A stretch of 64,000 nt of DNA from an uncultured bacterium (GTDB lineage Bacteria > Electryoneota > Tariuqbacteria > Tariuqbacterales > Tariuqbacteraceae), in assembly GCA_964421875.1 (NCBI GenBank), contig CAYQZD010000004.1, positions 4,082-68,081 on the forward strand. The letters are read 5' to 3'. Positions 1 to 64,000 of this stretch are shown one piece after another. A program made the translations under genes and the position numbers. Under the pieces are notes generated by a model. The model saw only the letters and a list, made by a program, of their open reading frames with translations, did not search any database and had not been told where the DNA came from. Position 1 is the first letter of the stretch, and the number at the start of each line of letters is the position of its first letter.

Positions 1-490
1 CGAACAATTGAGGGACGCGCGTGGTTTTAAACACCGCCATTGCGAAGGGAATCCAGGCGATGGGGCAGAGCGGCCGGAACATCTCCACCAAAGGATTGAC
101 CAGCCGGTGGATGATTTTAGAACTGCCCATCATCACACCCAGCGGCACGCAAATCACCACCGCTACCAGAAATCCGAACAACACCCTGACCAAAGAGACC
201 GCAATGTTCCAAGCCAGGCTCCCGGTGCCGATGAGTTCGCTGAAAGGGTGAATCAAGACACCTACTACCGCTGTCAAGCGCGGCAATAGCGCCGGATTGT
301 CCACCATACGGGCGATAATTTCCCATAGCAGGAGGAAAAGCGCGGGCAACGCCAGGCTCTGGAGGATTTTAACAAGGTTCCCGATTTCCAGTAGTTTCCC
401 GGCGCCGTTCACTCGGGCTTGATCCAAAGTGATCGGACAACAGCATTCCGGCGCTGGCGTAACCGCGCTATCTTCTTCTCTTAGCGACAT
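1..490 (-). CDS. ABC transporter permease (binding-protein-dependent inner membrane component), partial; C-terminus lies beyond the left edge
   Basis: Minus-strand frame reads MSLREEDSAVTPAPECCCPITLDQARVNGAGKLLEIGNLVKILQSLALPALFLLLWEIIARMVDNPALLPRLTAVVGVLIHPFSELIGTGSLAWNIAVSLVRVLFGFLVAVVICVPLGVMMGSSKIIHRLVNPLVEMFRPLCPIAWIPFAMAVF..., a typical TauC/SsuC-like permease N-terminus. ATG at 490-488 overlaps the stop of the upstream SBP gene. Not in the ORF table because it runs off the window. Confidence 0.6.
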   Translation of the reverse strand, partial: MSLREEDSAVTPAPECCCPITLDQARVNGAGKLLEIGNLVKILQSLALPALFLLLWEIIARMVDNPALLPRLTAVVGVLIHPFSELIGTGSLAWNIAVSLVRVLFGFLVAVVICVPLGVMMGSSKIIHRLVNPLVEMFRPLCPIAWIPFAMAVFKTTRVPQLF

Positions 491-1613
491 TGGCGCGCGC
501 TTCCTTGATTAGCGACAGGTCGAGGAGGGTGTCGCAGATTTCTTTATCGCTTTTTTTATGCAGGCTGCCCTTGATATGACCCAGGTCATCCATCGCCTTC
601 GCCCAGGTGCAAATCCCCTGAAGCCACTTCTCGTCCGGGTCGGTGGAATAGCCGGAAGTGGGGATGGAGTTCTCTTCCACCGCGATGGAAGTGCCTATCC
701 ATTTGGAAGCGGATTGGACGGCGATATCCTGATCCCGGTTCATATAGTCGGTGGCGATTACGATGAGTTCGAGGAATTTAACCACCTGCTTCCGTTTCTC
801 CTTGACCACATCGTTCATCGCTCCGATACAGCAGCAGGGGTGGTCTTTCCACAATCCCGGCGGCAGGTCGTTCAAGTCGGCGATACACTTGCCGATATTC
901 TTCTCCTCCGCCAGGGCGCAGAAGGGATTGTTGCAGACATAGGCGTCGATGATGCCGTCCCGCAGACCGGGATTGAGCTGCTTGGCGCCTTTCATATTCA
1001 CCAGCAGCACGTCAGCCTTGGTGTTCTTGGCGTCATAGGTGTAATCGATACCCTCGTGGTCCATCGCCGCCTGGAATATCAGGAGGGCGATGGCTTTTGG
1101 TGCTTTGAAACCGACCTTGACCGGGGCGTCGCATTTTTTCACATAATCGACAAAGCCCTTCCAGTCGGTGGTTTTATCCCGGAGATTCTTCCCCACCACC
1201 AGCATATCGCCTTTGTTGTGAAGCGGCGAGATGATTTTCATCGGAGTTCCCTTGTCGGTAAAAAAAGCCACCGCCGCCACCCCTCCAAAGCCGACGTCGA
1301 AGGTTCCCTGCGCCATAGCGGTGGGCATTTTGGAACCGCCGCCGGCTTTGTAAAGCTCCAATTCACAAATTAGTTTTTTCCCGTCGTAGAGTTCGTAAAG
1401 CGTTTTAGGGCGGACCTCCTTAAGGTAGATACCATAGTCCTTCTTGAACATATCGCCGTTCAAGGCGGCGACATAGAGAGCGGTGTGGTGGTCGTGCCCC
1501 ACATGCCCCACTTTCAACACCGGCGTTTTCTTACAGAAACCGGCGATTGGGGACATCACGGCAATGAGCGCTGCCAGAGCGGCGAACGCAAGGATTTTGG
1601 GTAGTTTTTGCAT
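468..1613 (-). CDS. ABC transporter substrate-binding lipoprotein, NMT1/THI5-like (nitrate/sulfonate/taurine SBP family)
   Basis: 381 aa. Signal peptide with lipobox (IAGFC). Overall SBP-like composition with an HVGHDHH motif. Directly upstream of, and overlapping, the permease gene. Confidence 0.65.
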   Translation of the reverse strand: MQKLPKILAFAALAALIAVMSPIAGFCKKTPVLKVGHVGHDHHTALYVAALNGDMFKKDYGIYLKEVRPKTLYELYDGKKLICELELYKAGGGSKMPTAMAQGTFDVGFGGVAAVAFFTDKGTPMKIISPLHNKGDMLVVGKNLRDKTTDWKGFVDYVKKCDAPVKVGFKAPKAIALLIFQAAMDHEGIDYTYDAKNTKADVLLVNMKGAKQLNPGLRDGIIDAYVCNNPFCALAEEKNIGKCIADLNDLPPGLWKDHPCCCIGAMNDVVKEKRKQVVKFLELIVIATDYMNRDQDIAVQSASKWIGTSIAVEENSIPTSGYSTDPDEKWLQGICTWAKAMDDLGHIKGSLHKKSDKEICDTLLDLSLIKEARANVAKRRR

Positions 1614-2080
1614 AGAGACCTCTCAAAATTAGATGCACCAGGTTATTTAGGGAAACGCTATTTTTAAACCGCTAACCGGCTGAAAAAGCCGCGATAACAG
1701 GCTTTTGTGCGGATATGCTGAATCCTGGACGCACTAAGAGAGACCGCCCGCAAGCGAAGCTTGTAAGTTTGCAATAGGTTGAATGAAAAGTGGCGATGCG
1801 AATACGGGGGTTGAGGGGAATTCGAGGTTGGAGCCTTTGGCGAGGGTACTAAATCACCGTATAAGACAGGTGACACAACCAGCAAATCCACCGGACAACG
1901 CCCTTTTCGTGGTTTCGCCTTTCAACCAGCTACACTGGCTTAGCCGGGCGCGTCATGTGGATTTTAATAAAAACAAGCGCATATGCGTTCAATTGGTGTT
2001 TTGATTATACTAATTTACGAAATATATGTCTTTTTAGTATAAGATGCAATAAATTGTGCAACTTTTTTTTGGGAAGAAAT

Positions 2081-2139
2081 GATGGTTGGTAATCGGCAGT
2101 CGGCAGTCGGTGGTTGGTAGTCGGTAGTTGGTAGTTGGC
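2081..2139. repeat. tandem heptamer repeat (GGYRGTY x ~8: GATGGTT GGTAATC GGCAGTC GGCAGTC GGTGGTT GGTAGTC GGTAGTT GGTAGTT)
   Basis: Direct reading; strict 7-nt periodicity. Lies just 3' of the stop of minus-strand gene 2155-3477. Confidence 0.8.
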
Positions 2140-2154
2140 ATATAAGGTGGAATC

Positions 2155-3477
2155 TCATTCCACCGTTCTTGTCCGCAAATTCAGGAGGCCGGCGCAGTAT
2201 TTTAATTCTTCGGCAATATCGGCGAAGGCGCAGACCAAATGGTTGCCGAGCAGGTTTTCCCGCAGCCTTTTGCTGGAAGGGATATTTACACGGATTTGGG
2301 TGTGGCAGGTGGGCAGTCGTGGGGAGGAGACTGTCTCGCCGGGGCAAATGCAGATATCATTCAGGTCGTTGCCGATGCGGACGAGGGTAACGATTTCCTT
2401 TAGAGGCAGGGAGACCTGAAGCGAAATCCCCGCGCCGGTCTCGTGGTGAGGCTTAAAGCTATAATCCAGCTTCCTCGGACCCGCCCCGCAGGGAGCGGTG
2501 CAGTGCACTAAATCGAGGTAATCCCCATTGTGAATAATGGGATTCCCCATCCAGAGCAGGTTCCCTCCCAACGCTTTCACCAAAGACATCGTTACAGCGG
2601 CATCAACGTCGCCTTCGCAGGCGGCGATGTAGCGCTCCGAACGGTTCAACGCGCTAAGCGCCAAACATCCCGTAGTCCCCAACCGCGGTATAAGGTCGAA
2701 GCAGGCGAGTGCGAGCCCTTCCGCCTCATACTCCTCCAGCAGTTTCTCCAGCCCGTATAAGACTGCGCAGGCTTTGGTTACGGTTTGCGTGTCGATACTT
2801 TTATTTCCGGAGCCGCCCTCAATCCAGGAGCGGGCGCATCGCGCGGTTTCGGATTGGGGAGCCTCGGCGACTATATCGTAAAGCTCTTCCAAAGCGAGGG
2901 GAAGGATTTCCACGCCTAAGGCTTCTTTGAAACGCTCCGGCTCCCGGCAGCTATTGACCACCCAGGGTTCCGTGGGACCTATCTGCAGAATTCTGCTGTG
3001 ATTCAGGCGCTGAACAGATCGAAATGCTTTACTATAACAGCGCCATTCAACCTCGCTTCCTATCCAGAACACCTTCCGATGTCTCATCCTGAGATGCGCG
3101 TAGAAATCCGTCGAAGCGGGGTGGGCGTTGGCTGAGAGCAGCGCTCCGGCGGTTTCTTCGGGCAAGCCGATTTCCGGGAGGTAAGCGTTGAGCAAAGCTA
3201 TCGATTTGAAATTTTCCGACAGCCGAATCATCCAATTCTGCACTCCCCCGCTGAGCGGCAGGAAAACAGCGTGTTTAGCGCCGGACTGGGAACAGGCAGC
3301 TTCCATCTCATCGTCGGAATGAATTAGATGGAAACGGAGGTTCTCTCCATCTTCCCCCTCGATTATTGCAGAAAATGAGCGCTTAATAACCTCCAGCAAA
3401 CGATTCAATTTGCTTTCCTCGCCCCAGTATCGCGGGGAAGCGAAGGCAAATATATCAAGGGGATATGACGATGGCAT
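2155..3477 (-). CDS. sugar isomerase-like protein (tentatively L-fucose/L-arabinose isomerase family); function uncertain
   Basis: ORF 2155-3510. Preferred ATG at 3477 sits behind an AGGA RBS. About 440 aa with no signal peptide. Family assignment rests on weak recall of fucose-isomerase C-terminal-like motifs (LVHCTAPCGAGPRKLDY). Confidence 0.3.
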   Translation of the reverse strand: MPSSYPLDIFAFASPRYWGEESKLNRLLEVIKRSFSAIIEGEDGENLRFHLIHSDDEMEAACSQSGAKHAVFLPLSGGVQNWMIRLSENFKSIALLNAYLPEIGLPEETAGALLSANAHPASTDFYAHLRMRHRKVFWIGSEVEWRCYSKAFRSVQRLNHSRILQIGPTEPWVVNSCREPERFKEALGVEILPLALEELYDIVAEAPQSETARCARSWIEGGSGNKSIDTQTVTKACAVLYGLEKLLEEYEAEGLALACFDLIPRLGTTGCLALSALNRSERYIAACEGDVDAAVTMSLVKALGGNLLWMGNPIIHNGDYLDLVHCTAPCGAGPRKLDYSFKPHHETGAGISLQVSLPLKEIVTLVRIGNDLNDICICPGETVSSPRLPTCHTQIRVNIPSSKRLRENLLGNHLVCAFADIAEELKYCAGLLNLRTRTVE

Positions 3478-3497
3478 AGTTGTCCTGTATATAAGTT

Positions 3498-3527
3498 TGC
3501 AGGTTGGCAAGTTAGCAAGTTAGCATT
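3498..3527. repeat. tandem octamer repeat (GTTGGCAA GTTAGCAA GTTAGCAT)
   Basis: Direct reading, between genes 3477 and 3874. Confidence 0.6.
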
Positions 3528-3641
3528 AAATGCAGGGCGGGTCATTCAGATCCGCCATTTAAATGTTCCGGCAGGTCTTGCGCGCTGAAGGCGGGTGTGA
3601 ACTGCCAGTCTTCAAGTCTTCAGACCGTATGAATTTAGCTT

Positions 3642-3752
3642 TATGAAGTTATAAGCAGAATTGTCATTCCGGCGTAGCCGGAATCCCTCCGGAAAAGAAG
3701 GATTCTGGCTCGCTGCGCGGCCAGAATGACGCGTTTACTTCATATCGGTAAA
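3642..3752. repeat. MITE-like palindromic element, copy A (~110 bp: outer TATGAAGT...ACTTCATA inverted repeat; inner GTCATTCCGGCG-CAG/TAG-CCGGAATCC ... GGATTCTGGCTCGC..GCGGCCAGAATGAC double hairpin; tail CTTCATATCGGTAAAGTGT)
   Basis: Direct reading. Copies at 9069, 17947, 32155, 35150 and 63148 share 70-100% of this sequence. Confidence 0.8.
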
Positions 3753-3801
3753 GTGTCACGGCAAGTCAAAACATTTTATACAGGTGTACAAGCAAACACC
3801 C

Positions 3802-3860
3802 GGCGGAATAAGATTCCGCCCTACTATCTACCGACCGCCGACTACCAACTACCGACTGCC
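3802..3860. repeat. hairpin GGCGGAAT-aag-ATTCCGCC, then CTA, then tandem heptamers (CTACCGA CCGCCGA CTACCAA CTACCGA CTGCC), immediately 3' of the stop of minus-strand gene 3874-6186
   Basis: Direct reading. The same hairpin sequence recurs at 6282-6300. Confidence 0.8.
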
Positions 3861-3873
3861 TGTCTCCCGCCCT

Positions 3874-6186
3874 TCACTTCAATTCAAGTTCATCCCGCCA
3901 ATACCGGGCTTTGCCCACGCCATACTGGTCGGAACTGCCGTCGAAGGCGAGTCCGAACAGCGAGGGGGCTTGCTCGAAGATGACCTGACCGTTATAAACC
4001 GCTTTTGAAACGTTGACCACGGTGAATTTCAGCCGCTTCCCCGTCCTGACGGTGAAGTAAAAGTCGGCGTTGGTTTCCAAACCGCCGTAAACGATGCGGC
4101 CGGATTCGTAGGTGTATTTGGGGCGGCGGTAATCGCGTACTATGTCCATCCTGAGGTCGCTTTTGAGGCCCACTTTGATGATCTTACCGGAACATTCAAT
4201 TGTTAAAGCCAATCCCGCGTCAAGGGGCTGAGTTTCTAACACGCTAATGCGGTCGAGCCAGCGCGAAGGATTTTCATCCGCCGGATGGGGGATTAAAACC
4301 GTAATGAAACCTATATGCTGGCCGAGTTCGAAATGCTGGGCGGTATACTGGCAGATAGCGTATTCATCCTGATAGTAACGGCGCTCTGGTTCGACCGACT
4401 CGAAGCGGTAATGAGTCTGCGGGAAGTATATCAGTAAACTGTTATCAGTGTCAAGTCCGATGTTCCTCAAAGAATCGTATTGGGTGTCGTACCAATGGTC
4501 TCCTTGCGCGGTAATTTTCCGGGTGTGCCAGAGGTTGGCGGCGGTAAGATAACCTTCCCGGACAGCTTTCAGAATGTCGAAGACGACGAACATTTCGGGA
4601 TTCTTAATATAAACAATCACCCGGTCCCATTGATAGCCCATTTTGTCGTCGAGGAGGCGGGTGCGGGAGTAATCGAATTCCTCAAAGGTGAGGAAATCCA
4701 CTTTTTGGGTGCGGACCTGCCGGTAAGAGCCGGCGTTGCGCATAAATTCCAATACCGGCTGACCCGGAACCGCGGAATGTTCCTTGGTGTCTAAACGGTA
4801 TTCCCCTTCTTTCTGACCAAACCAGATTTTTTCAGGGCGCACACAGAGCCGGTTGTGGAAATAATCGGCGCGGTAAGCCCCGTAAGGCCCCGATGGCATA
4901 TAGTCGCGGTAACCCCCATCGTGGAGCAGGACAGAGCCTTTGTGCATCAGCAGGGCGATGGAATTTTCATCGGAATGGCCGTGTGTCATCTTCTCCTCTT
5001 CCACCGGAATGCCGTCCCGGAGGTAATCGCGGAAGAGCAGACCTCCGTCCCCCTCGTCCCGGTAGTTGAGCAGCATATAGGTCGCTTCACTATCCCAGCC
5101 ATTGCGGAAAACGATTTTCTTACCCTGCACATCCTCCATCACCTCCATGCTCAATTCCTCCGGCGCCTGGGGGATAATATCGTCCGCCGCCCAGTTGTAA
5201 CAGTCGAACAGGATATAAGCTAACCCGGTGCGCCGGACCTGGCTGAAGTCGATGAATTTATCGGCAATGACCGCCGCCGCCCATTTTAAACGGGCGTCGC
5301 GGTAATGCGCCGCAGCGGCTTCAAAGAAGGCGAGAAAGCGGTCCCAGTTGGCGCGCCAGACCGAGTCGCCGAAATCCGGTATCATCCCGTCGGGGCACAT
5401 CAGATAAAGGTAGTATTGCGCGTAGTAATACATTTCCGGAGTTCTGAATAATTCCCTCATCCGCTCTTTGACCTCGGCGTACCCCAGCAGGCTGTAAAGC
5501 CAGATAGCGTTGTAGAGGGAGGCGTCCTCGATTTCCCAATTGCCCCAGTTGTCGAAAGCCAGGGCGCGTTCATAAGCGCGCCAGTTAGGAGCGCGGGGAT
5601 GGTCAGGGAGGGCTTTCACCGCCCAGGCGAGGACTTCGGCGCGCAAGGCGGCGCGGTTCATTGCCCCCCATTCCTGGGACTGCAGGGTATAATCGATGCT
5701 GTGGGCGATGGTCTCTTCTATCTTTTTCCGCTGGGATTTGCTCAAGAGCCCGGATTCCTTCAAGACGCAGTAAGCGCGGATATAGCGCATCGCGGTAAAG
5801 AAATCGGGCAGGGCGGGAACGCCTTGCGTATAATCAGGGCGGAGGGCGGCGGCGTCCGGGGGGAATTCCCGGCGGTAACCGCCGTAGGTGAGCAGAACCT
5901 TTTCCGCGCGGCGGGCGTATTCCTGATTCGATTCCAGTTTATACAGTTCAGCGTAGATGGCAGCCATTTCCAGAAATCGGGATGGTGGGCGGTATCCCCA
6001 GATGGTGTAGGGATTGAATTTTTCGCGCCATGCCTCTTCCAGGGAATCGTAATGTGTCCAGACCCAGCCGGCGGCGGCGCGGGCGAATTCGAGGTATTCC
6101 GCGCGGGGAGTGGGCGCGGGATTTTCCGCTGTTGCGATGGATGATAGCAGCAGTATAATGATAATAATCATCAGTGTATTTCGCAT
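3874..6186 (-). CDS. secreted polysaccharide-lyase-like protein, tentatively heparinase II/III family
   Basis: 770 aa. N-terminal signal peptide (MRNTLMIIIIILLLSSIATA). A large alpha-helical N-terminal half is followed by a beta-rich C-terminal half containing an HGHSD motif. Size and architecture fit a Hepar_II_III-like lyase. Confidence 0.4.
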   Translation of the reverse strand: MRNTLMIIIIILLLSSIATAENPAPTPRAEYLEFARAAAGWVWTHYDSLEEAWREKFNPYTIWGYRPPSRFLEMAAIYAELYKLESNQEYARRAEKVLLTYGGYRREFPPDAAALRPDYTQGVPALPDFFTAMRYIRAYCVLKESGLLSKSQRKKIEETIAHSIDYTLQSQEWGAMNRAALRAEVLAWAVKALPDHPRAPNWRAYERALAFDNWGNWEIEDASLYNAIWLYSLLGYAEVKERMRELFRTPEMYYYAQYYLYLMCPDGMIPDFGDSVWRANWDRFLAFFEAAAAHYRDARLKWAAAVIADKFIDFSQVRRTGLAYILFDCYNWAADDIIPQAPEELSMEVMEDVQGKKIVFRNGWDSEATYMLLNYRDEGDGGLLFRDYLRDGIPVEEEKMTHGHSDENSIALLMHKGSVLLHDGGYRDYMPSGPYGAYRADYFHNRLCVRPEKIWFGQKEGEYRLDTKEHSAVPGQPVLEFMRNAGSYRQVRTQKVDFLTFEEFDYSRTRLLDDKMGYQWDRVIVYIKNPEMFVVFDILKAVREGYLTAANLWHTRKITAQGDHWYDTQYDSLRNIGLDTDNSLLIYFPQTHYRFESVEPERRYYQDEYAICQYTAQHFELGQHIGFITVLIPHPADENPSRWLDRISVLETQPLDAGLALTIECSGKIIKVGLKSDLRMDIVRDYRRPKYTYESGRIVYGGLETNADFYFTVRTGKRLKFTVVNVSKAVYNGQVIFEQAPSLFGLAFDGSSDQYGVGKARYWRDELELK

Positions 6187-6281
6187 TATATTCGGTTTCT
6201 CCGATTTAAATTCGATAAAGTCATCAAGTCAACAAGTCGGCAGTTCGACGAGTCCCCCGCTCGAAGACCACCCTCTTTTCG

Positions 6282-6366
6282 GCGGAATGAGATTCCGCCC
6301 TACAAGCCACCAAGCACCAAGCACCAAGCACCAAGCACCAAGCACCAAGCACCAAGCACCAAGCAC
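6282..6366. repeat. hairpin GGCGGAAT-gag-ATTCCGCC, then CTA, then (CAAGCAC/CCAAGCA) x 8 tandem heptamers, immediately 3' of the stop of minus-strand gene 6378-6824
   Basis: Direct reading; eight perfect copies of CACCAAG. Confidence 0.85.
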
Positions 6367-6377
6367 TATTCACCAGT

Positions 6378-6824
6378 TCACCGCTTCACCGCCACCATCA
6401 TAATTTCCACCAGAGCGTCGGCGGGGATACGGGACACTTCAAGCACGGCGCGAGCAGGATAATCCCCTTTGAAAAATTCGGTGTAGATGGTGTTGAATTC
6501 GGGATAGCGCTCCATATCGTTCACAAAAACCTGGCACTGGACCACGTCATTCAGGCTGAAGCCGGCGGTTTCGAGGACTGCTTGCTGGTTTTTCAGCGCC
6601 TGGCGGGCTTGAGCGGCGAAGCCTTCGGCCAGTTTGCCGGTGGCGGGGTCGAGGCCTATTTGTCCGGCGAGGTAGAGGGTGTTCCCCACCCTGACAGCCT
6701 GGGAATAGGGACCGATGGCGGCGGGCGCATTGGGCGATACGATGATTTCGCGGGATACGACCTCCCGCTCGTCGCAACTATAAATTAAAAGTGAGGCAAC
6801 AAATATGGGAATAAGTCTATTCAT
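6378..6824 (-). CDS. ridA: RidA/YjgF/TdcF family protein (reactive enamine/imine deaminase) with lipoprotein signal
   Basis: 148 aa. Lipobox LIYSC. Motifs AIGPYSQAV and YPARAVLEVSRIP are characteristic of RidA. Confidence 0.8.
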   Translation of the reverse strand: MNRLIPIFVASLLIYSCDEREVVSREIIVSPNAPAAIGPYSQAVRVGNTLYLAGQIGLDPATGKLAEGFAAQARQALKNQQAVLETAGFSLNDVVQCQVFVNDMERYPEFNTIYTEFFKGDYPARAVLEVSRIPADALVEIMMVAVKR

Positions 6825-7129
6825 ATAATAGTCCTCCTTAATTTTATAGATTTATTATAATGCCGGGTTTGAAAAAGCCAACCTACAGATGCGCAACAAA
6901 CCTAATGCAGCAAATTAGTTGTTTGCGCGCACGTATTTTAAATTATCACAATTATCAAAATAATCAAGAATGTAAATTAATTATCTACCTGCGATACTCA
7001 ACGATACAGCGGGAAGCTGTTTCATTCTTTCGCGGTAAAACTTGAAGATAAGGATATAATTTGTTATATTTTTCACCATCTTAACTATAAACAGAACACT
7101 TTGAGATATTCATAGACACAGGAAGCATT

Positions 7130-8737
7130 GTGAGCGACGAAAACACTCAAACAGCAGCGAAAGAGCCTAAGGGGAAACGCGTTTTTGGGCGGACTTTCTG
7201 GTGCCTCAACGGCATCGAAATGTGGGAACGGCTGGCGTATTTCGGGATGCGCAGCGTGGTTCCGGTTTACATCATGCAGGCGGACAATCCCGGAGGACTG
7301 CATTTCACAGCGGCCGATAAAGGGATAATCTACCTGTTCTGGTTTCTGTGTCAATCGGTTTTACCGATGTTCACCGGGGGGTATGCTGACAGGTACGGCT
7401 ACAAAAAAACTCTGTTCGTGTCGGTGACGATGAACATCATCGGCTACATAATGATGGCGAACCTGCGGACTTTTCCCGGTTTTTTCGCGGGAGTGCTGGT
7501 GCTGGCCTGCGGTACGGCATTATTCAAACCGAGCCTTCAGGGATCGCTGGCTCAGAACCTGACAAAGGCCAATTCCTCGGTCGGATGGGGAATATTTTAC
7601 TGGGTGGTGAACATTGGCGCGGCCATCGGACCGTTTTTAGCTGATGTGATATTGGTAAACGCTTATACTCACAATCCTGACGGATTCTTTTTCAAGATTT
7701 TTGGCGCGGTCCGTTCGCAGTCTTCCTGGCGTTCGCTGTTTACAGCATCGGCGGTGATAACCTCATTCAATTATCTGATGATGCTGACCTATAAGGACGT
7801 CCCATCGGGAGCGTCGAAGAAGGAAAATCCACTGCAGGTATTTGTCCTCACCATCAAGAATATCGTGGAACCGCGCTTGATCGCGTGGCTGCTGATTATG
7901 TCCTGCTTCTGGCTTATGATGTATCAGGTTTGGGATTTGCATCCCAATTTCATAGAGGATTGGATAGACAGTTCGGCGCTGGCGACTCATCTGCCCTGGA
8001 AAATGGAGACCGACCGCGGGGTGATGGTTCCTCAGCATATAATGCTCAATCTCAATGCGCTCTGGATAATCTGCTTCATGGTGCCGATATCCTGGATGGT
8101 CAGGCGGATGCGGGTATTGGAGTGTATGATATTCGGGATGGCGCTGGCGACAGCCGGGACTATAGTCAGCGGTTTCACCAGTGTGGGCTCGATTTTCCTT
8201 TTGGGGATAGTCTTCTTCTCCACCGGCGAGATGATGACCGGTCCTAAAAAGAACGAATACCTGGGATTGATAGCCCCTCCGGGGAAGAAAGGATTATTTT
8301 TAGGCTATGTGAACATCCCTGTGGGCATCGGAGGCGGATTCGGCGCCATGCTGGCGGGTTTGCTGTATGGACGCTACGGCGAGAAGGCGACTCTGGCGAT
8401 GAAATACATGGCTGAGAAGACGCAGTTCGGTTTGTCCAAAGGCTGGGACGGAAAAATATCTTCGCTGGAAAGCACATTGGGAGTAACGCGGTCCGGTGTG
8501 TTCGATGAAATGGGACAAATAACAGAGCCGGGAGCTTTCCATAAGCTGCTGGAGGTGTTAAGACTGGAGACCGCGAATCCGGATTTAAGCGCTGTAGAAG
8601 TTACGCGTCTGCTGTGGGACACATATAATCCGCAGTTTCACGTTTGGATTCCCTTCGCCGCCATCGGCATGATAGCCATCATTGCATTGGTGATATTCAG
8701 CCGGATGGCGCGGAAGTGGTCGGATATGGATGCGTGA
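7130..8737 (+). CDS. POT/PTR2 family proton-dependent oligopeptide transporter (MFS)
   Basis: 535 aa. GTG start with an AGGAAG RBS. N-terminal EMWERLAYFGMRS matches the POT ExxERFxYYG motif. Multiple TM segments. Confidence 0.7.
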   Translation: MSDENTQTAAKEPKGKRVFGRTFWCLNGIEMWERLAYFGMRSVVPVYIMQADNPGGLHFTAADKGIIYLFWFLCQSVLPMFTGGYADRYGYKKTLFVSVTMNIIGYIMMANLRTFPGFFAGVLVLACGTALFKPSLQGSLAQNLTKANSSVGWGIFYWVVNIGAAIGPFLADVILVNAYTHNPDGFFFKIFGAVRSQSSWRSLFTASAVITSFNYLMMLTYKDVPSGASKKENPLQVFVLTIKNIVEPRLIAWLLIMSCFWLMMYQVWDLHPNFIEDWIDSSALATHLPWKMETDRGVMVPQHIMLNLNALWIICFMVPISWMVRRMRVLECMIFGMALATAGTIVSGFTSVGSIFLLGIVFFSTGEMMTGPKKNEYLGLIAPPGKKGLFLGYVNIPVGIGGGFGAMLAGLLYGRYGEKATLAMKYMAEKTQFGLSKGWDGKISSLESTLGVTRSGVFDEMGQITEPGAFHKLLEVLRLETANPDLSAVEVTRLLWDTYNPQFHVWIPFAAIGMIAIIALVIFSRMARKWSDMDA

Positions 8738-8832
8738 TGATGGTGGTTAGTGGTTGGTGGTTGGTGGTTGGTGGTTGGTGGTTGGTGGTTGGTGAATGGT
8801 GATTGGTGGTTGGTGGATAGTGGATGGTGGTC
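8738..8832. repeat. (TGGTGGT)n-type tandem heptamer tract, ~13 units with variants (TAGTGGT, TGAATGG, TGATTGG, GGATAGT), starting at the stop codon of gene 7130-8737 and followed by a terminator hairpin
   Basis: Direct reading. Confidence 0.85.
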
Positions 8833-8882
8833 ATTGTTCAGAAGTTGATTGCTAATAATTATAGATGAGTGATAAATGTAAA

Positions 8883-8912
8883 GGCGGGAATCAATCCCGC
8901 CTTTTTTGTTTG
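8883..8912 (+). terminator. rho-independent terminator (GGCGGGAA-tcaa-TCCCGCC followed by TTTTTTGTTTG)
   Basis: Perfect 8-bp GC-rich stem followed by a T-run, downstream of the POT gene and its heptamer repeat tract. Confidence 0.7.
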
Positions 8913-9068
8913 TACTTCAGCAATCTGCGTGAATATAACTTGATTATTAAGCGAAAATACATATATTATCTGAAAATGTTGAGCGATACTAGGGAATAAT
9001 CTAAAACACGCCTCTATTTTTTCTAAAATAGGGAATATCACTATAGCCTTTACAAGCAATTACCTATA

Positions 9069-9140
9069 TCGTCATTCCGGCGCAGCCGGAATCCCTCCGG
9101 GAAAGAAGGATTCTGGCTCGCTTCGCGGCCAGAATGACGC
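9069..9140. repeat. MITE-like element copy B (core double hairpin only)
   Basis: GTCATTCCGGCGCAGCCGGAATCCCTCCGGGAAAGAAGGATTCTGGCTCGCTTCGCGGCCAGAATGACG. Confidence 0.8.
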
Positions 9141-9231
9141 TTGCGCATTGTATAGATTAAGTTATACCACATCTTGAAATTATATACGTTAACTCCATAA
9201 TATTAAACAAATTGGGGGGAGGAGATTTGAT

Positions 9232-11253
9232 ATGAAGTTTAATACTTATTTACGTTTACTTATTGTTATCGCTCTTTGCAGCGTCGCAGTACTGGTGACT
9301 TCCTGCGGGAAAAAGGAAGTGGCGCTAATCCCCCGCGATGTGATTTTCGGCAATCCGGAGAAGGTATCGCCCCGGCTTTCCCCGGACGGGACGATGCTGG
9401 CTTACGTCGCGCCCTACGAAGGGGTGCTGAATGTCTGGGTCAGGACCATCGGCGAGGAGGACGACCGGGCGGTCACCAAGGACGACAACCGCGGCGTCCG
9501 GCGCTATTTTTGGGCGGAGGACAATCTGCGCATCCTCTACCTGCAGGATGTGGGCGGCAACGAGAATTGGCGGCTTTACGGGATTCACCTGGAGACCGAT
9601 TCGGTTAAGGATTACACCCCGTTCGATGAGGTTCAGGTTCGGATAGTGGACCGCAACAAGCATTTCCCCAACGAACTCTTGATATCGATGAACAAGGAGA
9701 ATATCCAGTTTCACGATGTTTATCATTTGGATTTGACCAGCGGGGAATTGAAGATGACGGCTCGGAATCCGGGCAATTACGTGGGCTGGGTGACGGACGC
9801 CGAGTTCAAGGTTCGGGGAGCTTTAGCCGCCAACGCTGAAGGGGGAATGGAGCTGATGGTTCGGGATAACGAGGAATCGACCTGGGAGAAGAAAATCGTC
9901 TGGGATCAGGACAACAGCCTCACCAGCGGGCCGGTGTGTTTCACTTTAGACGGCAAATCGATGATACTCATCGACTCGCGCGAGGTGAATGCGGGGAGGC
10001 TTATCAAGTATGAAATCAAGACTGGCGCCATTAGAATCATCGCCGAGGACCCCACTTACGACGTCAGCGACGCGATGATACATCCCGACACCTACGAGGT
10101 GCAGGCGGTGGCTTTCACCAAGGAGCGTGAGGTGTGGACCGTTCTGGACAGCGCTATCAAGGCGGATTTCGAAGTCATTTCCAAGCTGGACCGGGGTGAT
10201 TACGGCGTTAGCAGCCGGGACAACGCTGACAAGACCTGGCTGGTCTATTTCCGCGCCGACAATGGGCCTATCGCCTATTACGCTTACGACCGCGAGAGCA
10301 AAGCGGGGAAATTCCTGTTCCACCACCGTTCGGAATTGAACAATTATCTATTAGCGCCGATGGAGCCGATTTCTTTCGAATCCCGCGACGGCTTCACCAT
10401 TCACGGTTACATCACTTATCCTCCGGGCAAGGGCCGCAAGAACCTCCCGCTGGTGCTGAATGTTCATGGAGGACCTTGGTACCGGGACACCTGGGGCTAC
10501 TATCCCGAAGCGCAGTGGCTGGCGAACCGGGGCTATTGCTGCCTACAGGTTAATTTCCGAGGATCCACCGGCTACGGTAAGGAATTTTTGAACGCGGGCA
10601 ACAAGGAATGGGGCGGTAAAATGCAGAACGACCTCACCGACGCGGTGGAATGGGCAGTAGCTCAAGGTATCGCCGATGCGGAGCAGGTGGCGATATACGG
10701 CGGCTCCTACGGAGGCTACGCCGCGCTTGTGGGAGCGACCTTTACGCCGGACTTATACTGCTGCGCGGTGGACATAGTGGGACCCTGCAACCTCATCACC
10801 TTCATTCAGACCATTCCGCCTTACTGGATGCCGCTGATGAGCGTTTTTAAGAAGCGTGTAGGGGATTTGGAGACAGAAGAGGAAATGCTGTGGGAACGTT
10901 CGCCGCTGTCCAAGGCGGACAATATCAAAATACCGATGCTGATTGCGCAGGGCGCTAACGACCCTCGGGTAAATCAGGCGGAATCGGAACAGATTGTGAA
11001 GGCAATGGCGGACAAAGGGCTCGATTACGAATACCTGTTGTTCCCGGATGAAGGGCACGGTTTCGCTAAACCCGACAACCGCCTGGCTTACTATGCGTCG
11101 GCGGAACAGTTCCTGGCTAAACACCTGGGCGGCCGCTATGAAGAAGCGGGGCCTGAAGTTCAGAAAAAACTGGACGAGGTGAGGAGCGAACCTGCGGAGA
11201 CAGAAGAAGCAGAAGCCGAGGAAGAGACAGCAGAGGTTCCGGAAGAGGAATAG
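9232..11253 (+). CDS. S9 family serine peptidase (prolyl oligopeptidase/dipeptidyl aminopeptidase-like) lipoprotein
   Basis: 673 aa. Lipobox VTSCG. N-terminal beta-propeller-like region, C-terminal alpha/beta hydrolase with the GGSYGG nucleophile motif and DEGHGF. Strong RBS (GGGGGAGGAG). Confidence 0.85.
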   Translation: MKFNTYLRLLIVIALCSVAVLVTSCGKKEVALIPRDVIFGNPEKVSPRLSPDGTMLAYVAPYEGVLNVWVRTIGEEDDRAVTKDDNRGVRRYFWAEDNLRILYLQDVGGNENWRLYGIHLETDSVKDYTPFDEVQVRIVDRNKHFPNELLISMNKENIQFHDVYHLDLTSGELKMTARNPGNYVGWVTDAEFKVRGALAANAEGGMELMVRDNEESTWEKKIVWDQDNSLTSGPVCFTLDGKSMILIDSREVNAGRLIKYEIKTGAIRIIAEDPTYDVSDAMIHPDTYEVQAVAFTKEREVWTVLDSAIKADFEVISKLDRGDYGVSSRDNADKTWLVYFRADNGPIAYYAYDRESKAGKFLFHHRSELNNYLLAPMEPISFESRDGFTIHGYITYPPGKGRKNLPLVLNVHGGPWYRDTWGYYPEAQWLANRGYCCLQVNFRGSTGYGKEFLNAGNKEWGGKMQNDLTDAVEWAVAQGIADAEQVAIYGGSYGGYAALVGATFTPDLYCCAVDIVGPCNLITFIQTIPPYWMPLMSVFKKRVGDLETEEEMLWERSPLSKADNIKIPMLIAQGANDPRVNQAESEQIVKAMADKGLDYEYLLFPDEGHGFAKPDNRLAYYASAEQFLAKHLGGRYEEAGPEVQKKLDEVRSEPAETEEAEAEEETAEVPEEE

Positions 11254-11331
11254 CGCCGAACAGGCAATTAATTGTAATACAGTAATTTACCATTAGTTTG
11301 CTGTGATTGCAGGAAAATAGAGAGAGTTAAA

Positions 11332-11375
11332 GGGCGTCTCTGCGGAACTGAAGTTTTAGCGGGACGCCTTTTTTA
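11332..11375 (+). terminator. putative terminator hairpin (GGGCGTC ... GACGCC followed by TTTTTT)
   Basis: GC stem with a long loop followed by a T-run, downstream of the S9 peptidase. Confidence 0.4.
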
Positions 11376-11433
11376 GGAAGTGTCAAGTAACAAGTGTGAA
11401 AGTAACAAGTATATATAGCAGAAAAGGCAGACA

Positions 11434-12798
11434 TTGACAGACAACGAAGGGGACAAGAAAGACCTCAGCCTTAAAGAATCGCTGAGTATTTTATTCAGGG
11501 CTTCCAAGGGATTCTGGCTGGTAAATATGATAAACTTCGGGGACGGGATAGCGTATTTCGGGATACTGACACTGCTGACCCGTTTCTTGGGAACACGACT
11601 GGATTTGCCGGACACTACTACGGGCCTCAGCGTGTCGATGTATACGGGGATGGTGACGTTGTTTATGTTCGGCGGGGGATTTGTATCGGACAAGCTGGGA
11701 GTGCGGCGGGCTTTGGGCTGGTCGCTGTTCGTGATACTGCTGGGGCGGATACTGCTGGCGGGGGCGCCGATGGGATTGGAGGGGGGATTCGCCAAGTATT
11801 CGGCTTGGCTGGGATTATTGCTGGCGGCTTTGGGGACGGGAGTGCTGCAGCCGGCTCTATACGCCGGAGTCAAGGAGTACACCGATTCGCGCACCGCCAC
11901 CATCGGATATGGTCTGCTCTACTCTATTATGAACTTAGGGATTGTGGCGGAAACCTTTGTCTCGCCTTTCATCCGCACCGGAGGCACCTTTCTCAACCTG
12001 GGATTTACTGAAATCATCGGGCTGGGCTGGGGGATTGACGGGGTGTATTGGACGATGGTATCGGTGACTGGGCTGATGCTGTTCCTGCATCTTTCACTGT
12101 TCACACGGCGGGTGGAGGCTACCGACCGGCAGGTGGTTGAGGAGCCGCAGGTGGATAAACCTCAGTTTACGTTGAAGCAGCGGATAATGGAGCTGCCGTT
12201 TTTGGACCCGCATTTCATGTTTTTCATCTTCATTCTTCTGCCGGTCAGAACTATTTTCGCGCACGATTTCCTGACGATGCCGGACTATATTTTCCGGGAG
12301 TTTCCGGCGGAGGTGGGGGCGAAATTCGAATGGATACACGGTCTCAATCCGTTGATAATCGTGATATTCGTCCCGACCATCGCGGCTGCTACGCGCAAGG
12401 TGAAGATAATCAATATGATGATTATCGGGACCTTAATCACGGCGACCATACCGTTCATTTTAACGCCGGGACCGAGGCTTTGGACGCTGCTCACTTATGT
12501 TATCATCTACTCGCTGGGGGAAGCGGTTTGGTCATCGCGTTTCCTGGAGTATGTGGCGGATATGGCGCCCACGGGGAGGGTGGGGGCTTATATGGGGCTG
12601 GCGGGGATACCGTGGTTTATGGCGAAGTTCACCACGGGCTTTTATTCGGGATCGATGCTGGAGAAGTTCGTTCCGGAGAACGGTCCTCACGACAGCGGGA
12701 CGATGTGGGGGATATACGCCTGCATTGCGTTGATAAGCCCGATATGCCTGATTTTAATGAGAAAGTGGCTGGAAAAGGGGCGGCATACCAGTGGGTGA
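11434..12798 (+). CDS. MFS transporter, POT-like (degenerate PTR2 signature)
   Basis: 454 aa with about 12 TM helices. GGGFVSDKLGVRRALGWSLFVILLG resembles the PTR2_1 signature. The annotated start is TTG at 11434; a downstream ATG (MINFGDG) would truncate TM1. Confidence 0.6.
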   Translation: MTDNEGDKKDLSLKESLSILFRASKGFWLVNMINFGDGIAYFGILTLLTRFLGTRLDLPDTTTGLSVSMYTGMVTLFMFGGGFVSDKLGVRRALGWSLFVILLGRILLAGAPMGLEGGFAKYSAWLGLLLAALGTGVLQPALYAGVKEYTDSRTATIGYGLLYSIMNLGIVAETFVSPFIRTGGTFLNLGFTEIIGLGWGIDGVYWTMVSVTGLMLFLHLSLFTRRVEATDRQVVEEPQVDKPQFTLKQRIMELPFLDPHFMFFIFILLPVRTIFAHDFLTMPDYIFREFPAEVGAKFEWIHGLNPLIIVIFVPTIAAATRKVKIINMMIIGTLITATIPFILTPGPRLWTLLTYVIIYSLGEAVWSSRFLEYVADMAPTGRVGAYMGLAGIPWFMAKFTTGFYSGSMLEKFVPENGPHDSGTMWGIYACIALISPICLILMRKWLEKGRHTSG

Positions 12799-12837
12799 TT
12801 TTAGTGGTTGGTGGTTGGTGGTTGGTGATTAGTGTTT
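12794..12837. repeat. tandem heptamers (GTGATTT TAGTGGT TGGTGGT TGGTGAT TAGTGTT TGGTGGT) overlapping or following the stop of gene 11434-12798
   Basis: Direct reading; same TGGTGGT family as 8738-8832. Confidence 0.75.
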
Positions 12838-12921
12838 GGTGGTTATGTCGACTTGTGCGGTAGAAACAAACTTTTCGTTGCCACAGAATCGCTGTCCCAT
12901 AATGTTCGTAATTTTTGTAGA

Positions 12922-13590
12922 ATGTCCGATGAGGTTATGAAAACCGCTTATTACACATCGACTACAATTGATTCGTCGGCTCGAGCTATTCTGAATGAAA
13001 CTGCAGGATTAAGAAGATATCATGAATCCGGCTTAAAACTCGACGAATGCGCCCTGCTCATCATCGATATGCAGAGCTATTTCCTTGATGAACAATCGCA
13101 CGCCTTCGTCCCCAGCGCACTACCGATTGTGCCTCGTATCAAGCGTCTGGCGGAGTTATTCACCGCGCGCGGTCTGCCGGTAATCCTGACCAGACATTCC
13201 AACACCGGCGAGGACGCGAGGACGATGGGGAGCTGGTGGAGCGATTTGATACGCAGAGACGATATTCTAAGCGAAATAATCGCTGACTTCGATTTCGACA
13301 ATGCTTTAGTGGTAGATAAGACTCAATATGACTCATTCTACGGTACCAGGCTGAAAGAAATCCTGACGGACAGAAAGACCAAACAAGTTGTCATTACCGG
13401 CGTGTTGACTCACCTTTGCTGCGAAACCACCGCCCGTTCGGCGTTTATGCGGGGATTCAATGTAATATTCCCGGTCGATGGAACCGCCACTTACGATATT
13501 GGTTATCACAAAGCGACCTTTCTCAACGCTTCGCACGGGTTCGCAGTCCCGACACTCATCGACACTTTGATTAAACGATTCGATGGTTAG
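12922..13590 (+). CDS. isochorismatase-family cysteine hydrolase
   Basis: ALLIIDMQSYF and ITGVLTHLCCETTARSA are hallmark isochorismatase motifs. The ORF table starts at 12832; the ATG at 12922 (MSDEVMK) is preferred. Confidence 0.8.
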   Translation: MSDEVMKTAYYTSTTIDSSARAILNETAGLRRYHESGLKLDECALLIIDMQSYFLDEQSHAFVPSALPIVPRIKRLAELFTARGLPVILTRHSNTGEDARTMGSWWSDLIRRDDILSEIIADFDFDNALVVDKTQYDSFYGTRLKEILTDRKTKQVVITGVLTHLCCETTARSAFMRGFNVIFPVDGTATYDIGYHKATFLNASHGFAVPTLIDTLIKRFDG

Positions 13591-13600
13591 GGTTTGACCG

Positions 13601-14491
13601 ATGTACGAAGCTGCAATCATCGGCGGCGGGCCTGCGGGAATCGCAGCAGCCATACAACTGAGAAGATACTACATAAACCCGTTACTCTTAGAATACGGAG
13701 AAATCGGCGGTTTGCTGCTCAACGCCAACCTGGTGGAGAACTATCCGGGATTTGCCGAAGGCATTCCGGGAGTAGAATTAGTTGATTTATTCAGAATACA
13801 CTTGTTACAGGCGGACATCGAAGCGGTTCGCGAAAAAGTGACTTCGGTGGACTATGTAAAAGATAAATTTAGGATAGAAACGAATTCGGGAGTTTACGAA
13901 TCGAAAACGCTGGTAATCGCTTCCGGCACCAAAGCTAAGCCTTTCGACCTGCCTTACGATTCGGCGGAAATACTCCGAAAAGTCTATTCCGAAATATATC
14001 CGCTTATCGAAGAGAATGGTAAGACTTTTATCATTGTAGGCGGGGGGGACGCGGCTTTCGATTACGCCCTCAATTTAGCCCGGCGGAACAAGGTCTTTAT
14101 CCTCAATCGCAGCGGCACGGTCAAATGCAATGCGGTTTTGTGGGAACGGGCGTCGGAATCTGCGGATATCGAGTATCTTACACTCATCCAGCTGTCGGAT
14201 ATTCACTGTAAAGCAAACAGACTCGTCATAGTATGCCGGGAAAAATCCCATAACGCTGTTAGGTCATTGGAAGCTGACTATATTATCACCGCAGTTGGCA
14301 GAGAACCAAATCTGGACTTCATTGGAAGCGGATTTAAGGACAAAATCGAAGCATTATCTGCGAAGGGGCTGCTACATTTCGCCGGCGACGTCAGGAACGC
14401 GTTATACCGCCAAACCGCAATCTGCGTGGGTGACGGAGTGATGGCGGCGATGAGAATTAACAATATTTTACGGACCAAACTCCACCAATGA
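13601..14491 (+). CDS. thioredoxin-reductase-like FAD/NAD(P)-binding oxidoreductase (no CxxC redox motif seen)
   Basis: AIIGGGPAGIAAAIQL dinucleotide-binding motif and a second GGGDAAFDYA Rossmann motif. TrxB-like fold without the active-site cysteines. Sits 10 nt after the isochorismatase gene; its stop overlaps the next start (ATGA). Confidence 0.65.
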   Translation: MYEAAIIGGGPAGIAAAIQLRRYYINPLLLEYGEIGGLLLNANLVENYPGFAEGIPGVELVDLFRIHLLQADIEAVREKVTSVDYVKDKFRIETNSGVYESKTLVIASGTKAKPFDLPYDSAEILRKVYSEIYPLIEENGKTFIIVGGGDAAFDYALNLARRNKVFILNRSGTVKCNAVLWERASESADIEYLTLIQLSDIHCKANRLVIVCREKSHNAVRSLEADYIITAVGREPNLDFIGSGFKDKIEALSAKGLLHFAGDVRNALYRQTAICVGDGVMAAMRINNILRTKLHQ

Positions 14492-15438
14492 AGATATTAG
14501 GCAGCGTCGGTAACGAAGAAATCGCAACGGTTTACATCGCTGAAAACGAAACGGGGAGATTGTTGGAATTTGCGGAATCGGTTCAACCGCCCATTCCACT
14601 GGAGGATAAGTGGGTACTGCTGGTTTCGAGTCTTTACGGCTGTCCGGTGGGATGCAAGTTTTGCGATGCGGGGGAGTTTTACCGGGGAAAGCTCACCGCC
14701 GAGGAGATTTTCGCGCAAATCGACTATATGGTGAAGCGGCGGTTCCCTCAGAGGAAGATACCCGTTAAAAAATTTAAGATTCAATTCGCGCGGATGGGGG
14801 AACCGGCTTTGAATCCTAACGCGCTTGAAGTCCTGGAGCGGCTGCCGCGCCGTTACGATGCGCCGGGATTACTACCGACTTTATCGACTGTCGCGCCTTT
14901 GGGAACGGACGGTTTTTTTCAAGGCTTGTTGGAGATAAAAAAGGAAATGTATCCGTTAAACTTTCAGCTTCAATTCTCGGTCCACAGCACCGACGCGCGG
15001 GCTCGGGATGAATTAATTCCGGTGAAGAAATGGGATTTGGCGAAAATAGCGGAATACGGCGGGGATTTTTTCGATGCTGGAGGGCGGAAAATCACGTTGA
15101 ATTTCGCACTGGCGGAGGGCGCGCCGCTGGACTGCGATTTGCTAAGGGAAATGTTTTCAGTCGATAAGTTTTTGGTGAAATTCACCCCGGTCAATCCCAC
15201 GGTTCGCGCCTATTCGAACCGCATCGATTCCCGCATATCCCCCCATAACGCCGATTACGATTTTATCGGAAGGCTTCGCGATTTGGGATACGAGGTTATT
15301 TTAAGTATCGGGGAACTGGAGGAGAATAAAATCGGCAGCAATTGCGGTCAATACATCGGCGCTTATCTGCGTTCGGGAAAAACGCTGTCCGAAGGGTATG
15401 AATACCAGGTCGAATGGGATAGTCTGATTGGCGATTGA
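14488..15438 (+). CDS. radical SAM enzyme, RlmN/Cfr-like methyltransferase fold (short form lacking the RlmN N-terminal domain)
   Basis: CPVGCKFCDAG CxxxCxxC motif, preceded by VSS as in RlmN VSSQVGC. MGEPALN (RlmN MGMGEPL), TLSTV, and a C-terminal GSNCGQY matching the RlmN mCys355 region. The position equivalent to RlmN Cys118 is Leu. Confidence 0.65.
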   Translation: MKILGSVGNEEIATVYIAENETGRLLEFAESVQPPIPLEDKWVLLVSSLYGCPVGCKFCDAGEFYRGKLTAEEIFAQIDYMVKRRFPQRKIPVKKFKIQFARMGEPALNPNALEVLERLPRRYDAPGLLPTLSTVAPLGTDGFFQGLLEIKKEMYPLNFQLQFSVHSTDARARDELIPVKKWDLAKIAEYGGDFFDAGGRKITLNFALAEGAPLDCDLLREMFSVDKFLVKFTPVNPTVRAYSNRIDSRISPHNADYDFIGRLRDLGYEVILSIGELEENKIGSNCGQYIGAYLRSGKTLSEGYEYQVEWDSLIGD

Positions 15439-15547
15439 CGCTTAGCGGCAGGCGGCTTGTCCTCCTTGGACGGGAAAGAATCGATGGTAAACGACACTGG
15501 TATTAGCATCCTATAAATACAATCACCACAAACAATTCGGGGGAAAT

Positions 15548-16690
15548 ATGCGGGGAATATTCACTATCCGGAGGAGGTTGAAGCTCCTCCCTGCTCTATC
15601 GGCTGCAGCCGCAATGGCGTTGTTCGGGGGAGGGGCGGCTTGGGCAATGCCGAATATAGCGGTGGACTATGGACAGCATTGCGCATTATGCCATCACGAT
15701 CCATCGGGCGGAGGACCGCGGACATTGTATGGCAGTCAATTCGCGGCGCGGAATGAACTCGCCACCTGGACCGATCAGGAGTTGAACTTAGAGCAGGATT
15801 TCGATCCGCAATTGAACGACTGGCTGACGCTGGGAGCGGACCTGCGGATTCTCTACACTAATTTCGAGAATGCCCCTTCCAGCGGAACGCGGATTATGCA
15901 GGGGGCTTTGCATTTGACGGCTCAGCTTCATCCCAAATTCAAGTTCTATTTCAGCAAAGACTGGAACCTGGATTATCAGGCGGCGGCGATAGCGAACATC
16001 CTGCCCTGGGACGGCTATCTCAAGGCGGGGCGTTTCCTTCCGACCTACGGGATCAGGCCGGACGACCATACTACCTTTATTCGGGACGGATTGTTCGGAG
16101 GGGCGTTTTACACCGACACCGGGATTGAGGTTGGCTTTCAGCCGGAGGGCTGGGATTTCACCGCCGGATTGTTGAACGGGACTTCGAGCGGATTCAACGA
16201 TAACCGGCGTTATGCTTTGACTTTCCGCGGAGCGCGGCGGTTTCGAGCGGGGGATTTGAATCTGTTGGCGGGAGGTTCGCTGTATGGCGACGACTATGCA
16301 GACGAGGGCTGGGAAACGCTGTGGTACGGCGCTTTCTACGGATTCAGCTACCATGGATTCACCTACATCGGCGAGGTGGATATTACTGAAAACCACCCCT
16401 CCAGCTTGTATGATTTAGGGCTACCGGGTAATCCAAAGGGATTAGTCAGCTCCCAGGCGCTCTTCTATCAGGTATTCAGAGGATTCTACGCCAAGGCGGG
16501 GCACGATTTTCACGATTACAATATCGACTATGAAACGGGGTCGGCGCAGCGTTTCACCCTGGGAGCGCAGTGGTTTCCGCTGGGATTTTTAGAACTTCAA
16601 GCGAACCTAAGACTGCGGCAGACCAGCGATATAGACGGAGACACTAAAGATACGGTCGAATTCGACGCGCAAATTCATCTATTTTATTAA
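15548..16690 (+). CDS. fused monoheme c-type cytochrome / outer-membrane beta-barrel protein (Cyc2-like candidate)
   Basis: 380 aa. Signal peptide, then a single CALCH heme-binding motif about 45 aa in. The remaining ~330 aa have alternating hydrophobic/aromatic beta-strand character and a C-terminal HLFY aromatic end typical of OMP barrels. Confidence 0.45.
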   Translation: MRGIFTIRRRLKLLPALSAAAAMALFGGGAAWAMPNIAVDYGQHCALCHHDPSGGGPRTLYGSQFAARNELATWTDQELNLEQDFDPQLNDWLTLGADLRILYTNFENAPSSGTRIMQGALHLTAQLHPKFKFYFSKDWNLDYQAAAIANILPWDGYLKAGRFLPTYGIRPDDHTTFIRDGLFGGAFYTDTGIEVGFQPEGWDFTAGLLNGTSSGFNDNRRYALTFRGARRFRAGDLNLLAGGSLYGDDYADEGWETLWYGAFYGFSYHGFTYIGEVDITENHPSSLYDLGLPGNPKGLVSSQALFYQVFRGFYAKAGHDFHDYNIDYETGSAQRFTLGAQWFPLGFLELQANLRLRQTSDIDGDTKDTVEFDAQIHLFY

Positions 16691-17313
16691 TGGGGGACAA
16701 AATGTTAAATAGTTTTCCAATTCTGCTGACCGCCGCCCTCTTGACAGCGGCGGCTTTCGGGGGTGAAATCGTCTTCACGGTGGAGCCGGGCGACTACCAG
16801 AACGTAACATTTCACTCCAAAGCGCCGCTGGAATCATTCGAAGGTGTGACAAACCAAATTTTCGGCAGCATTCAGGTGAATCTGGACAGCCTGGCGGGAG
16901 CGTCAGCGGTAATCAAGGTGGATATGCAGGCGCTGGATACCGGTATCAATCTGCGAAATAAGCATATGCGCGACAACCATCTGCATACGGCGGATTATCC
17001 CTTCGCGGAATTCAGTTTAAAGCGGATTGAAGGCGCGGGGAACCTTAAAGAAGGGGAAGCGGTCGAGTTCAACGGCATTGGCGATTTTACACTGCACGGC
17101 GTCACGCGGGAGATTTCGGTTCCACTGAGGGTAAAATTCCTGACAGATGGGAGGGACACTCCGTTGGAAACGGCGGGTAACGCTCTTCATATCAAGGGAG
17201 AATTCCAGGTGAAATTGTCCGACTATGAGGTTCCGCGTCCGAAGTTTTTGGTGATGAAACTGAACGAAGTCCAGCGGGTGACGATTGAGTTGTGGGCGAA
17301 GGGGGGTGAGTAG
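16690..17313 (+). CDS. YceI-family periplasmic protein (polyisoprenoid/quinone-binding lipocalin-like)
   Basis: Signal peptide. VTFHSKAPLESFEGV matches the YceI signature. Alternative ATG at 16702 lies behind a GGGGGA RBS. Confidence 0.75.
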   Translation: MGDKMLNSFPILLTAALLTAAAFGGEIVFTVEPGDYQNVTFHSKAPLESFEGVTNQIFGSIQVNLDSLAGASAVIKVDMQALDTGINLRNKHMRDNHLHTADYPFAEFSLKRIEGAGNLKEGEAVEFNGIGDFTLHGVTREISVPLRVKFLTDGRDTPLETAGNALHIKGEFQVKLSDYEVPRPKFLVMKLNEVQRVTIELWAKGGE

Positions 17314-17314
17314 G

Positions 17315-17713
17315 ATGAGGCGGATGGCGTTCTTCTTGGCGGTGGCGGCGTTAGCGGCGTTTATCATCCTCTCCTGCGAAGATATGGGGGAAGATGTCGT
17401 CGTCTCCCCCAATGCGTCGGGAGATACCACGGACTGGGCGGAGGTCCAGCCCATATTCCAACAGCACTGCGTAAACTGCCATAATCCGTCTAATTTGGGC
17501 GGGGGATTGAACCTGGAAACTCACGCCGGAGTTCTGGCCGGGGGTAATCATGGAGCAGCGGTGGTTCCGGGGAATCCTGACGGGTCGCTACTGGTGCGGA
17601 CGCTGGAGGGGACTTCAGCCGAGGTATCGCAGATGCCGTTAGGGGCGCAGGCGCTTTCGGCTGCGCTAATCGCTGTGGTGCGGGATTGGATAGCTGACGG
17701 CGCGGGAGGGTAG
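17315..17713 (+). CDS. small c-type cytochrome lipoprotein with PSCyt1-type domain
   Basis: ATG at 17315 (MRRMAFFLAVAALAAFIILSCE lipobox) one nt after the YceI stop. CVNCHNPSNLGGGLNLETHAGVLAGGNHGAAVVPGNPDGSLLVRTL matches the PSCyt1 pattern CxxCH...LxL...GG..G..VPG.P..S.L. Confidence 0.7.
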   Translation: MRRMAFFLAVAALAAFIILSCEDMGEDVVVSPNASGDTTDWAEVQPIFQQHCVNCHNPSNLGGGLNLETHAGVLAGGNHGAAVVPGNPDGSLLVRTLEGTSAEVSQMPLGAQALSAALIAVVRDWIADGAGG

Positions 17714-17715
17714 GC

Positions 17716-17838
17716 TGCGACTTTCGATTTGTGATTTGCGATTTGCGATTTGCGATTTGGGAAAGGGGGATTTGATATTTTGGGGTCGATTGTTTAGATT
17801 AGATAGACTTGCGATTTGTGATTTGTGATTTGTGATTG
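17716..17838. repeat. two blocks of (GATTTGC/GATTTGT)n tandem heptamers (17716-17760 and 17808-17838) after the stop of gene 17315-17713, followed by a G-rich tract and a TTAAGCGGATT/AATCCGCTTAA inverted repeat
   Basis: Direct reading. Confidence 0.8.
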
Positions 17839-17946
17839 GGGAATGGATGGGGATGGTGGTGGGAACAATTGAGATTCACAGGGAATTAAGCGGATTAAGC
17901 AGATTAGGAGGCTGAAAAATCCGCTTAATTGGGTAACATTTACTGA

Positions 17947-18029
17947 TATGAAGTGTATTCGTCATTCTGGCTGCGAAGCAAGCCAGAATCCCTCTTCTCC
18001 CGAATGACACTGTATTTACGACTTCATAA
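17947..18029. repeat. MITE-like element copy C (reverse orientation, missing the first hairpin)
   Basis: ATGAAGTGTATTCGTCATTCTGGCTGCGAAGCAAGCCAGAATCCCTCTTCTCCCGAATGACACTGTATTTACGACTTCATA. Confidence 0.65.
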
Positions 18030-18144
18030 CACCAAAAGTCTTACATTTACAGATATAATTATAGAATAAACATAACCAAGGAGAATCAAACTGGAAACGC
18101 AAACTCCCATCAAGATTAAGAAGAAACACCCGCCGGGTCTGCCG

Positions 18145-19875
18145 GTGCTGTTTTTGACCGAGATGTGGGAGCGGTTCAGTTTTTACTGTATGCTCTCCAT
18201 CCTGGCGCTCTATATGAGCGAGACCTTCGTGCGGGGGGGATTAGGTTTCGACACCTTCAGGACGGGCCAGGTTTACGGGCTCTATGTGGGGCTGGTTTAT
18301 TTCACGCCGCTGATAGGGGGGATGATTGCAGACCGGCTGTTAGGCATCCGCAAGACCATCATCGTAGGCGGGCTGTTTATGATGGCGGGGCATTTCCTGC
18401 TGGGGCTGATATTGTTCCCCGCTTCGGGGACGCCGCTGTTCCATATGGGTGATTTGAAGCATCCGGAAGCGTTTTTTGTCAAATTAGAGCGGTCTGACAC
18501 GCCGATGGCGGAATATATCAGATCCAACATCAGCGGCGACACTCGGGTATTGTTGGAGGATTATTCCGACTTTGCGGGAGACGCCGCCACCGCCGCTATG
18601 ACCCTGGACTATCAACAACCGATTTTCGACGCATTGTATCCCGCTTTTTTAAATGAAATGAACCGCATTATTCAAACGGAATTGGTTTACGACGAGGAAC
18701 GCTTTGAGGGAGTGGCTTTAAGCCCGGAAATCCGGGCGCAGCTTGAAGCGCCGCCGGAGGGTATGGAACTGGCAAAGCTGAATCGCGAGCTATTGATGGC
18801 GGCTTATCCGGGGGAGATTAAGGGGAAACCGTTCCATTTCGGTTTCAGTCCGCTTATGTTCTTCTTCGCAGCGCTGGGGTGCCTGATTATCGGGAACGGG
18901 TGTTTCAAGCCCAACATTTCCACGATGCTGGGGAATCTCTACCGGGATTTGCCGGAGAAGAAGGACGATGCTTACAATATCTTCTATATGGGTATCAACT
19001 TAGGGGCGTTCTTTTCACCCCTTGTGGCGGCTTCGCTGCGAAGTCTGCACCCCATACACGGCTGGCACTACGCGTTCGGCGCGGCGGGGATAGGGATGAT
19101 AATTTCACTGGTAACATTCACGCTATTCCAGAAGCATGTGCGCGCTGGTGAGAATGTCAGCGGGGGGAACATCGACCAGGCTGGCACCGGCAAAGAAGTA
19201 GAACTCACGCCGATACAGGCTCGGAAGCGGGTGATGGCGCTGTTGGTGATATTCGGGGTGGTGATTTTCTTCTGGATGGGATTCCACCAGAACGGTCTGA
19301 CCTTGAATTTCTGGGCGCGGGACAACACGCGCACCACGCTCAGCCCCGAACTTTTCCAGTCGGTGAATCCGCTGTTCATCCTACTGTTCACCCCGCTGGT
19401 GGTGGGCTTTTGGAACATCCTGCGGCGGCGGAAACTGGAACCTTCAACCGCTTCGAAGCTGGGAGTGGGGATGATACTCACCGCCGGGAGTTTCGCCATT
19501 ATGGCCTTCGCGGCTTTGTCAGGAGGGAATATCGGGCGGGTGAGCGTGTCCTGGCTCATCAGCGCTTACGCAGTTATTACGTTGGGTGAGTTGTGCTTAT
19601 CGCCGATGGGGCTTTCGCTGGTGTCGAAGCTGGCGCCTTGGAAGATACGGGGGATGATGATGGGGGGCTGGTTCGCGGCGACCGCGATTGGTAATTATCT
19701 TTCAGGTTTCCTGGGCAGTTTCTGGGACACGCTGATACACAGCACTTTCTTTACGATATTGGTGGGGACTTCGTTGTTTGCGGCGGCGCTGCTGTTCGTG
19801 TTCCTGAAGTTTTTAAATCCGATAATCAAGGAGGCTGAGGAGCAGGCGCGATCGGCGGCGGAAGAAAGCGCGTGA
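18145..19875 (+). CDS. POT/PTR2 family di-/tripeptide:proton symporter
   Basis: TEMWERFSFYCMLSILALYM is the canonical ExxERFxYY motif. 576 aa with many TM helices. The annotated start is GTG; the true start could be a non-ATG codon further upstream (in-frame to 18076, AAGGAG RBS at 18078). Confidence 0.8.
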   Translation: MLFLTEMWERFSFYCMLSILALYMSETFVRGGLGFDTFRTGQVYGLYVGLVYFTPLIGGMIADRLLGIRKTIIVGGLFMMAGHFLLGLILFPASGTPLFHMGDLKHPEAFFVKLERSDTPMAEYIRSNISGDTRVLLEDYSDFAGDAATAAMTLDYQQPIFDALYPAFLNEMNRIIQTELVYDEERFEGVALSPEIRAQLEAPPEGMELAKLNRELLMAAYPGEIKGKPFHFGFSPLMFFFAALGCLIIGNGCFKPNISTMLGNLYRDLPEKKDDAYNIFYMGINLGAFFSPLVAASLRSLHPIHGWHYAFGAAGIGMIISLVTFTLFQKHVRAGENVSGGNIDQAGTGKEVELTPIQARKRVMALLVIFGVVIFFWMGFHQNGLTLNFWARDNTRTTLSPELFQSVNPLFILLFTPLVVGFWNILRRRKLEPSTASKLGVGMILTAGSFAIMAFAALSGGNIGRVSVSWLISAYAVITLGELCLSPMGLSLVSKLAPWKIRGMMMGGWFAATAIGNYLSGFLGSFWDTLIHSTFFTILVGTSLFAAALLFVFLKFLNPIIKEAEEQARSAAEESA

Positions 19876-20275
19876 TAGAATATGGTTGGTTCATCCGGAA
19901 AATGGGTAGTTCAAATAACTCAAAGATAAACAGGTAGATGATGTATTTTTAAAATGAACTGATATGATTTGCATTTTATATTTATTTTACATATATTTTT
20001 TCATACTTTATCTGTTGAATACTAGTACTTAAAATTCAATAACATAGCTACATGTTAGAGTATGTTAGTTGTATAAACAGAAAAATGTACCCGGGCCAAA
20101 TCTGTTAATAATTTCATCAATTCCATGTGTTTAGCTAAATTACGAAGATTACCTTTTTCCTTGATGAAATAATTTATAATCTTGTGTCAAAACGAAAAAT
20201 ATTGGAACATCCCATGCATATAGTTGCAACCATTTCCGAATTGTCTAAGTAAAATAAATTGGGAGGTATACCGCC

Positions 20276-20896
20276 ATGGCTGATTCTGGAAAAATAATTG
20301 AAGCATTAATCCAAATTCTAGCATTGGCCGGAATTGGTTTATTTGGTAAAGCTCTGTGCCATTTTTGTACTTATATGAAGGATCTGAATAGACTAAAAAA
20401 ATTGATCATAGAGAGTAGGCCAATTCCACCAGGTCTTTGGCAAAGAATGAGGAAGCGTGAAGGATTTAGACGAGATGAACATATAACAGGCCATTATCTG
20501 ATAATAGCTTCAATGATTTACCTGTTAAAACTAGTCGTTGGAACTAATGAGTTGGGATTAAACTTCTTCACAATATCGATCGATAATAATAATACAAGAA
20601 CTCTGATAATAACAATCATCATACTTCTTGGCTTAATCCTTGGTTATATTGTTGTTCGTTTAGGTAACATCGATGCACATGGTACAAAAGAAAAAATAGT
20701 ATCAAAAAAGCAATTTATTAGTAATAAGGATGTTGCGGAAAGTAAGAAAACCTATAAGCCAATATCTAAATCTAATAAAATCAGCTTCATTCCATTCTCA
20801 ATCTTTCATGTAGTAAACACAATTGGGGTCGCTTCACTTAGCGTATCTTATTATATAGCTGATAATTTATTAAAGTTTTCAATACCCGGAGGTTGA
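20276..20896 (+). CDS. hypothetical 4-TM membrane protein (AT-rich island 1)
   Basis: GGGAGG RBS. Four predicted TM helices. No recognisable family. Low-GC codon usage. Confidence 0.5.
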   Translation: MADSGKIIEALIQILALAGIGLFGKALCHFCTYMKDLNRLKKLIIESRPIPPGLWQRMRKREGFRRDEHITGHYLIIASMIYLLKLVVGTNELGLNFFTISIDNNNTRTLIITIIILLGLILGYIVVRLGNIDAHGTKEKIVSKKQFISNKDVAESKKTYKPISKSNKISFIPFSIFHVVNTIGVASLSVSYYIADNLLKFSIPGG

Positions 20897-20897
20897 A

Positions 20898-21200
20898 ATG
20901 TTGACTCCCCTGTTATTTTTTGCCTTGCTTGGCATAATAATTGTTGTTTTCAGTATTCTTATAGACTTAGCTTTCAAAAAGTCTTTTGCAGCTAGGAAAA
21001 GGTTCCTTGTAGGAATACTACGAAAAAAAGCCTCAAAACTCACACCAGACAAGTATGCACTTACCTATTTTGCGCCAAAAATTGACAAGAGTGATTCTCC
21101 AGAAGACGGAATAGTAAAAAGTATTTCAAAAGATAATTTAGGGTTAGTGCAAGAGGAATTCATAAAGATCTTTATAAAAAACCTGAAGAGTAAAAACTAG
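20898..21200 (+). CDS. hypothetical small single-pass membrane protein (AT-rich island 1)
   Basis: GGAGG RBS, one nt after the previous stop. N-terminal TM helix, then a Lys-rich tail. Confidence 0.45.
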   Translation: MLTPLLFFALLGIIIVVFSILIDLAFKKSFAARKRFLVGILRKKASKLTPDKYALTYFAPKIDKSDSPEDGIVKSISKDNLGLVQEEFIKIFIKNLKSKN

Positions 21201-21229
21201 GTTTATTAAAAAAAGCAAGAGTACATACT

Positions 21230-21979
21230 ATGTCTGATTTAAGTAATCCCCGTTATCAATTTTTATCTGGAACATATGATTTAATAATATCAGAATCTTT
21301 AATTCATCGTGTCGATATGTTTCCATTTCCTAAGTTTCACGAAAATCAAATATCTGAAGAGGAGTTAGGGGAACTAGCAGATAGATTATCTGGAACGATT
21401 GAATATTCCAGTAATTTGCCTGATGATATATACAGTTCAATCACACATGTGGATGGCCAAGCCAACATTGTGATTAATATAAATCATGGACCAGCAGTAA
21501 TCTGGTTTTTATTAGGTCATGAAATCGGACATCTTTGGCTGCACCCCAGACTAGATCTATTTGATGTGGTAGAGTTTAGCGATATTAAATCCAGGGCATT
21601 AATACCTGAAATTAAAAAGAATGGGGAGAATTGGGATTACATACCATATAAGGTCTTAGAAGATGAAGCTAACTATTTCTCAATATGCACTTTTGTCCCC
21701 TTAAGTAAAATGGTTGAATGGTATCGTAAAGGTTCATTATGCACATCTTTTCTATCGCAGTGGGTTTTAAAATGTCTAATGGATTCGGGGAAAATTTCTA
21801 AGGAACATGATGATGGTTCTGAACGAACACCATCTAGAAGACTTGTCCAAAGGATGCGCGGCATAATGCGCAGTTTTAAGTTACGCCTTGAAATAAATAA
21901 ATTGATATTTGCGGATAGTAATGAAATGCCTAAATGGGACGATTCATTTCTTGAAGACAATTTTGTAGGTAGGGAATGA
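21230..21979 (+). CDS. HExxH zinc-metallopeptidase-domain protein, ImmA/IrrE (DUF955)-like
   Basis: LLGHEIGHLWLH fits the ImmA/IrrE HEIGH signature. No HTH partner seen. AT-rich. Confidence 0.45.
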   Translation: MSDLSNPRYQFLSGTYDLIISESLIHRVDMFPFPKFHENQISEEELGELADRLSGTIEYSSNLPDDIYSSITHVDGQANIVININHGPAVIWFLLGHEIGHLWLHPRLDLFDVVEFSDIKSRALIPEIKKNGENWDYIPYKVLEDEANYFSICTFVPLSKMVEWYRKGSLCTSFLSQWVLKCLMDSGKISKEHDDGSERTPSRRLVQRMRGIMRSFKLRLEINKLIFADSNEMPKWDDSFLEDNFVGRE

Positions 21980-22012
21980 TTATACAAATCTATTATTAGA
22001 ATAAGGTTTAGA

Positions 22013-22048
22013 AAATCCCCCATTGATTATGGAGGATTTTTTATTTTA
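22013..22048 (+). terminator. terminator hairpin (AAAATCCCCCA ... TGGAGGATTTT followed by a T-run) ending AT-rich island 1
   Basis: Near-perfect inverted repeat followed by TTTTTTATTTT. Confidence 0.5.
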
Positions 22049-22096
22049 AACAGACTTCGGAGTGGATTTTTCTTCTTCCCCTATTGTGATTGGTAA

Positions 22097-22498
22097 TCAA
22101 TCCACCTTCACCATACCCAAATCGACAGGCCCACAGAATGAGGATTCGGCGAGGGAGATTTTAGGGAGCGCCGGAGTGAAATTCTGCGGTATAACGGAGG
22201 GGGGGCTTTTCTGCGTTATGTTCGAAGCCGCGAATCCGGCGAGGAATCCTGCGACGAAGACCGCGGCAACTTTCAATATAATCAGCCTGGGGCTTGTTTT
22301 CGATCCCGGCAGGGGTATGGGAGGAGCGATACTCTTCATTTCCGCGCCGCCGATGGTTTCAAGGTCGGATTCAATCCGCGCCAGTTTTTCCCGGCACTGA
22401 GCGCATTCGGTTAGATGCCTGTCGATTTCCATCCCTTCTTCAACTTCACATAATTTCAACGCTGATCGAATCAGGGCGCTATCGTCAAGGTGCTTCAT
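22097..22498 (-). CDS. anti-sigma factor, zf-HC2 type, single-pass membrane protein
   Basis: HLTECAQCREKL putative Zn-finger (HxxxCxxC), then a TM helix (LIILKVAAVFVAGFLAGFAA). Start overlaps the ECF sigma stop. Confidence 0.6.
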   Translation of the reverse strand: MKHLDDSALIRSALKLCEVEEGMEIDRHLTECAQCREKLARIESDLETIGGAEMKSIAPPIPLPGSKTSPRLIILKVAAVFVAGFLAGFAASNITQKSPPSVIPQNFTPALPKISLAESSFCGPVDLGMVKVD

Positions 22499-23031
22499 TT
22501 CAACACTCCGTTTCTCTTAAGTTCCTCGCGGCAGGCTTTGACCGCGTAAAATAAGCGCGATTTGACAGTTCCCAGGGGGACGCCGGTGATTTGGGCGATT
22601 TCGCGGTAATCGCGCCCTCCGTAGAAGCGGAGGACGAGGATATCCCGGTGTTCATTCGTGAGCGTGTTAACCGCTTTCACAATCAGACTATCCCTTTCCT
22701 GTAACAGAATATCCTCCAAGGGCGAGGGGGCATTGTCGCTGTAGTCCTCCCCCTCGAGGCCGGGATTTCGCATTTGCCGCTTCCTTTCCTTCAGCGCCAG
22801 TCGGTAAGCGATGGTGAAAAGGTACGATTTCAGTTCACCCCGCCGGTGCTTGATTTCGCCCTTGAAGAGACGGATGAAGGCTTCCTGGGTGATATCGCGA
22901 GCGGAATCCGCCGACCCGGTGATGAGCGCCATCGACTTCGAGAGGGACTCGGCGAATTTCTCCACCAGCGTCTGCCAGGCGGCTTCACTCCCCGCTTTGG
23001 CTGTATTCAGACACTCCCAGTCGGATATCAT
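22495..23031 (-). CDS. RNA polymerase ECF-type sigma-70 factor
   Basis: Region 2 and region 4 features (DILVLRFYGGRDYREIAQITGVPLGTVKSRL). Preferred ATG at 23031 gives an ATGA overlap with the upstream lipoprotein gene. The ORF table extends to 23283. Confidence 0.8.
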   Translation of the reverse strand: MISDWECLNTAKAGSEAAWQTLVEKFAESLSKSMALITGSADSARDITQEAFIRLFKGEIKHRRGELKSYLFTIAYRLALKERKRQMRNPGLEGEDYSDNAPSPLEDILLQERDSLIVKAVNTLTNEHRDILVLRFYGGRDYREIAQITGVPLGTVKSRLFYAVKACREELKRNGVLK

Positions 23032-24305
23032 TCCAGATAGCTCCGGTTTCGACACCATTCTTTTATTTCGGGGAAGGCGGCGTAACCGCTCCAGAATTGT
23101 CCCATATAGTCTTTTATGTTCTGTTTCAAGAGCGCTTCGAGGTGTTCTTGGTACCAGTGAAACAGCTTCAAAACGTTTTTGCTCGCAGGCTCCTGCGATT
23201 CCAGTAAAGCCGCTATGGTGGCGGCGTAGTTCACCGCCAGGTTCCTGCCGACCGAACCCTCCTTGGCGTGACGCAGGTTCCATCCATCCATTCCGGCGGT
23301 GCGGAAGTCCTGAAGCAGTACGCGTACGGCTTCACGGTAATAATCCTGACGCGGCTTACCGGGCGGCGCCGCCAGGGTTACCAGCCCCAGGTTGACTCCT
23401 TTTTCCCGGTATTCATCGACCACCCTGGTAGAGTACATTGTGGAGGCGAGGTAAACCGGACGGCTCTCGCGGGCGGCGGCTTCAATCAGCCTCACAATCA
23501 AGGTGTCGCCGTACAGTCCGGCAGCGGGTATAAGTTTTTTCCCCTCCTTATACTCCTTTTTTACCGTTTCGCGCAGTTCGGCGAGCTTGCTTTCGGTGAT
23601 GAAGGCGGGAACCCCTTGTTCAATCATCAAAGCGGGATACCAGTCGGTGTTGAGCAGGGAACGGTTGACGATTCGGATTTCCGGTCTGATGTTCAATATC
23701 CGGGTCAGCATCCAGCCGGGATAGGTGTCCATATCCCCGTTGGTGATAAGTATAGCGTTTTTTTCCATCAATGCAAACATATTGTAGGAATAATCCATCA
23801 CCGCGTCGTTGACCGCGCCGTTGTCAAGCAGCCGTTTTAAAGCGAGGTCCATCTTTTCGAATTCCTTCTGGTTCATATAGTTGCCCACTAAAGCGAACCA
23901 GGGGTCCATATATTCCGGGTCGAGTTCAGCGGCTCGCTCCAGCAGCCGGATACCCTCCAGGTTGTTGTCCATCCCGTGTTTCAGCAGTCCCGCCAGGTAG
24001 AGGATGGTGGGATTCGCCGGGTATTTTTTCAGCCCCTTCGCCAGCATTGGCTCATACTGCTTGTCCCCAGCGTAGCGGGCGGCGTACATCCAGTTGGCGT
24101 AGGCGTCTTCGGAGGGGTAAGCATGATAGTAGTCTTTCCAAAGGCCGGCTAATTTTTCATAGGTTTCCCGTTCATAAACGATTTGGCGTTTGCTCACGAT
24201 TTTTTCGGGTCTGACCACCTGGTCTGCGCTTTGCCGGCAGCTTATGATGAAGAATGCCGCCGTTAGGAAAGCGATTGCCGCGGTTTTTGGGGTTATAAGT
24301 CTCAT
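23028..24305 (-). CDS. TPR-like repeat lipoprotein, first gene of the ECF sigma/anti-sigma operon
   Basis: Preferred ATG at 24305 (MRLITPKTAAIAFLTAAFFIISCRQ lipobox). TPR-like helical repeats. Unknown C-terminal domain. Confidence 0.5.
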   Translation of the reverse strand: MRLITPKTAAIAFLTAAFFIISCRQSADQVVRPEKIVSKRQIVYERETYEKLAGLWKDYYHAYPSEDAYANWMYAARYAGDKQYEPMLAKGLKKYPANPTILYLAGLLKHGMDNNLEGIRLLERAAELDPEYMDPWFALVGNYMNQKEFEKMDLALKRLLDNGAVNDAVMDYSYNMFALMEKNAILITNGDMDTYPGWMLTRILNIRPEIRIVNRSLLNTDWYPALMIEQGVPAFITESKLAELRETVKKEYKEGKKLIPAAGLYGDTLIVRLIEAAARESRPVYLASTMYSTRVVDEYREKGVNLGLVTLAAPPGKPRQDYYREAVRVLLQDFRTAGMDGWNLRHAKEGSVGRNLAVNYAATIAALLESQEPASKNVLKLFHWYQEHLEALLKQNIKDYMGQFWSGYAAFPEIKEWCRNRSYLE

Positions 24306-24627
24306 TTTGGGATTCCTCGATATTATTCGGTAATTGTAACTATATATATAATCCTCGAGGTGGTTGATTTGTTCAATGGAAAATGTGTTTGAATCACGAG
24401 AAGAGACTCGAATCACGAAAGATACGAAGAGATGCGAAGGCGGACTTAACTGGCTCGCCTTTTGTTCTTATTCCCTTGACTTTTAGGGAAATTATGGATA
24501 TAATAGACAAGAGGTTCGACTACGATCAATTCGAAATGATCTTCCGCAAGTAATCAGTTTTCTGTTCATTTGTCCGCAATAAAGCATCATTAGCCGCACT
24601 TTCAAACTCAATTAGGAGGACCGGGAA

Positions 24628-26484
24628 ATGAAAGGGCTGTTTCTGTATATTTTTCTGTTCTCGGCATACGCCGCAGCCGCTTTGGCGCAAGCGCCGGATA
24701 CCCTGTGGACCTGAACATATGGCTGGAACTATGATGAGAGAGCCTATGCTGTACAACAGACCAGCGACGGCGGGTTTATAATCACAGGCAGAACCGAATA
24801 CTATGGGCGTTATTTTGATGTCTATTTAATTAAAACCGACAGGCAGGGGAATGAGCTATGGTATCAAGTAATAGGTGGAGGAAATGTAGATTGTGGCAGA
24901 AGCGTTCAACAAACATCGGACGGCGGGTATGTCATAGCGGGATATACCCATTCTTTTGGCGCTGGATATATTGATGTCTATTTAATCAAAACCAACAGTT
25001 TCGGTGATACGACTTGGACTAAAACCTTTGGCGGAAGCGATGAAGATGGCGGTTACAGCGTTCAGCAGACCAGCGACGGCGGATTTGCAATCGCAGGATA
25101 TACCTATTCTTTAAGCGCAGCCGGTGGGACTGATGTTTATTTAATAAAGACCGACGCGCAAGGGAATCAATTATGGTATCGAACCTTCGGAGGCAGCCAT
25201 AACGACAAAGCCTACAATATTCAGTTGACCTTTGACGGCGGATTTATAATCGCTGGCAAGACAGTTTCCTTTGGCGCTGGTAATGGAGTCTATTTAATCA
25301 AGACCGACGCGCAGGGGAATGAACAATGGAGTCGAACCTACGGTGAAGCCTTATCGGTAGATGAAGGTTGGTGGGTTCAGCAGACCAGCGATAGCGGATA
25401 TATTATTACGGGAGGAACCAGAATAGGCACTTCACCTGATTATAACCTTTACTTAGTAAGGACTGATGCGCAGGGGAATGAACAATGGAGTCGAGTCTTC
25501 GGTGGGAATGAACTTGAAAATGGCAGGAGCGTTCAGCAGACCGATGACGGGGGATTCCTAATCGTAGGGTACACCACTTCTTACGGCGGAGGTGAGTCTG
25601 ATGTCTATTTGATTAAAACCGATAATTACGGCAATACTTCCTGGACTAAAACAATCGGCGGAATTGGTCACGATAGTGGTCAAGGCCTTGAGAAGACCAG
25701 CGACGGCGGATTTGCAATCGCCGGATTAACCAGTTCTTATGGCGCAGGTGGGTATGATGTCTATTTAATCAGGCTGGCGTCTTTAAAATTGACGCTGTCT
25801 TCACGAACAAATCCCGTTCAAATCCTCTCCGGCGGAGGCAGTTTCAATTTTGAGGCGGAGATTATTAATTACACCTATAATCCAATCACCTTCGACGCCT
25901 GGACCGAAGTTGTTCTTCCCGATGGAAATACTTACGGGCCGCTCCTTATGCGCGAAAATCTCTCAATTCAAGGCCGACAGACAATCATGCGCGCCAGGAT
26001 AGTCCAGAATGTCCCCGGATATGCGCCGCCGGGAAATTACCGCTATGTCGGTAAAGTCAGAATTAATCCGGATTCAGTTATTTCTTCGGATTCCTTCCAT
26101 CTCGTCAAACTTCCCGGTGAGAATTCGCCCGGGCATAATCAGGATTGGGATGTTTACGGCTGGTTCGACGAGGGTGAATCACAATTCAGCATACTTAAGG
26201 ACAATGGTCGCAGAGTGCGGGGACTCTGCGACACATTCAGCGCTTCGCCTAATCCTTTCAACCAGCGTTCGCTGGTCTCATTCAGCCTCAAGCGCGAAGG
26301 GTTAATCCGTTTGGCGGTGTATGATGTGTCGGGGCGGGAAGTCGCGGCGCTGGCGGAAGGCTGGTATCCGGCGGGGCATCATTCGATGCTTTTCGATGCC
26401 TCCGGCATGGCCAGTGGCGTTTATTTCGCGCGGCTGGAGGCGGGGGATTTTTCACAGGCAAGGAAATTGCTGCTGGTGAAGTAG
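24628..26484 (+). pseudogene. T9SS-sorted secreted protein with about eight ~47-aa propeller-like repeats, interrupted by one in-frame TGA at 24712-24714 immediately after the signal peptide
   Basis: AGGAGGA RBS. ATG at 24628 gives MKGLFLYIFLFSAYAAAALAQAPDTLWT then TGA. The same frame continues for 590 aa through the repeat units (GG[FY]xIxGxTxSxGxGxxDxYLIKTDxxGNxxW[ST][KR]T[FY]GG) to a T9SS CTD (VSGREVAALAEG...SGVYFARLEAG...LLLVK). The TGA falls where the other repeats have an Arg/Lys codon (CGA/AAA). Confidence 0.6.
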
Positions 26485-26548
26485 CTGCAAGCTCTTAGCT
26501 GCTAGCTGCAAGATGCAAGCGGGCAGGGCGGTTCGGTGAATGACCCGC
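26485..26548. repeat. tandem heptamers (GCTGCAA GCTCTTA GCTGCTA GCTGCAA GATGCAA GCGGGCA), then GC hairpin GGGCGG-ttcggtgaatgac-CCGCC, immediately after the stop of gene 24628-26484
   Basis: Direct reading. Confidence 0.75.
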
Positions 26549-26599
26549 CTTATACATTCCCACGCTGGAGCATGGGAACGAGAAGAGCAATCCCCTACC

Positions 26600-27058
26600 C
26601 TATTTACATTCATGCATATTGTATTCCCAGAGGACATTTACTATTAACCATCTGCCGTCGCATTTGGCTAAATGCAGGTAATCCACGCACTCCCGGGTAA
26701 CGGCTTTAACACTGGCGGTGTTGCGGTTGACGTCCAGGATAATGACCTTGTTCTTCCGCTTTTCCCCATTCTGTAGTTTGCCGTATCCCGCTTCAGTGTA
26801 TTCCACCAGATTGGAGGCGGAAAGATGCCTGAGGACGGTTCTGCCGGTTTTAAAATCCCGGTCCACCGCCCTTTCCGCCAGGTCAGGGTGAAGGCTTCTT
26901 TTCACTCTGTCGGAATCCCCTTCGTACCACCCTTCGATATAGTCCAGTGTGGTTTTTTCGATGTCCGCTTTCTCCTTAGCAATGTTCAGGTTTTCATCCG
27001 CATAAACAGTACCGGAGATAATGAACAATACAACCATCGGGAAGATTAATTTTCTCAT
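26600..27058 (-). CDS. secreted small protein, NTF2-like/SnoaL-like fold (tentative)
   Basis: 152 aa. Signal peptide. IEGWYEGDSDRVKRSLHPDL is reminiscent of lumazine-binding/NTF2-like domains. Confidence 0.35.
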   Translation of the reverse strand: MRKLIFPMVVLFIISGTVYADENLNIAKEKADIEKTTLDYIEGWYEGDSDRVKRSLHPDLAERAVDRDFKTGRTVLRHLSASNLVEYTEAGYGKLQNGEKRKNKVIILDVNRNTASVKAVTRECVDYLHLAKCDGRWLIVNVLWEYNMHECK

Positions 27059-27118
27059 AGTATTTTCTCCTGCATAGGTGAGCAGTGTTTATAGCTATCA
27101 GATATTCTGTTAGATTAT

Positions 27119-29527
27119 TTATTCATACCGCAGTGAGTCAGCAGGATTCGCGGCTGCGGCTCTGAAAGACTGCAGACTGACGGTCAGCAGCGCAATCACA
27201 ATCGCCGCCAAACCCGCTGCGGGAAAGGACCACATCCAATCGACGAACCTGATGCGATAGGCGAAGCTTTCGAGCCAGCGATTCATCGCGAAGTAAGATA
27301 GTGGCCAGGCTATTAGATTCGCCAGTCCTACCAGCAGTAAAAACTCCCCGGACATCAGCCTTACTATACCAGCCACTGTCGCCCCCAGGACTTTGCGGAT
27401 ACCGATTTCCTTGGTGCGGCGTTCTGCGGAATAGGTGGACATCCCAAACAATCCCATACAACTGAGGAAAACGGCGAGCAGGCTGAAATAGAGAATGATA
27501 TTCCCCAGCCTGCGGTCGGCGCGGTACCTGCGGTCGAAAATTTCATCGATAAAGAAATAATGGAAGGGGCGTTCCGGATTCCTCTCTCTCCACTTTTCCT
27601 CCAGTCCTTTTATGGTTCCGGCGACATTTTCAGGCGTTATCCTGACTAAAACCGATCTGAACTCCGAGGCGTTCATTCCGATAATCATCGAGGGGATTTC
27701 GCTGTGGAGCGACTGCTGATGGAAGTCTTTCACCACGCCGACAACCGAGCGGTTGAGCGTTGTAAAGCCGGTGTCTGTAATCACCGAGCATAAAATCTTT
27801 TTTCCCAAGGGCTCATCCCAGCCGAATTTCATTGCGGCGGTCTGGTTGATTAGGATAGATTCCGTGACATCGGTAGGCATCTCATTCGAGAAATTCCTGC
27901 CGAGAACCAGCTCCATCCGAATCGTTCGGAGATAATACGGGTCGATATCCAGTATATTCATCGTCTGGGGCTTATCTTCGGCGAAACCTTCCGGGAAGGT
28001 AATCGCCAGCCTGCAGCCTCCACCAGGCACGAAGGAGGCGGCGGCCGCATTAAGAACGCCAGGCACGCTCTTCAACTCGTTTCTGAAGGAATCCATCGAC
28101 CGTTTGATTTCCTTACCGATACGGGGAATCACCAGCACTTGTTCGCTGCTAAATCCCATTTCTTTGTTTTTCACATACATCAATTGACTATAGACGGTCG
28201 ATGCGCCAATGATAAGGGCGATGGAAATGGTGAATTGGAGTACGACCAGGGCGATATGGAGCTTCGTTTTAGGAGAGCCAGATGCGGTCCCTCCCTGTAT
28301 AATTTTCACCGGTTGGAAGGCTGATAGAATCAGCGCCGGATAGCTACCTGCGATGAATCCCACTAGCAACGGCAGGCAAAGCAGCGCCGCCAGCAGATAG
28401 AGCTGTCCCAGCGCATCGAACGTCAGCCGTCTGTCGGCTAAGGAATTGAAGAAGGGGAGAGCTATCTCAATCAGGAGAACTGCCAGCAGGACAGCGAAGA
28501 GGCTGAAGAGTATAGTTTCCACTATTAGCTGCGCGATTAAATTGCTTCTACCGGCTCCGAAGGTTTTCCTCACCGCCACTTCTCGGGAACGCACTCCCGC
28601 TCGGGCGGTGGTGATATTGATATAATTCATACAAGCTATGATGAGAATCAGCGTCGCTATGGCGGTAAAAATATAAACGTAAGTAATTGAACCGTTGACG
28701 CCGATTTCGGCGGCGAGGTTGGAATGCAAGTGAATGCTGGTCAGGGGCTGGAGGAAACATTTCAGGGTAGCGCCGGATGATTTTAAGGGTTCTCCCATAT
28801 GTTTATCCACGAAGCCGGGCAGTTTCTGCTCGAATTCACGATAGTCGGTGTTATCGGCAAGGAGGAGATAGGTGAAGTATTGAATATTGAACCACATCTC
28901 CATTTCGGCGCGTTTGACCGCATACTGCGTTTCAATGGAGCGGAGCATATTGAAGGTGAAATGTGAATTGCGGGGGATGTTCTCCACCACGCCGGTCACG
29001 GTGAAATCGGTTTCACCGTCGAACTTCAGCGTTTTTCCCAGCGGGTCTTCATCGCCGAAGTATTTTTCCGCCATTTCCCTGGTGATTACCACGGTATAGG
29101 GAGTATTCAGCGCGGAATTGGGGTCTCCGGCGAGGAAGGGGAAGGTGAATACCTGGAAGACGGAGTTGTCTGCGTAACCTATGTATTCTTCTCGGAACAG
29201 CTTGTCTTTGTACTTCACGGCGGCGCTGCCCAAAGGGCTGATTCGGGCGGCGTTCACCACTTCGGGGTACTCTTCGATGAGCCGCGGCGCCGCCGGCACC
29301 ATAGAGATGGCGGCGATGAAGGGCGAGCCGAAATTCGCGTCGACGCAGAGGCGGTGGATATTATCTGCGTTAGTGTGGCGCTTATCGAAGCTGAGTTCGT
29401 CCATTACCCAGAGCATAATCAGGATACAGCACGCCATCCCGATAGCCAGTCCTAAGATGTTAATGACCGAGTACAGCTTGTGCCGGAGCAGGCTTCTTAT
29501 TGCCGAGGTTAAATAGTTTTTTAACAT
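27119..29527 (-). CDS. ABC transporter permease, FtsX/MacB-type, double-FtsX ~800-aa form (paralog 1 of 4)
   Basis: 802 aa. N-terminal MLKNYLTSAIRSLLRHKLYSVINILGLAIG, C-terminal AAANPADSLRYE. Two MacB periplasmic domains plus two 4-TM FtsX blocks. Confidence 0.85.
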   Translation of the reverse strand: MLKNYLTSAIRSLLRHKLYSVINILGLAIGMACCILIMLWVMDELSFDKRHTNADNIHRLCVDANFGSPFIAAISMVPAAPRLIEEYPEVVNAARISPLGSAAVKYKDKLFREEYIGYADNSVFQVFTFPFLAGDPNSALNTPYTVVITREMAEKYFGDEDPLGKTLKFDGETDFTVTGVVENIPRNSHFTFNMLRSIETQYAVKRAEMEMWFNIQYFTYLLLADNTDYREFEQKLPGFVDKHMGEPLKSSGATLKCFLQPLTSIHLHSNLAAEIGVNGSITYVYIFTAIATLILIIACMNYINITTARAGVRSREVAVRKTFGAGRSNLIAQLIVETILFSLFAVLLAVLLIEIALPFFNSLADRRLTFDALGQLYLLAALLCLPLLVGFIAGSYPALILSAFQPVKIIQGGTASGSPKTKLHIALVVLQFTISIALIIGASTVYSQLMYVKNKEMGFSSEQVLVIPRIGKEIKRSMDSFRNELKSVPGVLNAAAASFVPGGGCRLAITFPEGFAEDKPQTMNILDIDPYYLRTIRMELVLGRNFSNEMPTDVTESILINQTAAMKFGWDEPLGKKILCSVITDTGFTTLNRSVVGVVKDFHQQSLHSEIPSMIIGMNASEFRSVLVRITPENVAGTIKGLEEKWRERNPERPFHYFFIDEIFDRRYRADRRLGNIILYFSLLAVFLSCMGLFGMSTYSAERRTKEIGIRKVLGATVAGIVRLMSGEFLLLVGLANLIAWPLSYFAMNRWLESFAYRIRFVDWMWSFPAAGLAAIVIALLTVSLQSFRAAAANPADSLRYE

Positions 29528-29542
29528 AAAATAACTACAAAT

Positions 29543-32020
29543 TTATTCATATCTCAGCGATTCCACCGGATTGGCGGCGGCGGCTTTAACGGAATTATAG
29601 CCGGCGGCTGTCAGCGCCAGCGCTATAGTCATGAGCGCCGCAAAAGCGAAGGTTCCCACTCCGACACTTATCCTGAAGGGGTAGTATTGGAGGAAGTCTT
29701 TCATCATCAGATAGGCGATGGGAAAAGCCAAGACATTAGCGATGGCTATTAAAATGATGAATTCCTTCGAAAGCGCGGCAACAATGCCTTGCACAGACGC
29801 GCCCAAGATTTTTCTGATACCGATTTCCCTCGTCCTTCGAGCGGCAGTATAAGACACTAAACCGAATATACCGAGGCAGGCGATAGCTATGGTCAAAAGC
29901 GACAGCGCGAAAAACATTTTCATCTGCCCCCTAAGTTCGCTGTAATTACGGTCTATCTCTTCATCCAGGAAGGAATAGATAAAAGGTTCGCCTGGCAGTG
30001 TCGTTTCCCAAACCCGGCCGATTTCGTTCAACGATTTTTTGATATCTCCCTGCGGCAGTTTGACTGACAGGATTTTTGCCGCATCAGGTCTCAGTCTGAT
30101 AAGGGAAATTGGTTTGTAGTAATAATCGAGAGTGGTTCCCTGGAAATCTTCCACCACTCCGACGATTTCATAAAATTTATCTTTGCCGTACAGCCGGTAT
30201 CCCACCGGATTATCCGCGTCTAAAGCCTTGGCGCCAGTCTCTGTAATCAGCAGAGCATGGTTTATATCGGCGGGGGAGTTTTGGTCGAATTCTCTGCCCT
30301 GAGCAATCTTCAAATTGAACACATTCAGGAAATCATAATCCGTATCGAAGAGCTTTACCGTAATCCGGTTCTCATCCAACCTCTCTTCGCCGGTGTAAAA
30401 TCCATAGAAGCTGTAACCTCTTCTTCCCGGAGGGGAGTTTGATACAGTAGCTGAAACCGCATCGGTCTTCCTTAGAATCTCATTTTTAACCAGTTGGCAG
30501 TTTTCAACTGTATTTTCCCCGTCGAAATCGAACACTACGATGTTCTCCTTATCGAAACCAAGGTTTATTCCCAATAGAAAATGGGTCTGTCGATAGATAA
30601 CGATAGCGCATAGAATGAACACGGCGGTGATTCCGAATTGAAATACTACCAGACACTTACGCAATAGCGACTTTGTCGATTTAACGCTGGTTTTGGTTTG
30701 AAGGATCGTCAGCGGACTGAAACGTGACAGGTAGAGCGCAGGATAGAAACCTGCGGCGACGCCCACCAATACCAGCAGCGCCGCGACCGCCGCCATCATC
30801 CAGGGACTGCTGTAGAAATCGACAAACATTTGACGGGGAAGCGAATCCTGAACGCTTATCTTAAAAAGTTCATAAAGCCCAATGCTGACTATAAGGGAAA
30901 TAAAAGTAATGATTATGGACTCGCCCAGAAACTGAGCGATAAGTTGTTTTCGATAGGCTCCGAATACTTTTCGGATTCCAACCTCCCTGGTGCGTTCAGC
31001 GGTTCTGGCGGTAGCGAGGTTGATAAAGTTAGCGACGGCCTGTACTAACACAAAAAGCGCCACAATCCCCATCGCAATGATAACCGACACCTCGCCCATC
31101 GGATCCAGTTCGTTCTGTCTGTTGGATAAAAGGGAACTGAAATAGACTTTTTTCAGCGGTTGCAGCGATAGGGTGTAGTTCGCTGCGGTAGAGGATTCTA
31201 ATAAGTTTGAAGCGAATCCCGGAAGTTTTTCCTCCACTGCGCCGGGGAGAGCGTCCTTTCGCAGCAGAAGATAAACGTAATCGCTGCCGTAGAAGTTCCA
31301 GGCTTGGATATCCTCGCCGATTCTATCCAGCGTGGAATAGGACACGATGAAATCGGTTTTTAGCTGGGTGTTCTGGGGTATATCCCGCAAAATTCCTGCG
31401 ATACGGCATTCGAAGCGGTCGTTGATGCGGACGACCTTGCCTATAGGGTTCTGCCCTGGGAAATACTCGCCGCGCGCTTTTTCGCTGATAAATACTGTGA
31501 ACGGTTCGTCCATCGCCGAAGGGGAGCCTTGAATCAGGGTGAAGGAGAATACTTGAAAGTAATGGGGATCGGCAAAAATCATTATATTGTGGTGAGCATA
31601 GGCTTGCCCTGCGTATTTGTCCTTGATAAGAAAACGTTCGTTATCGATTTTCAGGTTGTCTATTCTTTTAATCCTAAAAACGGCGGCGCTCTCGACTTCG
31701 GGTATTCCGTCAGCTATGGCTTTTCCCATTGTCCCCATAGTTTTAGCGGAATGGATATGGGTGATTTCATATTCATCGCTCCCGCCAAACCGACGTATAA
31801 TATCCAGTTTCTCATCGGGTTTCAGCCGGTAACTTCCGTTCACCCGGTATATCGATTTCTTATTCTTATGAATATCCTCGAAACTGAGTTCATATACAAT
31901 GTTACCCACCACTATCAAGCAGAGCGAGAGACCTATGGCGAGACCGAAGATGTTTATGACAGTATATATTCCGTGCTTTTTTAAATTTCTAAGGGCGGAA
32001 ATCAGGTAGTTTTTCAGCAT
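29543..32020 (-). CDS. ABC transporter permease, FtsX/MacB-type (paralog 2 of 4)
   Basis: 825 aa. Same termini pattern (MLKNYLISALRNL ... AAANPVESLRYE). Confidence 0.85.
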   Translation of the reverse strand: MLKNYLISALRNLKKHGIYTVINIFGLAIGLSLCLIVVGNIVYELSFEDIHKNKKSIYRVNGSYRLKPDEKLDIIRRFGGSDEYEITHIHSAKTMGTMGKAIADGIPEVESAAVFRIKRIDNLKIDNERFLIKDKYAGQAYAHHNIMIFADPHYFQVFSFTLIQGSPSAMDEPFTVFISEKARGEYFPGQNPIGKVVRINDRFECRIAGILRDIPQNTQLKTDFIVSYSTLDRIGEDIQAWNFYGSDYVYLLLRKDALPGAVEEKLPGFASNLLESSTAANYTLSLQPLKKVYFSSLLSNRQNELDPMGEVSVIIAMGIVALFVLVQAVANFINLATARTAERTREVGIRKVFGAYRKQLIAQFLGESIIITFISLIVSIGLYELFKISVQDSLPRQMFVDFYSSPWMMAAVAALLVLVGVAAGFYPALYLSRFSPLTILQTKTSVKSTKSLLRKCLVVFQFGITAVFILCAIVIYRQTHFLLGINLGFDKENIVVFDFDGENTVENCQLVKNEILRKTDAVSATVSNSPPGRRGYSFYGFYTGEERLDENRITVKLFDTDYDFLNVFNLKIAQGREFDQNSPADINHALLITETGAKALDADNPVGYRLYGKDKFYEIVGVVEDFQGTTLDYYYKPISLIRLRPDAAKILSVKLPQGDIKKSLNEIGRVWETTLPGEPFIYSFLDEEIDRNYSELRGQMKMFFALSLLTIAIACLGIFGLVSYTAARRTREIGIRKILGASVQGIVAALSKEFIILIAIANVLAFPIAYLMMKDFLQYYPFRISVGVGTFAFAALMTIALALTAAGYNSVKAAAANPVESLRYE

Positions 32021-32154
32021 TATCTTATTCCAGAATATTGACGGTGGTTTTCAGTTTGGAGAGTCCGCAGGTGTATTAAATAAGGCTCTTCTCCAATTTT
32101 GATTCAAGTATCCAATACAGCTCAAAGCCAGGGCATCAGCAAAAAAACTTGCTT

Positions 32155-32238
32155 GTCATTCCGAGCGAATGCCGGAATCCAGTTTCATTATTGAAAGAGA
32201 TTTTCCTGGACTCTCGCTTTCGCGGGAGTGACATACGA
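32155..32238. repeat. degenerate MITE-like element copy F
   Basis: GTCATTCCGAGCGAATGCCGGAATCCAG ... GGACTCTCGCTTTCGCGGGAGTGACATACG retains the hairpin skeleton. Confidence 0.4.
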
Positions 32239-32295
32239 TCGGACAATCATTTTTGTTATCGGTATAACTCTGTTTGCCGAAGCTATTCTCACATA

Positions 32296-32556
32296 TCACG
32301 CATCGCGTTTTCGGAACATTATGGGGACGCTGTCGCCGATGGGAGCGCCGATTTGCACCAGACGCCAATCCCTGTCGCGCTCGTTCAGGACGCGTTTGAT
32401 GGTCTTGATTTTATCAGAGGTAGAGGGATCAAGTTCTTCCCACTCAACAATTTCAATGCGATATTTCAATTTGCGGTTTTTTCCGTTGATGGTAACATCG
32501 ATTTCGATGTTCTGTTCGGCGTCATAGGTCGGTATTTGGATGACGACTTCACGCAT
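32296..32556 (-). CDS. small hypothetical protein (86 aa) inserted between permease paralogs
   Basis: Intact ORF with a Lys/Glu-rich beta-like sequence. Adjacent to a degenerate MITE-like copy. No family recognised. Confidence 0.3.
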   Translation of the reverse strand: MREVVIQIPTYDAEQNIEIDVTINGKNRKLKYRIEIVEWEELDPSTSDKIKTIKRVLNERDRDWRLVQIGAPIGDSVPIMFRKRDA

Positions 32557-32601
32557 ATTTTTTTACCTCACAGGGCTTATGCCTCCGATATAGTGTCTCA
32601 C

Positions 32602-35052
32602 TTACTCATACCTTAACGATTCCACCGGATTGGCGGCGGCGGCTTTCAGGGAATGGTAGCTTACCGCGATTAAAGCGACCGCCACCGATATGGTCACCGC
32701 CATCAAGAAAATCCAGGCCTCTATTTCGGTTCGATAGGCGAAATTCCTCAACCATCGATTCATCACTATCCAAGCTAAGGGAGCAGCTACAATGTTTGCG
32801 ATGATTACCATAACAATGAACTGTCGAGACATCAAGCGCAGGATATTTGACGTTGCCGCTCCTAAAACTTTACGGATACCAATCTCTCTGGTGCGTTTGG
32901 AAGCCGCTAATGAGGTCAAGCCAAACAATCCCAGGCAGGCTATCAGGAGGGAAAACACAGTTGAATACCGGACAATACTGCGCCATCGCAGTTCGGCGGC
33001 ATATTGTTCAGCCACACGGTCATCGATGAACTCGTAACTGAAAGGCATACCGGGGGCAATTTTCTTCCATGCGGTTTCCAGAGCTTTGAGTGTTCCCGGA
33101 ATATCGTTTCCATCAATCCGCGCCGCCATATGGTTGTAACTGCTGAGATAGCCATTTCTGGTTATATGAAATACCAATGGCTCTATTTTCCGGTGAAGTG
33201 GATAATAATGGAAATCTTTCACCACTCCAACCACAACAGCGTCTTTGAATCCTCGAGGCAGTTTTTGACCGAGGGGATTTTCCCAGCCGAAAGCTTTTAC
33301 CGCAGCTTGATTGACTATTATTGCGCCATCGCGGTCCGATGGATATTCCGGGGAAAAATTTCTCCCTTTCAGCAACTCAATCCTCATTGTCGGTATATAA
33401 TTGTGGTCAACCCAGTTGATATAAAAATAAGGGTTTGAAATTTCGGATTGACCGAAGGAGGCGTTATTCCTGATGTTCTCTCCGACATTCATACTGAGAC
33501 CATCCTCTTCAATGGTAATCCGCAGCCAGGACTCGCCGAACCCGTAGGCGCAGCCCGCGACATCAACCACGCCGTTATGGTTTCCTAACTCTGTTTGGCA
33601 GCGCCGGACAATTCTTTCCGCCTCTTCGCCATCGGTCCCCAGCGGAATAGTCACCACCGAATCGCGGTTATAACCCAAATCGCTCCCCCGCATATATTTC
33701 ATCTGTGAAGATATGATAAAAGTGGTGAGAATGAGGAAAACCGAGATGGTAAACTGAAACACTACCATTCCCCGGATGAGCAAGCTGCCTCCGCCGATTT
33801 TTATTTTACCCCGGAATATCGCCGCCGGCGCCAGGCTGGAAAGCAGCGCAGCCGGGTAAACGCCTGATACGAAGGCGGTAACGATGGTCAAACCTGCCAG
33901 CGCCGGAATCACGCTCCAGCCTGAAGACAGAGTAAGCTCCAGACGTTTCTGCGCCAGGTTGTTGAAAGCGGGCAGGAACAGTTCAGCCAGCACAATTCCC
34001 AGCATCATAGCGATGAGGGTGAGCAGGAGCGATTCCCCCCAGAACTGCTTCATCAACTGCCCGCGCTGCGCTCCCAGCGCTTTTCGCAGTCCCACTTCCC
34101 GGGTGCGGCTGGCTGAGCGTCCCACCGCGAGGGTAGTAAAATTGATACAGGCGATGAGCAAAACTGCCAGAGCAATGGCTGAGAGAATGTAGGAATACAC
34201 CGGATTGCTGTTAGGCGCAATCAATCCATCATACATGGGATTAAGGTGTATATCGGTCAAAGGCTGCAACAAATATCGGCGGGGAGAGCCTTTCTGTCCG
34301 TCGGAAAATAAGCTCCGGGTGAATAAAGTCAGTTTGCCTTCGAATTCCGCGGCGCTTACGCCCGGCTCAAGTTCCAGCAAGGTCTGCATTATCGATATAT
34401 TCCAACTGTCTAACATGCGCTCAGGATAAACATAATTCAACAATTCCAGAGGGATAAGGATATTATACTGGATACTCGAATTGCCGGGGGCTTCATTAAC
34501 AACGCCGGTAACCTTCACATCTACCTGCTCAGCTCCGAGTATAAGTGATAGAGTTTTTCCAATAGGATTTTCGTCCCCGAAATATTTCCGGGCGATTTCA
34601 GGGGTGATGACGGCTGACTTTGGGTCATTCAATACAGTTCCGGAGCTGCCCTGGAGGAGACTGAAGGAGAGCATTTTAAAGAAACCGGGGTCGATATGAA
34701 TCACCGACTCGGTAAATGAATTTTCGCCGCGGCTGACCACATAATTCGAGCCGTCGGTGATGCGGACCGCGTTAACTACCTGGGGAAAATTCGCCAGAAG
34801 CTCCGGCGCTATTAACTTGGTGACCGAAGGGGAGCGAACCGGCTCTTCACCGGGCGGCTCTTCGACCCGTATCAGCCGGTAAATGCTGCCCTCTTTCTTA
34901 TGAAACCGGTCGAAGGATAATTCATCCCTCACATAGAGGAAGATCAGCAGACAACATGCGAGTCCTACGGACAAACCGAAAATGCTAATGAGCGAATGGA
35001 GTCTGCCTCGTGTAAGGCTGCGCAAGGCGACTATGAGGTAGTTTTTAAACAT
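32602..35052 (-). CDS. ABC transporter permease, FtsX/MacB-type (paralog 3 of 4)
   Basis: 816 aa. MFKNYLIVALRSL ... AAANPVESLRYE. Confidence 0.85.
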   Translation of the reverse strand: MFKNYLIVALRSLTRGRLHSLISIFGLSVGLACCLLIFLYVRDELSFDRFHKKEGSIYRLIRVEEPPGEEPVRSPSVTKLIAPELLANFPQVVNAVRITDGSNYVVSRGENSFTESVIHIDPGFFKMLSFSLLQGSSGTVLNDPKSAVITPEIARKYFGDENPIGKTLSLILGAEQVDVKVTGVVNEAPGNSSIQYNILIPLELLNYVYPERMLDSWNISIMQTLLELEPGVSAAEFEGKLTLFTRSLFSDGQKGSPRRYLLQPLTDIHLNPMYDGLIAPNSNPVYSYILSAIALAVLLIACINFTTLAVGRSASRTREVGLRKALGAQRGQLMKQFWGESLLLTLIAMMLGIVLAELFLPAFNNLAQKRLELTLSSGWSVIPALAGLTIVTAFVSGVYPAALLSSLAPAAIFRGKIKIGGGSLLIRGMVVFQFTISVFLILTTFIISSQMKYMRGSDLGYNRDSVVTIPLGTDGEEAERIVRRCQTELGNHNGVVDVAGCAYGFGESWLRITIEEDGLSMNVGENIRNNASFGQSEISNPYFYINWVDHNYIPTMRIELLKGRNFSPEYPSDRDGAIIVNQAAVKAFGWENPLGQKLPRGFKDAVVVGVVKDFHYYPLHRKIEPLVFHITRNGYLSSYNHMAARIDGNDIPGTLKALETAWKKIAPGMPFSYEFIDDRVAEQYAAELRWRSIVRYSTVFSLLIACLGLFGLTSLAASKRTREIGIRKVLGAATSNILRLMSRQFIVMVIIANIVAAPLAWIVMNRWLRNFAYRTEIEAWIFLMAVTISVAVALIAVSYHSLKAAAANPVESLRYE

Positions 35053-35149
35053 CTTTCTAAGTCATTCGATGAGTTTTCGTAAATCCTGCTTTGGTCAAAC
35101 TGAAAGAAAACGATATTTTATAAGACAATAGGTATCTGTAGCGATAAGC

Positions 35150-35252
35150 GAAATTGTCATTCCGGCGCAGCCGGAATCCTTCCGGAGAAGAGGGATTCTG
35201 GCTTGCTTCGCAGCCAGAATGACGTATACGCTTCATATCAGTAAAGTGTTAC
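35150..35252. repeat. MITE-like element copy D (full length, with CTTCATATCAGTAAAGTGT tail), between permease paralog 3 and the acyl-CoA dehydrogenase gene
   Basis: AAATTGTCATTCCGGCGCAGCCGGAATCCTTCCGGAGAAGAGGGATTCTGGCTTGCTTCGCAGCCAGAATGACGTATACGCTTCATATCAGTAAAGTGT. Confidence 0.8.
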
Positions 35253-35259
35253 AACATTT

Positions 35260-36453
35260 TTAATACGACCGGGGCAGATTCAGTGAATGCTCGGCAATCT
35301 GATTGAGTATCAGGGCGTTGCTGATGGGCGAAGTTTTCAGCAGGCGAGCCGCTTCCAGCAGATGGATGATGCCATAATCTTCATCGAATCCCTTCCCGCC
35401 AAATGCGTCGATGGCGGCATCGACCGCTTTCATGGCAGTCTCGGCAGCGAGGTATTTGGCTGAATTGGCGGATTCCGCGATACTGGCAATTTCCGCTTCC
35501 CGGTCGAAGAGGCAGGCTGCTCGGTGAGTCAGCAGACGCGCCGCTTCAATTAGTATGAACAAATCCGCCAGCGGATGCTGGATTGATTGGTATGCCCCGA
35601 TGGGGGTGTCCTTGAATACTCTGCGCTCCCTCGCGTGCCCGCAGGCTTTTTCCAGGCAGTATCGGCTGATTCCGACAGCCATTGCGGCGGCGAGAATTCG
35701 CTCCGGATTGAAGACGTGGAAGAGGACTTTCGCGCCCTGGTGTTCTTCACCGATCAACCGTGAATCTGGAACGTATACACCGTTAAACCGAAGTGCATAC
35801 TGCGTCATTACCCCTTCGCCGCGCGATGGAACCGGTGTAATTTCTATCCCTTCCGCATCCTTATCGATGATGAATACCGAGAGTCCGTAGGTTTTGGACA
35901 ATCCTTGATCAAGACAGTCCTTCAGGGATTTAGTTCGAGTAATCAGGATAAGATGGTCGGAGATATCCACGCCGGAGATGTATGTTTTCGAGCCGTCGAT
36001 TAGGTAATCACCGTCCTTCTTCTCAGCGATAGTATCAATATTAAAGACGTTAAAGCCCGCTCTGCTTTCAGTGGCGGCAATAGCGGTCTTAATCTCGCCC
36101 GCAGCGATGCCGGGCAGGAAGTCGCTTTTTAATTCCTCGGAGCCGAATTTGTCGATGCCGGCGGCTGTCATCGTGGTGAGTATAGGCCTGAAGGAATGAA
36201 GGCTTACTGCGCCCAATTCCTCCATCACCACCGCCGCGGCGAGCAGTCCTCTACCGTTTCCGCCGAGTTTTTTCGGGATTAGAAAACCTTGAAAGCCCAA
36301 ATCCGCCAGTGTATTCCAGACTTCGTCGAGGGCGGCTTTTTGCCGCGCGGGGGCGTTGAGGGAGGAATGTCGGGATATTATCTTCTCAAACGCCCCCCGC
36401 GAAGTCCGTTTCAATTCCAATAGGCTTTCATCGAAAGAGAAATCCAGATCCAT
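35260..36453 (-). CDS. acyl-CoA dehydrogenase family protein
   Basis: 397 aa. ACAD N-terminal, middle and C-terminal domain features (GFNVFNIDTIAEKKDGDYLIDGSKTYISG; C-terminal helical domain). Sits inside the permease array next to a MITE-like copy. Confidence 0.7.
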   Translation of the reverse strand: MDLDFSFDESLLELKRTSRGAFEKIISRHSSLNAPARQKAALDEVWNTLADLGFQGFLIPKKLGGNGRGLLAAAVVMEELGAVSLHSFRPILTTMTAAGIDKFGSEELKSDFLPGIAAGEIKTAIAATESRAGFNVFNIDTIAEKKDGDYLIDGSKTYISGVDISDHLILITRTKSLKDCLDQGLSKTYGLSVFIIDKDAEGIEITPVPSRGEGVMTQYALRFNGVYVPDSRLIGEEHQGAKVLFHVFNPERILAAAMAVGISRYCLEKACGHARERRVFKDTPIGAYQSIQHPLADLFILIEAARLLTHRAACLFDREAEIASIAESANSAKYLAAETAMKAVDAAIDAFGGKGFDEDYGIIHLLEAARLLKTSPISNALILNQIAEHSLNLPRSY

Positions 36454-36491
36454 ATCGATTCTCGAATTTTTCTATTATCTTAAACCATTTA

Positions 36492-38855
36492 TCATTCATA
36501 TCTCAGCGATTCCACCGGATTGGCGGTGGCGGCTTTGATGGATTGGAAACTGACGGTCAGCAGCGCCAGCGCGCAGACTGCCAGAGCCGCAGCGGGAAAT
36601 ATCCAGAGCCAGCTTCCCAGCCCGATCCTGAAGGCAAAGTTTTGGAGCCAGATGCTCATCAGGAAGTAGGCTAAGGGCCAGGCGATAAGATTGGAAATAC
36701 CCACCAGAATCAGAAATTCCCTGGAAAGCAGACCTACGATGCTTGAGACGGTCGCACCTAACACCTTTCGCACGCCGATTTCCTTGGTGTGCCTTTCAGC
36801 GGAAAATGAGGCCAATCCGAATAATCCCAGGGATGATATCAGTATTGCCAGCAAGGCGAAGCTGCTAATCAAGCCATTGAACCGCTCGGTTCCTCGGTAC
36901 AATCGCTCGAATTCTTCGTCGAGAAAATGATATTCGAAAGGGAATTCAGGATTAAACTTTTCGACGGTTCGCTTGATATAAGCGATAGTTTCAGAAAGAT
37001 TATCCGGCCGGGTGCGGATGAATATATATTTATAATCGTATATTTCGGGGTGGGCGACGATAATAAGCGGTTCTATCCGGCGGTGTACCGGTTTGAAATG
37101 GAAGTCTTGAACGACTCCGATGACTTTGTATTGGGTGGACCAATTGGACAGGGTCTTTCCAACCGGTGATTCCATTCCCATTATCGCGGTGAAACTCTCG
37201 TTGATGACCGCTTCGGTGCGTCTTCCGGTTAGTTCAGGTTTGAAAAACCGTCCCTGAGTCATCTGAATTCGGAAGGTCTCCGTAAAATCGTGGTCAACGT
37301 TCAGGTAAGTTACCAGTGGATTGACATTAGGGTCTCGACCTTCCCATTCCCAATCCTGTCCGTTCCAATACACGCCTGTTGGAGAATGCGAGGATACCGT
37401 TACATTCAAGATTCCGGGGCGCTGCAGTAGTTCGCTTTTGACCGATTCATAGCTGTCCTTCAGGCTGCCTTCAATCGGAATATGAATAATATGTTCCTTC
37501 TCAAAACCCAGGCTCTTGTTCTTCATATAGTGTATCTGCAAATAAACTACTGCGGTGGATACTATGAGAATGATGGAGATGGTGAATTGAAGCACCACCA
37601 ACACTTTTCGGGGATTGGTGGATCTCGAATCCGCGTTCAGCGCCCCTTTCATTACATAAACCGGCTTGAAGGCTGCAAGGATAAACGCCGGATAACTGCC
37701 GGCGAGGAGGCCGGTGACGATCGCAATTGCCAACGTTCCTATAATCAAAGCGCTGTTACCCAGATAGTTCAGTTCAAGCGGCTTATTCACCATCTGTCGA
37801 AAGGTCGGCATGAAAAGTTCCACCATAAAAATCGCTGCAATCAAAGCCGCCATCGTCAATAACACTGCTTCACCAAGATGCTGCCGGATTAGTTGCCCGC
37901 GCTGCGCTCCCACGACTTTTCGTAGTCCCACCTCCCTGGCTCTTTGAGAAGAGCGGGCAGTGGTGAGGTTCATAAAATTGATACAGGCGATAGCCAGAAT
38001 GAAAACGGCGATAATGATGAACAAATTCATCCTGGCGGCTCTACCCCACATTTTCATATAAATGTCTTTAAAGGGGTAAAGAACAGGTTCGAGGATGGTC
38101 TCTGGGTGAGACTGTATAATCCTGTCTTTGATTTTTTCGTTTATCAATTCATAATCCGCACCCGGCTGGATTTCGACATAGGTGCGGAAAGCGAGGTTAT
38201 ACCAGGTATCGATGAAATTCTGCCGGTAGAGAACGCGGGTAAATTCCAGGGGTATCCAGATGTCGAAGCCAAAGATAGAATTTTGGGGGATGTCCTGCAT
38301 CACTCCTACGATTTTAAAATCGTATTGATGGTTAAGGGTTACAATCCTACCTAAAGGGTCTGTTTCCCCGAAATACTTATCGGCGACGGATTTCGAGATG
38401 ACCATTACATACATACCGGAGAAAGCCTCCTCCGGATTCCCTGCAACGAAGGGGAAGGTGAAGAGACGAAAAATCTCGGGATCAGCCATCTGAATATTTT
38501 CTCTAAACCTGATGTCGCCGCAGGTGACCAGAGCTTCACCTTGTCCGTTCTGGAACCTGGCCGCTTCAATGATTTCAGGGTATTCCGCTTTCAACGCAGG
38601 GCCTACCGCCGGCGGCGAACCGCTGCCAAGGTGCCTTTCACTTCCATATTGCTGCCAAGTGCGAATGGTGTACAGACCGTCTTTTTTTTCGTGAAAGCGG
38701 TCTATACTCATTTCATCCTGCACCCAGAGAAATATCAAAATCCCGCAAGCGATGCCCAGCGCCAGACCGAAGATATTAATGAAGGAATAGACTTTATGCC
38801 GCAGGAGGTTCCTTACGGCGATTTTGCAGTAATTGACAAACAAGATCAAGACCAA
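36492..38855 (-). CDS. ABC transporter permease, FtsX/MacB-type (paralog 4 of 4)
   Basis: 787 aa. IAVRNLLRHKVYSFINIFGLALG ... ATANPVESLRYE. Confidence 0.85.
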   Translation of the reverse strand: MVLILFVNYCKIAVRNLLRHKVYSFINIFGLALGIACGILIFLWVQDEMSIDRFHEKKDGLYTIRTWQQYGSERHLGSGSPPAVGPALKAEYPEIIEAARFQNGQGEALVTCGDIRFRENIQMADPEIFRLFTFPFVAGNPEEAFSGMYVMVISKSVADKYFGETDPLGRIVTLNHQYDFKIVGVMQDIPQNSIFGFDIWIPLEFTRVLYRQNFIDTWYNLAFRTYVEIQPGADYELINEKIKDRIIQSHPETILEPVLYPFKDIYMKMWGRAARMNLFIIIAVFILAIACINFMNLTTARSSQRAREVGLRKVVGAQRGQLIRQHLGEAVLLTMAALIAAIFMVELFMPTFRQMVNKPLELNYLGNSALIIGTLAIAIVTGLLAGSYPAFILAAFKPVYVMKGALNADSRSTNPRKVLVVLQFTISIILIVSTAVVYLQIHYMKNKSLGFEKEHIIHIPIEGSLKDSYESVKSELLQRPGILNVTVSSHSPTGVYWNGQDWEWEGRDPNVNPLVTYLNVDHDFTETFRIQMTQGRFFKPELTGRRTEAVINESFTAIMGMESPVGKTLSNWSTQYKVIGVVQDFHFKPVHRRIEPLIIVAHPEIYDYKYIFIRTRPDNLSETIAYIKRTVEKFNPEFPFEYHFLDEEFERLYRGTERFNGLISSFALLAILISSLGLFGLASFSAERHTKEIGVRKVLGATVSSIVGLLSREFLILVGISNLIAWPLAYFLMSIWLQNFAFRIGLGSWLWIFPAAALAVCALALLTVSFQSIKAATANPVESLRYE

Positions 38856-38892
38856 TTTAATTTAAAGAGTATGCCTGAAAAAAACACTCAGC

Positions 38893-39582
38893 TTAAACGT
38901 GAAATTTTCCGTTGAAGTTTTCGGAGACAATATGCCCGTCGAACAGGTGCACGGTGCGATGGGCGTATTCAGCGTAGGCTGGTGAGTGAGTCACCATTAT
39001 TATGGTTGTCCCGCCTTCGTTCAATTCGGTTAGTAGCCTCATCACTTCGTCACCGTGAGTGGAATCGAGGTTGCCGGTGGGCTCGTCCGCCAGAATCAGC
39101 TTGGGCTGAGCGACCACAGCCCGGGCTACAGCCACACGCTGCTGTTGGCCGCCCGAAAGCTGCTGGGGGAAGTGATTCTTGCGGTGCATAATCTCCATCT
39201 GTTCCAGGATTTGGTTCACCCGCTCTTTGCGTGCGGCGGTTTTCATTCCCAGATAGAGGAGGGGCAGTTCCACATTTTCATAGACGGTGAGCTCATCGAT
39301 GAGATTGAAGCTCTGGAAGACGAAACCGATGTTCCGTTTTCTGAGATTGGCGCGCTGGCGTTCGGAATAACGTGAAACCTCTTCTTCTTTGAAGAAGTAT
39401 TCCCCATCGGTGGGATTGTCCAGCATACCAAGCAGGTGCAGCAGGGTCGATTTCCCGCATCCTGAAGGCCCCATCACAGCGACGAATTCTCCGGATTCGA
39501 TGCCGATGTTGACATTTTCCAGAGCGGTGGTTTCGACTTCCTCTGTGGTGTAGATTTTTTTCAGGTTTTTGGTTTTTAGCAT
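38893..39582 (-). CDS. ABC transporter ATP-binding protein (MacB/LolD-like)
   Basis: Walker A GPSGCGKST, ABC signature LSGGQQQRVA, Walker B ILADEPTGNLD. Confidence 0.9.
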   Translation of the reverse strand: MLKTKNLKKIYTTEEVETTALENVNIGIESGEFVAVMGPSGCGKSTLLHLLGMLDNPTDGEYFFKEEEVSRYSERQRANLRKRNIGFVFQSFNLIDELTVYENVELPLLYLGMKTAARKERVNQILEQMEIMHRKNHFPQQLSGGQQQRVAVARAVVAQPKLILADEPTGNLDSTHGDEVMRLLTELNEGGTTIIMVTHSPAYAEYAHRTVHLFDGHIVSENFNGKFHV

Positions 39583-39631
39583 TATATGACTCCTTGGTTG
39601 ACGTCATTTATTGATAACATAGATTTGACAG

Positions 39632-40882
39632 TTATTTCAGAATCAGCTTGTCCATATCGCCGAAGTTGTCATAGGAGGAGGTGATGACCTTTTCTCCGGA
39701 TTCGAGTCCCTCCAGGACTTCGTAAACCTCGGGATTTTGCCTGCCGAGGTTTATTTTCCTTTTTAAAGCGAAATCTCCGGAGGGATCGACCACGAAGACC
39801 CATCTGCCGCCGGTTTTCTGGTAGAATCCTCCCCGGTCGAGGAGAACAGCCCGGGAAAGGTCTCCCAATTCGAGGCGGATGTGGAGGGTTTGTCCGCGCC
39901 GGATTCCTTCAGGTTGTTTACCCAGAAATTCCATGTCCACTTCGAAGCGCCCTTCTATCACTTCCGGGTATATTTTCCTTATCACCAATTGGTATTGATT
40001 GTCGGAGAAGGAGAAATGCCCTTTGAGTCCGATTTCAATTCTGGAGATATAGTGTTCATCCACTTCCACCCGGACTTTGAAGCCGTCGAGTACGTCAATC
40101 TGCCCCAGCCTTTCGCCGCGGGATTTGGACTGGCCGATTTCGGCGTTAAGGGAGGTTAGGTGCCCTGAGACCGGTGCTTTGATGACCAGGTTCTCCAGGT
40201 TTTGTTTGACTATCGCCAGATTGGTTTCCATCCGCTGGAGGGAGGCTTCGAGCTGTTCAATCTGCGCGGCTCTAAAGACGGAGTCCTGCCGGTGGGATTC
40301 CAAGGTTAAATCGCGGCTTTTGACCAGATGTTCGTACTCGTCGCGGGCTTCTTCATAGTCCAGGTCGGAGATGAGGTTATTTTTCTTCAGTTCCGCGAAA
40401 TTGTCGAAAACTCGCTTTTGCCGCTTTATTCCGTGGTCCAAATCGAGTAATTGGGCGCGCATTCTGAGGAAGTTCTGCTCCATCGCCAGGCGCGTGTTGC
40501 GGAGATTGTTACTCTGCTGAAAAAGCTCGGCTTCGCGGTACATAATATTGAGCAGGAGGTCGGTGTTTCCCAACCGCAGGATTTCATCGCCCATTTTTAC
40601 GTAGCTTCCGGCCTCGAGGAAAATCTTCTCCACCCTGCCTCCTTCGACAGCATCGAGGTACACAGTTTTTATCGGCACCACGGCGCCGGTGACGGGGATG
40701 AATTCCTGGAATTCGTCTTCGGATACAGTAGAGATGGTGATGCGTTCGGTTTTAACGTTCAGCTTCCTGCTGTGGTCGCCGAAAATAAAGGTGTACAAGA
40801 CGGCGAGAATCAGCGCCGCAGAAAACGCTATCCCCACGATTTTCTTTGGGGTGAAACGTTTCTTCTTAATTATTCTATCCAT
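39632..40882 (-). CDS. HlyD-family efflux periplasmic adaptor (membrane fusion protein)
   Basis: 416 aa. N-terminal TM anchor, long coiled-coil region, beta-barrel/MP domains typical of MacA/HlyD adaptors. Confidence 0.8.
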   Translation of the reverse strand: MDRIIKKKRFTPKKIVGIAFSAALILAVLYTFIFGDHSRKLNVKTERITISTVSEDEFQEFIPVTGAVVPIKTVYLDAVEGGRVEKIFLEAGSYVKMGDEILRLGNTDLLLNIMYREAELFQQSNNLRNTRLAMEQNFLRMRAQLLDLDHGIKRQKRVFDNFAELKKNNLISDLDYEEARDEYEHLVKSRDLTLESHRQDSVFRAAQIEQLEASLQRMETNLAIVKQNLENLVIKAPVSGHLTSLNAEIGQSKSRGERLGQIDVLDGFKVRVEVDEHYISRIEIGLKGHFSFSDNQYQLVIRKIYPEVIEGRFEVDMEFLGKQPEGIRRGQTLHIRLELGDLSRAVLLDRGGFYQKTGGRWVFVVDPSGDFALKRKINLGRQNPEVYEVLEGLESGEKVITSSYDNFGDMDKLILK

Positions 40883-41052
40883 ATCGCCAGTGGAGATTTA
40901 GTGCGGTTTAAAGATAAGTTCTCCCTTGTGGATGTCCCGCAGAAGTCATAATAGACCAGGACGAAGGTGATGATGACCGCCAAAGCGGCAAGGAGCGCCA
41001 GCCAGGGAAATTTCCGCGAGGCGCATTGTTTATTTTTTACCGATAATTCCAT
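40870..41052 (-). CDS. possible small membrane peptide (60 aa) at the head of the efflux operon
   Basis: ORF begins about 17 nt downstream of the predicted sigma-54 promoter TSS. One hydrophobic helix (WLALLAALAVIITFVLVYY). Overlaps the HlyD start by 13 nt. Could instead be non-coding leader. Confidence 0.25.
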   Translation of the reverse strand: MELSVKNKQCASRKFPWLALLAALAVIITFVLVYYDFCGTSTRENLSLNRTKSPLAIWIE

Positions 41053-41080
41053 ATCTCAGCTCTGATTTCACCTCAATAAA

Positions 41081-41096
41081 AGCAACAAAGGTGCCA
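41081..41096 (-). promoter_or_regulatory. sigma-54 (RpoN) promoter, -24/-12 elements TGGCAC-N5-TTGCT, reading into the HlyD/ABC/FtsX operon
   Basis: Reverse complement of 41081-41096 is TGGCACCTTTGTTGCT, a perfect match to the TGGCAC-N5-TTGCW consensus. Sits about 30 nt upstream of ORF 41052 and next to the divergent NtrC-family regulator gene. Confidence 0.6.
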
Positions 41097-41496
41097 TTGA
41101 CATAGATAGATTCGATTCGGAGCGGATAGTACGGTGACATTATCTTTCAAATCTGAGATACTTGTCATTCAATCCAATTAATTACAATGAGATAGTTGTT
41201 GTCATATTCGTTATATCGCTCATTCAGAATTCTATCTATACCAAAAACCTTTCCCCTGTCAATCCACTCGAATGATACTTACGGCGTGCGGTTCCGTACA
41301 ATGATGTTCGGAATCGGACGTTTATTCGGAGTGGTTGATGAATCTATCGACTAAAAACAGTTCGCCGACGCTGGGAACAATTATTGTAGAGTTGGTTATT
41401 GTAATCCAAAACTGACAAGCAGGCCTCGGCTGAATTTGTCAATTATGGTAAAACATTATATATTGAGTTTATCATTAAACACCGGAGGATGAAGCA

Positions 41497-42873
41497 GTGA
41501 CGAAAAAGCTGGGCAAGGTTCTCTTGGTCGACGATAACGAGGACATTTTAATTGCCGGCAAACTGCTGCTCAAGCAGCATTGCGAACAGGTTGACACCGA
41601 GAAGGACCCCAACCTCCTCCCCACTCTGATAAGAGATGAGAATTATGATGTCATCCTGCTCGATATGAATTTTACCCAGGATGTCACCAGCGGCCGCGAG
41701 GGATTTTTCTGGCTGGAGCGAATACTGGAAATCGACCCTATGGCGGTGGTGATACTGATAACAGCTTTTGGGGATGTGGAGATGGCGGTGCGGGCAATCA
41801 AGGCGGGCGCAACGGATTTTGTGCTGAAACCGTGGCAAAACGAGAAACTCCTGGCAACCTTATCCTCTGCGATAAGTTTAAGACGTTCCCGCTTGGAGAT
41901 AGACAGACTCAAGTCCCGCCAGATGCAGCTCAGCGCGGATATAGACCAGAAGTTCCACGATATTATCGGAGTCAGCCCGGAAATGCGGGCGCTGTTCAGC
42001 GCTATCGACAAAGTGGCAAAAACGGAGGCCAACGTCCTGATATTAGGTGAAAACGGGACCGGCAAGGAACTCGTGGCCAGGGCGCTGCACCGGAGTTCAA
42101 AGCGGTCGGACGAAGTTTTCATCGGCTTGGATATGGGCGCTATCCCGGAGGGTCTATTCGAAAGCGAGCTGTTCGGTCACGAAAAAGGGGCTTTCACCGA
42201 CGCCAAGACCGCCCGCGCGGGGCGGTTCGAGGTGGCTTCGGGGGGGACGCTGTTCCTTGACGAAGTGGGCAACATCCCGGTTCCGCTGCAGTCCAAACTG
42301 CTTCGCGTGCTGGAGGAGCGGAAATTGTTCCGGGTGGGTTCCAGCAAAGCGGTGGAAATCGACATCCGGCTGATTTGCGCCACCAATATGAATTTGAGCG
42401 GGATGGTGAGCGGGAACGAATTCCGCCAGGATTTGCTTTACAGAATCAACACGGTCGAGATAACTCTGCCGCCGCTTCGCAATCGAAGAGAGGATATTCC
42501 GCTGCTGGTGGAGCACTTCGTAAAAATCTATTCCCGGAAGTATAAAAAGGATATCGAAGTGGTGAGCCCGGGGGCAATGTCCAAGTTAGTGGGATACAGC
42601 TGGCCGGGCAACGTTCGTGAACTTCAGCATGCAATGGAGCGGGCGGTAATCCTGTCTGAAAGCTGCGTTTTGGAACCTATCGATTTTCTATTATCGCTAA
42701 AAGATGAAACGCCTGACAGGGCGATTTTCCCTGATTTAAACCTGGAACGCGTGGAAAAGATGGTATTGAGGCGCGCGTTGTCCAAACACCGGGGGAACAT
42801 AACCAGAGCGGCGGAGGAATTGGGATTGACCAGAACCTCCCTTTATCGGAGGATGGAAAAATATGGTTTATAA
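41497..42873 (+). CDS. sigma-54-dependent response regulator (NtrC family: REC + AAA+ sigma-54 activator + Fis-type HTH)
   Basis: GTG start behind a GGAGGA RBS. LLVDDNEDIL receiver domain, GENGTGKELVARALH Walker A, GAFTDA/ESELFGHEKGAFT sigma-54 interaction motifs, C-terminal HTH. Confidence 0.9.
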   Translation: MTKKLGKVLLVDDNEDILIAGKLLLKQHCEQVDTEKDPNLLPTLIRDENYDVILLDMNFTQDVTSGREGFFWLERILEIDPMAVVILITAFGDVEMAVRAIKAGATDFVLKPWQNEKLLATLSSAISLRRSRLEIDRLKSRQMQLSADIDQKFHDIIGVSPEMRALFSAIDKVAKTEANVLILGENGTGKELVARALHRSSKRSDEVFIGLDMGAIPEGLFESELFGHEKGAFTDAKTARAGRFEVASGGTLFLDEVGNIPVPLQSKLLRVLEERKLFRVGSSKAVEIDIRLICATNMNLSGMVSGNEFRQDLLYRINTVEITLPPLRNRREDIPLLVEHFVKIYSRKYKKDIEVVSPGAMSKLVGYSWPGNVRELQHAMERAVILSESCVLEPIDFLLSLKDETPDRAIFPDLNLERVEKMVLRRALSKHRGNITRAAEELGLTRTSLYRRMEKYGL

Positions 42874-44218
42874 GAATTTCAAACTAAATTGCGCTATTCG
42901 AGTGATATTGGCGGGGGCGTCGGTCAGCCTTTTCTTCTATCTTGTTTTCCAAACCTCGCTCTATATGACGGCGGTGATTGTGGGATTACTGGCACTGTAT
43001 CAGTTTTACGCCATATTCCGGTATATAGAAAAAACCAATGTTATTTTAGCGCGTTTTCTGGATTCAATCAAGTACTCCGATTTTACGCAGAGTTTTACCA
43101 CCGGTCAGAAAGGAACCGCTTTCGAGCGGCTTCATCAAGCTTTCAACGGTGTGATTACAGAATTCAAACGGGCTCGCAGCGAAAAGGAGGAACATTTTCA
43201 TTACCTCCAGACTGTGGTTCAGCATGTAGGCGTGGGATTGATCGCTTTCAACGCCAAAGGAGAGATTCAACTCATCAATAACGCTGCCAAGCGTCTATTG
43301 AAAATCCCTTCTCTGAAAAACATCAGCCAGTTATCGGCGCTAAGCGCCGAATTATCGGAAAAAATCCTCGAAATGAAGGGCGATAGCCGCGAACAGGTTA
43401 AAATCCAGCGAGAAAGGCAGTCGCTTCTGTTATCGCTGCAAGCCACTAAATTCGCTCTGCATCAGGAGGGTTATACACTGGTCTCGCTGCAGAATATCCG
43501 TTGGGAGTTGGAGGAGAAGGAGATGGAAGCCTGGCACAGTTTAATCAGGACTTTGACGCATGAGATAATGAACTCTATCGCCCCCATATCTTCGCTGGCT
43601 TCCACCGCTAAGGAATTAATGTTGAGGCGGGAAGCTGAAGGCAATGAAAACGCCGGGGAAGATGAGCTGAAGGATACAATAACCGCCTTGAAAACGATAG
43701 AGAAACGCAGTGAAGGATTGATGGCGTTCGTGGAAAACTATCGGAAACTCTATCGTATTCCCAAACCCGAATTCGAGATATTCCCGGCGCAGGATTTATT
43801 CGGGAGGGTTATCCATTTAATGCGGGAAGACATTGAAAGCAAGGGCATCGGTTTCAGTTATAAAATCGACCCTGAATCGCTGGAACTTACCGCGGATCCC
43901 GCTCTGATTGAACAAGTGATGATTAACCTGCTTAAGAATTCGGTAGAGGCTATCGGCCATCGCAAGGATTCAGCCATAGAAATATCGGCGGAAATCGACG
44001 AGATTGGCTCACCTATAATAATCGTCAAGGACAACGGTCCCGGTATCCAGCCGAACAATCTGGAGCAAATCTTTATCCCCTTTTTCACCACCAAACCTGA
44101 CGGTTCGGGTATAGGCTTAAGTTTATCCAAACAGATAATGCGCCTGCACGAGGGCGCCTTGGATGTATCCTCTTTCCCCGGCGCCGACACCGTTTTCACG
44201 TTGCGCTTCAGGCAGTAG
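42863..44218 (+). CDS. sensor histidine kinase (membrane-anchored; HisKA + HATPase_c)
   Basis: Two N-terminal TM helices. H-box LTHEIMNSIAPI. N, G1 and G2 boxes (VKDNGPGI, GSGIGLSL). Overlaps the regulator gene by 11 nt. Confidence 0.85.
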   Translation: MVYKNFKLNCAIRVILAGASVSLFFYLVFQTSLYMTAVIVGLLALYQFYAIFRYIEKTNVILARFLDSIKYSDFTQSFTTGQKGTAFERLHQAFNGVITEFKRARSEKEEHFHYLQTVVQHVGVGLIAFNAKGEIQLINNAAKRLLKIPSLKNISQLSALSAELSEKILEMKGDSREQVKIQRERQSLLLSLQATKFALHQEGYTLVSLQNIRWELEEKEMEAWHSLIRTLTHEIMNSIAPISSLASTAKELMLRREAEGNENAGEDELKDTITALKTIEKRSEGLMAFVENYRKLYRIPKPEFEIFPAQDLFGRVIHLMREDIESKGIGFSYKIDPESLELTADPALIEQVMINLLKNSVEAIGHRKDSAIEISAEIDEIGSPIIIVKDNGPGIQPNNLEQIFIPFFTTKPDGSGIGLSLSKQIMRLHEGALDVSSFPGADTVFTLRFRQ

Positions 44219-44327
44219 CCGCGGCTGGATGCCGGGATAGAGTCCGCTGGTTGATCAGGCGAGGTAAGGAATTCTCCGGGTTTCTTGACAATATCGATAG
44301 AATTTCGTATATTGTGTTCGCCATTGA

Positions 44328-44400
44328 CGCGGGGTGGAGCAGTTGGTAGCTCGTTGGGCTCATAACCCAGAGGTCGCAGGTTCGAATCCTGCCCCCGCTA
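44328..44400 (+). tRNA. tRNA-Met (CAT), initiator-type (fMet-like)
   Basis: CGCGGGGTGGAGCAGTTGGTAGCTCGTTGGGCTCATAACCCAGAGGTCGCAGGTTCGAATCCTGCCCCCGCTA is nearly identical in architecture to E. coli tRNA-fMet: unpaired position 1:72 (C1 x U72), three consecutive G:C pairs in the anticodon stem, anticodon CAT. The 3' CCA is not encoded. Confidence 0.85.
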
Positions 44401-44504
44401 CAATAGGAGGCCGGTTTATAGTAGCCGGTCTCTTGCATTTCAGTTATTCAAAAACGGTCTCTATTAGTCAAGCCCCTGCAGTACAGTACAGAATTTAAGT
44501 AATA

Positions 44505-44533
44505 AAATCCCCGCCGGATTCCGGCGGGGATTT
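44505..44533 (-). terminator. rho-independent terminator for the T9SS cargo gene (perfect palindrome AAATCCCCGCCGGAA/TTCCGGCGGGGATTT followed by a T-run on the minus strand)
   Basis: 14-bp perfect inverted repeat. The minus-strand reading is followed by TTTTATT. Confidence 0.7.
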
Positions 44534-44540
44534 CTCATTC

Positions 44541-44586
44541 GAAACCTGTGACTTGAGGCTCGCAACTCGAATCTCGCGACTCGCAG
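44541..44586. repeat. tandem heptamers ending in CGA on the coding (minus) strand (GCTGCGA GTCGCGA GATTCGA GTTGCGA GCCTCAA GTCACAG), between the stop of gene 44587-47121 and its terminator palindrome
   Basis: Direct reading of the reverse complement. Confidence 0.7.
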
Positions 44587-47121
44587 CTACTTCACCAGCG
44601 CCATCTTCTTAACAGCGCTGAAGCCCTCCGTCTCAAGCTTATAAAAGTACACGCCGGAAGCCAGTTTCGAGCCGTCGAAAACAACACTGTGACGCCCAGC
44701 AGGTATCTCGCCGTCCACCAGCGCCGCCACCTCGCGGCCGGTGATGTCGAATACTGTCAGTAACGCTTTACCAGCCTTAGGCAGCGCGAAGCTGATTGAG
44801 GTGGTGGGATTGAAGGGATTGGGTGAGGCCGCTGTTAGAGAGTATTCCGCGGGCAATCCCGAAGAAACGGGGTCGAATGACCCCTCGCCGAACCAGCCTT
44901 CAACCTCCCAGCCCCGGTTGTGGGCAGACGCCGCATCGCCTATCAACTTTGCGAATGTGAAATTATCGGTGTCGATAATGACAGATGGATGAGTTCCGGC
45001 GTTACCCACATAAGTGTAGCTGCCGGGGGGAGCGTTGCCGGGCACGGTTTGCGATACAATCCGCATCACTGTCTGCCCGGGAGCGATGGGGATGCCGGTG
45101 CGCAGAATCAGGGGTCCGAAGGTTGAACCGTTAGGCAGAATCACTTCGGTCCAGCCGTCGAAGACCTGCGGGTCGTTGGAGTTGTTGAAAATTTCGGCGT
45201 CGAAAACGAAACTTCCGCCGCCGGAGGGTATCACAATCGGCGGATTGTGCGGGGTCAAAGTGACATTAAGAGGCGGACCGCCGCCGGGATGGTATATCCT
45301 CACTCCGGTCTGGTTAGCGGGAATCCATAAGCCCGCACCATTGAAGCAAAGCTCAAGACCCTGAGAACCGTCTTGATTCTCCACACCTACAGTGCATGAA
45401 GTGTAATCCTGTACGTTGTTGTACATAAACTCAATGGTGCCGTCCGCATATATAATTGCTTCGCAGGTTGCGGCGCCAATCGCGCTGTAGAATAGAACAT
45501 TTTCAAATTCGCAAATCCAGCGGTCGTTCTGAGTGTCGTTATAGACCCATATCGTCCCGCCCTGGCTGGGATTGAGGTCGTCCCAGAGCAGAGCCAGCAG
45601 GTTTTCGGGTTCACCCGGTGTCGGAATCATAGTATTGTTGTAGGCGGTCGAAGTGGAGGTAAAGGAGAGGAATCCGTTGGAACAGATTCTGATGTCGGTG
45701 AAATCCTCCGTGGGTCCGGCTCCGGGATAGAAGGGGAAGGAGAAACCCAGCGGATAAGGCCCGAGATTCTGGTCGTCGCCGGTGATGCCGGAGTTGGCTC
45801 CGATGGTGTTGATTTCCACCCAGTCATAGTTGACAGCTTCCCACAGATATACCGGGGGACCTGGGACAAACACAGGCGGCGCTTCAGCGATTTCTCCCAC
45901 GCCGGAAGCATTGTAATATGCTACGCCGTAAACGTAATTTCCCTGGTAGTTTGGATTGTCAGTGTAATTAGTGTTAGTGCCTGGTAAATCGGCGATTTCG
46001 CTGCCGTCACGGTAAACCTTCTGCCCGGTCCAGGAGCCTGCAGGCCAGTATCCGCCGTGCGCGCCGGCGGCTGGCGCGGTCCAGCCTATCACGCATTGCA
46101 AAGTATCAGGGTTGGTAGTGATGTTGGAGGGCGGTCCGGGAGTGTCGAGACCTATCCAGGCGGAAGCGTCAGCCGCAGGGCTGTCGCCGGAGTCGTTGAA
46201 AGCGATAATGTGATAATCGTACATACCCGTTGCAGGAACTGAATTGTCATCGTAGCTGGATTGCTGACCAATTTGAACATTGGTCATTGTGGTCAATGAA
46301 TCTTCACCGCGGAAAATTTTTACTCCGTCCAAGTCGGTCAGGGGCGCGCCTCCGAAGGTGGAATCGGGATTGGTCCAGGAAAGCGAAGCGCGGAGTTGGG
46401 CTTGATTGTGAGCGACAGTGAAGTTTTCCGGGGCTTGAGGCGCGTGGGGACTAGTAGGATTTCCGGTGACGATGACCTGGGGATAGGCGTACCAGTCGGT
46501 CCGGGTGTTGTTACAGGTAGGGCTGGGGGGATAACCGGCGATTGTGGCCGGATTGCCGGTGATGAGCGCGCCGAAAGATGCGGGGAAGGGAGGTCGAACT
46601 GTGTTACCGCAGGCATAACCGCAGGTGTTAAGCCAGGCGGTTCCGATGTAGTAATAAGATCCCGAATCGAGCTGCACATTCCGAACTCCGGAGGAACACC
46701 ATATCTGAGTGCCGGGACCTATGTTGTCGATGGTGACGGAATCGATAAGGTTATAGTTCCCCACCAATGCGGGACCCTGATAAACGATGAAGCACATCGG
46801 CATCGCCACCTGGGGACTGAGCTGCAAACGGTGCTCATATAGATTCACAGTGCTGTCAACCCGGAAAATGTTACCCCGGTCGCGGTTAGCGCCGGAATAA
46901 AGCCTTTCCCAGGAACCGAAGGTCTCTTCAACCAGCACATCGGTTCCTCCCTGGAACCATTGCCCCGGAGCCCCGTCTGTCACCGGGACGCCCTGAATCA
47001 AGTCGTCAGCGGTGATTTCTATGGCGGCTTTGGGCAGCCACGAATCCGCCCGGTCTGCCCCGGCGCAAGCTGCCGCCGTTATCAAAAGAACGGCTAAAGT
47101 CAAATACGATATGTTGCGCAT
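44587..47121 (-). CDS. large secreted T9SS cargo protein (844 aa) with FN3-like repeats and a conserved ~130-aa domain shared with CDS 56076-57914
   Basis: Signal peptide MRNISYLTLAVLLITAAACA. C-terminal T9SS sorting domain (ALLTVFDITGREVAALVDG...SGVYFYKLETEG...MALVK). Confidence 0.75.
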   Translation of the reverse strand: MRNISYLTLAVLLITAAACAGADRADSWLPKAAIEITADDLIQGVPVTDGAPGQWFQGGTDVLVEETFGSWERLYSGANRDRGNIFRVDSTVNLYEHRLQLSPQVAMPMCFIVYQGPALVGNYNLIDSVTIDNIGPGTQIWCSSGVRNVQLDSGSYYYIGTAWLNTCGYACGNTVRPPFPASFGALITGNPATIAGYPPSPTCNNTRTDWYAYPQVIVTGNPTSPHAPQAPENFTVAHNQAQLRASLSWTNPDSTFGGAPLTDLDGVKIFRGEDSLTTMTNVQIGQQSSYDDNSVPATGMYDYHIIAFNDSGDSPAADASAWIGLDTPGPPSNITTNPDTLQCVIGWTAPAAGAHGGYWPAGSWTGQKVYRDGSEIADLPGTNTNYTDNPNYQGNYVYGVAYYNASGVGEIAEAPPVFVPGPPVYLWEAVNYDWVEINTIGANSGITGDDQNLGPYPLGFSFPFYPGAGPTEDFTDIRICSNGFLSFTSTSTAYNNTMIPTPGEPENLLALLWDDLNPSQGGTIWVYNDTQNDRWICEFENVLFYSAIGAATCEAIIYADGTIEFMYNNVQDYTSCTVGVENQDGSQGLELCFNGAGLWIPANQTGVRIYHPGGGPPLNVTLTPHNPPIVIPSGGGSFVFDAEIFNNSNDPQVFDGWTEVILPNGSTFGPLILRTGIPIAPGQTVMRIVSQTVPGNAPPGSYTYVGNAGTHPSVIIDTDNFTFAKLIGDAASAHNRGWEVEGWFGEGSFDPVSSGLPAEYSLTAASPNPFNPTTSISFALPKAGKALLTVFDITGREVAALVDGEIPAGRHSVVFDGSKLASGVYFYKLETEGFSAVKKMALVK

Positions 47122-47356
47122 TTTACACCTCGAGTTATTTAGGATTACTGTATTTCAGTTGTTGGCGATTGCGAAATACAGGGCTTTATCGAGGCTCAAC
47201 ACAGTATCAAATGCACCCTATCGTTTATATAATACAAAGAGAGGTTCAAAGAGTCAAGCGATGATTCGATAATATATCATTCTTTTGATTTTTCGCGTGC
47301 TATCGAAAAACGCAGATTATTGCGTGAGGCGCGGGGGAATAAGATACCGCTGTTTT

Positions 47357-47392
47357 GAATATTAAAAACGCCGGCTCGGAAACGAGCCGACG
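47357..47392 (-). terminator. rho-independent terminator ending the AT-rich three-gene island (GCCGGCTCG-gaaa-CGAGCCGAC; minus strand followed by TTTTTAATATT)
   Basis: GC-rich hairpin whose minus-strand reading is followed by a T-run, 50 nt downstream of the gene 47444 stop. Confidence 0.6.
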
Positions 47393-47443
47393 GTGGTGTT
47401 TATATAACAAAACTATAGTATGATCAATTTCTAATAAACATAG

Positions 47444-47884
47444 TTAATTGCGTTCAATTATTTCTTTTTTCGCTAAAACAGCTAAAGCGCTTCTTATCAT
47501 CTTTTTAGTAGGCTTCTCTTCTTTAGCCAACAATAATAAATTTCCATGATAAATGTTACCTTCAATAGCTCTTCTTTCATAGCCAAATGTCTCCTTAAAT
47601 CCACCAAATTGCAGATCTAGTTCATTCCTTTTTATTTTGGTTAGTCCAGCGGGAAATCGTAATTCACCAATTTCGTTTTTCTGGCAAAGCGTAAAATCCA
47701 TAGCCTTATCATCATCCTCCCAATTTATAGAACATTCCTCAAAACCATCGTTTCTCTCTGTGGCTCGCGTGAATTGGAACGCATCTAAAAAAACGGTCTT
47801 CCCACTGCTCGTAAGCTTAATATGATTCTTTGAACTTATACCCCGAATTAACTTACCCGGAAGATTATCTTTGGTAGTACTCAT
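47444..47884 (-). CDS. hypothetical protein C of AT-rich island 2 (146 aa)
   Basis: ATG at 47884. Overlaps the upstream gene by 20 nt. No family recognised. Lys-rich. Confidence 0.5.
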   Translation of the reverse strand: MSTTKDNLPGKLIRGISSKNHIKLTSSGKTVFLDAFQFTRATERNDGFEECSINWEDDDKAMDFTLCQKNEIGELRFPAGLTKIKRNELDLQFGGFKETFGYERRAIEGNIYHGNLLLLAKEEKPTKKMIRSALAVLAKKEIIERN

Positions 47885-48458
47885 ATAGTAGAAAAAAGTT
47901 GATTATATTAATCAATAAGTTAGTATCAGTTTTATTGAAATATCCATTTATTTTCATATAACCTAAATTCTCGTTGGATACTAAATACCAACCTGATTTT
48001 TCAGTATCATCCTCAAAACAAAATCCAAATCTATAATCAGGGAATATCCATTCAATAGACACGGATTCTTCATCCTCTGATAAATGAAAATAACCAAGAC
48101 TCCTGACATCAATACCTTGATTAATTATGAATAATAAATCATTCTTTAAAGTTGACAAAAAGCTTATAGCCTGCTCAGAAAGTTTTTGATTATAAGATTT
48201 CCGTATTTCCTCAATTACTTCATTCAGTTGCGCCATCCTTTCAGGATAGGTATAGCAGATTATAGAGTTCCAAGAAGATTTTGCGAAACTTCCTCTTGTA
48301 TTCGCCTCAAGAATTGGGCTTTCATATCCCTTAAAATGCTGATATGGAAATGCATCTGCATCATCCCTATCACAGTGTTTTTCAAAGTTAAAATCTTTTT
48401 CCCAGAGTTGTGATGGAGTTGTTCCGGTATCTAATTTTTGTGCTACATTTAAGCTCAT
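47865..48458 (-). CDS. hypothetical protein B of AT-rich island 2 (197 aa)
   Basis: ATGA overlap with the upstream gene stop. Acidic, aromatic-rich. No family recognised. Confidence 0.5.
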   Translation of the reverse strand: MSLNVAQKLDTGTTPSQLWEKDFNFEKHCDRDDADAFPYQHFKGYESPILEANTRGSFAKSSWNSIICYTYPERMAQLNEVIEEIRKSYNQKLSEQAISFLSTLKNDLLFIINQGIDVRSLGYFHLSEDEESVSIEWIFPDYRFGFCFEDDTEKSGWYLVSNENLGYMKINGYFNKTDTNLLINIINFFLLYEYYQR

Positions 48459-49243
48459 ATTTCTTTTGGCTCCATAGCGTTGTGCAGTTCTTCAGTAATA
48501 CACCATCTTATTAAGCGAGATGCTTGTTTGTTGAAATAGTCAAGCTTTTCCATAATAAGTTCAATATTATTGTCAATTTCTTTACTAATATAGAAATCAC
48601 TATCGATAACAAAGCACTGCTCATTTTTGGGATTCGGAACAATACCTGTCTTTATTTTAACTGTACTACCATTATTTGAAAGACTCATTTTATAACTGGA
48701 TTCGAAGTTTTCTATCTCCATACCTATGTCAGATGAACTTAGAAAACCCAGTAAATACTCATTTAGTAATTCATTCCAATTACTGTTTTCTAAGCTAAGT
48801 TCGGAACGTTCGATTACATCTATATACCTAAGTCCTATTCGGGTAAAATAAGAAGGCGAATAAACCTGCTGTAATGCATTGACGACCTTTTCAAGTTTTT
48901 CTCTAAATATTTCCCATTTTTCATAGCTAATCGTGGATAATGCCACAAAAGTTCTCGTTAGATTGACTCTCCAAGAATCATCTTTTGATTTAAATGCATA
49001 GTTCTTATTTTTCTTAAGGTTTGAGAACATCTGTGGCGCGAATTCGACGAATTCAGACGGTATTTGCTCATTACTCGGTTCCTCACTTTCTTCGAAATTA
49101 GGAAACTCGACTCTTAACAATTCTTGAAAATCCGCAGGGATTTCAGAATCTATTTTCAATATCGGAGGAAATTTTAATTGACATACCACTAATTTTAAAG
49201 GATTATGACTATAGATAACCCTTTTTACATCGGGGAAAGGCAT
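48455..49243 (-). CDS. hypothetical protein A of AT-rich island 2 (~262 aa); recalls the uncharacterised sporadically-distributed TIGR04255-like family (memory-based, unverified)
   Basis: Preferred ATG at 49243 (MPFPDVKRVIYSHNPLKLVVCQLKFPPILKI) behind an AGGAAA RBS. The ORF table extends to a TTG at 49315. Confidence 0.5.
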   Translation of the reverse strand: MPFPDVKRVIYSHNPLKLVVCQLKFPPILKIDSEIPADFQELLRVEFPNFEESEEPSNEQIPSEFVEFAPQMFSNLKKNKNYAFKSKDDSWRVNLTRTFVALSTISYEKWEIFREKLEKVVNALQQVYSPSYFTRIGLRYIDVIERSELSLENSNWNELLNEYLLGFLSSSDIGMEIENFESSYKMSLSNNGSTVKIKTGIVPNPKNEQCFVIDSDFYISKEIDNNIELIMEKLDYFNKQASRLIRWCITEELHNAMEPKEI

Positions 49244-49390
49244 TTTAAGGTTTCCTAATATAAGGATATAGATGGGATTATAAACATAATGTTGAACATA
49301 CACTATATTAAACAAAAAGTCAAGTTTTAGGTTCCATATGTTCTACAGAAATATCAGTCACTTCGGAATGTTGAGATAAATATCACAATC

Positions 49391-51424
49391 CTACTCCCCC
49401 TCCCCCATATACTTATCGAACCAAGCGTGGTCCCATTTCATTTTCGCCAGGCGGTGCTTGTAGGTGGAAAGGCCGTGATGCGCGCCGGGGTAAATTATCA
49501 GTTCGCAGGGGACATCGAGATAATGATGGAGCGCTCGAAACAGCGCTTTGCTGTGAGAAGGGGGCACTCGGGGGTCGTCCCCGCCCACATGAATCAAAGT
49601 CGCGGTCTTAATACCCGGTTTCAAAGAATAAAGGGGTGAAGCGCTCCGGTACAGGTCCGGATTCTCCCAGGGCAAACCCTGCTGGAAGTTAATCACGTGC
49701 CCCGGCGTGTCCTCCTCGCCCCACTGCATCGCCATATCGATAATCCCCGCGCCGCTGGAGGCGACTTTGAAACGGTTGGTGGCAAGCAGGCAGTTGGTGA
49801 GGTACCCGCCGTTGCTCCAACCCATCACGCCCAGTCGTCCCGGATCGGCGATACCGCGTTCGATTAACGCGTCCACCCCAGTGAGTATATCCTTCACATC
49901 GTAGTCGTTTTCGTGCCCGACAAGGTCGGTCATAAACTTGTCGCCGTAGCCAGTGGAGCCGCGGTAATTGGGGGAAAACATCGCGTATCCTTTAGCCGCA
50001 AAAGCGGCGCGGCCGTAAATCCAGAAGAGGAAGCAGTATTTTTCCGAAGCGGTCGGTCCGCCGTGCAGATTAACCAGCAGAGGCAGCTTTTCACCGCCCT
50101 TGTAATCGGGGGGAAGTTCGAGGATGCCTTCCACCGTGTCGCCTTCGGCTCCCTGCCACTTGACAATGGAGATTTGGGGCAGTTTCCAGGCGTCATACTG
50201 GGGATTGACATTGGTGATGCGATTGAACTTTCCCCTGGAATTGTATAGCGCCAAATCGCGGTAATAGGTCATCTCACTCTGTATCGCGATGAGTCCGCCC
50301 TTCGTCCCTATAAAATCGAAACCGTCGATAACCACATCCCCCGGCGTGAGAGTTTTGCTGGCGCCGGTTTTACAGTCGATGGCGTAAATCAGCGTGCGCG
50401 CTTTATAGTCTCCGAGGAAACAAATCGTCTCCTTGCCGGGGAGCCATTTGAGCCCTCCCACCGCCGACGCTATCGGGGGCCTCTGCAGTCTGCGGATTTT
50501 AACATCTCCGCTCCTGCCGAATCCCGCGACCAGGATTTCCATCGGGTACCCGTCGAAGTCGACAGTGAACGCCAGCTTATTCCCGTCACTCGACCAGGCG
50601 AGGTTTCCCAACCAGCCGTAAGGGGAAGGGGCGTCCTCGCGCCACAGCTTATCCGGTAAAGTCTGCACTTCCCCGGTGGAAACGTCGAACACTTCCACCT
50701 CGGAGCCGCCTTCGTGTGAGATTAGTAACTCGTCCGGGTCGGTAATCATCGCCACCTTTTGCCCGTCCGGCGACACTTCGAAATATCGAATGAAGCGCTC
50801 CGAGGCGACAAGTTTGGTTTCGCGCCAGGTTGTGAGGTCAAGCTTCCAAAGCTCAGACGCTTGATAGATACCGCGGCCGAACTCGAGTTCATCTTTGTAT
50901 TCTGAGCGAAGTTCCTTCCACTCATCGATAACGCGGTCCTTGCTCTTAGTAAAGAAAATGGTGAAACCGTCATTTAACACCTGATAGTCGTCGATTCCAC
51001 CCGGAACTCGGGTTATCGGCTTAAGTTCGCTGCCGTCAGAGCGGATATTCCACACCTGGGATTTGCCGTCGAAAGGTGGATTTTTCTCGCCCTCGCGTTC
51101 GAAATGACCGACGAAGTAGATTGTCTTCCCATCCGGACTCCATTGCGGATTGTATTCATTACCCATATCGGAGGTCAATCTCAGGACAGCCTTGGTTTTG
51201 GTGTCCGCCATCCACAAATCGTAGTTGCGTCCGTCCTTCTGCTTGTCCCAGCGGTATTCGACATAGGCGGTATGTCTGCCGTCGGGGGAAGCGGCGCAAT
51301 CCATAATGAAAGCTTGAGTCAGGTAGTCCGCATAATCGATGTCGTGGTCCCGCTCCACGCTTTGACTGAAAGCGGCGGCGGCCAGAATAACAGTTAAAAG
51401 TACTAACCAGCGGAGGTTCTTCAT
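49391..51424 (-). CDS. S9 family serine peptidase with N-terminal TolB-like beta-propeller (secreted)
   Basis: 677 aa. Signal peptide. GWSNGGY nucleophile motif. HGGP and DDPRVP motifs of the prolyl oligopeptidase family. Confidence 0.85.
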   Translation of the reverse strand: MKNLRWLVLLTVILAAAAFSQSVERDHDIDYADYLTQAFIMDCAASPDGRHTAYVEYRWDKQKDGRNYDLWMADTKTKAVLRLTSDMGNEYNPQWSPDGKTIYFVGHFEREGEKNPPFDGKSQVWNIRSDGSELKPITRVPGGIDDYQVLNDGFTIFFTKSKDRVIDEWKELRSEYKDELEFGRGIYQASELWKLDLTTWRETKLVASERFIRYFEVSPDGQKVAMITDPDELLISHEGGSEVEVFDVSTGEVQTLPDKLWREDAPSPYGWLGNLAWSSDGNKLAFTVDFDGYPMEILVAGFGRSGDVKIRRLQRPPIASAVGGLKWLPGKETICFLGDYKARTLIYAIDCKTGASKTLTPGDVVIDGFDFIGTKGGLIAIQSEMTYYRDLALYNSRGKFNRITNVNPQYDAWKLPQISIVKWQGAEGDTVEGILELPPDYKGGEKLPLLVNLHGGPTASEKYCFLFWIYGRAAFAAKGYAMFSPNYRGSTGYGDKFMTDLVGHENDYDVKDILTGVDALIERGIADPGRLGVMGWSNGGYLTNCLLATNRFKVASSGAGIIDMAMQWGEEDTPGHVINFQQGLPWENPDLYRSASPLYSLKPGIKTATLIHVGGDDPRVPPSHSKALFRALHHYLDVPCELIIYPGAHHGLSTYKHRLAKMKWDHAWFDKYMGEGE

Positions 51425-51942
51425 TTATATCTCCTGATTAACAGATTTTAAGTAAAATTTAAATGTATTTTTACAAGTTAAGTCGAATTATTGACATTTT
51501 CAAATGTCATAAGGCTTTGGAGGTCGGAAGAATCATACTTATAATTTGAAAGAGCTGTTTCCCTGCTTGTTTTCATATCATAATCCGATTCAATGCTTTT
51601 ATAACTAGATTCCATAGCGCAAATAGACCGACACACTCCCTCAGCATCATCAAGCGCTACTACTTGTTCGAATGCTGGAATAATCAATAAAAAACTGTAC
51701 TGTGAATTTTTCTATTGCATATTCCCTTCTTTTCATTTATATTCAATGATATAAGTCTCAATTCTTTTTAATTCCTTGACACCTATTCCTCGCTTTACCC
51801 CGAATTCACCAAATACTCTGACTCAACGCAAATAGAATAGTATAAAATCGACAACAAAACTCCCGCAGAAATGTCGGATTTTTTTATTTATCCACATCAT
51901 ATTTTTTTCCCAGGGATAATCTCACATTGAGGAGGTTTATCT

Positions 51943-54900
51943 ATGCAAAAACCCCGTATACTAATTGTTTCAGATGTGCCTGGAATCTCAAAGGAAATCA
52001 GGAAATTCCTGGTGCAGATAGGATACGAAATCAGCGGGATCGCGAGTTCCGGTGAAGCTGCAATAAAACATACCGAGGAACACACCCCTGACATAATCCT
52101 CATCGACATTGAGATGAAAGGAGAAATTGACGGAATGGAAGCCGCCGAAAACCTCAAAAAAAATCTCAATGTCCCTATCATTTATTTGACCGATTACTCT
52201 GATAAAAACACTATCGAGAGAGCTAAAGCTTCACCGCCCAACGGATACATCCTAAAACCGTTCACCGTGAAGGAAATTGAGACTTCGATTGAAATAGCCC
52301 TGCAAAATCACAGTGTTGAACGGAAACTCCGCGAAAGCGAAGCGAACTACCGCAGGGTGGTGGAAAACGCCACAGAAGCCATTTTCATCACCGATAAGAA
52401 CGGCAATATTAAATACGCGAATCCCGCCGGCTTGAAAGTTTCATGCTATACTCTTGATGAGCTAAAAAAACTCAATTACCTGGATATCGCCTCGCCGGAA
52501 TATCGGAAACGCCTGCAATTTCATTATATGCGCCAGTTTTTAAAGTTAAAGCCCGTTAGTTATATCGAATATCCTTACATTAACAAAGAAGGTAAGACTC
52601 TGTGGTTAGCTCAAAACTCTACGTTACGGATGGAAGGTGATAAGGTAATAGGGTTTGAAATCGTTACTCGGGATATAACCGAGCGGAAAAACATGGAGGT
52701 GGCTTTAAGGTCAAGCGAGGAGAGATACCGGATAATCACAGAAAACACCAGTGATTTAATCGCAATCACTACTTTCGACAGGAAAGTGAAGTACTTATAT
52801 TTAAGTCCTTCTAACCTAAGATTGCTGGGGTATAAGCCTGAAGAATGGTTAGGAAAATCAGCCCTTGACGCCATTCATCCAGAAGACAAGAAAAGGCTGG
52901 CGCCGCTCTTAGGGAGATATATTAATATGAAAAAGAACATATTATTAAGCCGACGCATGAGCGAGATATTCGAGAATATTGAATACAGGATGAAAGACAA
53001 AACCGGAGAGTGGAGATGGCTACAAAGCACCGTCAACGTAATCGACGACAGGCTCCTTTTTGTGACAAAAGACATAACCGACCGTAAGCGGACGGAAAAG
53101 GAGCTTCAGGAATCGGAAAGGAAATACAAGACCATTGTCGAGGATTCTTCAATAGGTATTTATTACAACGACTTCTCAGGAAATTTTCTTTACGGAAATA
53201 AGAAGGCGGAGGAGTTGATTGGCTATAAACGGGAGGAATTAATCGGGAAGAATTTCTTGAAATTAAAATTACTTGACGCCACAGGAATTTCGAGGGCAAT
53301 CAAGCTTCTGGCTCTGAACAGAATCGGCAAACCGACAGGGCCCGATGAGTTTAGATTAGTCCGTAAGGATGGAACACAAATCACGGTAGAAATATCCACC
53401 AGAATGCTCACCATTAACCAGCAAAAAGTCGTTATGGGGATGGTGCAGGATATCACTGAACGCCTCCGTATGGAGAAAATGCAGTTGGTCTTATATCGTA
53501 TCGCGAATTCAGTGAACACGGCAAAGAATATGAATGAACTCTATAAAACAATCCATTCGCAGCTGGGAATAATCCTCAACACCACTAATTTTTACATCGC
53601 TCTTTATGATAAGGACACCGGTATTATTCAACTGCCCTATGTTGTTGATGAGAAAACCGAAATTATTCACTTCCCAGCTAAGAAAACGCTTACTTATCAT
53701 CTAATAAAGAATAATAAACCACTACTAGTGACGGAAAAAGAAATATCCGGGATGGTGGAAACAGGTGAGGTCGAGTTGGTCAGTTCCAGGCCGCAGGTAT
53801 GGCTGGGAGTGCCGCTTGAAGTGGAGGGCGAGGTTGTAGGCGCAGTAGTGCTTCAAAGTTATACCGACCCGCATCAATATACAAATAAAGACCTTGAACT
53901 CCTTAAATTTGTATCGAAGCAAATAGCTCTCGCTATTGAGCGGAAACGTTCGGAAGAAGCGATTCGAGACGCAGAAGAGAAATACCGTTCGCTGATAGAG
54001 AACTCCGACGATGCAGTCTATCTGCTGGTCGATGATAAATTCGAAGTCATAAACAAAAGATTCTCAGAGTTGTTCGGTCTGAAAATCGAGGAGATTCAAT
54101 CCCCCGATTTTGACTTTAGAAACTTAGTCGCGCCCGAAAGTATGGAAATAATCGAAGAGAGGGAACGGATTATCACCCAAGGAGAATCTCCCCCTTCCCA
54201 GTATGAATTCACCGTAGTCTCTAAAAAAGGTAAACGGATCGAAGTTCAAGCGTCGGTGACTTACGTCCCCTATAAAGGGAAGACCGCAACGCAGGGAATT
54301 ATCAGAGATTTAACCGAAAGAAAGAGACTGGAGGACCAATTGCGCCAGGCTCAAAAACAGGAAGCTATCGGCGCTCTGGCTGGTGGAATCGCCCATGACT
54401 TCAACAACCTGCTGGCGGGGATTATGGGCAGCGTGGAATTGGCTATGAAGAAACTGGGCCAAGGGCACACTATCAATGAACTGCTTGAGCGGGCCGCAAT
54501 AAGCGCAGAAAGGGCATCGGAACTGACAAGCCAGCTTCTGGCTTTCGGCAGCCAGCGAATGGAAAAGCCCCTGCCCTTGAATATCAACGAATGTATCGAT
54601 GAAGCATTCCAGTTATTGAGGCGCACTATCAGTCCCTTAGTGGAGATGAAGAGCGATAAGAATCCAAGCGTGCGCACGGTCAAAGGGGACGCCGGTCAGT
54701 TGAGTCAGGTCTTAATCAACCTGATACTGAACGCGCGTGACGCAATGCCCGAAGGCGGAGTTGTTTTGGTAAAAAGCGACAATGTTACTATCGACCAGGA
54801 CTATAGCGCCAACCACCCTGAAACGGAAGCGGGCGAATACATCTGCCTTTCAGTCTGCGATAACGGCGTTGGCATACCCTCCGATGTTCTACCCCACATC

Positions 54901-55476
54901 TTCGACCCGTTTTTTACCACCAAAGATATCGGTGAAGGCACAGGATTGGGGCTGGCGATGGTTTACGGGATAGTCAAGGGGCACGAAGGTTGGATAGATG
55001 TGGAGAGCGCAATGGGCCGGGGGACTACTTTCAAGCTTTATTTCCCGACGGTGGAGGAAAAACCTGCGCATCCGGTTGAACTAAAAGCGTCGGATATGGT
55101 GGGAGACAGCGAAACGATTCTCCTGGTTGACGACGAAGCTGTAGTGCGAGAGATGGGGAAATCGATTTTAGAAAGCTTCGGCTATAAAGTATTACTGGCC
55201 AATGATGGATTTGAAGCTATGCAGGTTTACGAGAAAATGATGGATAAAATCGAATTGGTGATTCTGGACCTGCTGATGCCTAAAAGGTCCGGTAAAGAAA
55301 TACTCAAGGAATTACTGATCACAAATCCGAATTTGAAGATAATTATTTCCAGCGGATATAGTCAGATTGGGGTAATCCAGAACTTGTTGGAAATCGGAGC
55401 CAGGGGATTCATTCCAAAACCTTATCACATCAATGAAATGCTGAGTTTAATCAGGAAAGTGTTAGAAGGAAAGTAA
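51943..55476 (+). CDS. hybrid sensor histidine kinase/response regulator (REC - multiple PAS - GAF - HisKA - HATPase_c - REC)
   Basis: 1177 aa. GGAGG RBS. N-terminal receiver (ILIVSDVPG...DIILIDIEM). Repeated PAS blocks (TERK/TDRK linkers). GAF-like region. H-box [14 protein letters not shown]. HATPase G-boxes. C-terminal receiver ([11 protein letters not shown]...ILDLLMP). Confidence 0.85.
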
Positions 55477-55485
55477 AAATCCGGT

Positions 55486-55959
55486 TCAATCTGAATCCGG
55501 CTTAGCATTACGCAGGATTTCCAGGAGTTTCTTGCGGTTTGCCTGGGAGATTTCACGGCCGGAGAGGGCGATACCGGGGGTTTTTCGCGCCAAGGCTCTG
55601 AGTTCGGAGACTTTCAATGAGGACAAATTATACCGCGCTAACTTCGGAGTATCGGGACGCGCAGCTCTCTCTTTAAAGATAACCTCCGCTTCACACTCCT
55701 CGTGAGGGCGGGGGATGACGTGAGTCGATATCAGCTCGCCGGCTTTGTCCGCAGCGGCGGCTCCGGCGGAAACGGCGGATTTAACCGCACCAACTTCACC
55801 GGTAACCTTGACCAGCACCAATCCTCCGCTGGAAAGTTCGTATCCCCGAAGGATAACCTTGGCGGCTTTGACCATTGCGTCGGCGGCTTCCACCGCGCCC
55901 ACAAAGCCGCGGGTTTCTATCATACCCAGGGCTCGATTATGGGGAAGCGGTTCTTTCAT
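55486..55959 (-). CDS. bacterial microcompartment shell protein, BMC-H domain, with ~65-aa C-terminal extension
   Basis: [26 protein letters not shown] ... [24 protein letters not shown] ... THVIPRPH is a near-canonical PduA/EutM/CcmK fold sequence. The extension [38 protein letters not shown] resembles a Rho-N/SAP-like helix-extended-helix motif. Confidence 0.8.
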
Positions 55960-56075
55960 CCAGAGAATGAAATATTTAGACTTACAATCAGCTTAAAGCT
56001 CTTCAACTCTTTTTTCCATATATCTATACAATGTATGAATTTGAAATCAAAATAACAAGTATAAGGTAATAAAAA

Positions 56076-57914
56076 TCATTTCATATAAAGCACCCTGGCG
56101 GTTTTCACATTTCCGCCGGACTGCGCTTTGATGAAGTAGACGCCGGAGGTCAATCCCTGCGGATTCCAATTCACAGTGTGGACACCTGAATGCAACCGCC
56201 CCTCAAAGAGTGAACCAACCTCCCCGCCCTGAACATTGTATGCTTTAACAGAAACCTCAGCCGCATCACTTAGATTGAAACGAATGACTGTTTCCGAGTT
56301 GAAGGGATTGGGTGAAGTGGAGAATTTAAAACCGACGCTTTTTTTCTGCAAGGTGATTATTTTCTCTACCGGCAAGCCGCCGCCCCTCGCATCGCGCCTG
56401 ATGAAGGCGATTCCCACCGAATCGGGGACATTGCGGCTATAGTTGTGGACTATCATAATGCCCCTGGTGCCGGTTTCGTTTTCGATGCCTACGGTGGCAG
56501 AGAAAGGATTCATCACCTCCGGATACTGGAAACTTATAGTTCCGTCCGGGAACAAAATAACCTGGAAAGTCTCATATTCCGCCGTTCCCACACGAGGCAT
56601 TTCGTAAAATTCAACAACAAACCGGGTGGGATTGTGATAGAGTTTAGTGAAAATGTGCCGGGGTTTACCGGTGGGGTCGAACCGGTCCCAGAAGGGAGCG
56701 ATGATGTTGTTGGGCTGGGTGTCACAGGGGATGGGAGTGTCCCAATATGACGGCGAATAGTTATTGAAAGCGATGAATCCATTGGAACAGACATACAATG
56801 TGTCGTAGGTATTGTCGTAAAAGGGGAAGGTGAAGCCGATGGGGATGGGGTCGGTGAATTCGTTGGCGACCGAGGGCCACCACTGGCCTAAAACCCTTAC
56901 ATCATCGTGCCAGTAGAACCTGGTCCTGACCCAGTCATAGTATCCGTCGCCCTCGTCGGTGTATCTCATAACGCGCAGGTGGCTGAGGTCGCCCACGAAA
57001 AGGTGGTGTCCGGCTACGGTTACATCCTTGGTGCCGGAAAACAGCGGGGGGAATGTACTGAGCCATTCAGGTTCGGTGATATCGGTGACATCGAACATTT
57101 TCGCCCCTTCAGACCAATTTCCTAAGAATACCCGCTCATTGGCATATTCGATATAGCGGTCGAGGGAAATCGGATTGCGAAAGTAAACAAGGTTAGGCAT
57201 ATAGGGATTACTAACATCGACCACGGCGAATCCGTATCTATAGGTGGCGAAATACACATATTCCTCGTCTTTAGTCAGCCAGGGATATTGACTCGAAGGA
57301 ATAGGAAGAAAGGAGACGTAAGCGGGATTTTCCGGAATGGAGATATCCCAAATCTCCAGCCCTTGATGATGTATTCCCAAATACATGTAGTTTTCGCTGA
57401 GTTTTATACTATATGCGCCCCCATTCATGGATACTCTCGCGACTTGAATTGGATTCAGCCTATCCTCAATATTGAAAACGACAACACCGCCGTTATAATC
57501 GGTAACATACAAGTAATCACCGCGAGCTTCAAGGTCGACAGCATTTTGCCGGGCTGTGGTTTCTCCCAAATAAGTAACGAGCGGTAAGTTTTGGAGGTCC
57601 ACCATATGCACGCTATATGACGACCCGCCGCCGGAACAGTAGAGAGTGTTTTCCGCAACCGTGAAATAGCAGGGAAAGGGGAAAAATAAGCTTGAAACCA
57701 TGGTTGGTATTGAGGGATCTAAAACGTCTGCGACTATCATCTGCACCGGATATTTGCAGACGAAACAGTAATCACCATAAGCGCGGAGATGCCTCCCGTT
57801 ATCCAGATCGGGGATTTCCATCCGCCCCACTTCCCACATCTGGCAAAAACCTGTTGACGCGGTAAGCGCCGCTAACACGATTACAGTAAGCGATTTCATG
57901 ATGCTATCCTCCAT
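56076..57914 (-). CDS. T9SS cargo protein (612 aa) with LVIVD-type beta-propeller repeats and the ~130-aa domain shared with CDS 44587-47121
   Basis: Signal peptide. Repeats YLYVTDYNGGVVVFNI, YMYLGIHHQGLEIWDIS, YVYFATYRYGFAVVDVS. C-terminal T9SS CTD (AEVSVKAYNVQGGEVGSLFEG...SGVYFIKAQSGG...VLYMK). Confidence 0.7.
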   Translation of the reverse strand: MEDSIMKSLTVIVLAALTASTGFCQMWEVGRMEIPDLDNGRHLRAYGDYCFVCKYPVQMIVADVLDPSIPTMVSSLFFPFPCYFTVAENTLYCSGGGSSYSVHMVDLQNLPLVTYLGETTARQNAVDLEARGDYLYVTDYNGGVVVFNIEDRLNPIQVARVSMNGGAYSIKLSENYMYLGIHHQGLEIWDISIPENPAYVSFLPIPSSQYPWLTKDEEYVYFATYRYGFAVVDVSNPYMPNLVYFRNPISLDRYIEYANERVFLGNWSEGAKMFDVTDITEPEWLSTFPPLFSGTKDVTVAGHHLFVGDLSHLRVMRYTDEGDGYYDWVRTRFYWHDDVRVLGQWWPSVANEFTDPIPIGFTFPFYDNTYDTLYVCSNGFIAFNNYSPSYWDTPIPCDTQPNNIIAPFWDRFDPTGKPRHIFTKLYHNPTRFVVEFYEMPRVGTAEYETFQVILFPDGTISFQYPEVMNPFSATVGIENETGTRGIMIVHNYSRNVPDSVGIAFIRRDARGGGLPVEKIITLQKKSVGFKFSTSPNPFNSETVIRFNLSDAAEVSVKAYNVQGGEVGSLFEGRLHSGVHTVNWNPQGLTSGVYFIKAQSGGNVKTARVLYMK

Positions 57915-57959
57915 TATGACTGGATAACTAATGTCTGCTTTCAGTAAAATTTGTCAGCA

Positions 57960-58886
57960 TTATTTGGTTTTTCTCACCCAAAAACTCCCCGGTTTGGTAA
58001 TCCCTTCCACATAAGTAGGGAAAGCTCTTTTAAGCGGTTCCGGATGTTTAAGATTCATATAATTCCCCGCCCAGAGGACTTCGAAGCTGTCGTTGAAAGC
58101 TAAGAAAGCCTGCAATAGATACTGCTCGTTCCAGAACCGGAACCGATCCCGCACCCATTCTTTAGGGTATTCTTGGGGAAGAAAGATGTCGTGGATATGG
58201 ACGATGACTCCCCGTTTTAATCGGGGGAGGATTTCCAGGTATTCGCACTGCACATCCCCCCCGATTTTCAGGACGTGGCTGGAGTCGATGAAGAGAATAT
58301 CGCCCTCCCGCAGGTCCTCGAATTCACTCAGGGGAACCTCCTGCACTCTGGCTTGGATGAAGCGGGACAGCCCGGGTATCCCGGCTTTGAGGAATTCTCT
58401 GGGGTAGGGCTCGACAGCGATGAACTCACATTCAGCGCCCTCTTCAGCATTCTTCCGCGCCGCTTGCGCGGAGAGTAAAGTTGAATAGCCGGAGCCTATC
58501 TCCATCATTTTCTTAGGCTTGAAATGGCGAATCATACAATAAAGGATTTCTCCGTCCACAGGACCGAAATCAGGGCAGTTCAGGTAGTACCGGTTAGGGT
58601 TGGAGGTCTTTTCGCGGGGGAAAGCGCCGTATTCAGCGCTATAATCAGCGGCGAACGCTTTCAATAGCTCAATCTGCGCCTCATCCCGGAGGTCGATTCC
58701 CGTCATTTCGGTCTGTTTGTCCCAAAGGTCATCCCTCAACTCGCGGCTGTTGGGGATGGGCATATAATAATGGCTGGGAGTGATGTGCACTCCCAACCGC
58801 TCGAAAAATAAATATACGGCTTTGGCTATTCGGTTGAAAACTCCTTTTTCGATACAATTCAATAAGCTCAAATTAATAATCCTCAT
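57960..58886 (-). CDS. class I SAM-dependent methyltransferase (Methyltransf_24/TylF-like)
   Basis: MEIGSGYST motif I. DILFIDSSH. 4-nt overlap with the upstream cargo gene. Confidence 0.6.
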   Translation of the reverse strand: MRIINLSLLNCIEKGVFNRIAKAVYLFFERLGVHITPSHYYMPIPNSRELRDDLWDKQTEMTGIDLRDEAQIELLKAFAADYSAEYGAFPREKTSNPNRYYLNCPDFGPVDGEILYCMIRHFKPKKMMEIGSGYSTLLSAQAARKNAEEGAECEFIAVEPYPREFLKAGIPGLSRFIQARVQEVPLSEFEDLREGDILFIDSSHVLKIGGDVQCEYLEILPRLKRGVIVHIHDIFLPQEYPKEWVRDRFRFWNEQYLLQAFLAFNDSFEVLWAGNYMNLKHPEPLKRAFPTYVEGITKPGSFWVRKTK

Positions 58887-60481
58887 TTAATCAGTAAGAC
58901 TCGTTGTATGAGGCTTTTACTTACGGTTTCTATTCTTACAAAATATATACCTGAAGGCAGGTTTTCCGCGTTCCATTCCACTTCTCCGATTCCGGCGGGC
59001 TGGTTCCCGGCGAGAATGTCCGCCGCCTCCCTGCCCTGCAAATCGAAGGCTTTCACCGAAACGAATCCCTCCTGTGGAATGGTGAAGGAGATGCGGGTGG
59101 AGTTGTTGAAGGGGTTGGGGGAGGCGGAAAGTGATAATCCTGTAAGTTCATAATTCTTTTCGGCTTTTATCGGTTCATTTTCTTCCCATCCGATAAGCTG
59201 CCAGTCGCCAAGATATTCTTCATCGGGGTGTCCGCTCGCGGCTTTCACGAACATAAACGAGTCCCGGTCTTCTATATCATAGGGATGATCTCCGACCAAA
59301 CCTTCTACTCTATAGAATCCTGCCGGCGCGCGGCTTGGAACATAAAAACGTAATTCACGATATAAAGTGTCATTGGGAAAAATAGTCAGATTTTGATAAA
59401 GTGTAAAAGGATCGAGAACTTGTCCGTTTGGTACATACACAATGAACCATAAGTCAAATTGAGTGTTGATTCTGGTGCTGGTTACCTGCACCCCAAATCT
59501 CACCCAGCCTCCCCCCGCCGGGATTATTATAGGGGGATTTAGGGGGAAAAGTTGAATCTCTAATTCGCCCTGCGGAGTCTGGTCATAATAGAGAGCTCCG
59601 ATATCGGAACGCGTGCTGTCAGGATCCATTCGGGTGGGATCGCCGGTGTCGATGCAAGGAGAATTCTCCAGTAAGAAGTAGGCCTCCGCCCCTGTCCCGC
59701 CAACGAACAAAGGGTCAACATAGATGTTGCTGTCGCCGGGGATGCAATTATACCAAGCCATCCTGTTGCCGTAATTGCAGTTATAGTCAAGCAGAGAATT
59801 GGTCGGAGTAACTCGGGGCCAATAGAAAACTCCTCTTTCGTTGTTGAAAGCGGTAATATTATTCACAAACACAAAATCGGAATCGCTCCAGCAAACCATA
59901 AAACCGTCATAGATATAGCAATTGACCAATGTATTATTTATTATATCGATATATCTGCTGTAAGGCATAGGCCAATCGGCGTCGATATAGATGTTAGCGT
60001 ATCTGTTGTTTGCGATAATGTTAAAGTACACATCCACTCCAAAACATTGCTGTATTTCCAAACCACAACCAACTGGGTCATTACAATCATGCAGATAATT
60101 TTTTAAAATACTGACTTTATAACAATTCCTCACTACTATACATTCATCCCAGCAGTTGCGGATTTCAAAACCTTGGATAATACAATGGCTGGAATTGTAC
60201 ATTTCGATTCCACGGAATACATTCCGACCGTCGATAGTACAAACATCCGGTTCAAGAAAACCGGAGCCGGTCAGAGTCACGCCATTAAGACTGTCAATAT
60301 AAACATTCTCCTCATATAAGCCCGGCGCAACTTGAATCTCATCGCCATACACAGCCGAATCCACTGCCGCTTGAATTGTGGGATATTGCGCTGGCACATG
60401 GAGGATATCGGCGTGCGCGGTGAATAAAACAAACAACAGGATTGATGCGCATAGGATTGAAAAACGCATTTCGACCTCCAA
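58883..60481 (-). CDS. T9SS cargo protein with right-handed parallel beta-helix (pectate-lyase-like fold) domain
   Basis: Signal peptide. Repeated NN[TI]I..N beta-helix rungs. T9SS CTD (GFVSVKAFDLQGREAADILAG...SGIYFVRIET...VLLIK). Confidence 0.7.
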   Translation of the reverse strand: MEVEMRFSILCASILLFVLFTAHADILHVPAQYPTIQAAVDSAVYGDEIQVAPGLYEENVYIDSLNGVTLTGSGFLEPDVCTIDGRNVFRGIEMYNSSHCIIQGFEIRNCWDECIVVRNCYKVSILKNYLHDCNDPVGCGLEIQQCFGVDVYFNIIANNRYANIYIDADWPMPYSRYIDIINNTLVNCYIYDGFMVCWSDSDFVFVNNITAFNNERGVFYWPRVTPTNSLLDYNCNYGNRMAWYNCIPGDSNIYVDPLFVGGTGAEAYFLLENSPCIDTGDPTRMDPDSTRSDIGALYYDQTPQGELEIQLFPLNPPIIIPAGGGWVRFGVQVTSTRINTQFDLWFIVYVPNGQVLDPFTLYQNLTIFPNDTLYRELRFYVPSRAPAGFYRVEGLVGDHPYDIEDRDSFMFVKAASGHPDEEYLGDWQLIGWEENEPIKAEKNYELTGLSLSASPNPFNNSTRISFTIPQEGFVSVKAFDLQGREAADILAGNQPAGIGEVEWNAENLPSGIYFVRIETVSKSLIQRVLLIK

Positions 60482-60515
60482 AACAGAATTTTGATTGATG
60501 CCAATTAGTATTTCA

Positions 60516-62096
60516 TTACTTCATCAATAACACTTTATACGCAGCGACCTGCCCCCGATATTGAATTTTAATAAAATAAATCCCGGAGGGCAGTCCGGCG
60601 GCGTCCCAGTAAACAGATGATGTCCCGGCTTCACCCCGCCCGGAGAACAGTTCCGCAGCCTTCCGGCCCAGCGCGTCATAAGCCGCGATTTCCAGATAAC
60701 CGGACTCGGGTAATGAGAAAACAACCTCGGTGATGTTGTTGAAGGGGTTGGGGGAAGCGGTGACCGAATATCCGTTTTGTGTTGATATTACCATAGGAAT
60801 TTCGTATTTTTCTTTTTTTCCCCATCCCCATATCTTGCAGAAAGCTGATGCAGAAAACTCCCCACTATCATAAGGCTGCTTATAGAATGAGAAGGAATCG
60901 CTGTCGACAATCTCGTTCGAGTACCGTCCCACCATTCCCACCAACCAATAGGTCCCCGACATAGCTATTGGGGATATTTCCATGGTGAGGGTTCGATGCA
61001 TAGTCCCGTTTCCGGGAAGGAATAGTCCCTGCCGCAGTATCATCGGAGAAATCACATATCCGGAAGGGAGATTTAACGCACTCCAAGCGTCGAAGCGCGA
61101 GTAGGAAGAGGAATTATTCTGAATAGTAACATTGAACTGGAAAGAATCGCCGCATACGGGAATCACTATGGGTGGATTTACCGGTTCAAGCTCAATGCTG
61201 AGGTCGAGCTGTCCGGATTGCTGAAAATAGAATGCGCCCATATCTGAACGAGTAGAGTCTGGGTCCATTCGAGTGGGGTCACCCGCGTCAATGCAAGGGG
61301 AGTTAGGCTGCAGAAAATACGCCTCCGCACCGATTCCGCCAGTGAAACACGGATTAGAATGCATACATCCTACTCCGGGAGTCAATCTTACCCAATTTGT
61401 CCCACCGTTTCCAAAAACATCGTTATAACTAGTTATTGCGCCATATTGGTTAACTGTACTTTCAACTCCATCATCATTATTGTAAGCGACAATGTTATTG
61501 ACAATCTGTAATCCGGTAGAATTATTTCGTATTAATATTCCATTAGCGTTTGATATACCGTTACTATAAACAATTGTATTATTGATAATCCTGATAAAAT
61601 TGGAGTTAAGCGCCCAAAGATTGGTATATCCATTCCTTTCGGCAACACAATGATGGATTAGTATATCTTCACTCCCTTGCATTGAAACAGCCACAGAATA
61701 GTCCTGGTAATTATCATGCGCATAAATATTTGAAATTCTAATCTTATTAGAATACCAGACTCTCACACCTTGAAAAACTCCGGCAATTTCAAAGTCGCTG
61801 ACACCGCAATCATAACAATTATTAAAAGTGATACCGGAAACACTTGAACCGCCGAATGCGATTATTGTCCGATTCGCCCCTAAAAAACCATTGCCTCTAA
61901 TGACTATTCCCGATTTGCTGTTTGCAGTAGCTGGATAATAAATTCCCGACGCAACTACAATTTCATCGCCCGGCTGAGCGGCATTGACAGCTTGTTGAAT
62001 AGTAGGGTATTGTGCAGGTACGTGGAGGATAACGGCGTTGAGTGTATAGAGAGGAGCGAAAACTACTAATGTAATTAGGAAGAAATGTCTAAACAT
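60516..62096 (-). CDS. T9SS cargo protein with parallel beta-helix domain (paralog of 58883-60481)
   Basis: Shared N-terminal motif LHVPAQYPTIQ[AQ]AV..A..GDEI.VA.G.Y with its neighbour. Beta-helix rungs. T9SS CTD (LEIAAYDALGRKAAELFSG...SGIYFIKIQYRG...VLLMK). Confidence 0.7.
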   Translation of the reverse strand: MFRHFFLITLVVFAPLYTLNAVILHVPAQYPTIQQAVNAAQPGDEIVVASGIYYPATANSKSGIVIRGNGFLGANRTIIAFGGSSVSGITFNNCYDCGVSDFEIAGVFQGVRVWYSNKIRISNIYAHDNYQDYSVAVSMQGSEDILIHHCVAERNGYTNLWALNSNFIRIINNTIVYSNGISNANGILIRNNSTGLQIVNNIVAYNNDDGVESTVNQYGAITSYNDVFGNGGTNWVRLTPGVGCMHSNPCFTGGIGAEAYFLQPNSPCIDAGDPTRMDPDSTRSDMGAFYFQQSGQLDLSIELEPVNPPIVIPVCGDSFQFNVTIQNNSSSYSRFDAWSALNLPSGYVISPMILRQGLFLPGNGTMHRTLTMEISPIAMSGTYWLVGMVGRYSNEIVDSDSFSFYKQPYDSGEFSASAFCKIWGWGKKEKYEIPMVISTQNGYSVTASPNPFNNITEVVFSLPESGYLEIAAYDALGRKAAELFSGRGEAGTSSVYWDAAGLPSGIYFIKIQYRGQVAAYKVLLMK

Positions 62097-62120
62097 CGCA
62101 ACACCCCGCAGATTTTTGGA

Positions 62121-62768
62121 TTACTTTTTTAAAGCGAAGTAATATTGCGATACGAAAAAATCCCGCAATAAAGTCAGTGTAAAGATATTAATAGTTTTCT
62201 CAGGTAAACGTAATCTATTACCTGATTTGACAACTGTGAAACCAGCTTCTTGAAATAAGTTATAGGCCGTCTTTTTTGTAAAAAATCTTAGATGCGTTCG
62301 GTCTAAAATACCTTCATCTTTATATTCCCAGTTTCCCAAGAATACTAAATCGAACAGAATCCGCCAATTCCTAATATTAGGAAGGCTTACAACAATCTGA
62401 CCATCATCTCGTAATAAAGTGTATGCATTCTTTAATAGTCTTAATGGATTAACAAGATGTTCTAAAATATCACCGCATATAATCAAATCGAATGAATCTT
62501 CTTTAAACGGCAATGGCTGAGTATTTAAATCAACTTCAAATGCATTATCCAGTATTTCCTTTGCCTTCACTACCGATTTACTGTCGATTTCTACACCGGC
62601 AGCATATTCAGCTTGGAAATAATCTTTAAAAAACCGGCCTGTATATCCTTTTCCGCATCCTACATCCAAAATAGAATGCGGTTTGGTTGTAACATACGGT
62701 ATTAATTCCTTTCTGATATGGGAATAATAATCCTCGATTTGCTCTTTAGGATTCAGGAACGATGGCAT
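62121..62768 (-). CDS. class I SAM-dependent methyltransferase (Methyltransf_11/23-like)
   Basis: ILDVGCGKGYTG motif I. LIICGDILEHL motif. Start overlaps the stop of the BMC-H gene. Confidence 0.75.
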   Translation of the reverse strand: MPSFLNPKEQIEDYYSHIRKELIPYVTTKPHSILDVGCGKGYTGRFFKDYFQAEYAAGVEIDSKSVVKAKEILDNAFEVDLNTQPLPFKEDSFDLIICGDILEHLVNPLRLLKNAYTLLRDDGQIVVSLPNIRNWRILFDLVFLGNWEYKDEGILDRTHLRFFTKKTAYNLFQEAGFTVVKSGNRLRLPEKTINIFTLTLLRDFFVSQYYFALKK

Positions 62769-63073
62769 TAAATCTCTCCGGTCGATTCTCCCTGCTTCTG
62801 CGGAATTATCATCTCCACTTCCTGGTGAGGCCTGGGGATGACGTGGACTGATACCAGTTCGCCAACCTTATCGGCGGCGGCGGCGCCGGCGTCGGTGGCG
62901 GCTTTGACCGCTCCCACATCCCCCCTGACGAACACGGTAACATATCCCCCCCCGATTTTTTCCTTACCGACCAAGGCTACCTTGGCGGCTTTGACCATAG
63001 CGTCGGCGGCTTCGACCGCGCCGACCAGCCCCCTGGTTTCAATCATTCCCAGGGCTTCCATTACTAAGGCCAT
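62768..63073 (-). CDS. bacterial microcompartment shell protein BMC-H (PduA/EutM/CcmK-like), 101 aa
   Basis: [79 protein letters not shown] aligns almost residue-for-residue with PduA. Confidence 0.85.
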
Positions 63074-63147
63074 ATAATTCCCCGAATTTATCTCGGTTAA
63101 ACTTTATTCCTATAAAATATCAATATAAGTTAGTGAAGCGCCACAAT

Positions 63148-63282
63148 TAAATTGTCATTCCCACAAGTGAACGAAGTGAACACGTCGGGAATCTGAACCT
63201 GAAATCTCACTGCTGTCAGATTCCGGACAAGCTGGAATGACAGCAGTGATGAAGCTAACTTCATATAGATAAAGTGATACAC
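63148..63282. repeat. MITE-like element copy E (divergent interior; conserved AAATTGTCATTCC start and GGAATGAC...AACTTCATATAGATAAAGTGATAC end)
   Basis: Direct reading. Hairpins ATTCCC..GGGAAT and TGCTGTCAGATTCC../GGAATGACAGCA. Confidence 0.6.
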
Positions 63283-63434
63283 TTTAAATTGTGTATCGTT
63301 TCAACATAATAATTATTTAGGACTTTGTCAACAATTTCAGAAAAAAAATCCCGGACCTAAAAACAACTATGATTGAACGCAGCTGACTCCGCCTTTTTGA
63401 CTTTTAAGTAAATCTTATCTAAATTATTCAGATT

Positions 63435-64000
63435 ATGAATCTTCAAAATGAAAATCTACACGATTTCAAAGCGCTCTATTTTGTCAGCGACGCCCACCTT
63501 GGCGCGCCTTACGGTGTCAGCGAAGAAGTCAAGCGGCGCAGACTGTTCGCCTTTGGCGGGGGAATCGCAAGCCCTGACACGCACCTTTTCATCATCGGCG
63601 ACCTCTTCGATTTCTGGTACGAATGGCGGCGCGCTATTCCAAAGCGGCATTTCCGCGTGCTGCGGGAAATCGCCTCCTGGGTAGATCGAGGGCTGAAGGT
63701 GCATTACCTCCCCGGCAACCACGATTTCCGCCTGGGAGGATTCCTGGAGCGGGAAGTCGGGATGCAAACCTATAAGGAGAAGCTGGACTTCACTGCCGCC
63801 GGGAAACGTTTTCACCTGTTCCACGGCGACGGATTACGGAAATCCGACATAGCATACCGCTGCCTGAAGAAAGTCTTCCGGAATCCGATAAATCAGTGGC
63901 TTTTCCTTCTGATTCACCCCGATTTGGGACTGAAAATCGCAGACACTTCCAGCAAGACCAGCCGGATTTCACAGTCTAAAGAGCGTGAGTTAGTGAAAGA
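63435..64000 (+). CDS. LpxH-like calcineurin-type metallophosphoesterase (UDP-2,3-diacylglucosamine diphosphatase family), partial; runs off the right edge
   Basis: Own translation from the ATG at 63435: MNLQNENLHDFKALYFVSDAHLGAP...LFIIGDLFDFWYEW...HYLPGNHDFRLGG...HLFHGDG. Matches LpxH motifs (DLHL, GDLFE/D.W, GNRDF, HGD). No stop within the window, so absent from the ORF table. Confidence 0.65.
   Translation, partial: MNLQNENLHDFKALYFVSDAHLGAPYGVSEEVKRRRLFAFGGGIASPDTHLFIIGDLFDFWYEWRRAIPKRHFRVLREIASWVDRGLKVHYLPGNHDFRLGGFLEREVGMQTYKEKLDFTAAGKRFHLFHGDGLRKSDIAYRCLKKVFRNPINQWLFLLIHPDLGLKIADTSSKTSRISQSKERELVK

Follow-up and report, generated by a model that had tools for sequence, protein, structure and literature searches.

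Tandem heptamers of cyanobacteria, the STRR sequences, were reportedly described by Mazel and colleagues in 1990 (also cited in PMC4692102) as STRR1 (CCCCAGT), STRR2 (TTGGTCA) and STRR3 (CAACAGT). REP and BIME elements are inverted repeats, not tandem heptamers. Heptanucleotide 'long SSRs' occur in scattered bacterial genomes (Mrazek, Guo & Shah 2007, as relayed in PMC4692102 and PMC4679880); GGGAATC in Xanthomonas and GGGGA(C/T)T in Nostoc are heptamer repeats that prefer stop codons (Rehm et al. 2015, PMC4692102); and TAACTGA direct repeats are found in Beggiatoaceae, some cyanobacteria and Bacteroidetes (MacGregor 2015, PMC4679880). Here we describe heptamer arrays of this already known class, stop-codon preference included, in one more lineage. 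The window, the whole 64-kb stretch of DNA analysed, comes from an uncultured, sediment-type bacterium of the FCB group; candidate division LCP-89 is its nearest named relative, and it is not a cyanobacterium.

Period-7 arrays begin at stop codons

TRF and two lag-autocorrelation scans returned seven strong period-7 arrays in the window, where composition-preserving shuffles gave an expectation of 0.02. Two degenerate arrays, 3821-3862 and 44541-44586 (lag-7 identity 0.66 and 0.59, with lag 7 clear above all other lags), bring the count to nine, of 4-13 copies each; other lags (4-6 and 8-13) yielded 0-2 arrays per lag. The non-random heptamer periodicity remarked on in the initial annotation is thus real; two 'weaker cases' listed with it, at 11254-11300 and 19876-19940, have lag-7 identities of 0.23 and 0.31, which is background. 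The arrays and their hairpins are as follows.

2085-2138, minus strand: strong heptamer array, ~7.5 units (plus-strand GGTAGTC/GGCAGTC/GGTGGTT; sense strand C/A-rich), 16 nt past the stop (2155-2157) of gene 2155-3477(-)
2146-2164: hairpin GGTGGAAT-CTC-ATTCCACC, a variant of the GGCGGAAT hairpin family
3821-3862, minus strand: degenerate heptamer array, 6 units (sense TCGGTAG/TTGGTAG/TCGGCGG), 11 nt past the stop of gene 3874-6186(-)
3802-3820: hairpin GGCGGAAT-AAG-ATTCCGCC, adjoining array 3821-3862, without a U-tract
6300-6366, minus strand: strong heptamer array, ~9.5 units (sense CTTGGTG, perfect in 8 copies), 11 nt past the stop of RidA-like gene 6378-6824(-)
6281-6299: hairpin GGCGGAAT-GAG-ATTCCGCC, adjoining array 6300-6366, with the stem of 3802-3820
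8738-8831, plus strand: strong heptamer array, 13 units (GGTTGGT/TTGGTGG), directly 3' of the stop (8735-8737) of MFS gene 7130-8737(+)
8880-8910, plus strand: canonical intrinsic terminator (10-bp GC-rich stem and T-run), 48 nt past array 8738-8831
12799-12845, plus strand: strong heptamer array, ~6 units (TTGGTGG), without a hairpin, occupying the entire 47-nt gap from an MFS stop (12796-12798) to the ATG (12846) of an isochorismatase-family gene
17716-17760, plus strand: strong heptamer array A, 6 units (TGCGATT), 2 nt past the stop of PSCyt1-domain gene 17285-17713(+)
17806-17838, plus strand: strong heptamer array B, 4-5 units (GATTTGT, differing from the unit of array A by one substitution), 92 nt past the same stop
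17884-17930, plus strand: 13-bp hairpin AATTAAGCGGATT...AATCCGCTTAATT, 45 nt past array B, without a U-tract
26482-26522, plus strand: strong heptamer array, 5.5 units (TAGCTGC/AAGCTGC), with the TAG stop of T9SS-tailed gene 25225-26484(+) inside its first unit
26527-26578, plus strand: two hairpins past array 26482-26522 in a convergent spacer, GGCGG...CCGCC (26527-26549) and TTCCCA...TGGGAA (26557-26578)
44541-44586, minus strand: degenerate heptamer array, ~6 units (sense CTGCGAG/TCGCGAG/ATTCGAG/TTGCGAG), beginning at the next base after the stop (44587-44589) of T9SS-tailed gene 44587-47121(-)
44504-44533: canonical, bidirectional-looking terminator AAAATCCCCGCCGG-ATT-CCGGCGGGGATTT, 7 nt past array 44541-44586 (z = -5.7)

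Most arrays begin close to a stop codon, as had been claimed: eight of the nine start no more than 16 nt away. When arrays were placed at random in intergenic DNA, 20,000 trials averaged 0.49 such arrays and never exceeded 5 (P < 5e-5). Beyond the window, another 9.5 kb from this organism holds two more arrays, both flush with stop codons, so that 10 of 11 are stop-anchored overall; a single array touches a start codon. The proposed order of stop, array and hairpin stands at six of eight gene ends (3874-, 6378-, 8737+, 17713+, 26484+ and 44587-), and at four of those six the array takes up the whole stop-to-hairpin spacer. It breaks down at 2155(-), where the hairpin at 2146-2164 spans the stop codon and precedes the array, and at 12798(+), where the array fills the gap and no hairpin is present. 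Anchoring to hairpins is weaker (≤7 nt in 5 of 9 arrays, with three arrays having no hairpin within 45 nt or none), and the idea that slippage was seeded at terminators finds no support here, anchoring to stops being the steadier of the two. Only the hairpins at 8880-8904 and 44504-44533 carry a canonical intrinsic-terminator U-tract. The arrays themselves are mostly unstructured in RNA folds.

Units and internal structure

Variants of TYGGYRN make up the units of five of the nine window arrays, so the claim that units are locus-specific is only partly true: several unrelated units do exist, but five arrays share one. Array cores are homogeneous and edge units degenerate, with matches per unit of [5,7,7,7,7,7,7,7,6,3] at 6300-6369 and [5,6,7x6,5,6,7,5,6,4] at 8738-8835, and TRF also detected superperiods of 14 and 21 nt. 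The sense strand is at least 67% G+T in 7 of 11 arrays and C-rich in one. No motif is common to all arrays, GGG runs occur in none, GG is nearly absent from those at 17716, 17806, 26482 and 44541, and neither the STRR units nor TAACTGA occurs in tandem here.

Recovery in independent assemblies

We compared the window with Logan contigs from 3-4 SRA runs, whose adjacent accession numbers suggest that probably one population was sampled; overall identity was 99.96-100%. Four arrays were recovered base-for-base in contigs of this independent assembler: 2085-2138 (100% identity in L121/L122), 3821-3862 (in L118, a contig from 4 samples), and 17716-17760 and 17806-17838 (both in L113). Recovery was partial for 6300-6366 (first 35 nt in L118, with a contig break within perfect repeat), 12799-12845 (both halves, in L113-L116) and 44541-44586 (first 18 nt in L119/L120, where the contigs end within the array). 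Breaks in the Logan unitigs fall within the longest perfect arrays, at window positions 6337, 12805/12831 and 44569, so that a single assembly supplies the exact copy number of 6300-6366 and the whole of 8738-8831 and 26482-26522. The check for length polymorphism suggested in the initial annotation returned no copy-number difference among these few contigs from 3-4 runs.

Arrays in relatives

An MFS orthologue of 84% identity lacks a downstream array, and contigs of this orthologue carry other arrays (TGTTGAG x26, AAGTGTC x7 and AAATTCA x9). For a 770-aa gene, orthologous 3' ends in relatives bear different heptamers or none. Among loci sampled from many phyla, 7 was the commonest array period and arrays were concentrated in few lineages; a patchy distribution of heptamer arrays is also attributed to Mrazek 2007 in the accounts given by PMC4692102 and PMC4679880.

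Origin of the arrays

On balance, we think it probable that the arrays are heptanucleotide simple-sequence repeats produced by slippage and retained where the transcript is not translated, in the spacer from stop codon to terminator. Slipped-strand mispairing in replication would add and remove copies of short direct repeats, with 7 nt as the strongly favoured step; a published hypothesis ascribes this step to the ~7 nt of DNA that the polymerase keeps at its active site. Coding sequence would presumably lose non-triplet arrays, as would promoters and 5' UTRs in which spacing counts; in the stop-to-terminator spacer, where we find them, they would persist, and survival there would leave arrays flush with the stop and often reaching the hairpin. 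Replication slippage, already raised in the initial annotation, is made plausible by the homogeneous cores, degenerate edges, 14/21-nt superperiods and turnover of units in relatives, and we agree that these are not ordinary transposable repeats. Because units vary by locus and turn over in relatives, no sequence-specific reader is needed. The further suggestion of a contingency locus is disfavoured by the position of the arrays 3' of stops, outside coding sequence and promoters. As mostly unstructured sequence, usually G/T-rich and C-poor on the sense strand, the arrays may have the likely side-effect of lengthening the stop-to-hairpin distance; in E. coli, a greater distance is reported to raise terminator efficiency by taking the hairpin clear of the terminating ribosome's footprint (PMC4824070).

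Several observations sit less easily with slippage. A purely neutral filter gives no obvious reason for arrays to cling to the stop codon and avoid terminator-to-promoter DNA, which is equally unconstrained and of which the intergenic region 8738-9231, for one, has ~200 nt. The shared TYGGYRN family and the prevailing G+T richness may point to selection or shared ancestry instead of slippage at each locus independently. The few contigs, probably of one population, showed no copy-number polymorphism, the signature of slippage in progress, and the tie of arrays to stop codons is looser in relatives.

It is possible, though we consider it unlikely, that the arrays are 3' UTR elements under positive selection: variable-length unstructured spacers tuning termination, read-through and mRNA stability for each gene, by setting the ribosome-to-hairpin distance or by protecting the 3' end. 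Their location exactly between stop and hairpin at six loci, their filling of the spacer at four, their mostly unstructured RNA folds, a stop-proximal bias above random intergenic placement and the E. coli terminator data all speak for such a role, but array 12799-12845 lacks a terminator, array 2085-2138 comes after its hairpin and the array is absent at the orthologous gene end of the 84% relative. Since any unstructured sequence could act as a spacer, the strict 7-nt period would also go unexplained.

We are more doubtful that a REP/BIME/MITE-like mobile or recombining palindromic element spread part of the set, moving a module [G/T-rich TYGGYRN array -> GGYGGAAT-CTY-ATTCCRCC-G] between gene ends, with the arrays diverging afterwards. 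The two same-sequence hairpins previously pointed out are indeed there, with identical GGCGGAAT-N3-ATTCCGCC stems at 3802-3820 and 6281-6299, and a third variant lies at 2146-2164. What lends weight to copying is that the asymmetric loop has one and the same orientation towards the array at all three loci, of which the one at 2085-2164 is inverted relative to its gene, and that the array-hairpin junction GTAG-GGCGGAAT is identical at two loci. The hairpin at 6281-6299 is moreover part of a ~50-nt element that recurs at ~9600-9650 of contig L122, with a ~30-nt flank, AAAAGAGGGTGGYCTTYGAG...GGGGGACT, common to window 6250-6280 and L122 ~9600-9630; the two extra arrays in L122 are bordered by degenerate hairpin copies, and a second palindromic family has four copies in the same spacers. 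The GGCGGAAT hairpin was not found at any of the relatives' loci, as expected for a young species-specific repeat. Yet four or five arrays (8738, 12799, 17716/17806, 26482 and 44541) lie away from the shared hairpin, units at loci without it are unrelated (TGCGATT, TAGCTGC and CTGCGAG), no transposase or RAYT gene was seen in the window and no target-site duplications were identified.

It seems very unlikely that the arrays are multivalent sites for a sequence-specific protein, whether a TRAP/HutP-like ring protein on RNA or a nucleoid or regulator protein on DNA, or that G-rich arrays fold into G-quadruplexes. The ring proteins TRAP and HutP read NAG triplets at fixed spacing, and several units offer NAG or TGG once per 7 nt (TCGGTAG, CTGCAAG, CTGCGAG and TTAGTGG), but about one-third of 7-nt units would contain AG by chance. 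TTGGTGG arrays resemble the two-tetrad thrombin aptamer GGTTGGTGTGGTTGG. There is precedent for G4-forming heptamers, a G4 having been proposed for GGGAATC repeats (PMC4692102); against this, no array has GGG, four have almost no GG, one is C-rich on the sense strand, no motif is found in all arrays and units are not conserved at orthologous positions. That assembly error created the arrays, by mis-joining or collapsing repeats in a contig built from metagenome reads, is extremely improbable and largely refuted, the unitig breaks notwithstanding: four arrays recur base-for-base in independently assembled contigs from 3-4 runs, relatives carry the same kind of array in unrelated JGI and NCBI assemblies, and arrays of 40-90 nt are shorter than a typical read.

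Comparison with known systems

Two palindromic families here, those of GGCGGAAT and ATTCTGGC...GCCAGAAT, behave much like the REP/BIME elements of enterobacteria and pseudomonads, commonly described as species-specific short palindromes in spacers at gene 3' ends that form mosaics with other motifs; here no RAYT transposase was seen, and the heptamer arrays are an added component without a BIME counterpart. STRR sequences are likewise heptamers in tandem outside coding sequence, frequently at the 3' ends of genes or between cistrons, with several unit families per genome, but the host here is not a cyanobacterium, STRR units are never in tandem, and the commonest unit, TTGGTGG/TTGGTAG, is merely similar to the TTGGTCA of STRR2. 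TAACTGA repeats are likewise intergenic heptamer direct repeats whose sporadic distribution reaches FCB-group bacteria, with strain indels in 7-nt steps and mixed heptamer assemblages in some spacers; they consist of a single unit mostly a few nucleotides upstream of start codons, whereas our arrays follow stops (PMC4679880). The repeats of Rehm et al. are closer, being intergenic heptamer arrays of 2-26 units that prefer stop codons and are rarer between divergent genes; their length and sequence differ among close relatives, and they show no tie to particular gene functions. Those genomes have one dominant G-tract unit and a four-copy preference fitting G4 formation (PMC4692102); the arrays here have several unrelated units, no GGG runs and no four-unit preference. 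As relayed in the two later papers, the long SSRs of Mrazek and colleagues match in their head-to-tail 7-nt units, in the over-representation of period 7 relative to all other non-triplet periods, in their intergenic position and patchiness across phyla, and in being ascribed to polymerase slippage. To judge from those accounts, the FCB/LCP-89-related lineage lies outside the original surveys, and what sets it apart is that several unit families occur within 64 kb, packed tightly between stop and hairpin.

Period-7 arrays in the window

A lag-autocorrelation scan of the window (threshold at least 20 of 28 self-matches, with composition-preserving shuffles as the null) recovered seven regions at lag 7, compared with 0.02 per shuffle run. 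Lags 4-6 and 8-13 yielded 0-2 regions each, lag 14 recovered the same seven regions, and under an alternative scoring scheme period 7 was the sole period with arrays. Period 7 also exceeds other non-triplet periods both here and in relatives of the organism. We delimited nine arrays, at a density of about one per 7 kb; in the two most degenerate, all lags other than 7 scored well below the lag-7 identity. The heptamer-array feature is thus real and statistically solid. Two weaker cases from the initial annotation, 11254-11300 and 19876-19940, are unconfirmed because their lag-7 identities (0.23 and 0.31) are at background level.

Period-7 arrays in the window, with calls by Tandem Repeats Finder (TRF)
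2085-2138: period-7 array, TRF 2088-2135
3821-3862: degenerate array, lag-7 identity 0.66, TRF 3821-3860 (listed as a 21-nt superperiod)
6300-6366: period-7 array, TRF 6303-6366 (9 copies, 98% matches)
8738-8831: period-7 array, TRF 8741-8831 (13 copies)
12799-12845: period-7 array, TRF 12804-12844
17716-17760: period-7 array, TRF 17716-17759
17806-17838: period-7 array, TRF 17809-17837
26482-26522: period-7 array, TRF 26483-26520
44541-44586: degenerate array, lag-7 identity 0.59

The window belongs to a 70,753-nt NCBI contig, and Logan contigs from SRR24302412, SRR24302418 and SRR24302423 match it at 99.96-100% identity. These contigs span 2085-2138, 3821-3862, 17716-17760 and 17806-17838 with identical copy numbers, and they enter 6300-6366, 12799-12845 and 44541-44586 before breaking. 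Because four arrays were reproduced in Logan assemblies of three SRA runs, we rejected the assembly-artefact reading that had been raised initially. Independent assemblies support the arrays save for 8738-8831 and 26482-26522, which no independent contig overlaps, and the copy number of 6300-6366; these rest on one assembly. Wherever arrays were spanned, copy number was constant across contigs of 3-4 runs, and contigs broke in the longest arrays. Near-identical sequence came only from Logan unitigs, whose SRA runs carry adjacent accession numbers and in which copy number does not vary; among other candidates for a strain comparison, the best reached 71% identity (genome contigs) and 74% (metagenomes).

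Arrays are anchored at stop codons

Gene positions were taken from a greedy ORF map, in which most of the neighbouring genes are backed by Pfam and NCBIfam matches. All nine arrays are intergenic, and eight begin 0-16 nt from the stop codon of a gene pointing toward the array (16, 11, 11, 0, 0, 2, 0 and 0 nt, in window order); the ninth, 17806-17838, is a second array 92 nt past the stop also served by 17716-17760. Random placement in the 7.7 kb of intergenic DNA put a mean of 0.49 arrays within 16 nt of such a stop, with a maximum of 5 in 20,000 trials, confirming the stop-codon anchoring noted from the sequence alone. A start codon is touched by one array of the nine, 12799-12845, because that array occupies all 47 nt separating two co-directional genes. 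One Logan contig from the same organism, 100% identical to window positions 1-3692, runs 9.5 kb further and holds two more arrays in a single convergent spacer, one directly at each of its two stop codons, so that 10 of 11 arrays are stop-anchored in total.

The genes beside the arrays encode MFS transporters, a RidA-like protein, a cytochrome-domain protein, T9SS-tailed proteins and hypothetical proteins. The idea that the arrays are contingency loci failed a test for phase-variation membership: simple sequence repeats (SSRs) of that kind lie in a coding region or between promoter elements, go with surface or virulence genes and switch expression by copy number, whereas these arrays come after stop codons. 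Where the MFS gene meets its array, a tandem in-frame stop (TGA TGA) occupies 8735-8740, and the stops at 12796-12798 and 26482-26484 sit inside unit variants that recur later in their own arrays (GGTGATT and TAGCTGC). From these sequences, arrays may have supplied or overwritten native stop codons.

Internal anatomy and unit sequences

Arrays contain 4-13 copies, and the distribution does not peak at 4. In the long arrays, core units are perfectly identical and the edges degenerate: matches per 7-nt unit run [5,7,7,7,7,7,7,7,6,3] in array 6300-6366 and [5,6,7,7,7,7,7,7,5,6,7,5,6,4] in array 8738-8831, and two other arrays give [4,7,7,7,5,6] and [5,7,7,7,5]. Superperiods of 14 or 21 nt occur in some arrays. 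A uniform core with a degraded edge is what should be left by repeated expansion and contraction through slippage, together with point-mutation decay at the borders.

The initial annotation held that units differ between loci, which is true in part. Several arrays carry variants of one TYGGYRN family separated by 1-2 substitutions, namely TTGGTGG (8738, 12799), CTTGGTG (6300) and TCGGTAG/TTGGTAG/TCGGCAG (3821, and 2085 on the + strand), whereas TGCGATT/GATTTGT, TAGCTGC and CTGCGAG are unrelated to it. Read on the sense strand of the gene they adjoin, most arrays (7 of 11) have at least 67% G+T and at most 14% C, and 2085-2138 is C-rich. Neither GGG runs nor tandem TAACTGA, STRR1-3, GGGAATC or GGGGAYT units occur in any array; TAACTGA is present as four single copies. 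Three candidates for a unifying motif (NAG per 7 nt, G-tracts and all-frame stop codons) were considered, and none is valid for every array. With no motif shared throughout, it is unlikely that the arrays serve one sequence-specific binder or have a general G-quadruplex role.

Hairpins and palindromic elements

A terminator consensus scan across the whole window showed no enrichment over shuffles, so hairpins were judged locus by locus, by RNA folding of each 3' region. The order stop, array, hairpin was found at six gene ends: 3874(-), 6378(-; the RidA-like gene), 8737(+), 17713(+), 26484(+) and 44587(-). Of the two exceptions, the gene ending at 2155(-) has a hairpin (2146-2164) that straddles the stop codon, with the array beyond it, and the gene ending at 12798 has no hairpin. 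The layout proposed initially is therefore a good description of most loci, not of all. A canonical intrinsic terminator (stem plus U-tract) was found only at 8880-8910 and 44504-44533; the U-tract is missing at the GGCGGAAT hairpins and at 17884-17930 and 26527-26549.

Two of the hairpins had been called identical, and GGCGGAAT-N3-ATTCCGCC is indeed exact at 3802-3820 and 6281-6299, with a two-mismatch variant at 2146-2164 and looser relatives elsewhere. The generalized form GGYGGAAT-N3-ATTCCRCC has seven matches in the window (three close, four looser) against 0.58 expected. Its asymmetric loop reads CTY in the array-to-hairpin direction in all three close copies, a polarity kept at 2085-2164 although the module there is inverted relative to its own gene. 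A second palindromic element, ATTCTGGC-N10-GCCAGAAT, is present in four copies against 0 expected. Both elements are short, repeated, extragenic, species-specific imperfect palindromes, as REP/BIME elements are; neither is present in any relative's locus, and no REP-associated tyrosine transposase (RAYT) was seen within ~76 kb of genome.

Copies of the second palindrome, CGTCATTCTGGC-N10-GCCAGAATCCYTCTTYTCCGG (~45 nt, asymmetric flanks), all four intergenic
3702-3727
9110-9135
17964-17989
35195-35220

Three of these four copies sit between an array-plus-hairpin and the gene that follows it, and Logan contigs break at or within the element. The GGCGGAAT hairpin at 6281-6299 is a piece of a longer repeat, comprising the hairpin plus AAAAGAGGGTGGYCTTYGAG...GGGGGACT (window 6250-6300). 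A degenerate copy of this long repeat lies at 9600-9650 of Logan contig L122, in the convergent spacer outside the window, which also carries the decamer ATTCGTGTTC in three copies (9704-9737). A further pair of hairpins shares a conserved loop end: GGCGG-ATC-TGAATGAC-CCGCC at 3536-3556, upstream of an octamer array, and GGCGG-TTCGG-TGAATGAC-CCGCC at 26527-26549, directly downstream of a heptamer array.

Other features of the window

Period-8 arrays occur at 3493-3525 and 6214-6250 (- strand), and also at 6369-6392 and at 30-75 of locus L123. Two of the octamers precede start codons, TGCTAACT (four copies) by 16-48 nt (ATG at 3477) and YYGACTTG (three copies) by 32-56 nt (ATG at 6186). GGTGAAxx-type octamers run across the final codons and the stop of two genes, the RidA-like gene and a PBP gene that lies just beyond the window. 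Octamers may be a separate class of repeat, less frequent than the heptamers and with its own preferred position.

A tRNA was the only match in an Rfam search of the window. A 541-nt stretch without an ORF (1614-2154), upstream of an NMT1-like ABC substrate-binding gene (468-1613, - strand), was suspected of being a riboswitch or leader from its length and a GC-rich segment, and had no Rfam match even at E<=1. Unrelated to the repeats, bacterial-microcompartment shell genes (PF00936 BMC; 55486-55959 and 62768-63073) flank a cluster of T9SS-tailed beta-helix proteins and methyltransferases.

Arrays in relatives and other phyla

The window encodes T9SS C-terminal sorting domains, ADOP-type permeases, a Planctomycete-cytochrome domain and sigma-54 regulators. 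For the MFS transporter at 7130-8737, the best named relative is candidate division LCP-89 bacterium B3_LCP (77% identity), from a phylum within the FCB group, and JGI contigs reach 84%. A cyanobacterial origin, prompted by the resemblance to STRR repeats, was rejected on the T9SS sorting domains, ADOP permeases, PSCyt1 domain and LCP-89 affinity.

No array follows the stop of the 84%-identical MFS orthologue. The contigs of this relative (28 kb) hold eight other period-7 arrays whose units differ from those of the window, including TGTTGAG x26, TGAGTGT x10 and AAGTGTC x7, along with a weaker AAATTCA x9 tract; several arrays lie 3-7 nt past stop codons and two lie near start codons. One 1.36-kb intergenic region (L049 4002-5362; JGI Ga0370284_10000084) is full of arrays, with AAGTGTC x7 flush with a stop, a decamer x3.4, TGTTGAG x26 (181 nt, 97% matches) and GTCGGTT x5, and spurious ORFs of 40-163 aa were called across such arrays.

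We compared sixty metagenome loci with orthologues of a 770-aa hypothetical gene (55-74% identity). Period 7 was the commonest, accounting for 17 of 27 arrays, most of them on a few contigs. Synteny around the gene breaks down among relatives, which limits the comparison to the 3' end of the gene itself. Heptamer-like tracts of unrelated units follow the orthologous stop in four closer loci (L056, L057, L059 and L061) and one distant locus (L094), and are absent in most other relatives, including nearly all distant ones. Among 47 loci from many phyla, chosen on unrelated grounds, period-7 arrays were almost confined to two close relatives and three Vulcanimicrobiota contigs, and were absent from about 40 others. 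Taken together, these surveys indicate a lineage-patchy trait with a constant period and turnover of sequence.

The three Vulcanimicrobiota contigs (bacterium ER1/ER2; L028, L029 and L030, included as peptidase homologues) carry 17 period-7 arrays in 46 kb, with units including CGTGACG, CGTCACG, TCACTTT, TCACGAC and CAGTGAC and several arrays back to back within a single spacer (L030 17376-17578). The ER1/ER2 lineage appears to be heptamer-rich, of which we found no mention in the heptamer-repeat literature consulted for this comparison.

Origin and maintenance of the arrays

The arrays combine strict 7-nt periodicity, uniform cores bordered by degenerate edges, stop anchoring, frequent abutment of a hairpin and unit turnover between relatives. 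Replication slippage with a preferred 7-nt step would most likely generate them. Selection would purge them from coding sequence and spacing-sensitive 5' regions. The spacer between stop and terminator, which is transcribed and not translated, is where they could survive and might even be slightly favoured. Terminator efficiency in E. coli is reported to rise when the terminator is moved away from the stop codon (PMC4824070).

Two partial rivals are less likely than slippage followed by purging: positive selection for a spacer or 3' UTR role of the arrays, and spread of an array-plus-hairpin module by a REP/BIME-like process. Both draw on the excess of stop-flush positions over neutral placement, the TYGGYRN family and the common hairpin polarity, which count for the two jointly. 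We think it improbable that the 7-nt step, stop anchoring and patchy distribution across phyla (cyanobacteria, Xanthomonas, Beggiatoaceae, some Bacteroidota, Vulcanimicrobiota and the LCP-89-like lineage) reflect a dedicated process in place of ordinary slippage; in that case the arrays, along with the species-specific hairpin, would act as tunable ribosome-terminator spacers. Candidates for such a process could be a repeat-generating activity coupled to transcription or translation end, or a horizontally transferable factor.

Comparison with known repeat classes

Cyanobacterial STRR families, described by Mazel in 1990, are reportedly the oldest example of the heptamer class, and to our knowledge nobody has so far explained the 7-nt step, lineage restriction or role of heptamer arrays. 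Heptanucleotide repeats are the most abundant long-SSR class in many prokaryotic genomes, and ~7 nt has been proposed as the DNA stretch interacting with the polymerase, favouring 7-nt slippage (Mrazek et al. 2007, as cited in PMC4692102 and PMC4679880). Among the traits of that class, head-to-tail 7-nt copies beyond chance, a period-7 excess and a non-coding location are found here. A further trait is copy-number change in 7-nt steps between strains; the contigs that span arrays here, which probably sample one population, have identical copy numbers. Host and unit sequence differ. The arrays are not STRR sensu stricto, since tandem STRR1 CCCCAGT, STRR2 TTGGTCA and STRR3 CAACAGT are lacking and the host is not a cyanobacterium. 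TAACTGA arrays, known from Beggiatoaceae, cyanobacteria and five Bacteroidetes, lie mostly upstream of start codons and show 7-nt indels between strains (MacGregor 2015, PMC4679880); here that unit is not found in tandem and one of nine arrays is at a start codon. GGGAATC (Xanthomonas) and GGGGAYT (Nostoc) arrays are intergenic, rare between divergent genes and variable between close relatives, with function unknown (Rehm et al. 2015, PMC4692102), and a 2022 preprint on Nostoc describes the heptamer role as still undefined and speculates upon it. The window arrays lack the G-tracts of at least three and the four-unit preference of this G-quadruplex type, but share its stop-proximal position on the coding strand (8 of 9 within 16 nt).

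Short-read assemblies break at arrays of this kind, and gene calls across them contain spurious ORFs. Comparing the Vulcanimicrobiota and LCP-89-like lineages could help to find the replisome or repair feature that is responsible. Knowledge of heptamer arrays dates from 1990 and that of their over-representation from 2007; the window adds a phylogenetically remote, uncultured FCB-group lineage in which they are unusually dense, strongly stop-anchored and combined with a species-specific hairpin. With the window, a bacterial repeat class that is known but unexplained gains a new lineage, and the case strengthens the view that a stop-codon-proximal position is a general property of the class rather than a quirk of G4-forming units.

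What the first reader, a model, noticed from the sequence alone, without database searches (positions are those of the whole stretch)
15548..17713. Candidate outer-membrane electron-transfer module: Cyc2-like fused cytochrome-porin + YceI + PSCyt1 cytochrome lipoprotein
Gene 15548-16690 encodes a signal peptide, a single CxxCH (CALCH) about 45 residues in, then ~330 residues with beta-barrel-like sequence ending in an aromatic C-terminus. This is the defining architecture of Cyc2-type fused monoheme cytochrome-porins used for extracellular iron oxidation/electron uptake. It is followed directly (overlapping TAATG) by a periplasmic YceI-family isoprenoid/quinone-binding protein and, 1 nt later, a small lipoprotein with a planctomycete-type PSCyt1 heme domain (CVNCH...VPGNPDGSLL). 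Together they could form a periplasm-to-surface electron conduit. This pairing is not a described operon, to my knowledge.
Basis: partly seen in the sequence, partly recalled or inferred. Interest (0 to 1): 0.6.

Follow-up and report, generated by a model that had tools for sequence, protein, structure and literature searches.

The report
Short Cyc2-like haem-porin redox operon
Three tightly packed genes encode an outer-membrane pore with a built-in haem (a distant, so far unannotated cousin of the iron-oxidising protein Cyc2), a quinone-binding carrier protein and a lipid-anchored cytochrome related to the iron oxidase FoxE; together they probably carry electrons across the outer membrane, and current annotation pipelines miss the whole family.

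Summary
Gene 15548-16690 encodes a signal peptide, one CxxCH (C45-H49) and a confidently predicted 16-strand beta-barrel whose best solved matches are OprO/OprP. It is followed by a YceI lipocalin and a PSCyt1 lipoprotein cytochrome. The CxxCH is present in all 134 full-length homologs. Profile-profile comparison shows remote but clear homology to Cyc2-motif proteins (99% probability; haem head and barrel each significant, controls negative). However, 0/179 family members pass the published Cyc2 motif filter. The family is shorter (about 377 vs 459 aa) and has its own signature (CxxCH-x-[N/D]-P-x-GGG-x-R). It also has its own partner: a lipoprotein cytochrome homologous to FoxE (E 7e-17), adjacent in 27/42 loci versus 2/34 canonical Cyc2 loci. 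YceI is a clade-specific third component, present in 7/7 members of the window's clade at 31-55% identity. The family spans at least 12 phyla, is always named "hypothetical", and gene callers cut off its haem motif. The most likely function is an outer-membrane electron-transfer module of the Cyc2 type. Substrate and direction are inferred, not shown. Verdict: a new variant of a known kind.

The parts
15548..16690 (+). Fused monohaem cytochrome / 16-strand outer-membrane porin (380 aa), a member of a 'short Cyc2-like' family
   Evidence: ORF. 898 cluster representatives at E<=1e-3. AF2 model with 16 strands, pTM 0.77. OprO/OprP are the top PDB matches. hhalign 99% to Cyc2-motif proteins. No Pfam or NCBIfam family.
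15548..15646 (+). Signal peptide (aa 1-33, ...A-W-A | M-P-N-I...). The conserved 'A' of the Cyc2-type A-x-P motif is the -1 residue of the predicted signal-peptidase site.
   Evidence: Read from the sequence. The A-x-A/L-P pattern is conserved in alignments. RBS-like GGGGG lies 5 nt upstream of ATG 15548. The cleavage site was not run through a predictor.
15641..15742 (+). Haem 'head' (aa 32-65: WAMPNIAVDYGQHCALCHHDPSGGGPRTLYGSQF). CxxCH at nt 15680-15694. The family signature is CxxCH-x-[ND]-P-x-GGG-x-R.
   Evidence: C45, C48, H49, G54 and R58 are invariant and P35 and P52 are >=90% conserved in 122 sequences. Head-to-head hhalign against the Cyc2 head: 98.4%, E 5e-15.
15824..16687 (+). 16-strand beta-barrel (aa 93-380) with an aromatic C-terminus. 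Conserved His/Met residues M117, H174 and H377 are candidate distal haem ligands (H377 probably faces the lumen).
   Evidence: DSSP of the model. Barrel-to-barrel hhalign against the Cyc2 barrel: 92.6%, E 4.5e-7. Conservation: M117 87%, H174 87%, H377 93%.
16702..17313 (+). YceI-family periplasmic lipocalin (203 aa from ATG 16702; an alternative ATG at 16690 overlaps the upstream stop)
   Evidence: Pfam YceI 3e-18. PDB sequence hits: E. coli YceI 1Y0G (4e-6) and the UQ-8/polyisoprenoid-binding X158 domain 2X32/2X34 (1e-4). It lies immediately downstream of the barrel gene in 7/7 members of the window's clade.
17315..17713 (+). Lipoprotein monohaem cytochrome c of the PSCyt1 / FoxE type (132 aa; lipobox Cys21 at nt 17375-17377; CVNCH at nt 17468-17482; MPLG Met107 is the likely distal ligand)
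   Evidence: Pfam PSCyt1 2e-11. Lipobox IILSC. A profile of 18 partner cytochromes matches FoxE 5MAB at E 6.7e-17 over both FoxE haem domains; the single sequence gives 3.8e-4. A same-strand neighbour of the barrel gene in 27/42 loci.

Best explanation
This is a three-gene operon for an outer-membrane redox module. Shown here: gene 1 is a 16-strand porin whose mature N-terminus carries a c-type haem-binding head about 11 residues before the CxxCH, and both head and barrel are remotely homologous to Cyc2, the fused cytochrome-porin Fe(II) oxidase. Gene 3 is a lipid-anchored monohaem cytochrome homologous to the haem domains of FoxE, the Rhodobacter Fe(II) oxidase. Gene 2 is a YceI lipocalin of the kind that binds ubiquinone-8 or polyisoprenoids. 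Inferred: with an even strand number both termini face the periplasm, so the haem head sits at or in the periplasmic mouth of the pore. A small dissolved redox species, most likely Fe2+ by analogy with Cyc2, enters the pore and exchanges an electron with that haem. The electron then passes to the membrane-tethered FoxE-like cytochrome and on to periplasmic or inner-membrane carriers. In the window's clade, YceI probably adds a lipophilic cofactor (a quinone) to this relay, or protects the membrane around it. Direction (uptake or export) and substrate are not determined. The hosts are mostly heterotrophs and predators, so the role may be Fe(II) oxidation for detoxification or supplementary electron uptake rather than lithotrophic growth.
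For: Architecture: signal peptide, single invariant CxxCH, 16-strand barrel, aromatic C-terminus. The best solved structural matches, OprO 4RJW and OprP 2O4V, are the same templates reported for the Cyc2 porin (PMC8406198). Homology to proteins carrying the published Cyc2 motif: hhalign 99.0%, E 2.9e-18, 316 columns. Head alone 98.4%, barrel alone 92.6%, mismatched and reversed controls <=0.3%. Reciprocal HMM hits: 81/81 and 120/122. The Cyc2-motif set matches genes in Ralstonia, Burkholderia-group and Acidithiobacillus plasmids at 31-44% identity, and the family profile matches the A. ferrooxidans copy at 94.7% through the head. Partner: PSCyt1-type lipoprotein cytochrome on the same strand within 3 kb in 27/42 loci versus 2/34 canonical Cyc2 loci (Fisher p = 8e-8). 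Its profile hits FoxE at E 6.7e-17. YceI: adjacent in 7/7 members of the window's clade despite divergence to 31-35% identity, and found again in a different gene order in an Ignavibacteriales locus. Flanking genes are otherwise unrelated, so the module is self-contained. YceI proteins bind UQ-8 and pair functionally with cytochromes (PMC9113575; PMC8981238).
Against: There is no experimental evidence for haem attachment, redox potential or Fe(II) reactivity. The window protein fails the strict Cyc2 motif (A-M-P-N-I-A-V-D-Y instead of A-x-P-x-F-A-R-[QK]-[TY]; no PxL) and scores only 9.8 bits against my surrogate Cyc2 HMM. Homology to Cyc2 is remote, and Cyc2 homologs themselves occur in many non-iron-oxidisers. 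Hosts (Cellvibrio, Roseateles, Aliiglaciecola, Bdellovibrionota, Poribacteria, Ignavibacteriota and others) are not known iron oxidisers. No inner-membrane electron acceptor or oxidase is linked. The head region of the model has only moderate confidence (pLDDT 50-80) and I could not inspect coordinates, so the position of the haem relative to the pore is inferred. 14 of 42 well-flanked loci have neither partner nearby. My link from the 'Cyc2-motif set' to biochemically characterised Cyc2 rests on the published motif definition, not on a direct alignment to the PV-1 or A. ferrooxidans chromosomal proteins.
Confidence: 0.55

Rival explanations
1. An envelope antioxidant system. YceI carries a quinone or quinol that quenches lipid peroxyl radicals in the outer membrane or periplasm, and the two c-type cytochromes re-reduce or re-oxidise it. 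This would be an outer-membrane, c-type-cytochrome analogue of the BcnA (YceI lipocalin) - LcoA (cytochrome b561) system.
For: The YceI-cytochrome pairing has experimental precedent in lipid-peroxidation defence, and YceI binds UQ-8 (PMC9113575). The hosts are largely aerobic heterotrophs and predators rather than iron oxidisers. ECF sigma and anti-sigma genes recur near proteobacterial family members. In one homolog locus (L003) the trio abuts peroxiredoxin, OsmC and thioredoxin genes, and the window has a TrxR-like gene upstream.
Against: YceI accompanies the barrel in only 7/42 loci, whereas the cytochrome pair is the conserved core. No cytochrome b561 is present. Oxidative-stress neighbours are not recurrent in the YceI clade. 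Both haem proteins are homologous to Fe(II) oxidases. This idea does not explain why a pore with a haem at its mouth would be needed.
Confidence: 0.15
2. The same hardware run in reverse: an electron exit. Electrons from the periplasm pass via the lipoprotein cytochrome to the pore haem and reduce an extracellular soluble acceptor, such as chelated Fe(III), Mn(III), humic quinones, or Fe(III) for reductive iron uptake.
For: Nothing in the sequence fixes the direction. Family members occur in Ignavibacteriota/Melioribacter, Myxococcota and sediment lineages that include metal reducers. The partner is membrane-tethered, as in other porin-cytochrome complexes. A YceI-bound quinone could link to the quinol pool.
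Against: The closest characterised relatives (Cyc2, about +208 mV; FoxE) are oxidases of Fe(II) rather than reductases. A single haem inside a narrow 16-strand pore cannot reach solid minerals. No multihaem cytochromes are linked.
Confidence: 0.15
3. An ordinary Cyc2 orthologue: the organism is a lithotrophic iron oxidiser and this is simply its already-known iron oxidase.
For: Same architecture, same structural templates and detectable homology. The length of 380 aa passes the 365-aa cut-off.
Against: 0/179 relatives carry the defining Cyc2 motif or PxL. Cross-family scores are <=42 bits, against E-values of 1e-60 to 1e-125 within the family. The partner gene set is different. The rest of the window looks like a proteolytic FCB-type heterotroph, with peptidases S9, peptide transporters and T9SS cargo. 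No oxidase, cyc1 or rusticyanin-type genes are linked.
Confidence: 0.05
4. A specific porin in which the haem has a non-redox role (structural plug, gas or redox sensor, or haem/iron acquisition), with the neighbouring genes only loosely related.
For: The barrel resembles substrate-specific porins (OprO, OprP, OprD family). One third of well-flanked loci have no cytochrome partner nearby.
Against: The haem motif and surrounding residues are invariant over very deep divergence. There is strong same-strand linkage to a second cytochrome (p = 8e-8). The same head occurs as a stand-alone mini-cytochrome and fused to other cytochrome domains, which fits an electron-transfer module.
Confidence: 0.07

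Closest known systems
Cyc2 fused cytochrome-porin (Acidithiobacillus ferrooxidans Cyc2, Mariprofundus Cyc2PV-1; Keffer et al. 2021, PMC8406198)
   Same: Signal peptide; haem head at the extreme mature N-terminus (A-x-P-x-aromatic-A-...-x3-CxxCH with identical spacing); a single haem; a 16-strand porin resembling OprO/OprP; aromatic C-terminus; often followed or preceded by a small c-type cytochrome gene. Profile-profile homology in both head and barrel.
   Different: Lacks the R of F-A-R and the [QK] (window: I-A-V-D-Y; family: [FY]-A-x-R-Y). Lacks PxL. Has the insertion [ND]-P-x-G-G-G-x-R instead. About 80 aa shorter (median 377 vs 459). Has its own conserved barrel residues (D98, R100, M117, H174, R179, E194, H377). 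Has a different partner (FoxE-like lipoprotein, sometimes YceI). The host range is dominated by non-iron-oxidisers.
FoxE, dihaem Fe(II) oxidoreductase of Rhodobacter ferrooxidans SW2 (PDB 5MAB)
   Same: The lipoprotein cytochrome shares the sequence blocks CxxCH...GLxL...PG-P...MPLG...WI--GA with both FoxE haem domains. Profile E 6.7e-17.
   Different: It is a single haem domain with an N-terminal lipid anchor, rather than a soluble tandem dihaem protein. It is encoded next to a haem-porin rather than in foxEYZ.
BcnA/LcoA (YceI lipocalin + cytochrome b561) lipid-peroxyl-radical detoxification system (PMC9113575)
   Same: A periplasmic YceI-family lipocalin genetically coupled to a membrane-associated cytochrome. 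A bound quinone is the presumed redox-active cargo.
   Different: The cytochromes here are c-type (one in an outer-membrane barrel, one a lipoprotein), not an inner-membrane b561. No PsrA-type reductase is linked.
Cellvibrio japonicus Cbp2D/Cbp2E and Saccharophagus X158 (YceI-like domain with c-type cytochrome domains; PMC8981238)
   Same: A YceI-like UQ-8/polyisoprenoid-binding module combined with monohaem c-type cytochrome domains in an extracytoplasmic electron-transfer role. X158 is among the best PDB sequence hits of the window's YceI.
   Different: Those are secreted multidomain proteins with carbohydrate-binding modules that serve LPMOs. Here the parts are separate genes linked to a haem-porin.
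Porin-cytochrome complexes MtrCAB / MtoAB / PioAB
   Same: An outer-membrane barrel plus cytochrome(s), including a lipoprotein cytochrome, moving electrons across the outer membrane.
   Different: Those use a 26-strand barrel threaded by a decahaem cytochrome. Here there is a 16-strand barrel with one covalently fused haem and a monohaem partner.
Phosphate-selective porins OprO/OprP (PDB 4RJW, 2O4V)
   Same: Best structural matches for the barrel (Foldseek E 3e-10 and 8e-10, TM about 0.56-0.58).
   Different: 11-12% sequence identity; no haem head.

Membership tests
Cyc2 (as defined by Keffer et al. 2021 / FeGenie) | Signal peptide and a single CXXCH close to the N-terminus | tested here: met
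   CALCH at residues 45-49 after an A-W-A signal-peptidase-type site. All 134 full-length relatives have CxxCH near the N-terminus, and 156 of all 179 retrieved proteins have exactly one.
Cyc2 (as defined by Keffer et al. 2021 / FeGenie) | A-X-P-X-F-A-R-[Q/K]-[T/Y] motif, with F-A-R five residues upstream of CXXCH | tested here: not met
   The window has A-M-P-N-I-A-V-D-Y at the same spacing; the family consensus is A-L-P-R-[FY]-[AS]-x-[RQ]-[YT]. 0 of 179 relatives match P.FAR[QK][TY]. A, P, the aromatic, A and Y/T are shared; the R and [QK] are not.
Cyc2 (as defined by Keffer et al. 2021 / FeGenie) | P-X-L motif four residues downstream of CXXCH | tested here: not met
   0/179 relatives have CxxCH-x3-PxL, against 56/81 of the Cyc2-motif set. 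Instead, 105/179 have CxxCH-x-[ND]-P-x-GGG-x-R, which 0/81 of the Cyc2-motif set have.
Cyc2 (as defined by Keffer et al. 2021 / FeGenie) | Length at least 365 aa (most confirmed members at least 400) | tested here: met
   380 aa; family median 377 against 459 for Cyc2-motif proteins. It passes the cut-off but sits at the short extreme.
Cyc2 (as defined by Keffer et al. 2021 / FeGenie) | C-terminal 16-strand porin structurally similar to OprO/OprP | tested here: met
   AF2 model with 16 strands, pTM 0.77. Foldseek top hits 4RJW and 2O4V. Closure of the barrel was not inspected in coordinates.
Cyc2 (as defined by Keffer et al. 2021 / FeGenie) | Score above the calibrated FeGenie Cyc2 HMM cut-offs / placement in clusters 1-3 | not testable with these tools
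   The FeGenie HMMs are not available. Surrogate: an HMM of 81 Cyc2-motif proteins gives the window protein 9.8 bits and the best family member 42.6 bits. Profile-profile homology is 99%.
Cyc2 (as defined by Keffer et al. 2021 / FeGenie) | Haem-dependent Fe(II) oxidation, midpoint potential about +200 mV | not testable with these tools
   Needs expression and biochemistry.
YceI (Pfam PF04264) lipocalin | Match to the YceI-like domain above the gathering threshold; periplasmic signal peptide | tested here: met
   67.1 bits against a cut-off of 23.7, E 3e-18. An N-terminal hydrophobic signal-like segment is visible. PDB sequence hits 1Y0G, 2X32 and 2X34.
YceI (Pfam PF04264) lipocalin | Bound polyisoprenoid or ubiquinone-8 ligand | not testable with these tools
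   Known for solved relatives (PMC9113575, PMC8981238). Not testable for this protein.
PSCyt1 (PF07635) / FoxE-type cytochrome c domain | Match to PSCyt1 above threshold; CxxCH plus the downstream MPLG and WI--GA blocks shared with FoxE | tested here: met
   44.8 bits against a cut-off of 22. The partner profile matches FoxE 5MAB at E 6.7e-17 in two stretches; the alignment is shown.
FoxE (foxEYZ iron oxidase) | Tandem dihaem architecture encoded in a foxEYZ operon | tested here: not met
   One haem domain, lipid-anchored, with no foxY or foxZ neighbours.
Bacterial lipoprotein | Lipobox [LVI][ASTVIL][GAS]C after a hydrophobic signal segment | tested here: met
   MRRMAFFLAVAALAAFIILS-C21. 27 of 56 partner cytochromes have a lipobox-like site in the first 70 residues of the ORF, and the post-Cys segments are conserved. 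This is pattern matching only; no predictor was run.
BcnA/LcoA lipocalin-cytochrome b561 system | YceI gene linked to a cytochrome b561 gene | tested here: not met
   No b561 among the window's neighbours or the recurrent neighbours of the family.
MtrAB/PioAB-type porin-cytochrome complex | A barrel of about 26 strands with a separate multihaem cytochrome inserted | tested here: not met
   16 strands, one fused haem, monohaem partner.

The most novel reading that the evidence does not exclude
The short Cyc2-like porin plus its FoxE-like lipoprotein is a widespread, unrecognised two-haem outer-membrane conduit. It gives many 'ordinary' heterotrophs, predators and symbionts (Cellvibrio, Roseateles, Bdellovibrionota, Poribacteria, Ignavibacteriota, Eisenbacteria and others) the ability to oxidise dissolved Fe(II) or exchange electrons with their surroundings. 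In the window's clade a YceI lipocalin loaded with a quinone acts as a diffusible periplasmic electron carrier between this conduit and the inner-membrane quinone pool. That would be a kind of periplasmic shuttle not described before. The haem head would itself be an ancient mobile mini-cytochrome of about 35 residues that also exists free-standing and was captured independently by porins.
Probability: 0.12. Interest if true: 0.85.

Novelty: new variant of a known kind. Interest (0 to 1): 0.6.

Why it matters
Cyc2 is the main genetic marker used to infer microbial iron oxidation in genomes and metagenomes. This work indicates a sister family that the published motif filter excludes, which would likely escape motif- and cut-off-based Cyc2 searches. 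It has at least 898 clusters at 50% identity, spans at least 12 phyla, has no Pfam or NCBIfam model, and is always named 'hypothetical'. Gene callers often strip its haem motif. If it exchanges electrons with Fe(II) or other extracellular species, estimates of which organisms take part in iron and redox cycling would need revision. The consistent pairing with a FoxE-like lipoprotein links two iron-oxidase lineages that were previously treated as unrelated systems. The YceI link offers a testable lead on the long-unclear function of bacterial YceI lipocalins. Several hosts are culturable (Roseateles agri, Aliiglaciecola sp., Melioribacter sp.; Ignavibacterium album is a cultured species, though found here only as a MAG), so the question can be tested directly.

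Full report
**What is in the sequence.** Three co-directional ORFs occupy 15548-17713.

- P1 (15548-16690, 380 aa) begins with a basic and hydrophobic signal segment ending A-W-A at residue 33. Its only CxxCH is CALCH at residues 45-49 (nt 15680-15694), and it ends HLFY.
- The second ORF is a YceI-family protein (Pfam 3e-18).
- The third is a PSCyt1 cytochrome c (2e-11) whose best start, ATG 17315, gives a lipoprotein signal (…AAFIILS-C21).
- The YceI start is more probably ATG 16702. It has GGGGGA 4 nt upstream, the same kind of site that precedes P1 and the cytochrome gene. It gives 203 aa like the homologs and is the start used in public gene calls.
- P1 matches no Pfam or NCBIfam model. 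The only hit is a sub-threshold one to the porin family BBP2.

**Is the haem motif real?** Homology searches found 31 relatives in the word-indexed database. The exhaustive search found 898 cluster representatives at E<=1e-3 and 352 at <=1e-10. Every source name seen is "hypothetical protein".

- All 134 full-length relatives carry a CxxCH 23-96 residues from the start.
- In a 122-sequence alignment, C45, C48, H49, G54 and R58 are invariant.
- The family signature is A-L-P-R-[FY]-[AS]-x-[RQ]-[YT]-G-Q-x-C-x-L-C-H-V-[ND]-P-[TS]-G-G-G-x-R.
- 131 of the 179 retrieved proteins end in F or Y.
- The public gene call for this very locus (P0001, 321 aa, seen in several assemblies) starts at an internal TTG. 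That removes both the signal peptide and the haem motif. Conservation of the N-terminus shows this call is wrong.

**Relation to Cyc2.** Keffer et al. define Cyc2 by five features: a signal peptide; one CXXCH; the motif AXPXFAR[Q/K][T/Y] with FAR five residues before the CXXCH; PXL four residues after it; and a length of at least 365 aa with a 16-strand porin.

- I retrieved proteins that satisfy that motif from metagenomes: 81 complete, non-redundant proteins of 395-581 aa, median 459, with aromatic C-termini.
- One of them matches "cytochrome C" or hypothetical genes at 31-44% identity over at least 89% of its length in Ralstonia, Caballeronia, Paraburkholderia, Acidiphilium and Acidithiobacillus ferrooxidans plasmids. 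Ralstonia and the Burkholderia group are among the genera named as Cyc2 hosts.
- Reciprocal HMM searches connect the two sets (81/81 and 120/122 hits, best 37-43 bits).
- hhalign gives 99.0% probability, E 2.9e-18, over 316 columns.
- Split into parts, head versus head gives 98.4% (E 4.8e-15) and barrel versus barrel 92.6% (E 4.5e-7). Head versus barrel and reversed-sequence controls give 0.1-0.3%.
- The family profile also aligns with the A. ferrooxidans plasmid protein through the head at 94.7%.

So the homology is real and covers both modules. Yet none of the 179 relatives passes P.FAR[QK][TY], and none has PxL. 105 have the [ND]-P-x-GGG-x-R block, which is absent from all 81 Cyc2-motif proteins, and the family is about 80 residues shorter. 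The window protein itself scores only 9.8 bits against the surrogate Cyc2 HMM. I therefore file it as a distinct sister family that works like Cyc2, not as a member of Cyc2 as published.

**Partners.** Among 42 loci with enough flanking sequence:

- 27 have a PSCyt1-type cytochrome within 3 kb, always on the same strand. 18 lie upstream (mostly Proteobacteria and Marinimicrobia) and 9 downstream.
- 7 have YceI within 3 kb downstream.
- The comparison group of canonical Cyc2-motif loci has such a cytochrome in 2/34 and YceI in 0/34. Fisher p = 8e-8 and 0.015 respectively.

The partners are PSCyt1 by Pfam in Roseateles, Aliiglaciecola, Marinimicrobium, Marinimicrobia and Ignavibacteriota. Many (27 of 56) show a lipobox-like site near the start, followed by a conserved post-Cys segment. 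A profile of 18 partner domains matches FoxE, the Fe(II) oxidoreductase of Rhodobacter ferrooxidans (5MAB), at E 6.7e-17 over both FoxE haem domains, far ahead of any other solved protein. The shared blocks are CxxCH, GLxL, PG-P, MPLG and WI--GA.

A neighbour-joining tree puts the window protein in a clade of seven loci (31-55% identity). All seven have YceI immediately downstream of the barrel gene. An Ignavibacteriales locus outside the clade has the order barrel-cytochrome-YceI, and a Myxococcales locus has barrel-YceI. Genes beyond the trio differ from locus to locus, so the module is self-contained. The upstream isochorismatase / TrxR-like / radical-SAM genes of the window are not conserved with it.

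**Mechanism.** Three things are shown. There is a secreted 16-strand barrel with an invariant c-type haem site about 11 residues from its mature N-terminus. There is a co-inherited lipoprotein monohaem cytochrome of the FoxE type. In this clade there is also a co-inherited YceI lipocalin whose solved relatives bind ubiquinone-8 or polyisoprenoids (PMC9113575; PMC8981238).

The rest is inferred.

- An even-stranded barrel has both termini in the periplasm, so the head sits at or in the periplasmic mouth of the pore.
- Its distal ligand probably comes from one of the conserved residues M117, H174 or H377.
- Small dissolved redox species entering the pore exchange electrons with it. Fe2+ is the most likely, by analogy with Cyc2, whose haem is at about +208 mV.
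- The tethered FoxE-like cytochrome relays the electrons.
- YceI contributes a lipophilic cofactor or protects the membrane.

I put 0.55 on "outer-membrane electron-transfer module of the Cyc2 type", with Fe(II) as the leading but unproven substrate.

**Rivals.**

- (a) A YceI-quinone antioxidant system analogous to BcnA-LcoA (0.15). It is favoured by the host range and by ECF-sigma neighbours. It is weakened because YceI is present in only a minority of loci, there is no b561, and there is no recurrent stress-gene context.
- (b) The same conduit run outward (0.15).
- (c) A plain Cyc2 orthologue in an iron lithotroph (0.05). The motif tests, the partners and the heterotroph-like window context (peptidases, peptide transporters, T9SS cargo) contradict this.
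- (d) A porin with a non-redox haem (0.07).

**Prior description.** No paper in the searchable library contains both YceI and Cyc2. The five papers that mention PSCyt1 are unrelated. Searches for FoxE with Cyc2 and lipoprotein, or Cyc2 with Ignavibacteria, show no description of this family or pairing. Recent Cyc2 phylogeny papers do not mention these lineages. Most subscription-journal papers are not in the library, so absence is not proof.

**Verdict.** This is a new variant of a known kind: a widespread, unannotated short Cyc2-like haem-porin family with a FoxE-like lipoprotein partner and, in the window's lineage, a YceI third component. Interest is about 0.6. It bears directly on how iron-oxidation and extracellular-electron-transfer potential is read from genomes, and culturable hosts make it testable.

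Noticed in passing
L021:7157-7372(+), L069:4041-4256(+), L008:2424-2678(+), L071:5311-5607(+), L028:4861-5253(+); L025, L040, L053, L054; L089:1-285(-), L124:94-525(+); L073:2095-3315(+): The haem 'head' motif (A-x-P-x-Y-A-...-CxxCH-x-N-P-x-GGG-x-R-N-x-x-G) also occurs without any barrel. It appears as ~70-100-aa precursors in Alphaproteobacteria, whose mature peptide would be only ~35 residues and ends ...ANGHK (a candidate mini-cytochrome). It also appears fused to another domain in ~195-aa Chloroflexota proteins, and on contigs labelled Methanolobus and 'uncultured archaeon'. This suggests an autonomous, mobile haem module that was later fused to porins.
   Followed up: partly
window 15548-16690 vs P0001; L246-L248: Public gene calls for this exact gene (NCBI and three Logan assemblies) start at an internal TTG (residue L60). 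They give a 321-aa product that lacks the signal peptide and the CxxCH. This is a systematic mis-call that hides the haem motif from annotation.
   Followed up: yes
window 17716-17759, 17809-17837, 17885-17906: Two heptamer tandem arrays (TGCGATT x6.3 and TTGTGAT x4.1) and a 9-mer array (ATTAAGCAG x2.4) sit in the 430-nt gap between the operon and the POT peptide-transporter gene. The pattern occurs nowhere else in the window (6 overlapping matches, 0 expected by chance). Function unknown.
   Followed up: partly
window 20001-22000 (ORFs 20276-20896, 20898-21200, 21230-21979): An AT-rich islet (GC 0.33 against ~0.51 around it) with three ORFs, one an IrrE/Peptidase_M78-like metalloprotease (HEIGH). 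It is probably a small mobile or defence insertion.
   Followed up: partly
window 22097-22498(-) and 22495-23283(-); proteobacterial loci such as L095:5084-5674, L022:2846-3721: An ECF sigma factor and a zf-HC2-like anti-sigma gene lie 4.4 kb downstream of the operon. ECF sigma (12 loci) and putative anti-sigma (6 loci) genes also recur near family members in Proteobacteria, along with Peptidase_S8 (10 loci) and Gcw_chp outer-membrane proteins (9 loci). This may indicate envelope-signal regulation; I did not test whether the sigma factors are orthologous.
   Followed up: no
L084:4651-5916(-) (Acetofilamentum sp. MAG): A single 421-aa ORF joins, in frame, a barrel fragment (no head), a YceI fragment and a cytochrome fragment that has lost its CxxCH, in the same order as the window's operon. 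It looks like a decayed or mis-assembled copy rather than a functional fusion.
   Followed up: partly
L245:2890-4257(+) and 4761-5186(+) (Acidithiobacillus ferrooxidans YQ-N3 plasmid CP084173.1): A plasmid-borne Cyc2-family gene annotated 'hypothetical protein' (head AIPAFAAQTGEPCSACH, so it also lacks the R of F-A-R). It sits next to a transposase gene and is followed by a small c-type cytochrome gene. Nearly identical copies are on Acidiphilium plasmids.
   Followed up: partly
window 12832-15438: Upstream and co-directional, 110 nt from the operon, are an isochorismatase-family hydrolase, a thioredoxin-reductase-like flavoprotein and a radical-SAM protein distantly like RlmN/Cfr, with overlapping or abutting ends. 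This is a separate small cluster of unknown role, not conserved next to the trio in other lineages.
   Followed up: partly
window 27119-40882(-): A run of four ~800-aa ORFs, two of which were scanned and are MacB_PCD/FtsX duplicated permeases (27119-29527 and 32602-35052; 29543-32020 and 36492-38855 were not scanned), interrupted by an acyl-CoA dehydrogenase gene and followed by an ABC ATPase and an HlyD-type adaptor. This is an expanded MacB-like efflux or export locus.
   Followed up: no
window 25225-26484, 44587-47121, 56076-57914, 58883-60481: At least four proteins carry type IX secretion C-terminal sorting domains (Por_Secre_tail). This places the organism in or near the FCB group, consistent with the barrel protein's closest named relatives being Eisenbacteria-type MAGs.
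   Followed up: partly
partner cytochromes in L001, L003, L033, L052, L075, L079, L087, L096 vs L019, L029, L032, L056, L101, L115: Directly after the lipid-modified Cys the partner cytochromes carry a lineage-specific conserved segment. It reads C-[ST]-D-[ML]-G-[DE] in FCB-type loci (window: C-E-D-M-G-E-D) and C-x-G-x-G-E-G-L-[DN]-x-x-G-x-P in Proteobacteria. It may be a docking peptide for the barrel or a sorting signal; untested.
   Followed up: no

Follow-up and report, generated by a model that had tools for sequence, protein, structure and literature searches.

A small AT-rich island in the DNA of an uncultured bacterium encodes two membrane proteins (A and B) and a Zn-peptidase (C), and we put at about 40% the probability that it is an operon of three genes, self-contained and horizontally acquired, that belongs to the toxin-antitoxin (TA) or abortive-infection type and is functionally analogous to RosmerTA. 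The features of the island are collected in Table 1, with positions given in the window, by which we mean the whole stretch of 64,000 nucleotides that was analysed.

Table 1. Features of the AT-rich island and of the gene directly downstream
Feature	Position	Strand	Description
AT-rich island	19876-22060	+	~2.2 kb; three co-oriented genes (A, B, and C) with leader and terminator
Leader	19876-20275	+	400 nt, non-coding, AT-rich, GC as low as 0.15-0.27
Gene A	20276-20896	+	206 aa, polytopic membrane protein, predicted ~4 TM; ORF with GGAGG ribosome-binding site
Gene B	20898-21200	+	100 aa, single-pass membrane protein; 1 nt after the stop of A
Gene C	21230-21979	+	249 aa, cytoplasmic Peptidase_M78 (ImmA/IrrE-type); motif LLGHEIGHLWLH
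Intrinsic-terminator-like hairpin and U-run	22009-22049 (hairpin 22009-22043)	+	closes the operon after C
Anti-sigma gene	22097-22498	-	single-pass membrane protein; directly downstream, convergent toward the island

Composition and setting of the island

The island has a GC content of 0.327, compared with 0.488 for the whole window and ~0.53 for the flanks. Its borders are sharp: GC drops from 0.55-0.57 to 0.31-0.36 between ~19860 and 22060, the edges match the stop codons of a POT transporter gene (19875) and of the anti-sigma gene (22097), and the island exactly fills the gap between these two convergent genes. No other 2-kb stretch of the window has so low a GC, apart from a second island at 47-49 kb. 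GC3 is 0.26-0.34 in A, B, and C, and 0.59-0.70 in the native POT, anti-sigma, sigma, TMEM260-like, and YceI genes. Because its GC and GC3 are unlike those of the native genes, the composition of the island argues strongly that it is foreign DNA acquired horizontally. It also shows an uncultured lineage of the FCB group, best matched by candidate division LCP-89, gaining small AT-rich cassettes where native genes converge.

An earlier note on this DNA had described the AT-rich block between the transporter and anti-sigma genes, which is present as described, and had proposed a horizontal origin, for which composition speaks but the usual hallmarks of integration do not. There was no tRNA near the island, the only flanking direct repeat was a 10-mer at chance level, and neither an integrase nor other phage genes lie beside it. 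No empty site was found among the POT-transporter loci of GTDB species representatives (80 best fetched), where the best POT relative, from an LCP-89 MAG, has 75% amino acid identity; the 22 closest of these loci share no other flanking gene, so that no empty-site comparison is possible. An exact look-up of the anti-sigma protein returned only contigs that also bear the island. A second sample carries an identical copy of the island.

The open reading frames of the island exceed what chance would give, as its three longest stop-free stretches total 590 aa and the maximum among 1000 shuffled islands was 309 aa. Its neighbours encode a transporter, YceI, a cytochrome-c-like protein, and an ECF sigma/anti-sigma pair; judged by these genes the cassette lies outside any defence island, which counts against a defence-type reading.

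The ~400-bp leader is presumably promoter or regulatory DNA. It holds no ORF longer than 45 aa, matches no Rfam family, shows no excess of RNA structure (z 0.17), and contains promoter-like sites at a frequency not above chance. Gene-free leaders also precede A in two related loci described below (~430 nt in L092 and ~1.3 kb in L090), and in a third, L002, the 407 nt ahead of A hold only short ORFs that are not called as genes; a comparison of the leaders of the cassette loci revealed no conserved sequence and no common motif. At the other end of the operon, the terminator hairpin has a predicted ΔG of -14.4 kcal/mol (z -2.96), with 0 of 200 shuffles folding as well, and lies very near the position at which a hairpin had been noted before.

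Two membrane proteins and an M78 peptidase

Gene A had been read as encoding a four-helix membrane protein, and a Kyte-Doolittle script supports this reading with three strong transmembrane segments (residues ~10-28, 70-88, and 109-127) and a weaker C-terminal hydrophobic helix (~169-195), which is also helical in the AlphaFold2 (AF2) model. That model consists of four long helices at low confidence (pLDDT 50) and is too poor for a fold search. A conserved RRDE-x3-G-H-Y motif lies ahead of the second transmembrane segment. In profile searches A matched no Pfam, NCBIfam, PADLOC, PHROG, or PDB family, and its only relatives are the A proteins of L002, P0006/L090, and L092, at 23-27% identity; by its sequence, A is a protein of an orphan family.

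The start of B is preceded by a GGAGG located within the end of A. The protein has one strong transmembrane segment (residues 4-22, same script) and is basic, with 18 Lys or Arg among its 100 residues, in keeping with the earlier description; an N-terminal transmembrane segment is followed by a basic juxtamembrane stretch, an acidic linker, and a C-terminal amphipathic helix. As a set, the B tails are more alike than shuffles (z 6.4), although the B of the window individually has no significant sequence similarity to the other B proteins. The tail includes a conserved aromatic strand, which reads PDKYALTY (residues ~50-57) in the window. Profile searches of B against Pfam, NCBIfam, PADLOC, PHROG, and PDB were negative or insignificant. 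Neither A nor B matches any toxin, holin, or defence model, which counts against a TA or defence reading.

The assignment of C to the ImmA/IrrE (DUF955) family is well founded. It matches Pfam PF06114 over residues 76-158 with 26.8 bits (gathering score 22; E 4.8e-6), a cut-off also passed by the C proteins of L003 (27.7 bits) and L004 (33.9 bits). The zinc motif is HEIGH (H97-E98-x-x-H101), and the helix E144-x-E146-A147 corresponds to the third-ligand helix; H97, E98, H101, E144, E146, A147, F155, and P157 are invariant across five family members. We considered whether the family includes catalytically dead members and rejected this: the HQLGH of L006 is a single G-to-C strain variant, and L092 and L093, which are near-identical to L006, have HELGH.

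Among PADLOC models the best for C is capP (E 1.4e-6), with a match to the peptidase part only (model positions 24-124 of 242), followed by RmrA (E 2e-5 and 1.8e-4), where residues 65-112 align to positions 181-229 of 380. Both matches are weak and confined to the catalytic core; the RmrA models also match relatives of C, and no PADLOC model matches A or B. The NCBIfam model for the spr1629 repressor/antitoxin reaches 19 bits where its cut-off is 335, the metallo-protease family phrog_87 matches C, and CapP (7t5t) is its sole sequence match in the PDB. The AF2 model of C (pLDDT 72, pTM 0.70) has as its top Foldseek matches in the PDB an XRE-M78 regulator of M. tuberculosis (6cyj), PprI (8slm/8sln), and IrrE (3dti), at probabilities of 0.96-1.0 but TM-scores of only 0.31-0.39, and phage IrrE-like models in a fold search of BFVD. 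By sequence and model, then, C is a genuine member of the M78 family with an IrrE/PprI-like predicted fold.

In the same model the ~85 C-terminal residues that follow the peptidase domain are helical. C has no HTH_3/XRE domain of the kind often present in RmrA and no GAF domain like that of CapP and IrrE, which leaves it without a recognisable trigger-sensing domain and speaks against the TA-type reading. There is no HTH gene in or beside the island, nor does A or B have an HTH match in Pfam, so that the earlier observation of small membrane proteins in the place of an HTH partner holds.

Conservation of the cassette in diverged loci

The A-B-C order recurs in four further metagenomic loci (L002, L003, L004, and L092) in which C is 26-43% identical to that of the window. 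Homology of A and/or B can be detected in three of the four. In L002, C is 39% and A 24% identical to the window's (pairwise E 2e-9); in L003, A is truncated by the contig end; L093 and L006 are fragments related to L092. The fourth locus, L004, on an 81-kb contig, is homologous by C alone (26% identity) and encodes A-like and B-like proteins of the same architecture, but two hhalign comparisons of its A-like protein with family A gave no remote homology, and its B-like protein has no detectable homology to B. L003, L004, and the L005 locus discussed below were found by a metagenome scan. None of the cassette loci, the window included, contains an HTH gene, and their flanking genes differ from locus to locus. 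Because the A-B-C linkage is kept in independent and highly diverged loci, we regard the cassette as a functional module and not a chance juxtaposition. Of the two outcomes that the earlier note had named as refuting its reading, a missing DUF955/ImmA match and a native core trio of normal composition in all related genomes, neither was observed.

In all of these loci and in L090, A is followed by a B-type gene that agrees with the window's B in size, position, and architecture, and the spacer between A and B is 1-3 nt in all six (6/6, counting the window). This spacing implies that A and B, by sequence small inner-membrane proteins, are expressed in a coupled manner. The pair also occurs without C, on a 198-kb phage- or MGE-like contig (L090, L094, and L095) that carries small one-directional orphan genes, an SSB gene, two PHROG matches, and a protein kinase. 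The A of this C-less pair is 38% identical (E 9e-32) to the A of the C-containing L092, which suggests that the system has A-B as its core, with C as an additional regulator. The related peptidase of L005 is preceded by a 64-aa soluble ORF that resembles B tails, which suggests that the part accompanying C is the tail of B.

The families are extremely rare, so that the cassette statistics rest on ~8 loci and the general importance of the cassette is limited. A single-sequence query with A gave two matches among 1.84 billion representatives, and C gave three among 5.8 billion proteins, the query included in each case. Scans of IMG/VR with alignments of C and A returned only a canonical XRE-ImmA-integrase prophage module (L091), and tblastn against 50,697 phage records and 72,556 plasmids found no relatives.

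Proposed function and comparison with known systems

ImmA/IrrE/CapP peptidases are best known for the DNA-damage-activated cleavage of HTH repressors. In the operon that we propose, A and B would instead assemble into an effector complex in the membrane, which it would depolarise or permeabilise when active, and C would control this complex after translation. By the positive-inside rule, the B tail and two very basic loops of A are placed in the cytoplasm, where they would be within reach of C. In the version that we prefer, because peptidases of this family usually act on the protein encoded next to them, an inducing signal, for example phage infection or DNA damage, would lead C to cleave the cytoplasmic tail of B; B would be a membrane-anchored inhibitor or adaptor, and its cleavage would switch A on. 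In a Rosmer-style alternative, C would be an antitoxin that binds or processes A-B. Either way, the peptidase would act on a membrane protein in place of an HTH repressor. That cleavage of the B tail directly unleashes A, as a post-translational switch at the membrane, would be a previously undescribed use of an ImmA/IrrE peptidase, and we offer this specific version as a doubtful one. If true, it would describe a membrane-level ImmA-type switch made of two orphan protein families. The cassette also extends the range of candidate membrane effectors by two orphan families.

Several other explanations bear on the same observations. A-B could be a membrane pair of a phage or mobile genetic element, acting in superinfection exclusion or in holin/antiholin-like lysis timing, with C an optional processing protease and the island a stranded fragment or moron of such an element rather than a TA or defence module. 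The foreign, AT-rich composition and the resemblance of the C fold to many phage-encoded IrrE-like proteins would suit such an origin, as would the fact that the one A-B pair on a long contig sits in the 198-kb stretch of orphan genes. That contig, however, is only phage- or MGE-like, neither A nor a cassette-type C has a relative in the viral and plasmid collections searched, and phage genes neither flank the island in the window nor were identified among the scanned neighbours of L004. B does have a very weak match to a PHROG holin, but it is not significant (E 0.24), and on balance we consider a viral role unlikely. A function outside genetic conflict, in which C is a membrane-recruited housekeeping or quality-control protease, or one that matures A or B, within a small accessory complex (for example, in transport or the stress response), appears decidedly unlikely to us. 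The ordinary envelope and transport genes around the cassette in the window and in L004 (POT, ECF sigma, glycosyltransferases) fit such a role, and so does the absence of defence-model matches for A and B; against it, the flanks are not conserved between loci, and the distribution is extremely sparse and patchy and the composition foreign, a pattern usual for mobile conflict genes but not for housekeeping ones.

The normal partner of the M78 family is an XRE HTH protein, and the nearest out-group matches of C belong to such pairs, namely an HTH and CapP-like pair adjoining a Bil system (L007) and the XRE and ImmA pair adjoining an integrase (L091). C might therefore be what is left of an ImmA/ImmR-type mobile-element switch that has lost its HTH repressor, with A and B as unrelated upstream cargo. 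Yet the A-B-C order stands in at least four independent loci whose peptidases have diverged to 26-43% identity, all without an HTH gene, and C has kept intact catalytic motifs that are conserved in its family; the conserved synteny already largely refutes this very improbable explanation. Barely credible, finally, is an action of C on the adjacent native anti-sigma factor, which would make the island an accessory control element for the ECF sigma system. The anti-sigma gene does lie immediately downstream and encodes a single-pass membrane protein, but it is convergent with the island and separated from it by the terminator, the composition of the island is unlike that of the sigma and anti-sigma genes, and the cassette in L004 and the A-B pair in L090 have no sigma or anti-sigma neighbours.

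The TA or abortive-infection reading has its closest counterpart in RosmerTA, in which a Zn-peptidase antitoxin is paired with diverse toxins (bioRxiv 10.1101/2022.05.11.491447); one such toxin, RmrT of Gordonia phage Kita, localises to the membrane, depolarises it, and acts against phage (PMC10440598). The earlier note had called the pairing in the island different, which overstates the contrast: pairs of an ImmA-type Zn-peptidase with a non-HTH protein, a membrane-depolarising toxin among them, are already known as RosmerTA. Both systems place an ImmA-type Zn-peptidase in one operon with non-HTH partners of orphan family, and the order in the cassette, with partner genes first and peptidase last, is frequent in RosmerTA. 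The cassette has three genes, in the window as in L002, L003, L004, and L092, whereas RosmerTA is a two-gene operon. At 249 aa and with no HTH, C is shorter than the RmrA models, which span 357-400 aa and typically have an N-terminal HTH followed by the peptidase; their match to C covers only ~50 residues around HExxH. A and B have no match among PADLOC models or in the phage collection.

A small polytopic membrane protein is also part of two-component abortive-infection modules that act at the membrane, such as RexA/RexB of lambda and KwaA/KwaB of Kiwa. The cassette resembles them in encoding a small ~4-TM protein together with a cytoplasmic partner on foreign DNA, but neither A nor B resembles them by sequence or model (no PADLOC or Pfam match), and neither module is known to include an M78 peptidase or a second single-pass protein.

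With ImmA-ImmR, IrrE(PprI)-DdrO, and CapP-CapH, the cassette shares the M78 catalytic domain and a likely substrate encoded just upstream in the same operon, in line with the finding that the proteins cleaved by ImmA, IrrE, and CapP are in each case encoded by the neighbouring gene (bioRxiv 10.64898/2026.05.16.725639). At their C-terminus IrrE and CapP have a GAF domain that serves as a sensor and contains a groove for binding ssDNA (bioRxiv 10.64898/2026.05.16.725639); C has no such domain. The cassette thus pairs a minimal HTH-less and GAF-less peptidase, strictly coupled, with two small membrane proteins, and could cleanly address whether such a peptidase cleaves or binds a non-repressor partner. 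Because the partners in the cassette loci are membrane proteins and there is no repressor among them, any switch that they form would be post-translational and located at the membrane, in contrast to the transcriptional switches of these three systems.

A foreign operon between native genes

The island carries three co-oriented genes, A, B and C, encoding a polytopic membrane protein, a single-pass membrane protein and an ImmA/IrrE-type zinc peptidase, preceded by a 400-nt leader without genes. Between the stop codons of the flanking transporter and anti-sigma genes the GC content falls from ~0.55 to 0.31-0.36, a level matched in the 64-kb window only at 47-49 kb, and GC3 is 0.26, 0.34 and 0.28 in A, B and C as compared to 0.59-0.70 in five native neighbours. 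The top three stop-free stretches come to 590 aa, whereas 1000 shuffles of the island gave 309 aa at most; ORFs of this length are not expected from shuffled DNA this AT-rich. With the GC drop, ORFs, leader, hairpin, GC3 and shuffle test all in agreement, the AT-rich three-gene island described in the earlier note is confirmed in every particular.

Features of the island, its flanks and other parts of the window
Feature	Position	Strand	Remarks
POT/PTR2 transporter gene	18145-19875	+	stop borders island
Insert in transporter	18421-18831		residues ~93-229
Gene A	20276-20896	+	ORF, 206 aa; GGAGG ribosome-binding site upstream
Gene B	20898-21200	+	ORF, 100 aa; GGAGG ribosome-binding site upstream
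Gene C	21230-21979	+	ORF, 249 aa
Hairpin with U-run	22009-22049		downstream of C; dG -14.4 kcal/mol, z -2.96
zf-HC2-type anti-sigma gene	22097-22498	-	convergent; stop borders island
Second AT-rich island	~47150-49330	-	GC 0.33-0.38, GC3 0.26-0.30
ORFs of second island	48455-49315, 47865-48458, 47444-47884	-

The compositional evidence for horizontal acquisition, also proposed in that note, is very strong. Neither an integrase nor a nearby tRNA was found at the island, and no flanking repeats were significant, so acquisition is argued from composition, the sporadic distribution of the families and the unrelated flanks at other loci. No empty site was available for comparison, because, beyond the transporter itself, the 22 closest POT loci have no flanking gene in common with the window; the best relatives of the transporter show 70-75% amino acid identity (the top one from a candidate division LCP-89 MAG, FCB group), and the GTDB species representatives do not include the window's own genome. 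A second sample yielded identical contigs, island included.

The second AT-rich island, of the same composition and also between native genes, encodes a protein of the TIGR04255 family (E 3e-47) as well as two ORFs without a family in Pfam or PADLOC; it may be another acquired cassette. We also note that the transporter has a soluble-looking insert of ~137 aa after residue 92, with many acidic and helix-favouring residues, which is missing from 22/22 of the closest relatives examined (alignments skip from query residue 92 to ~230).

The three proteins

C is a member of Peptidase_M78 (IrrE N-terminal-like domain), scoring 26.8 bits against a Pfam gathering score of 22, which bears out its earlier assignment to the ImmA/IrrE (DUF955) peptidases. 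This match and those to PADLOC capP (E 1.4e-6), RmrA (E 2e-5) and phrog_87 'metallo-protease' (E 1.3e-6) are limited to the catalytic core. Across the family alignment there is no variation in H97-E98-x-x-H101 or in the E144-x-E146-A147...F155-x-P157 helix. The AF2 model (pLDDT 72, pTM 0.70) is best matched in the PDB by the M. tuberculosis XRE-M78 regulator 6cyj, PprI (8slm/8sln) and IrrE (3dti), with probability ~1 but a TM-score of only ~0.39, and in BFVD by a list headed by phage IrrE-like proteins; the sole PDB sequence match is CapP (7t5t, E 0.38). Only ~85 residues, helical, follow the peptidase domain, and C has neither an XRE HTH nor a GAF domain, which in IrrE and CapP acts as the sensor module.

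A and B have no family matches in Pfam, NCBIfam, PADLOC, PHROG or the PDB. Three strong hydrophobic segments and a weaker one are present in A, and its residues 31-72 and 128-168 form two strongly basic loops. B has a single TM helix at its N-terminus and then a stretch rich in Lys and Arg; by the positive-inside rule, the loops of A and the tail of B would be cytoplasmic, in the same compartment as soluble C. The A proteins have in common RRDE-x3-G-H/Y-Y ahead of TM2 and a few charged positions. B proteins evolve fast: their tails collectively resemble one another beyond shuffles (z 6.4, 0/300 shuffles), the window B not being individually significant. A strand-like P-x-D/E-aromatic segment, an acidic linker and an amphipathic helix at the C-terminus recur among the B proteins.

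Relatives and variants of the cassette

Both A and C belong to extraordinarily rare families: C has two further members, each 39% identical to it, in 5.8 billion proteins and a weak CapP-like match, and A found itself alone in a word-indexed search and one other match when 1.84 billion representatives were scanned exhaustively with phmmer. The A-B-C grouping is meaningful: the same layout is present at every locus where the DNA context was recoverable. The A stop lies 1-3 nt from the B start in 6/6 loci, which points to coupled synthesis, and no HTH gene was found in the cassette loci.

Cassettes in metagenomic loci
Locus	A	B	C
L002	176 aa	103 aa	210 aa
L003	cut by contig end	99 aa	219 aa
L092 (fragments L093, L006)	190 aa	116 aa	206 aa
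L004 (81-kb contig)	141 aa, 4 TM	119 aa, 1 TM	211 aa, 26% identical

At L004, homology of the A-like and B-like proteins to families A and B is not detectable. This cassette lies inside a ~11.5-kb block of lower GC (1-11500; 0.50-0.60 vs 0.62-0.68 beyond) with glycosyltransferases and a SEC-C-motif protein, and an orphan 105-aa ORF (8660-8977) directly follows the peptidase. The L006 peptidase (342-962) has HQLGH in place of the HELGH of L092 (1449-2069) and L093 (608-1228), a single G-to-C change (CAA vs GAA) that may be a sequencing error or else mark a strain variant without catalytic activity.

The A-B pair also occurs without C: L090, a 198-kb contig that may be a large phage, has no peptidase within 16.5 kb of the pair, and its A is 38% identical to that of L092, which has C. 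The pair (6700-8908) follows ~1.3 kb of AT-rich gene-free DNA (GC 0.30 at 7001-7500) and precedes three consecutive ORFs of 136-172 aa (9258-10599) that look by eye like tandem paralogues sharing a ...W F...LL..AL.N..L..E... pattern. Small one-directional orphan genes, an SSB, a protein kinase and two PHROG matches are found on this contig, and the element was assembled in three samples (also L094, L095). At L005, a related peptidase (29% identity) is preceded not by a membrane protein but by a 64-aa soluble ORF (104-298) resembling the cytoplasmic tails of B (z 2.3-3.7 against three of them).

Beyond the family, the peptidases nearest to C belong to canonical HTH+peptidase pairs. The closest, a HTH_3 + M78 CapH/CapP-like pair, is in divergent orientation beside a BilB/BilD/ThiF-type ubiquitin-like (Bil) system and is followed by a resolvase, two integrases and IS66 genes (L007, 4366-8519); the other is a prophage XRE-ImmA-integrase module (L091).

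Possible function and comparison with known systems

Two tightly coupled membrane proteins and an intact M78 peptidase thus co-occur in a conserved way. The known family members ImmA, IrrE and CapP respond to DNA damage or ssDNA by cleaving the protein encoded next to them (bioRxiv 10.64898/2026.05.16.725639), and RosmerTA systems combine a Zn-peptidase antitoxin with variable toxins (bioRxiv 10.1101/2022.05.11.491447), including a membrane-depolarising pore-forming toxin with anti-phage defence (PMC10440598). On these precedents we tentatively read the cassette (probability about 0.4) as a toxin-antitoxin or abortive-infection module resembling RosmerTA. A-B would be a membrane effector complex and C its post-translational controller, which would either free A by cutting the cytoplasmic B tail or neutralise A-B directly.

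It is also conceivable, if doubtful, that A-B is a phage-lifestyle membrane pair for exclusion or lysis control, to which the protease would be optional; a non-conflict accessory membrane complex seems unlikely. That the cassette is a degraded ImmA/ImmR switch is very improbable given the conserved synteny, and control of the adjacent anti-sigma factor, against which both composition and the other loci speak, is scarcely credible.

The RosmerTA-like module, if such it is, could offer a clean way to study the control of non-repressor partners by ImmA-type peptidases; since the family is tiny and its function a proposal, we regard its significance as moderate. Membership in the ImmA-ImmR / IrrE-DdrO / CapP-CapH class was rejected because the cassette has neither an HTH partner nor a GAF domain. 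The earlier view that the peptidase is paired with membrane proteins rather than an HTH protein holds, although RosmerTA makes such pairing less unprecedented than had been thought. The cassette, built from two orphan membrane-protein families, has an architecture compatible with the RosmerTA logic, but differs from strict RosmerTA in having three genes rather than two and a C without HTH, and RmrA models match only ~50 residues of C.
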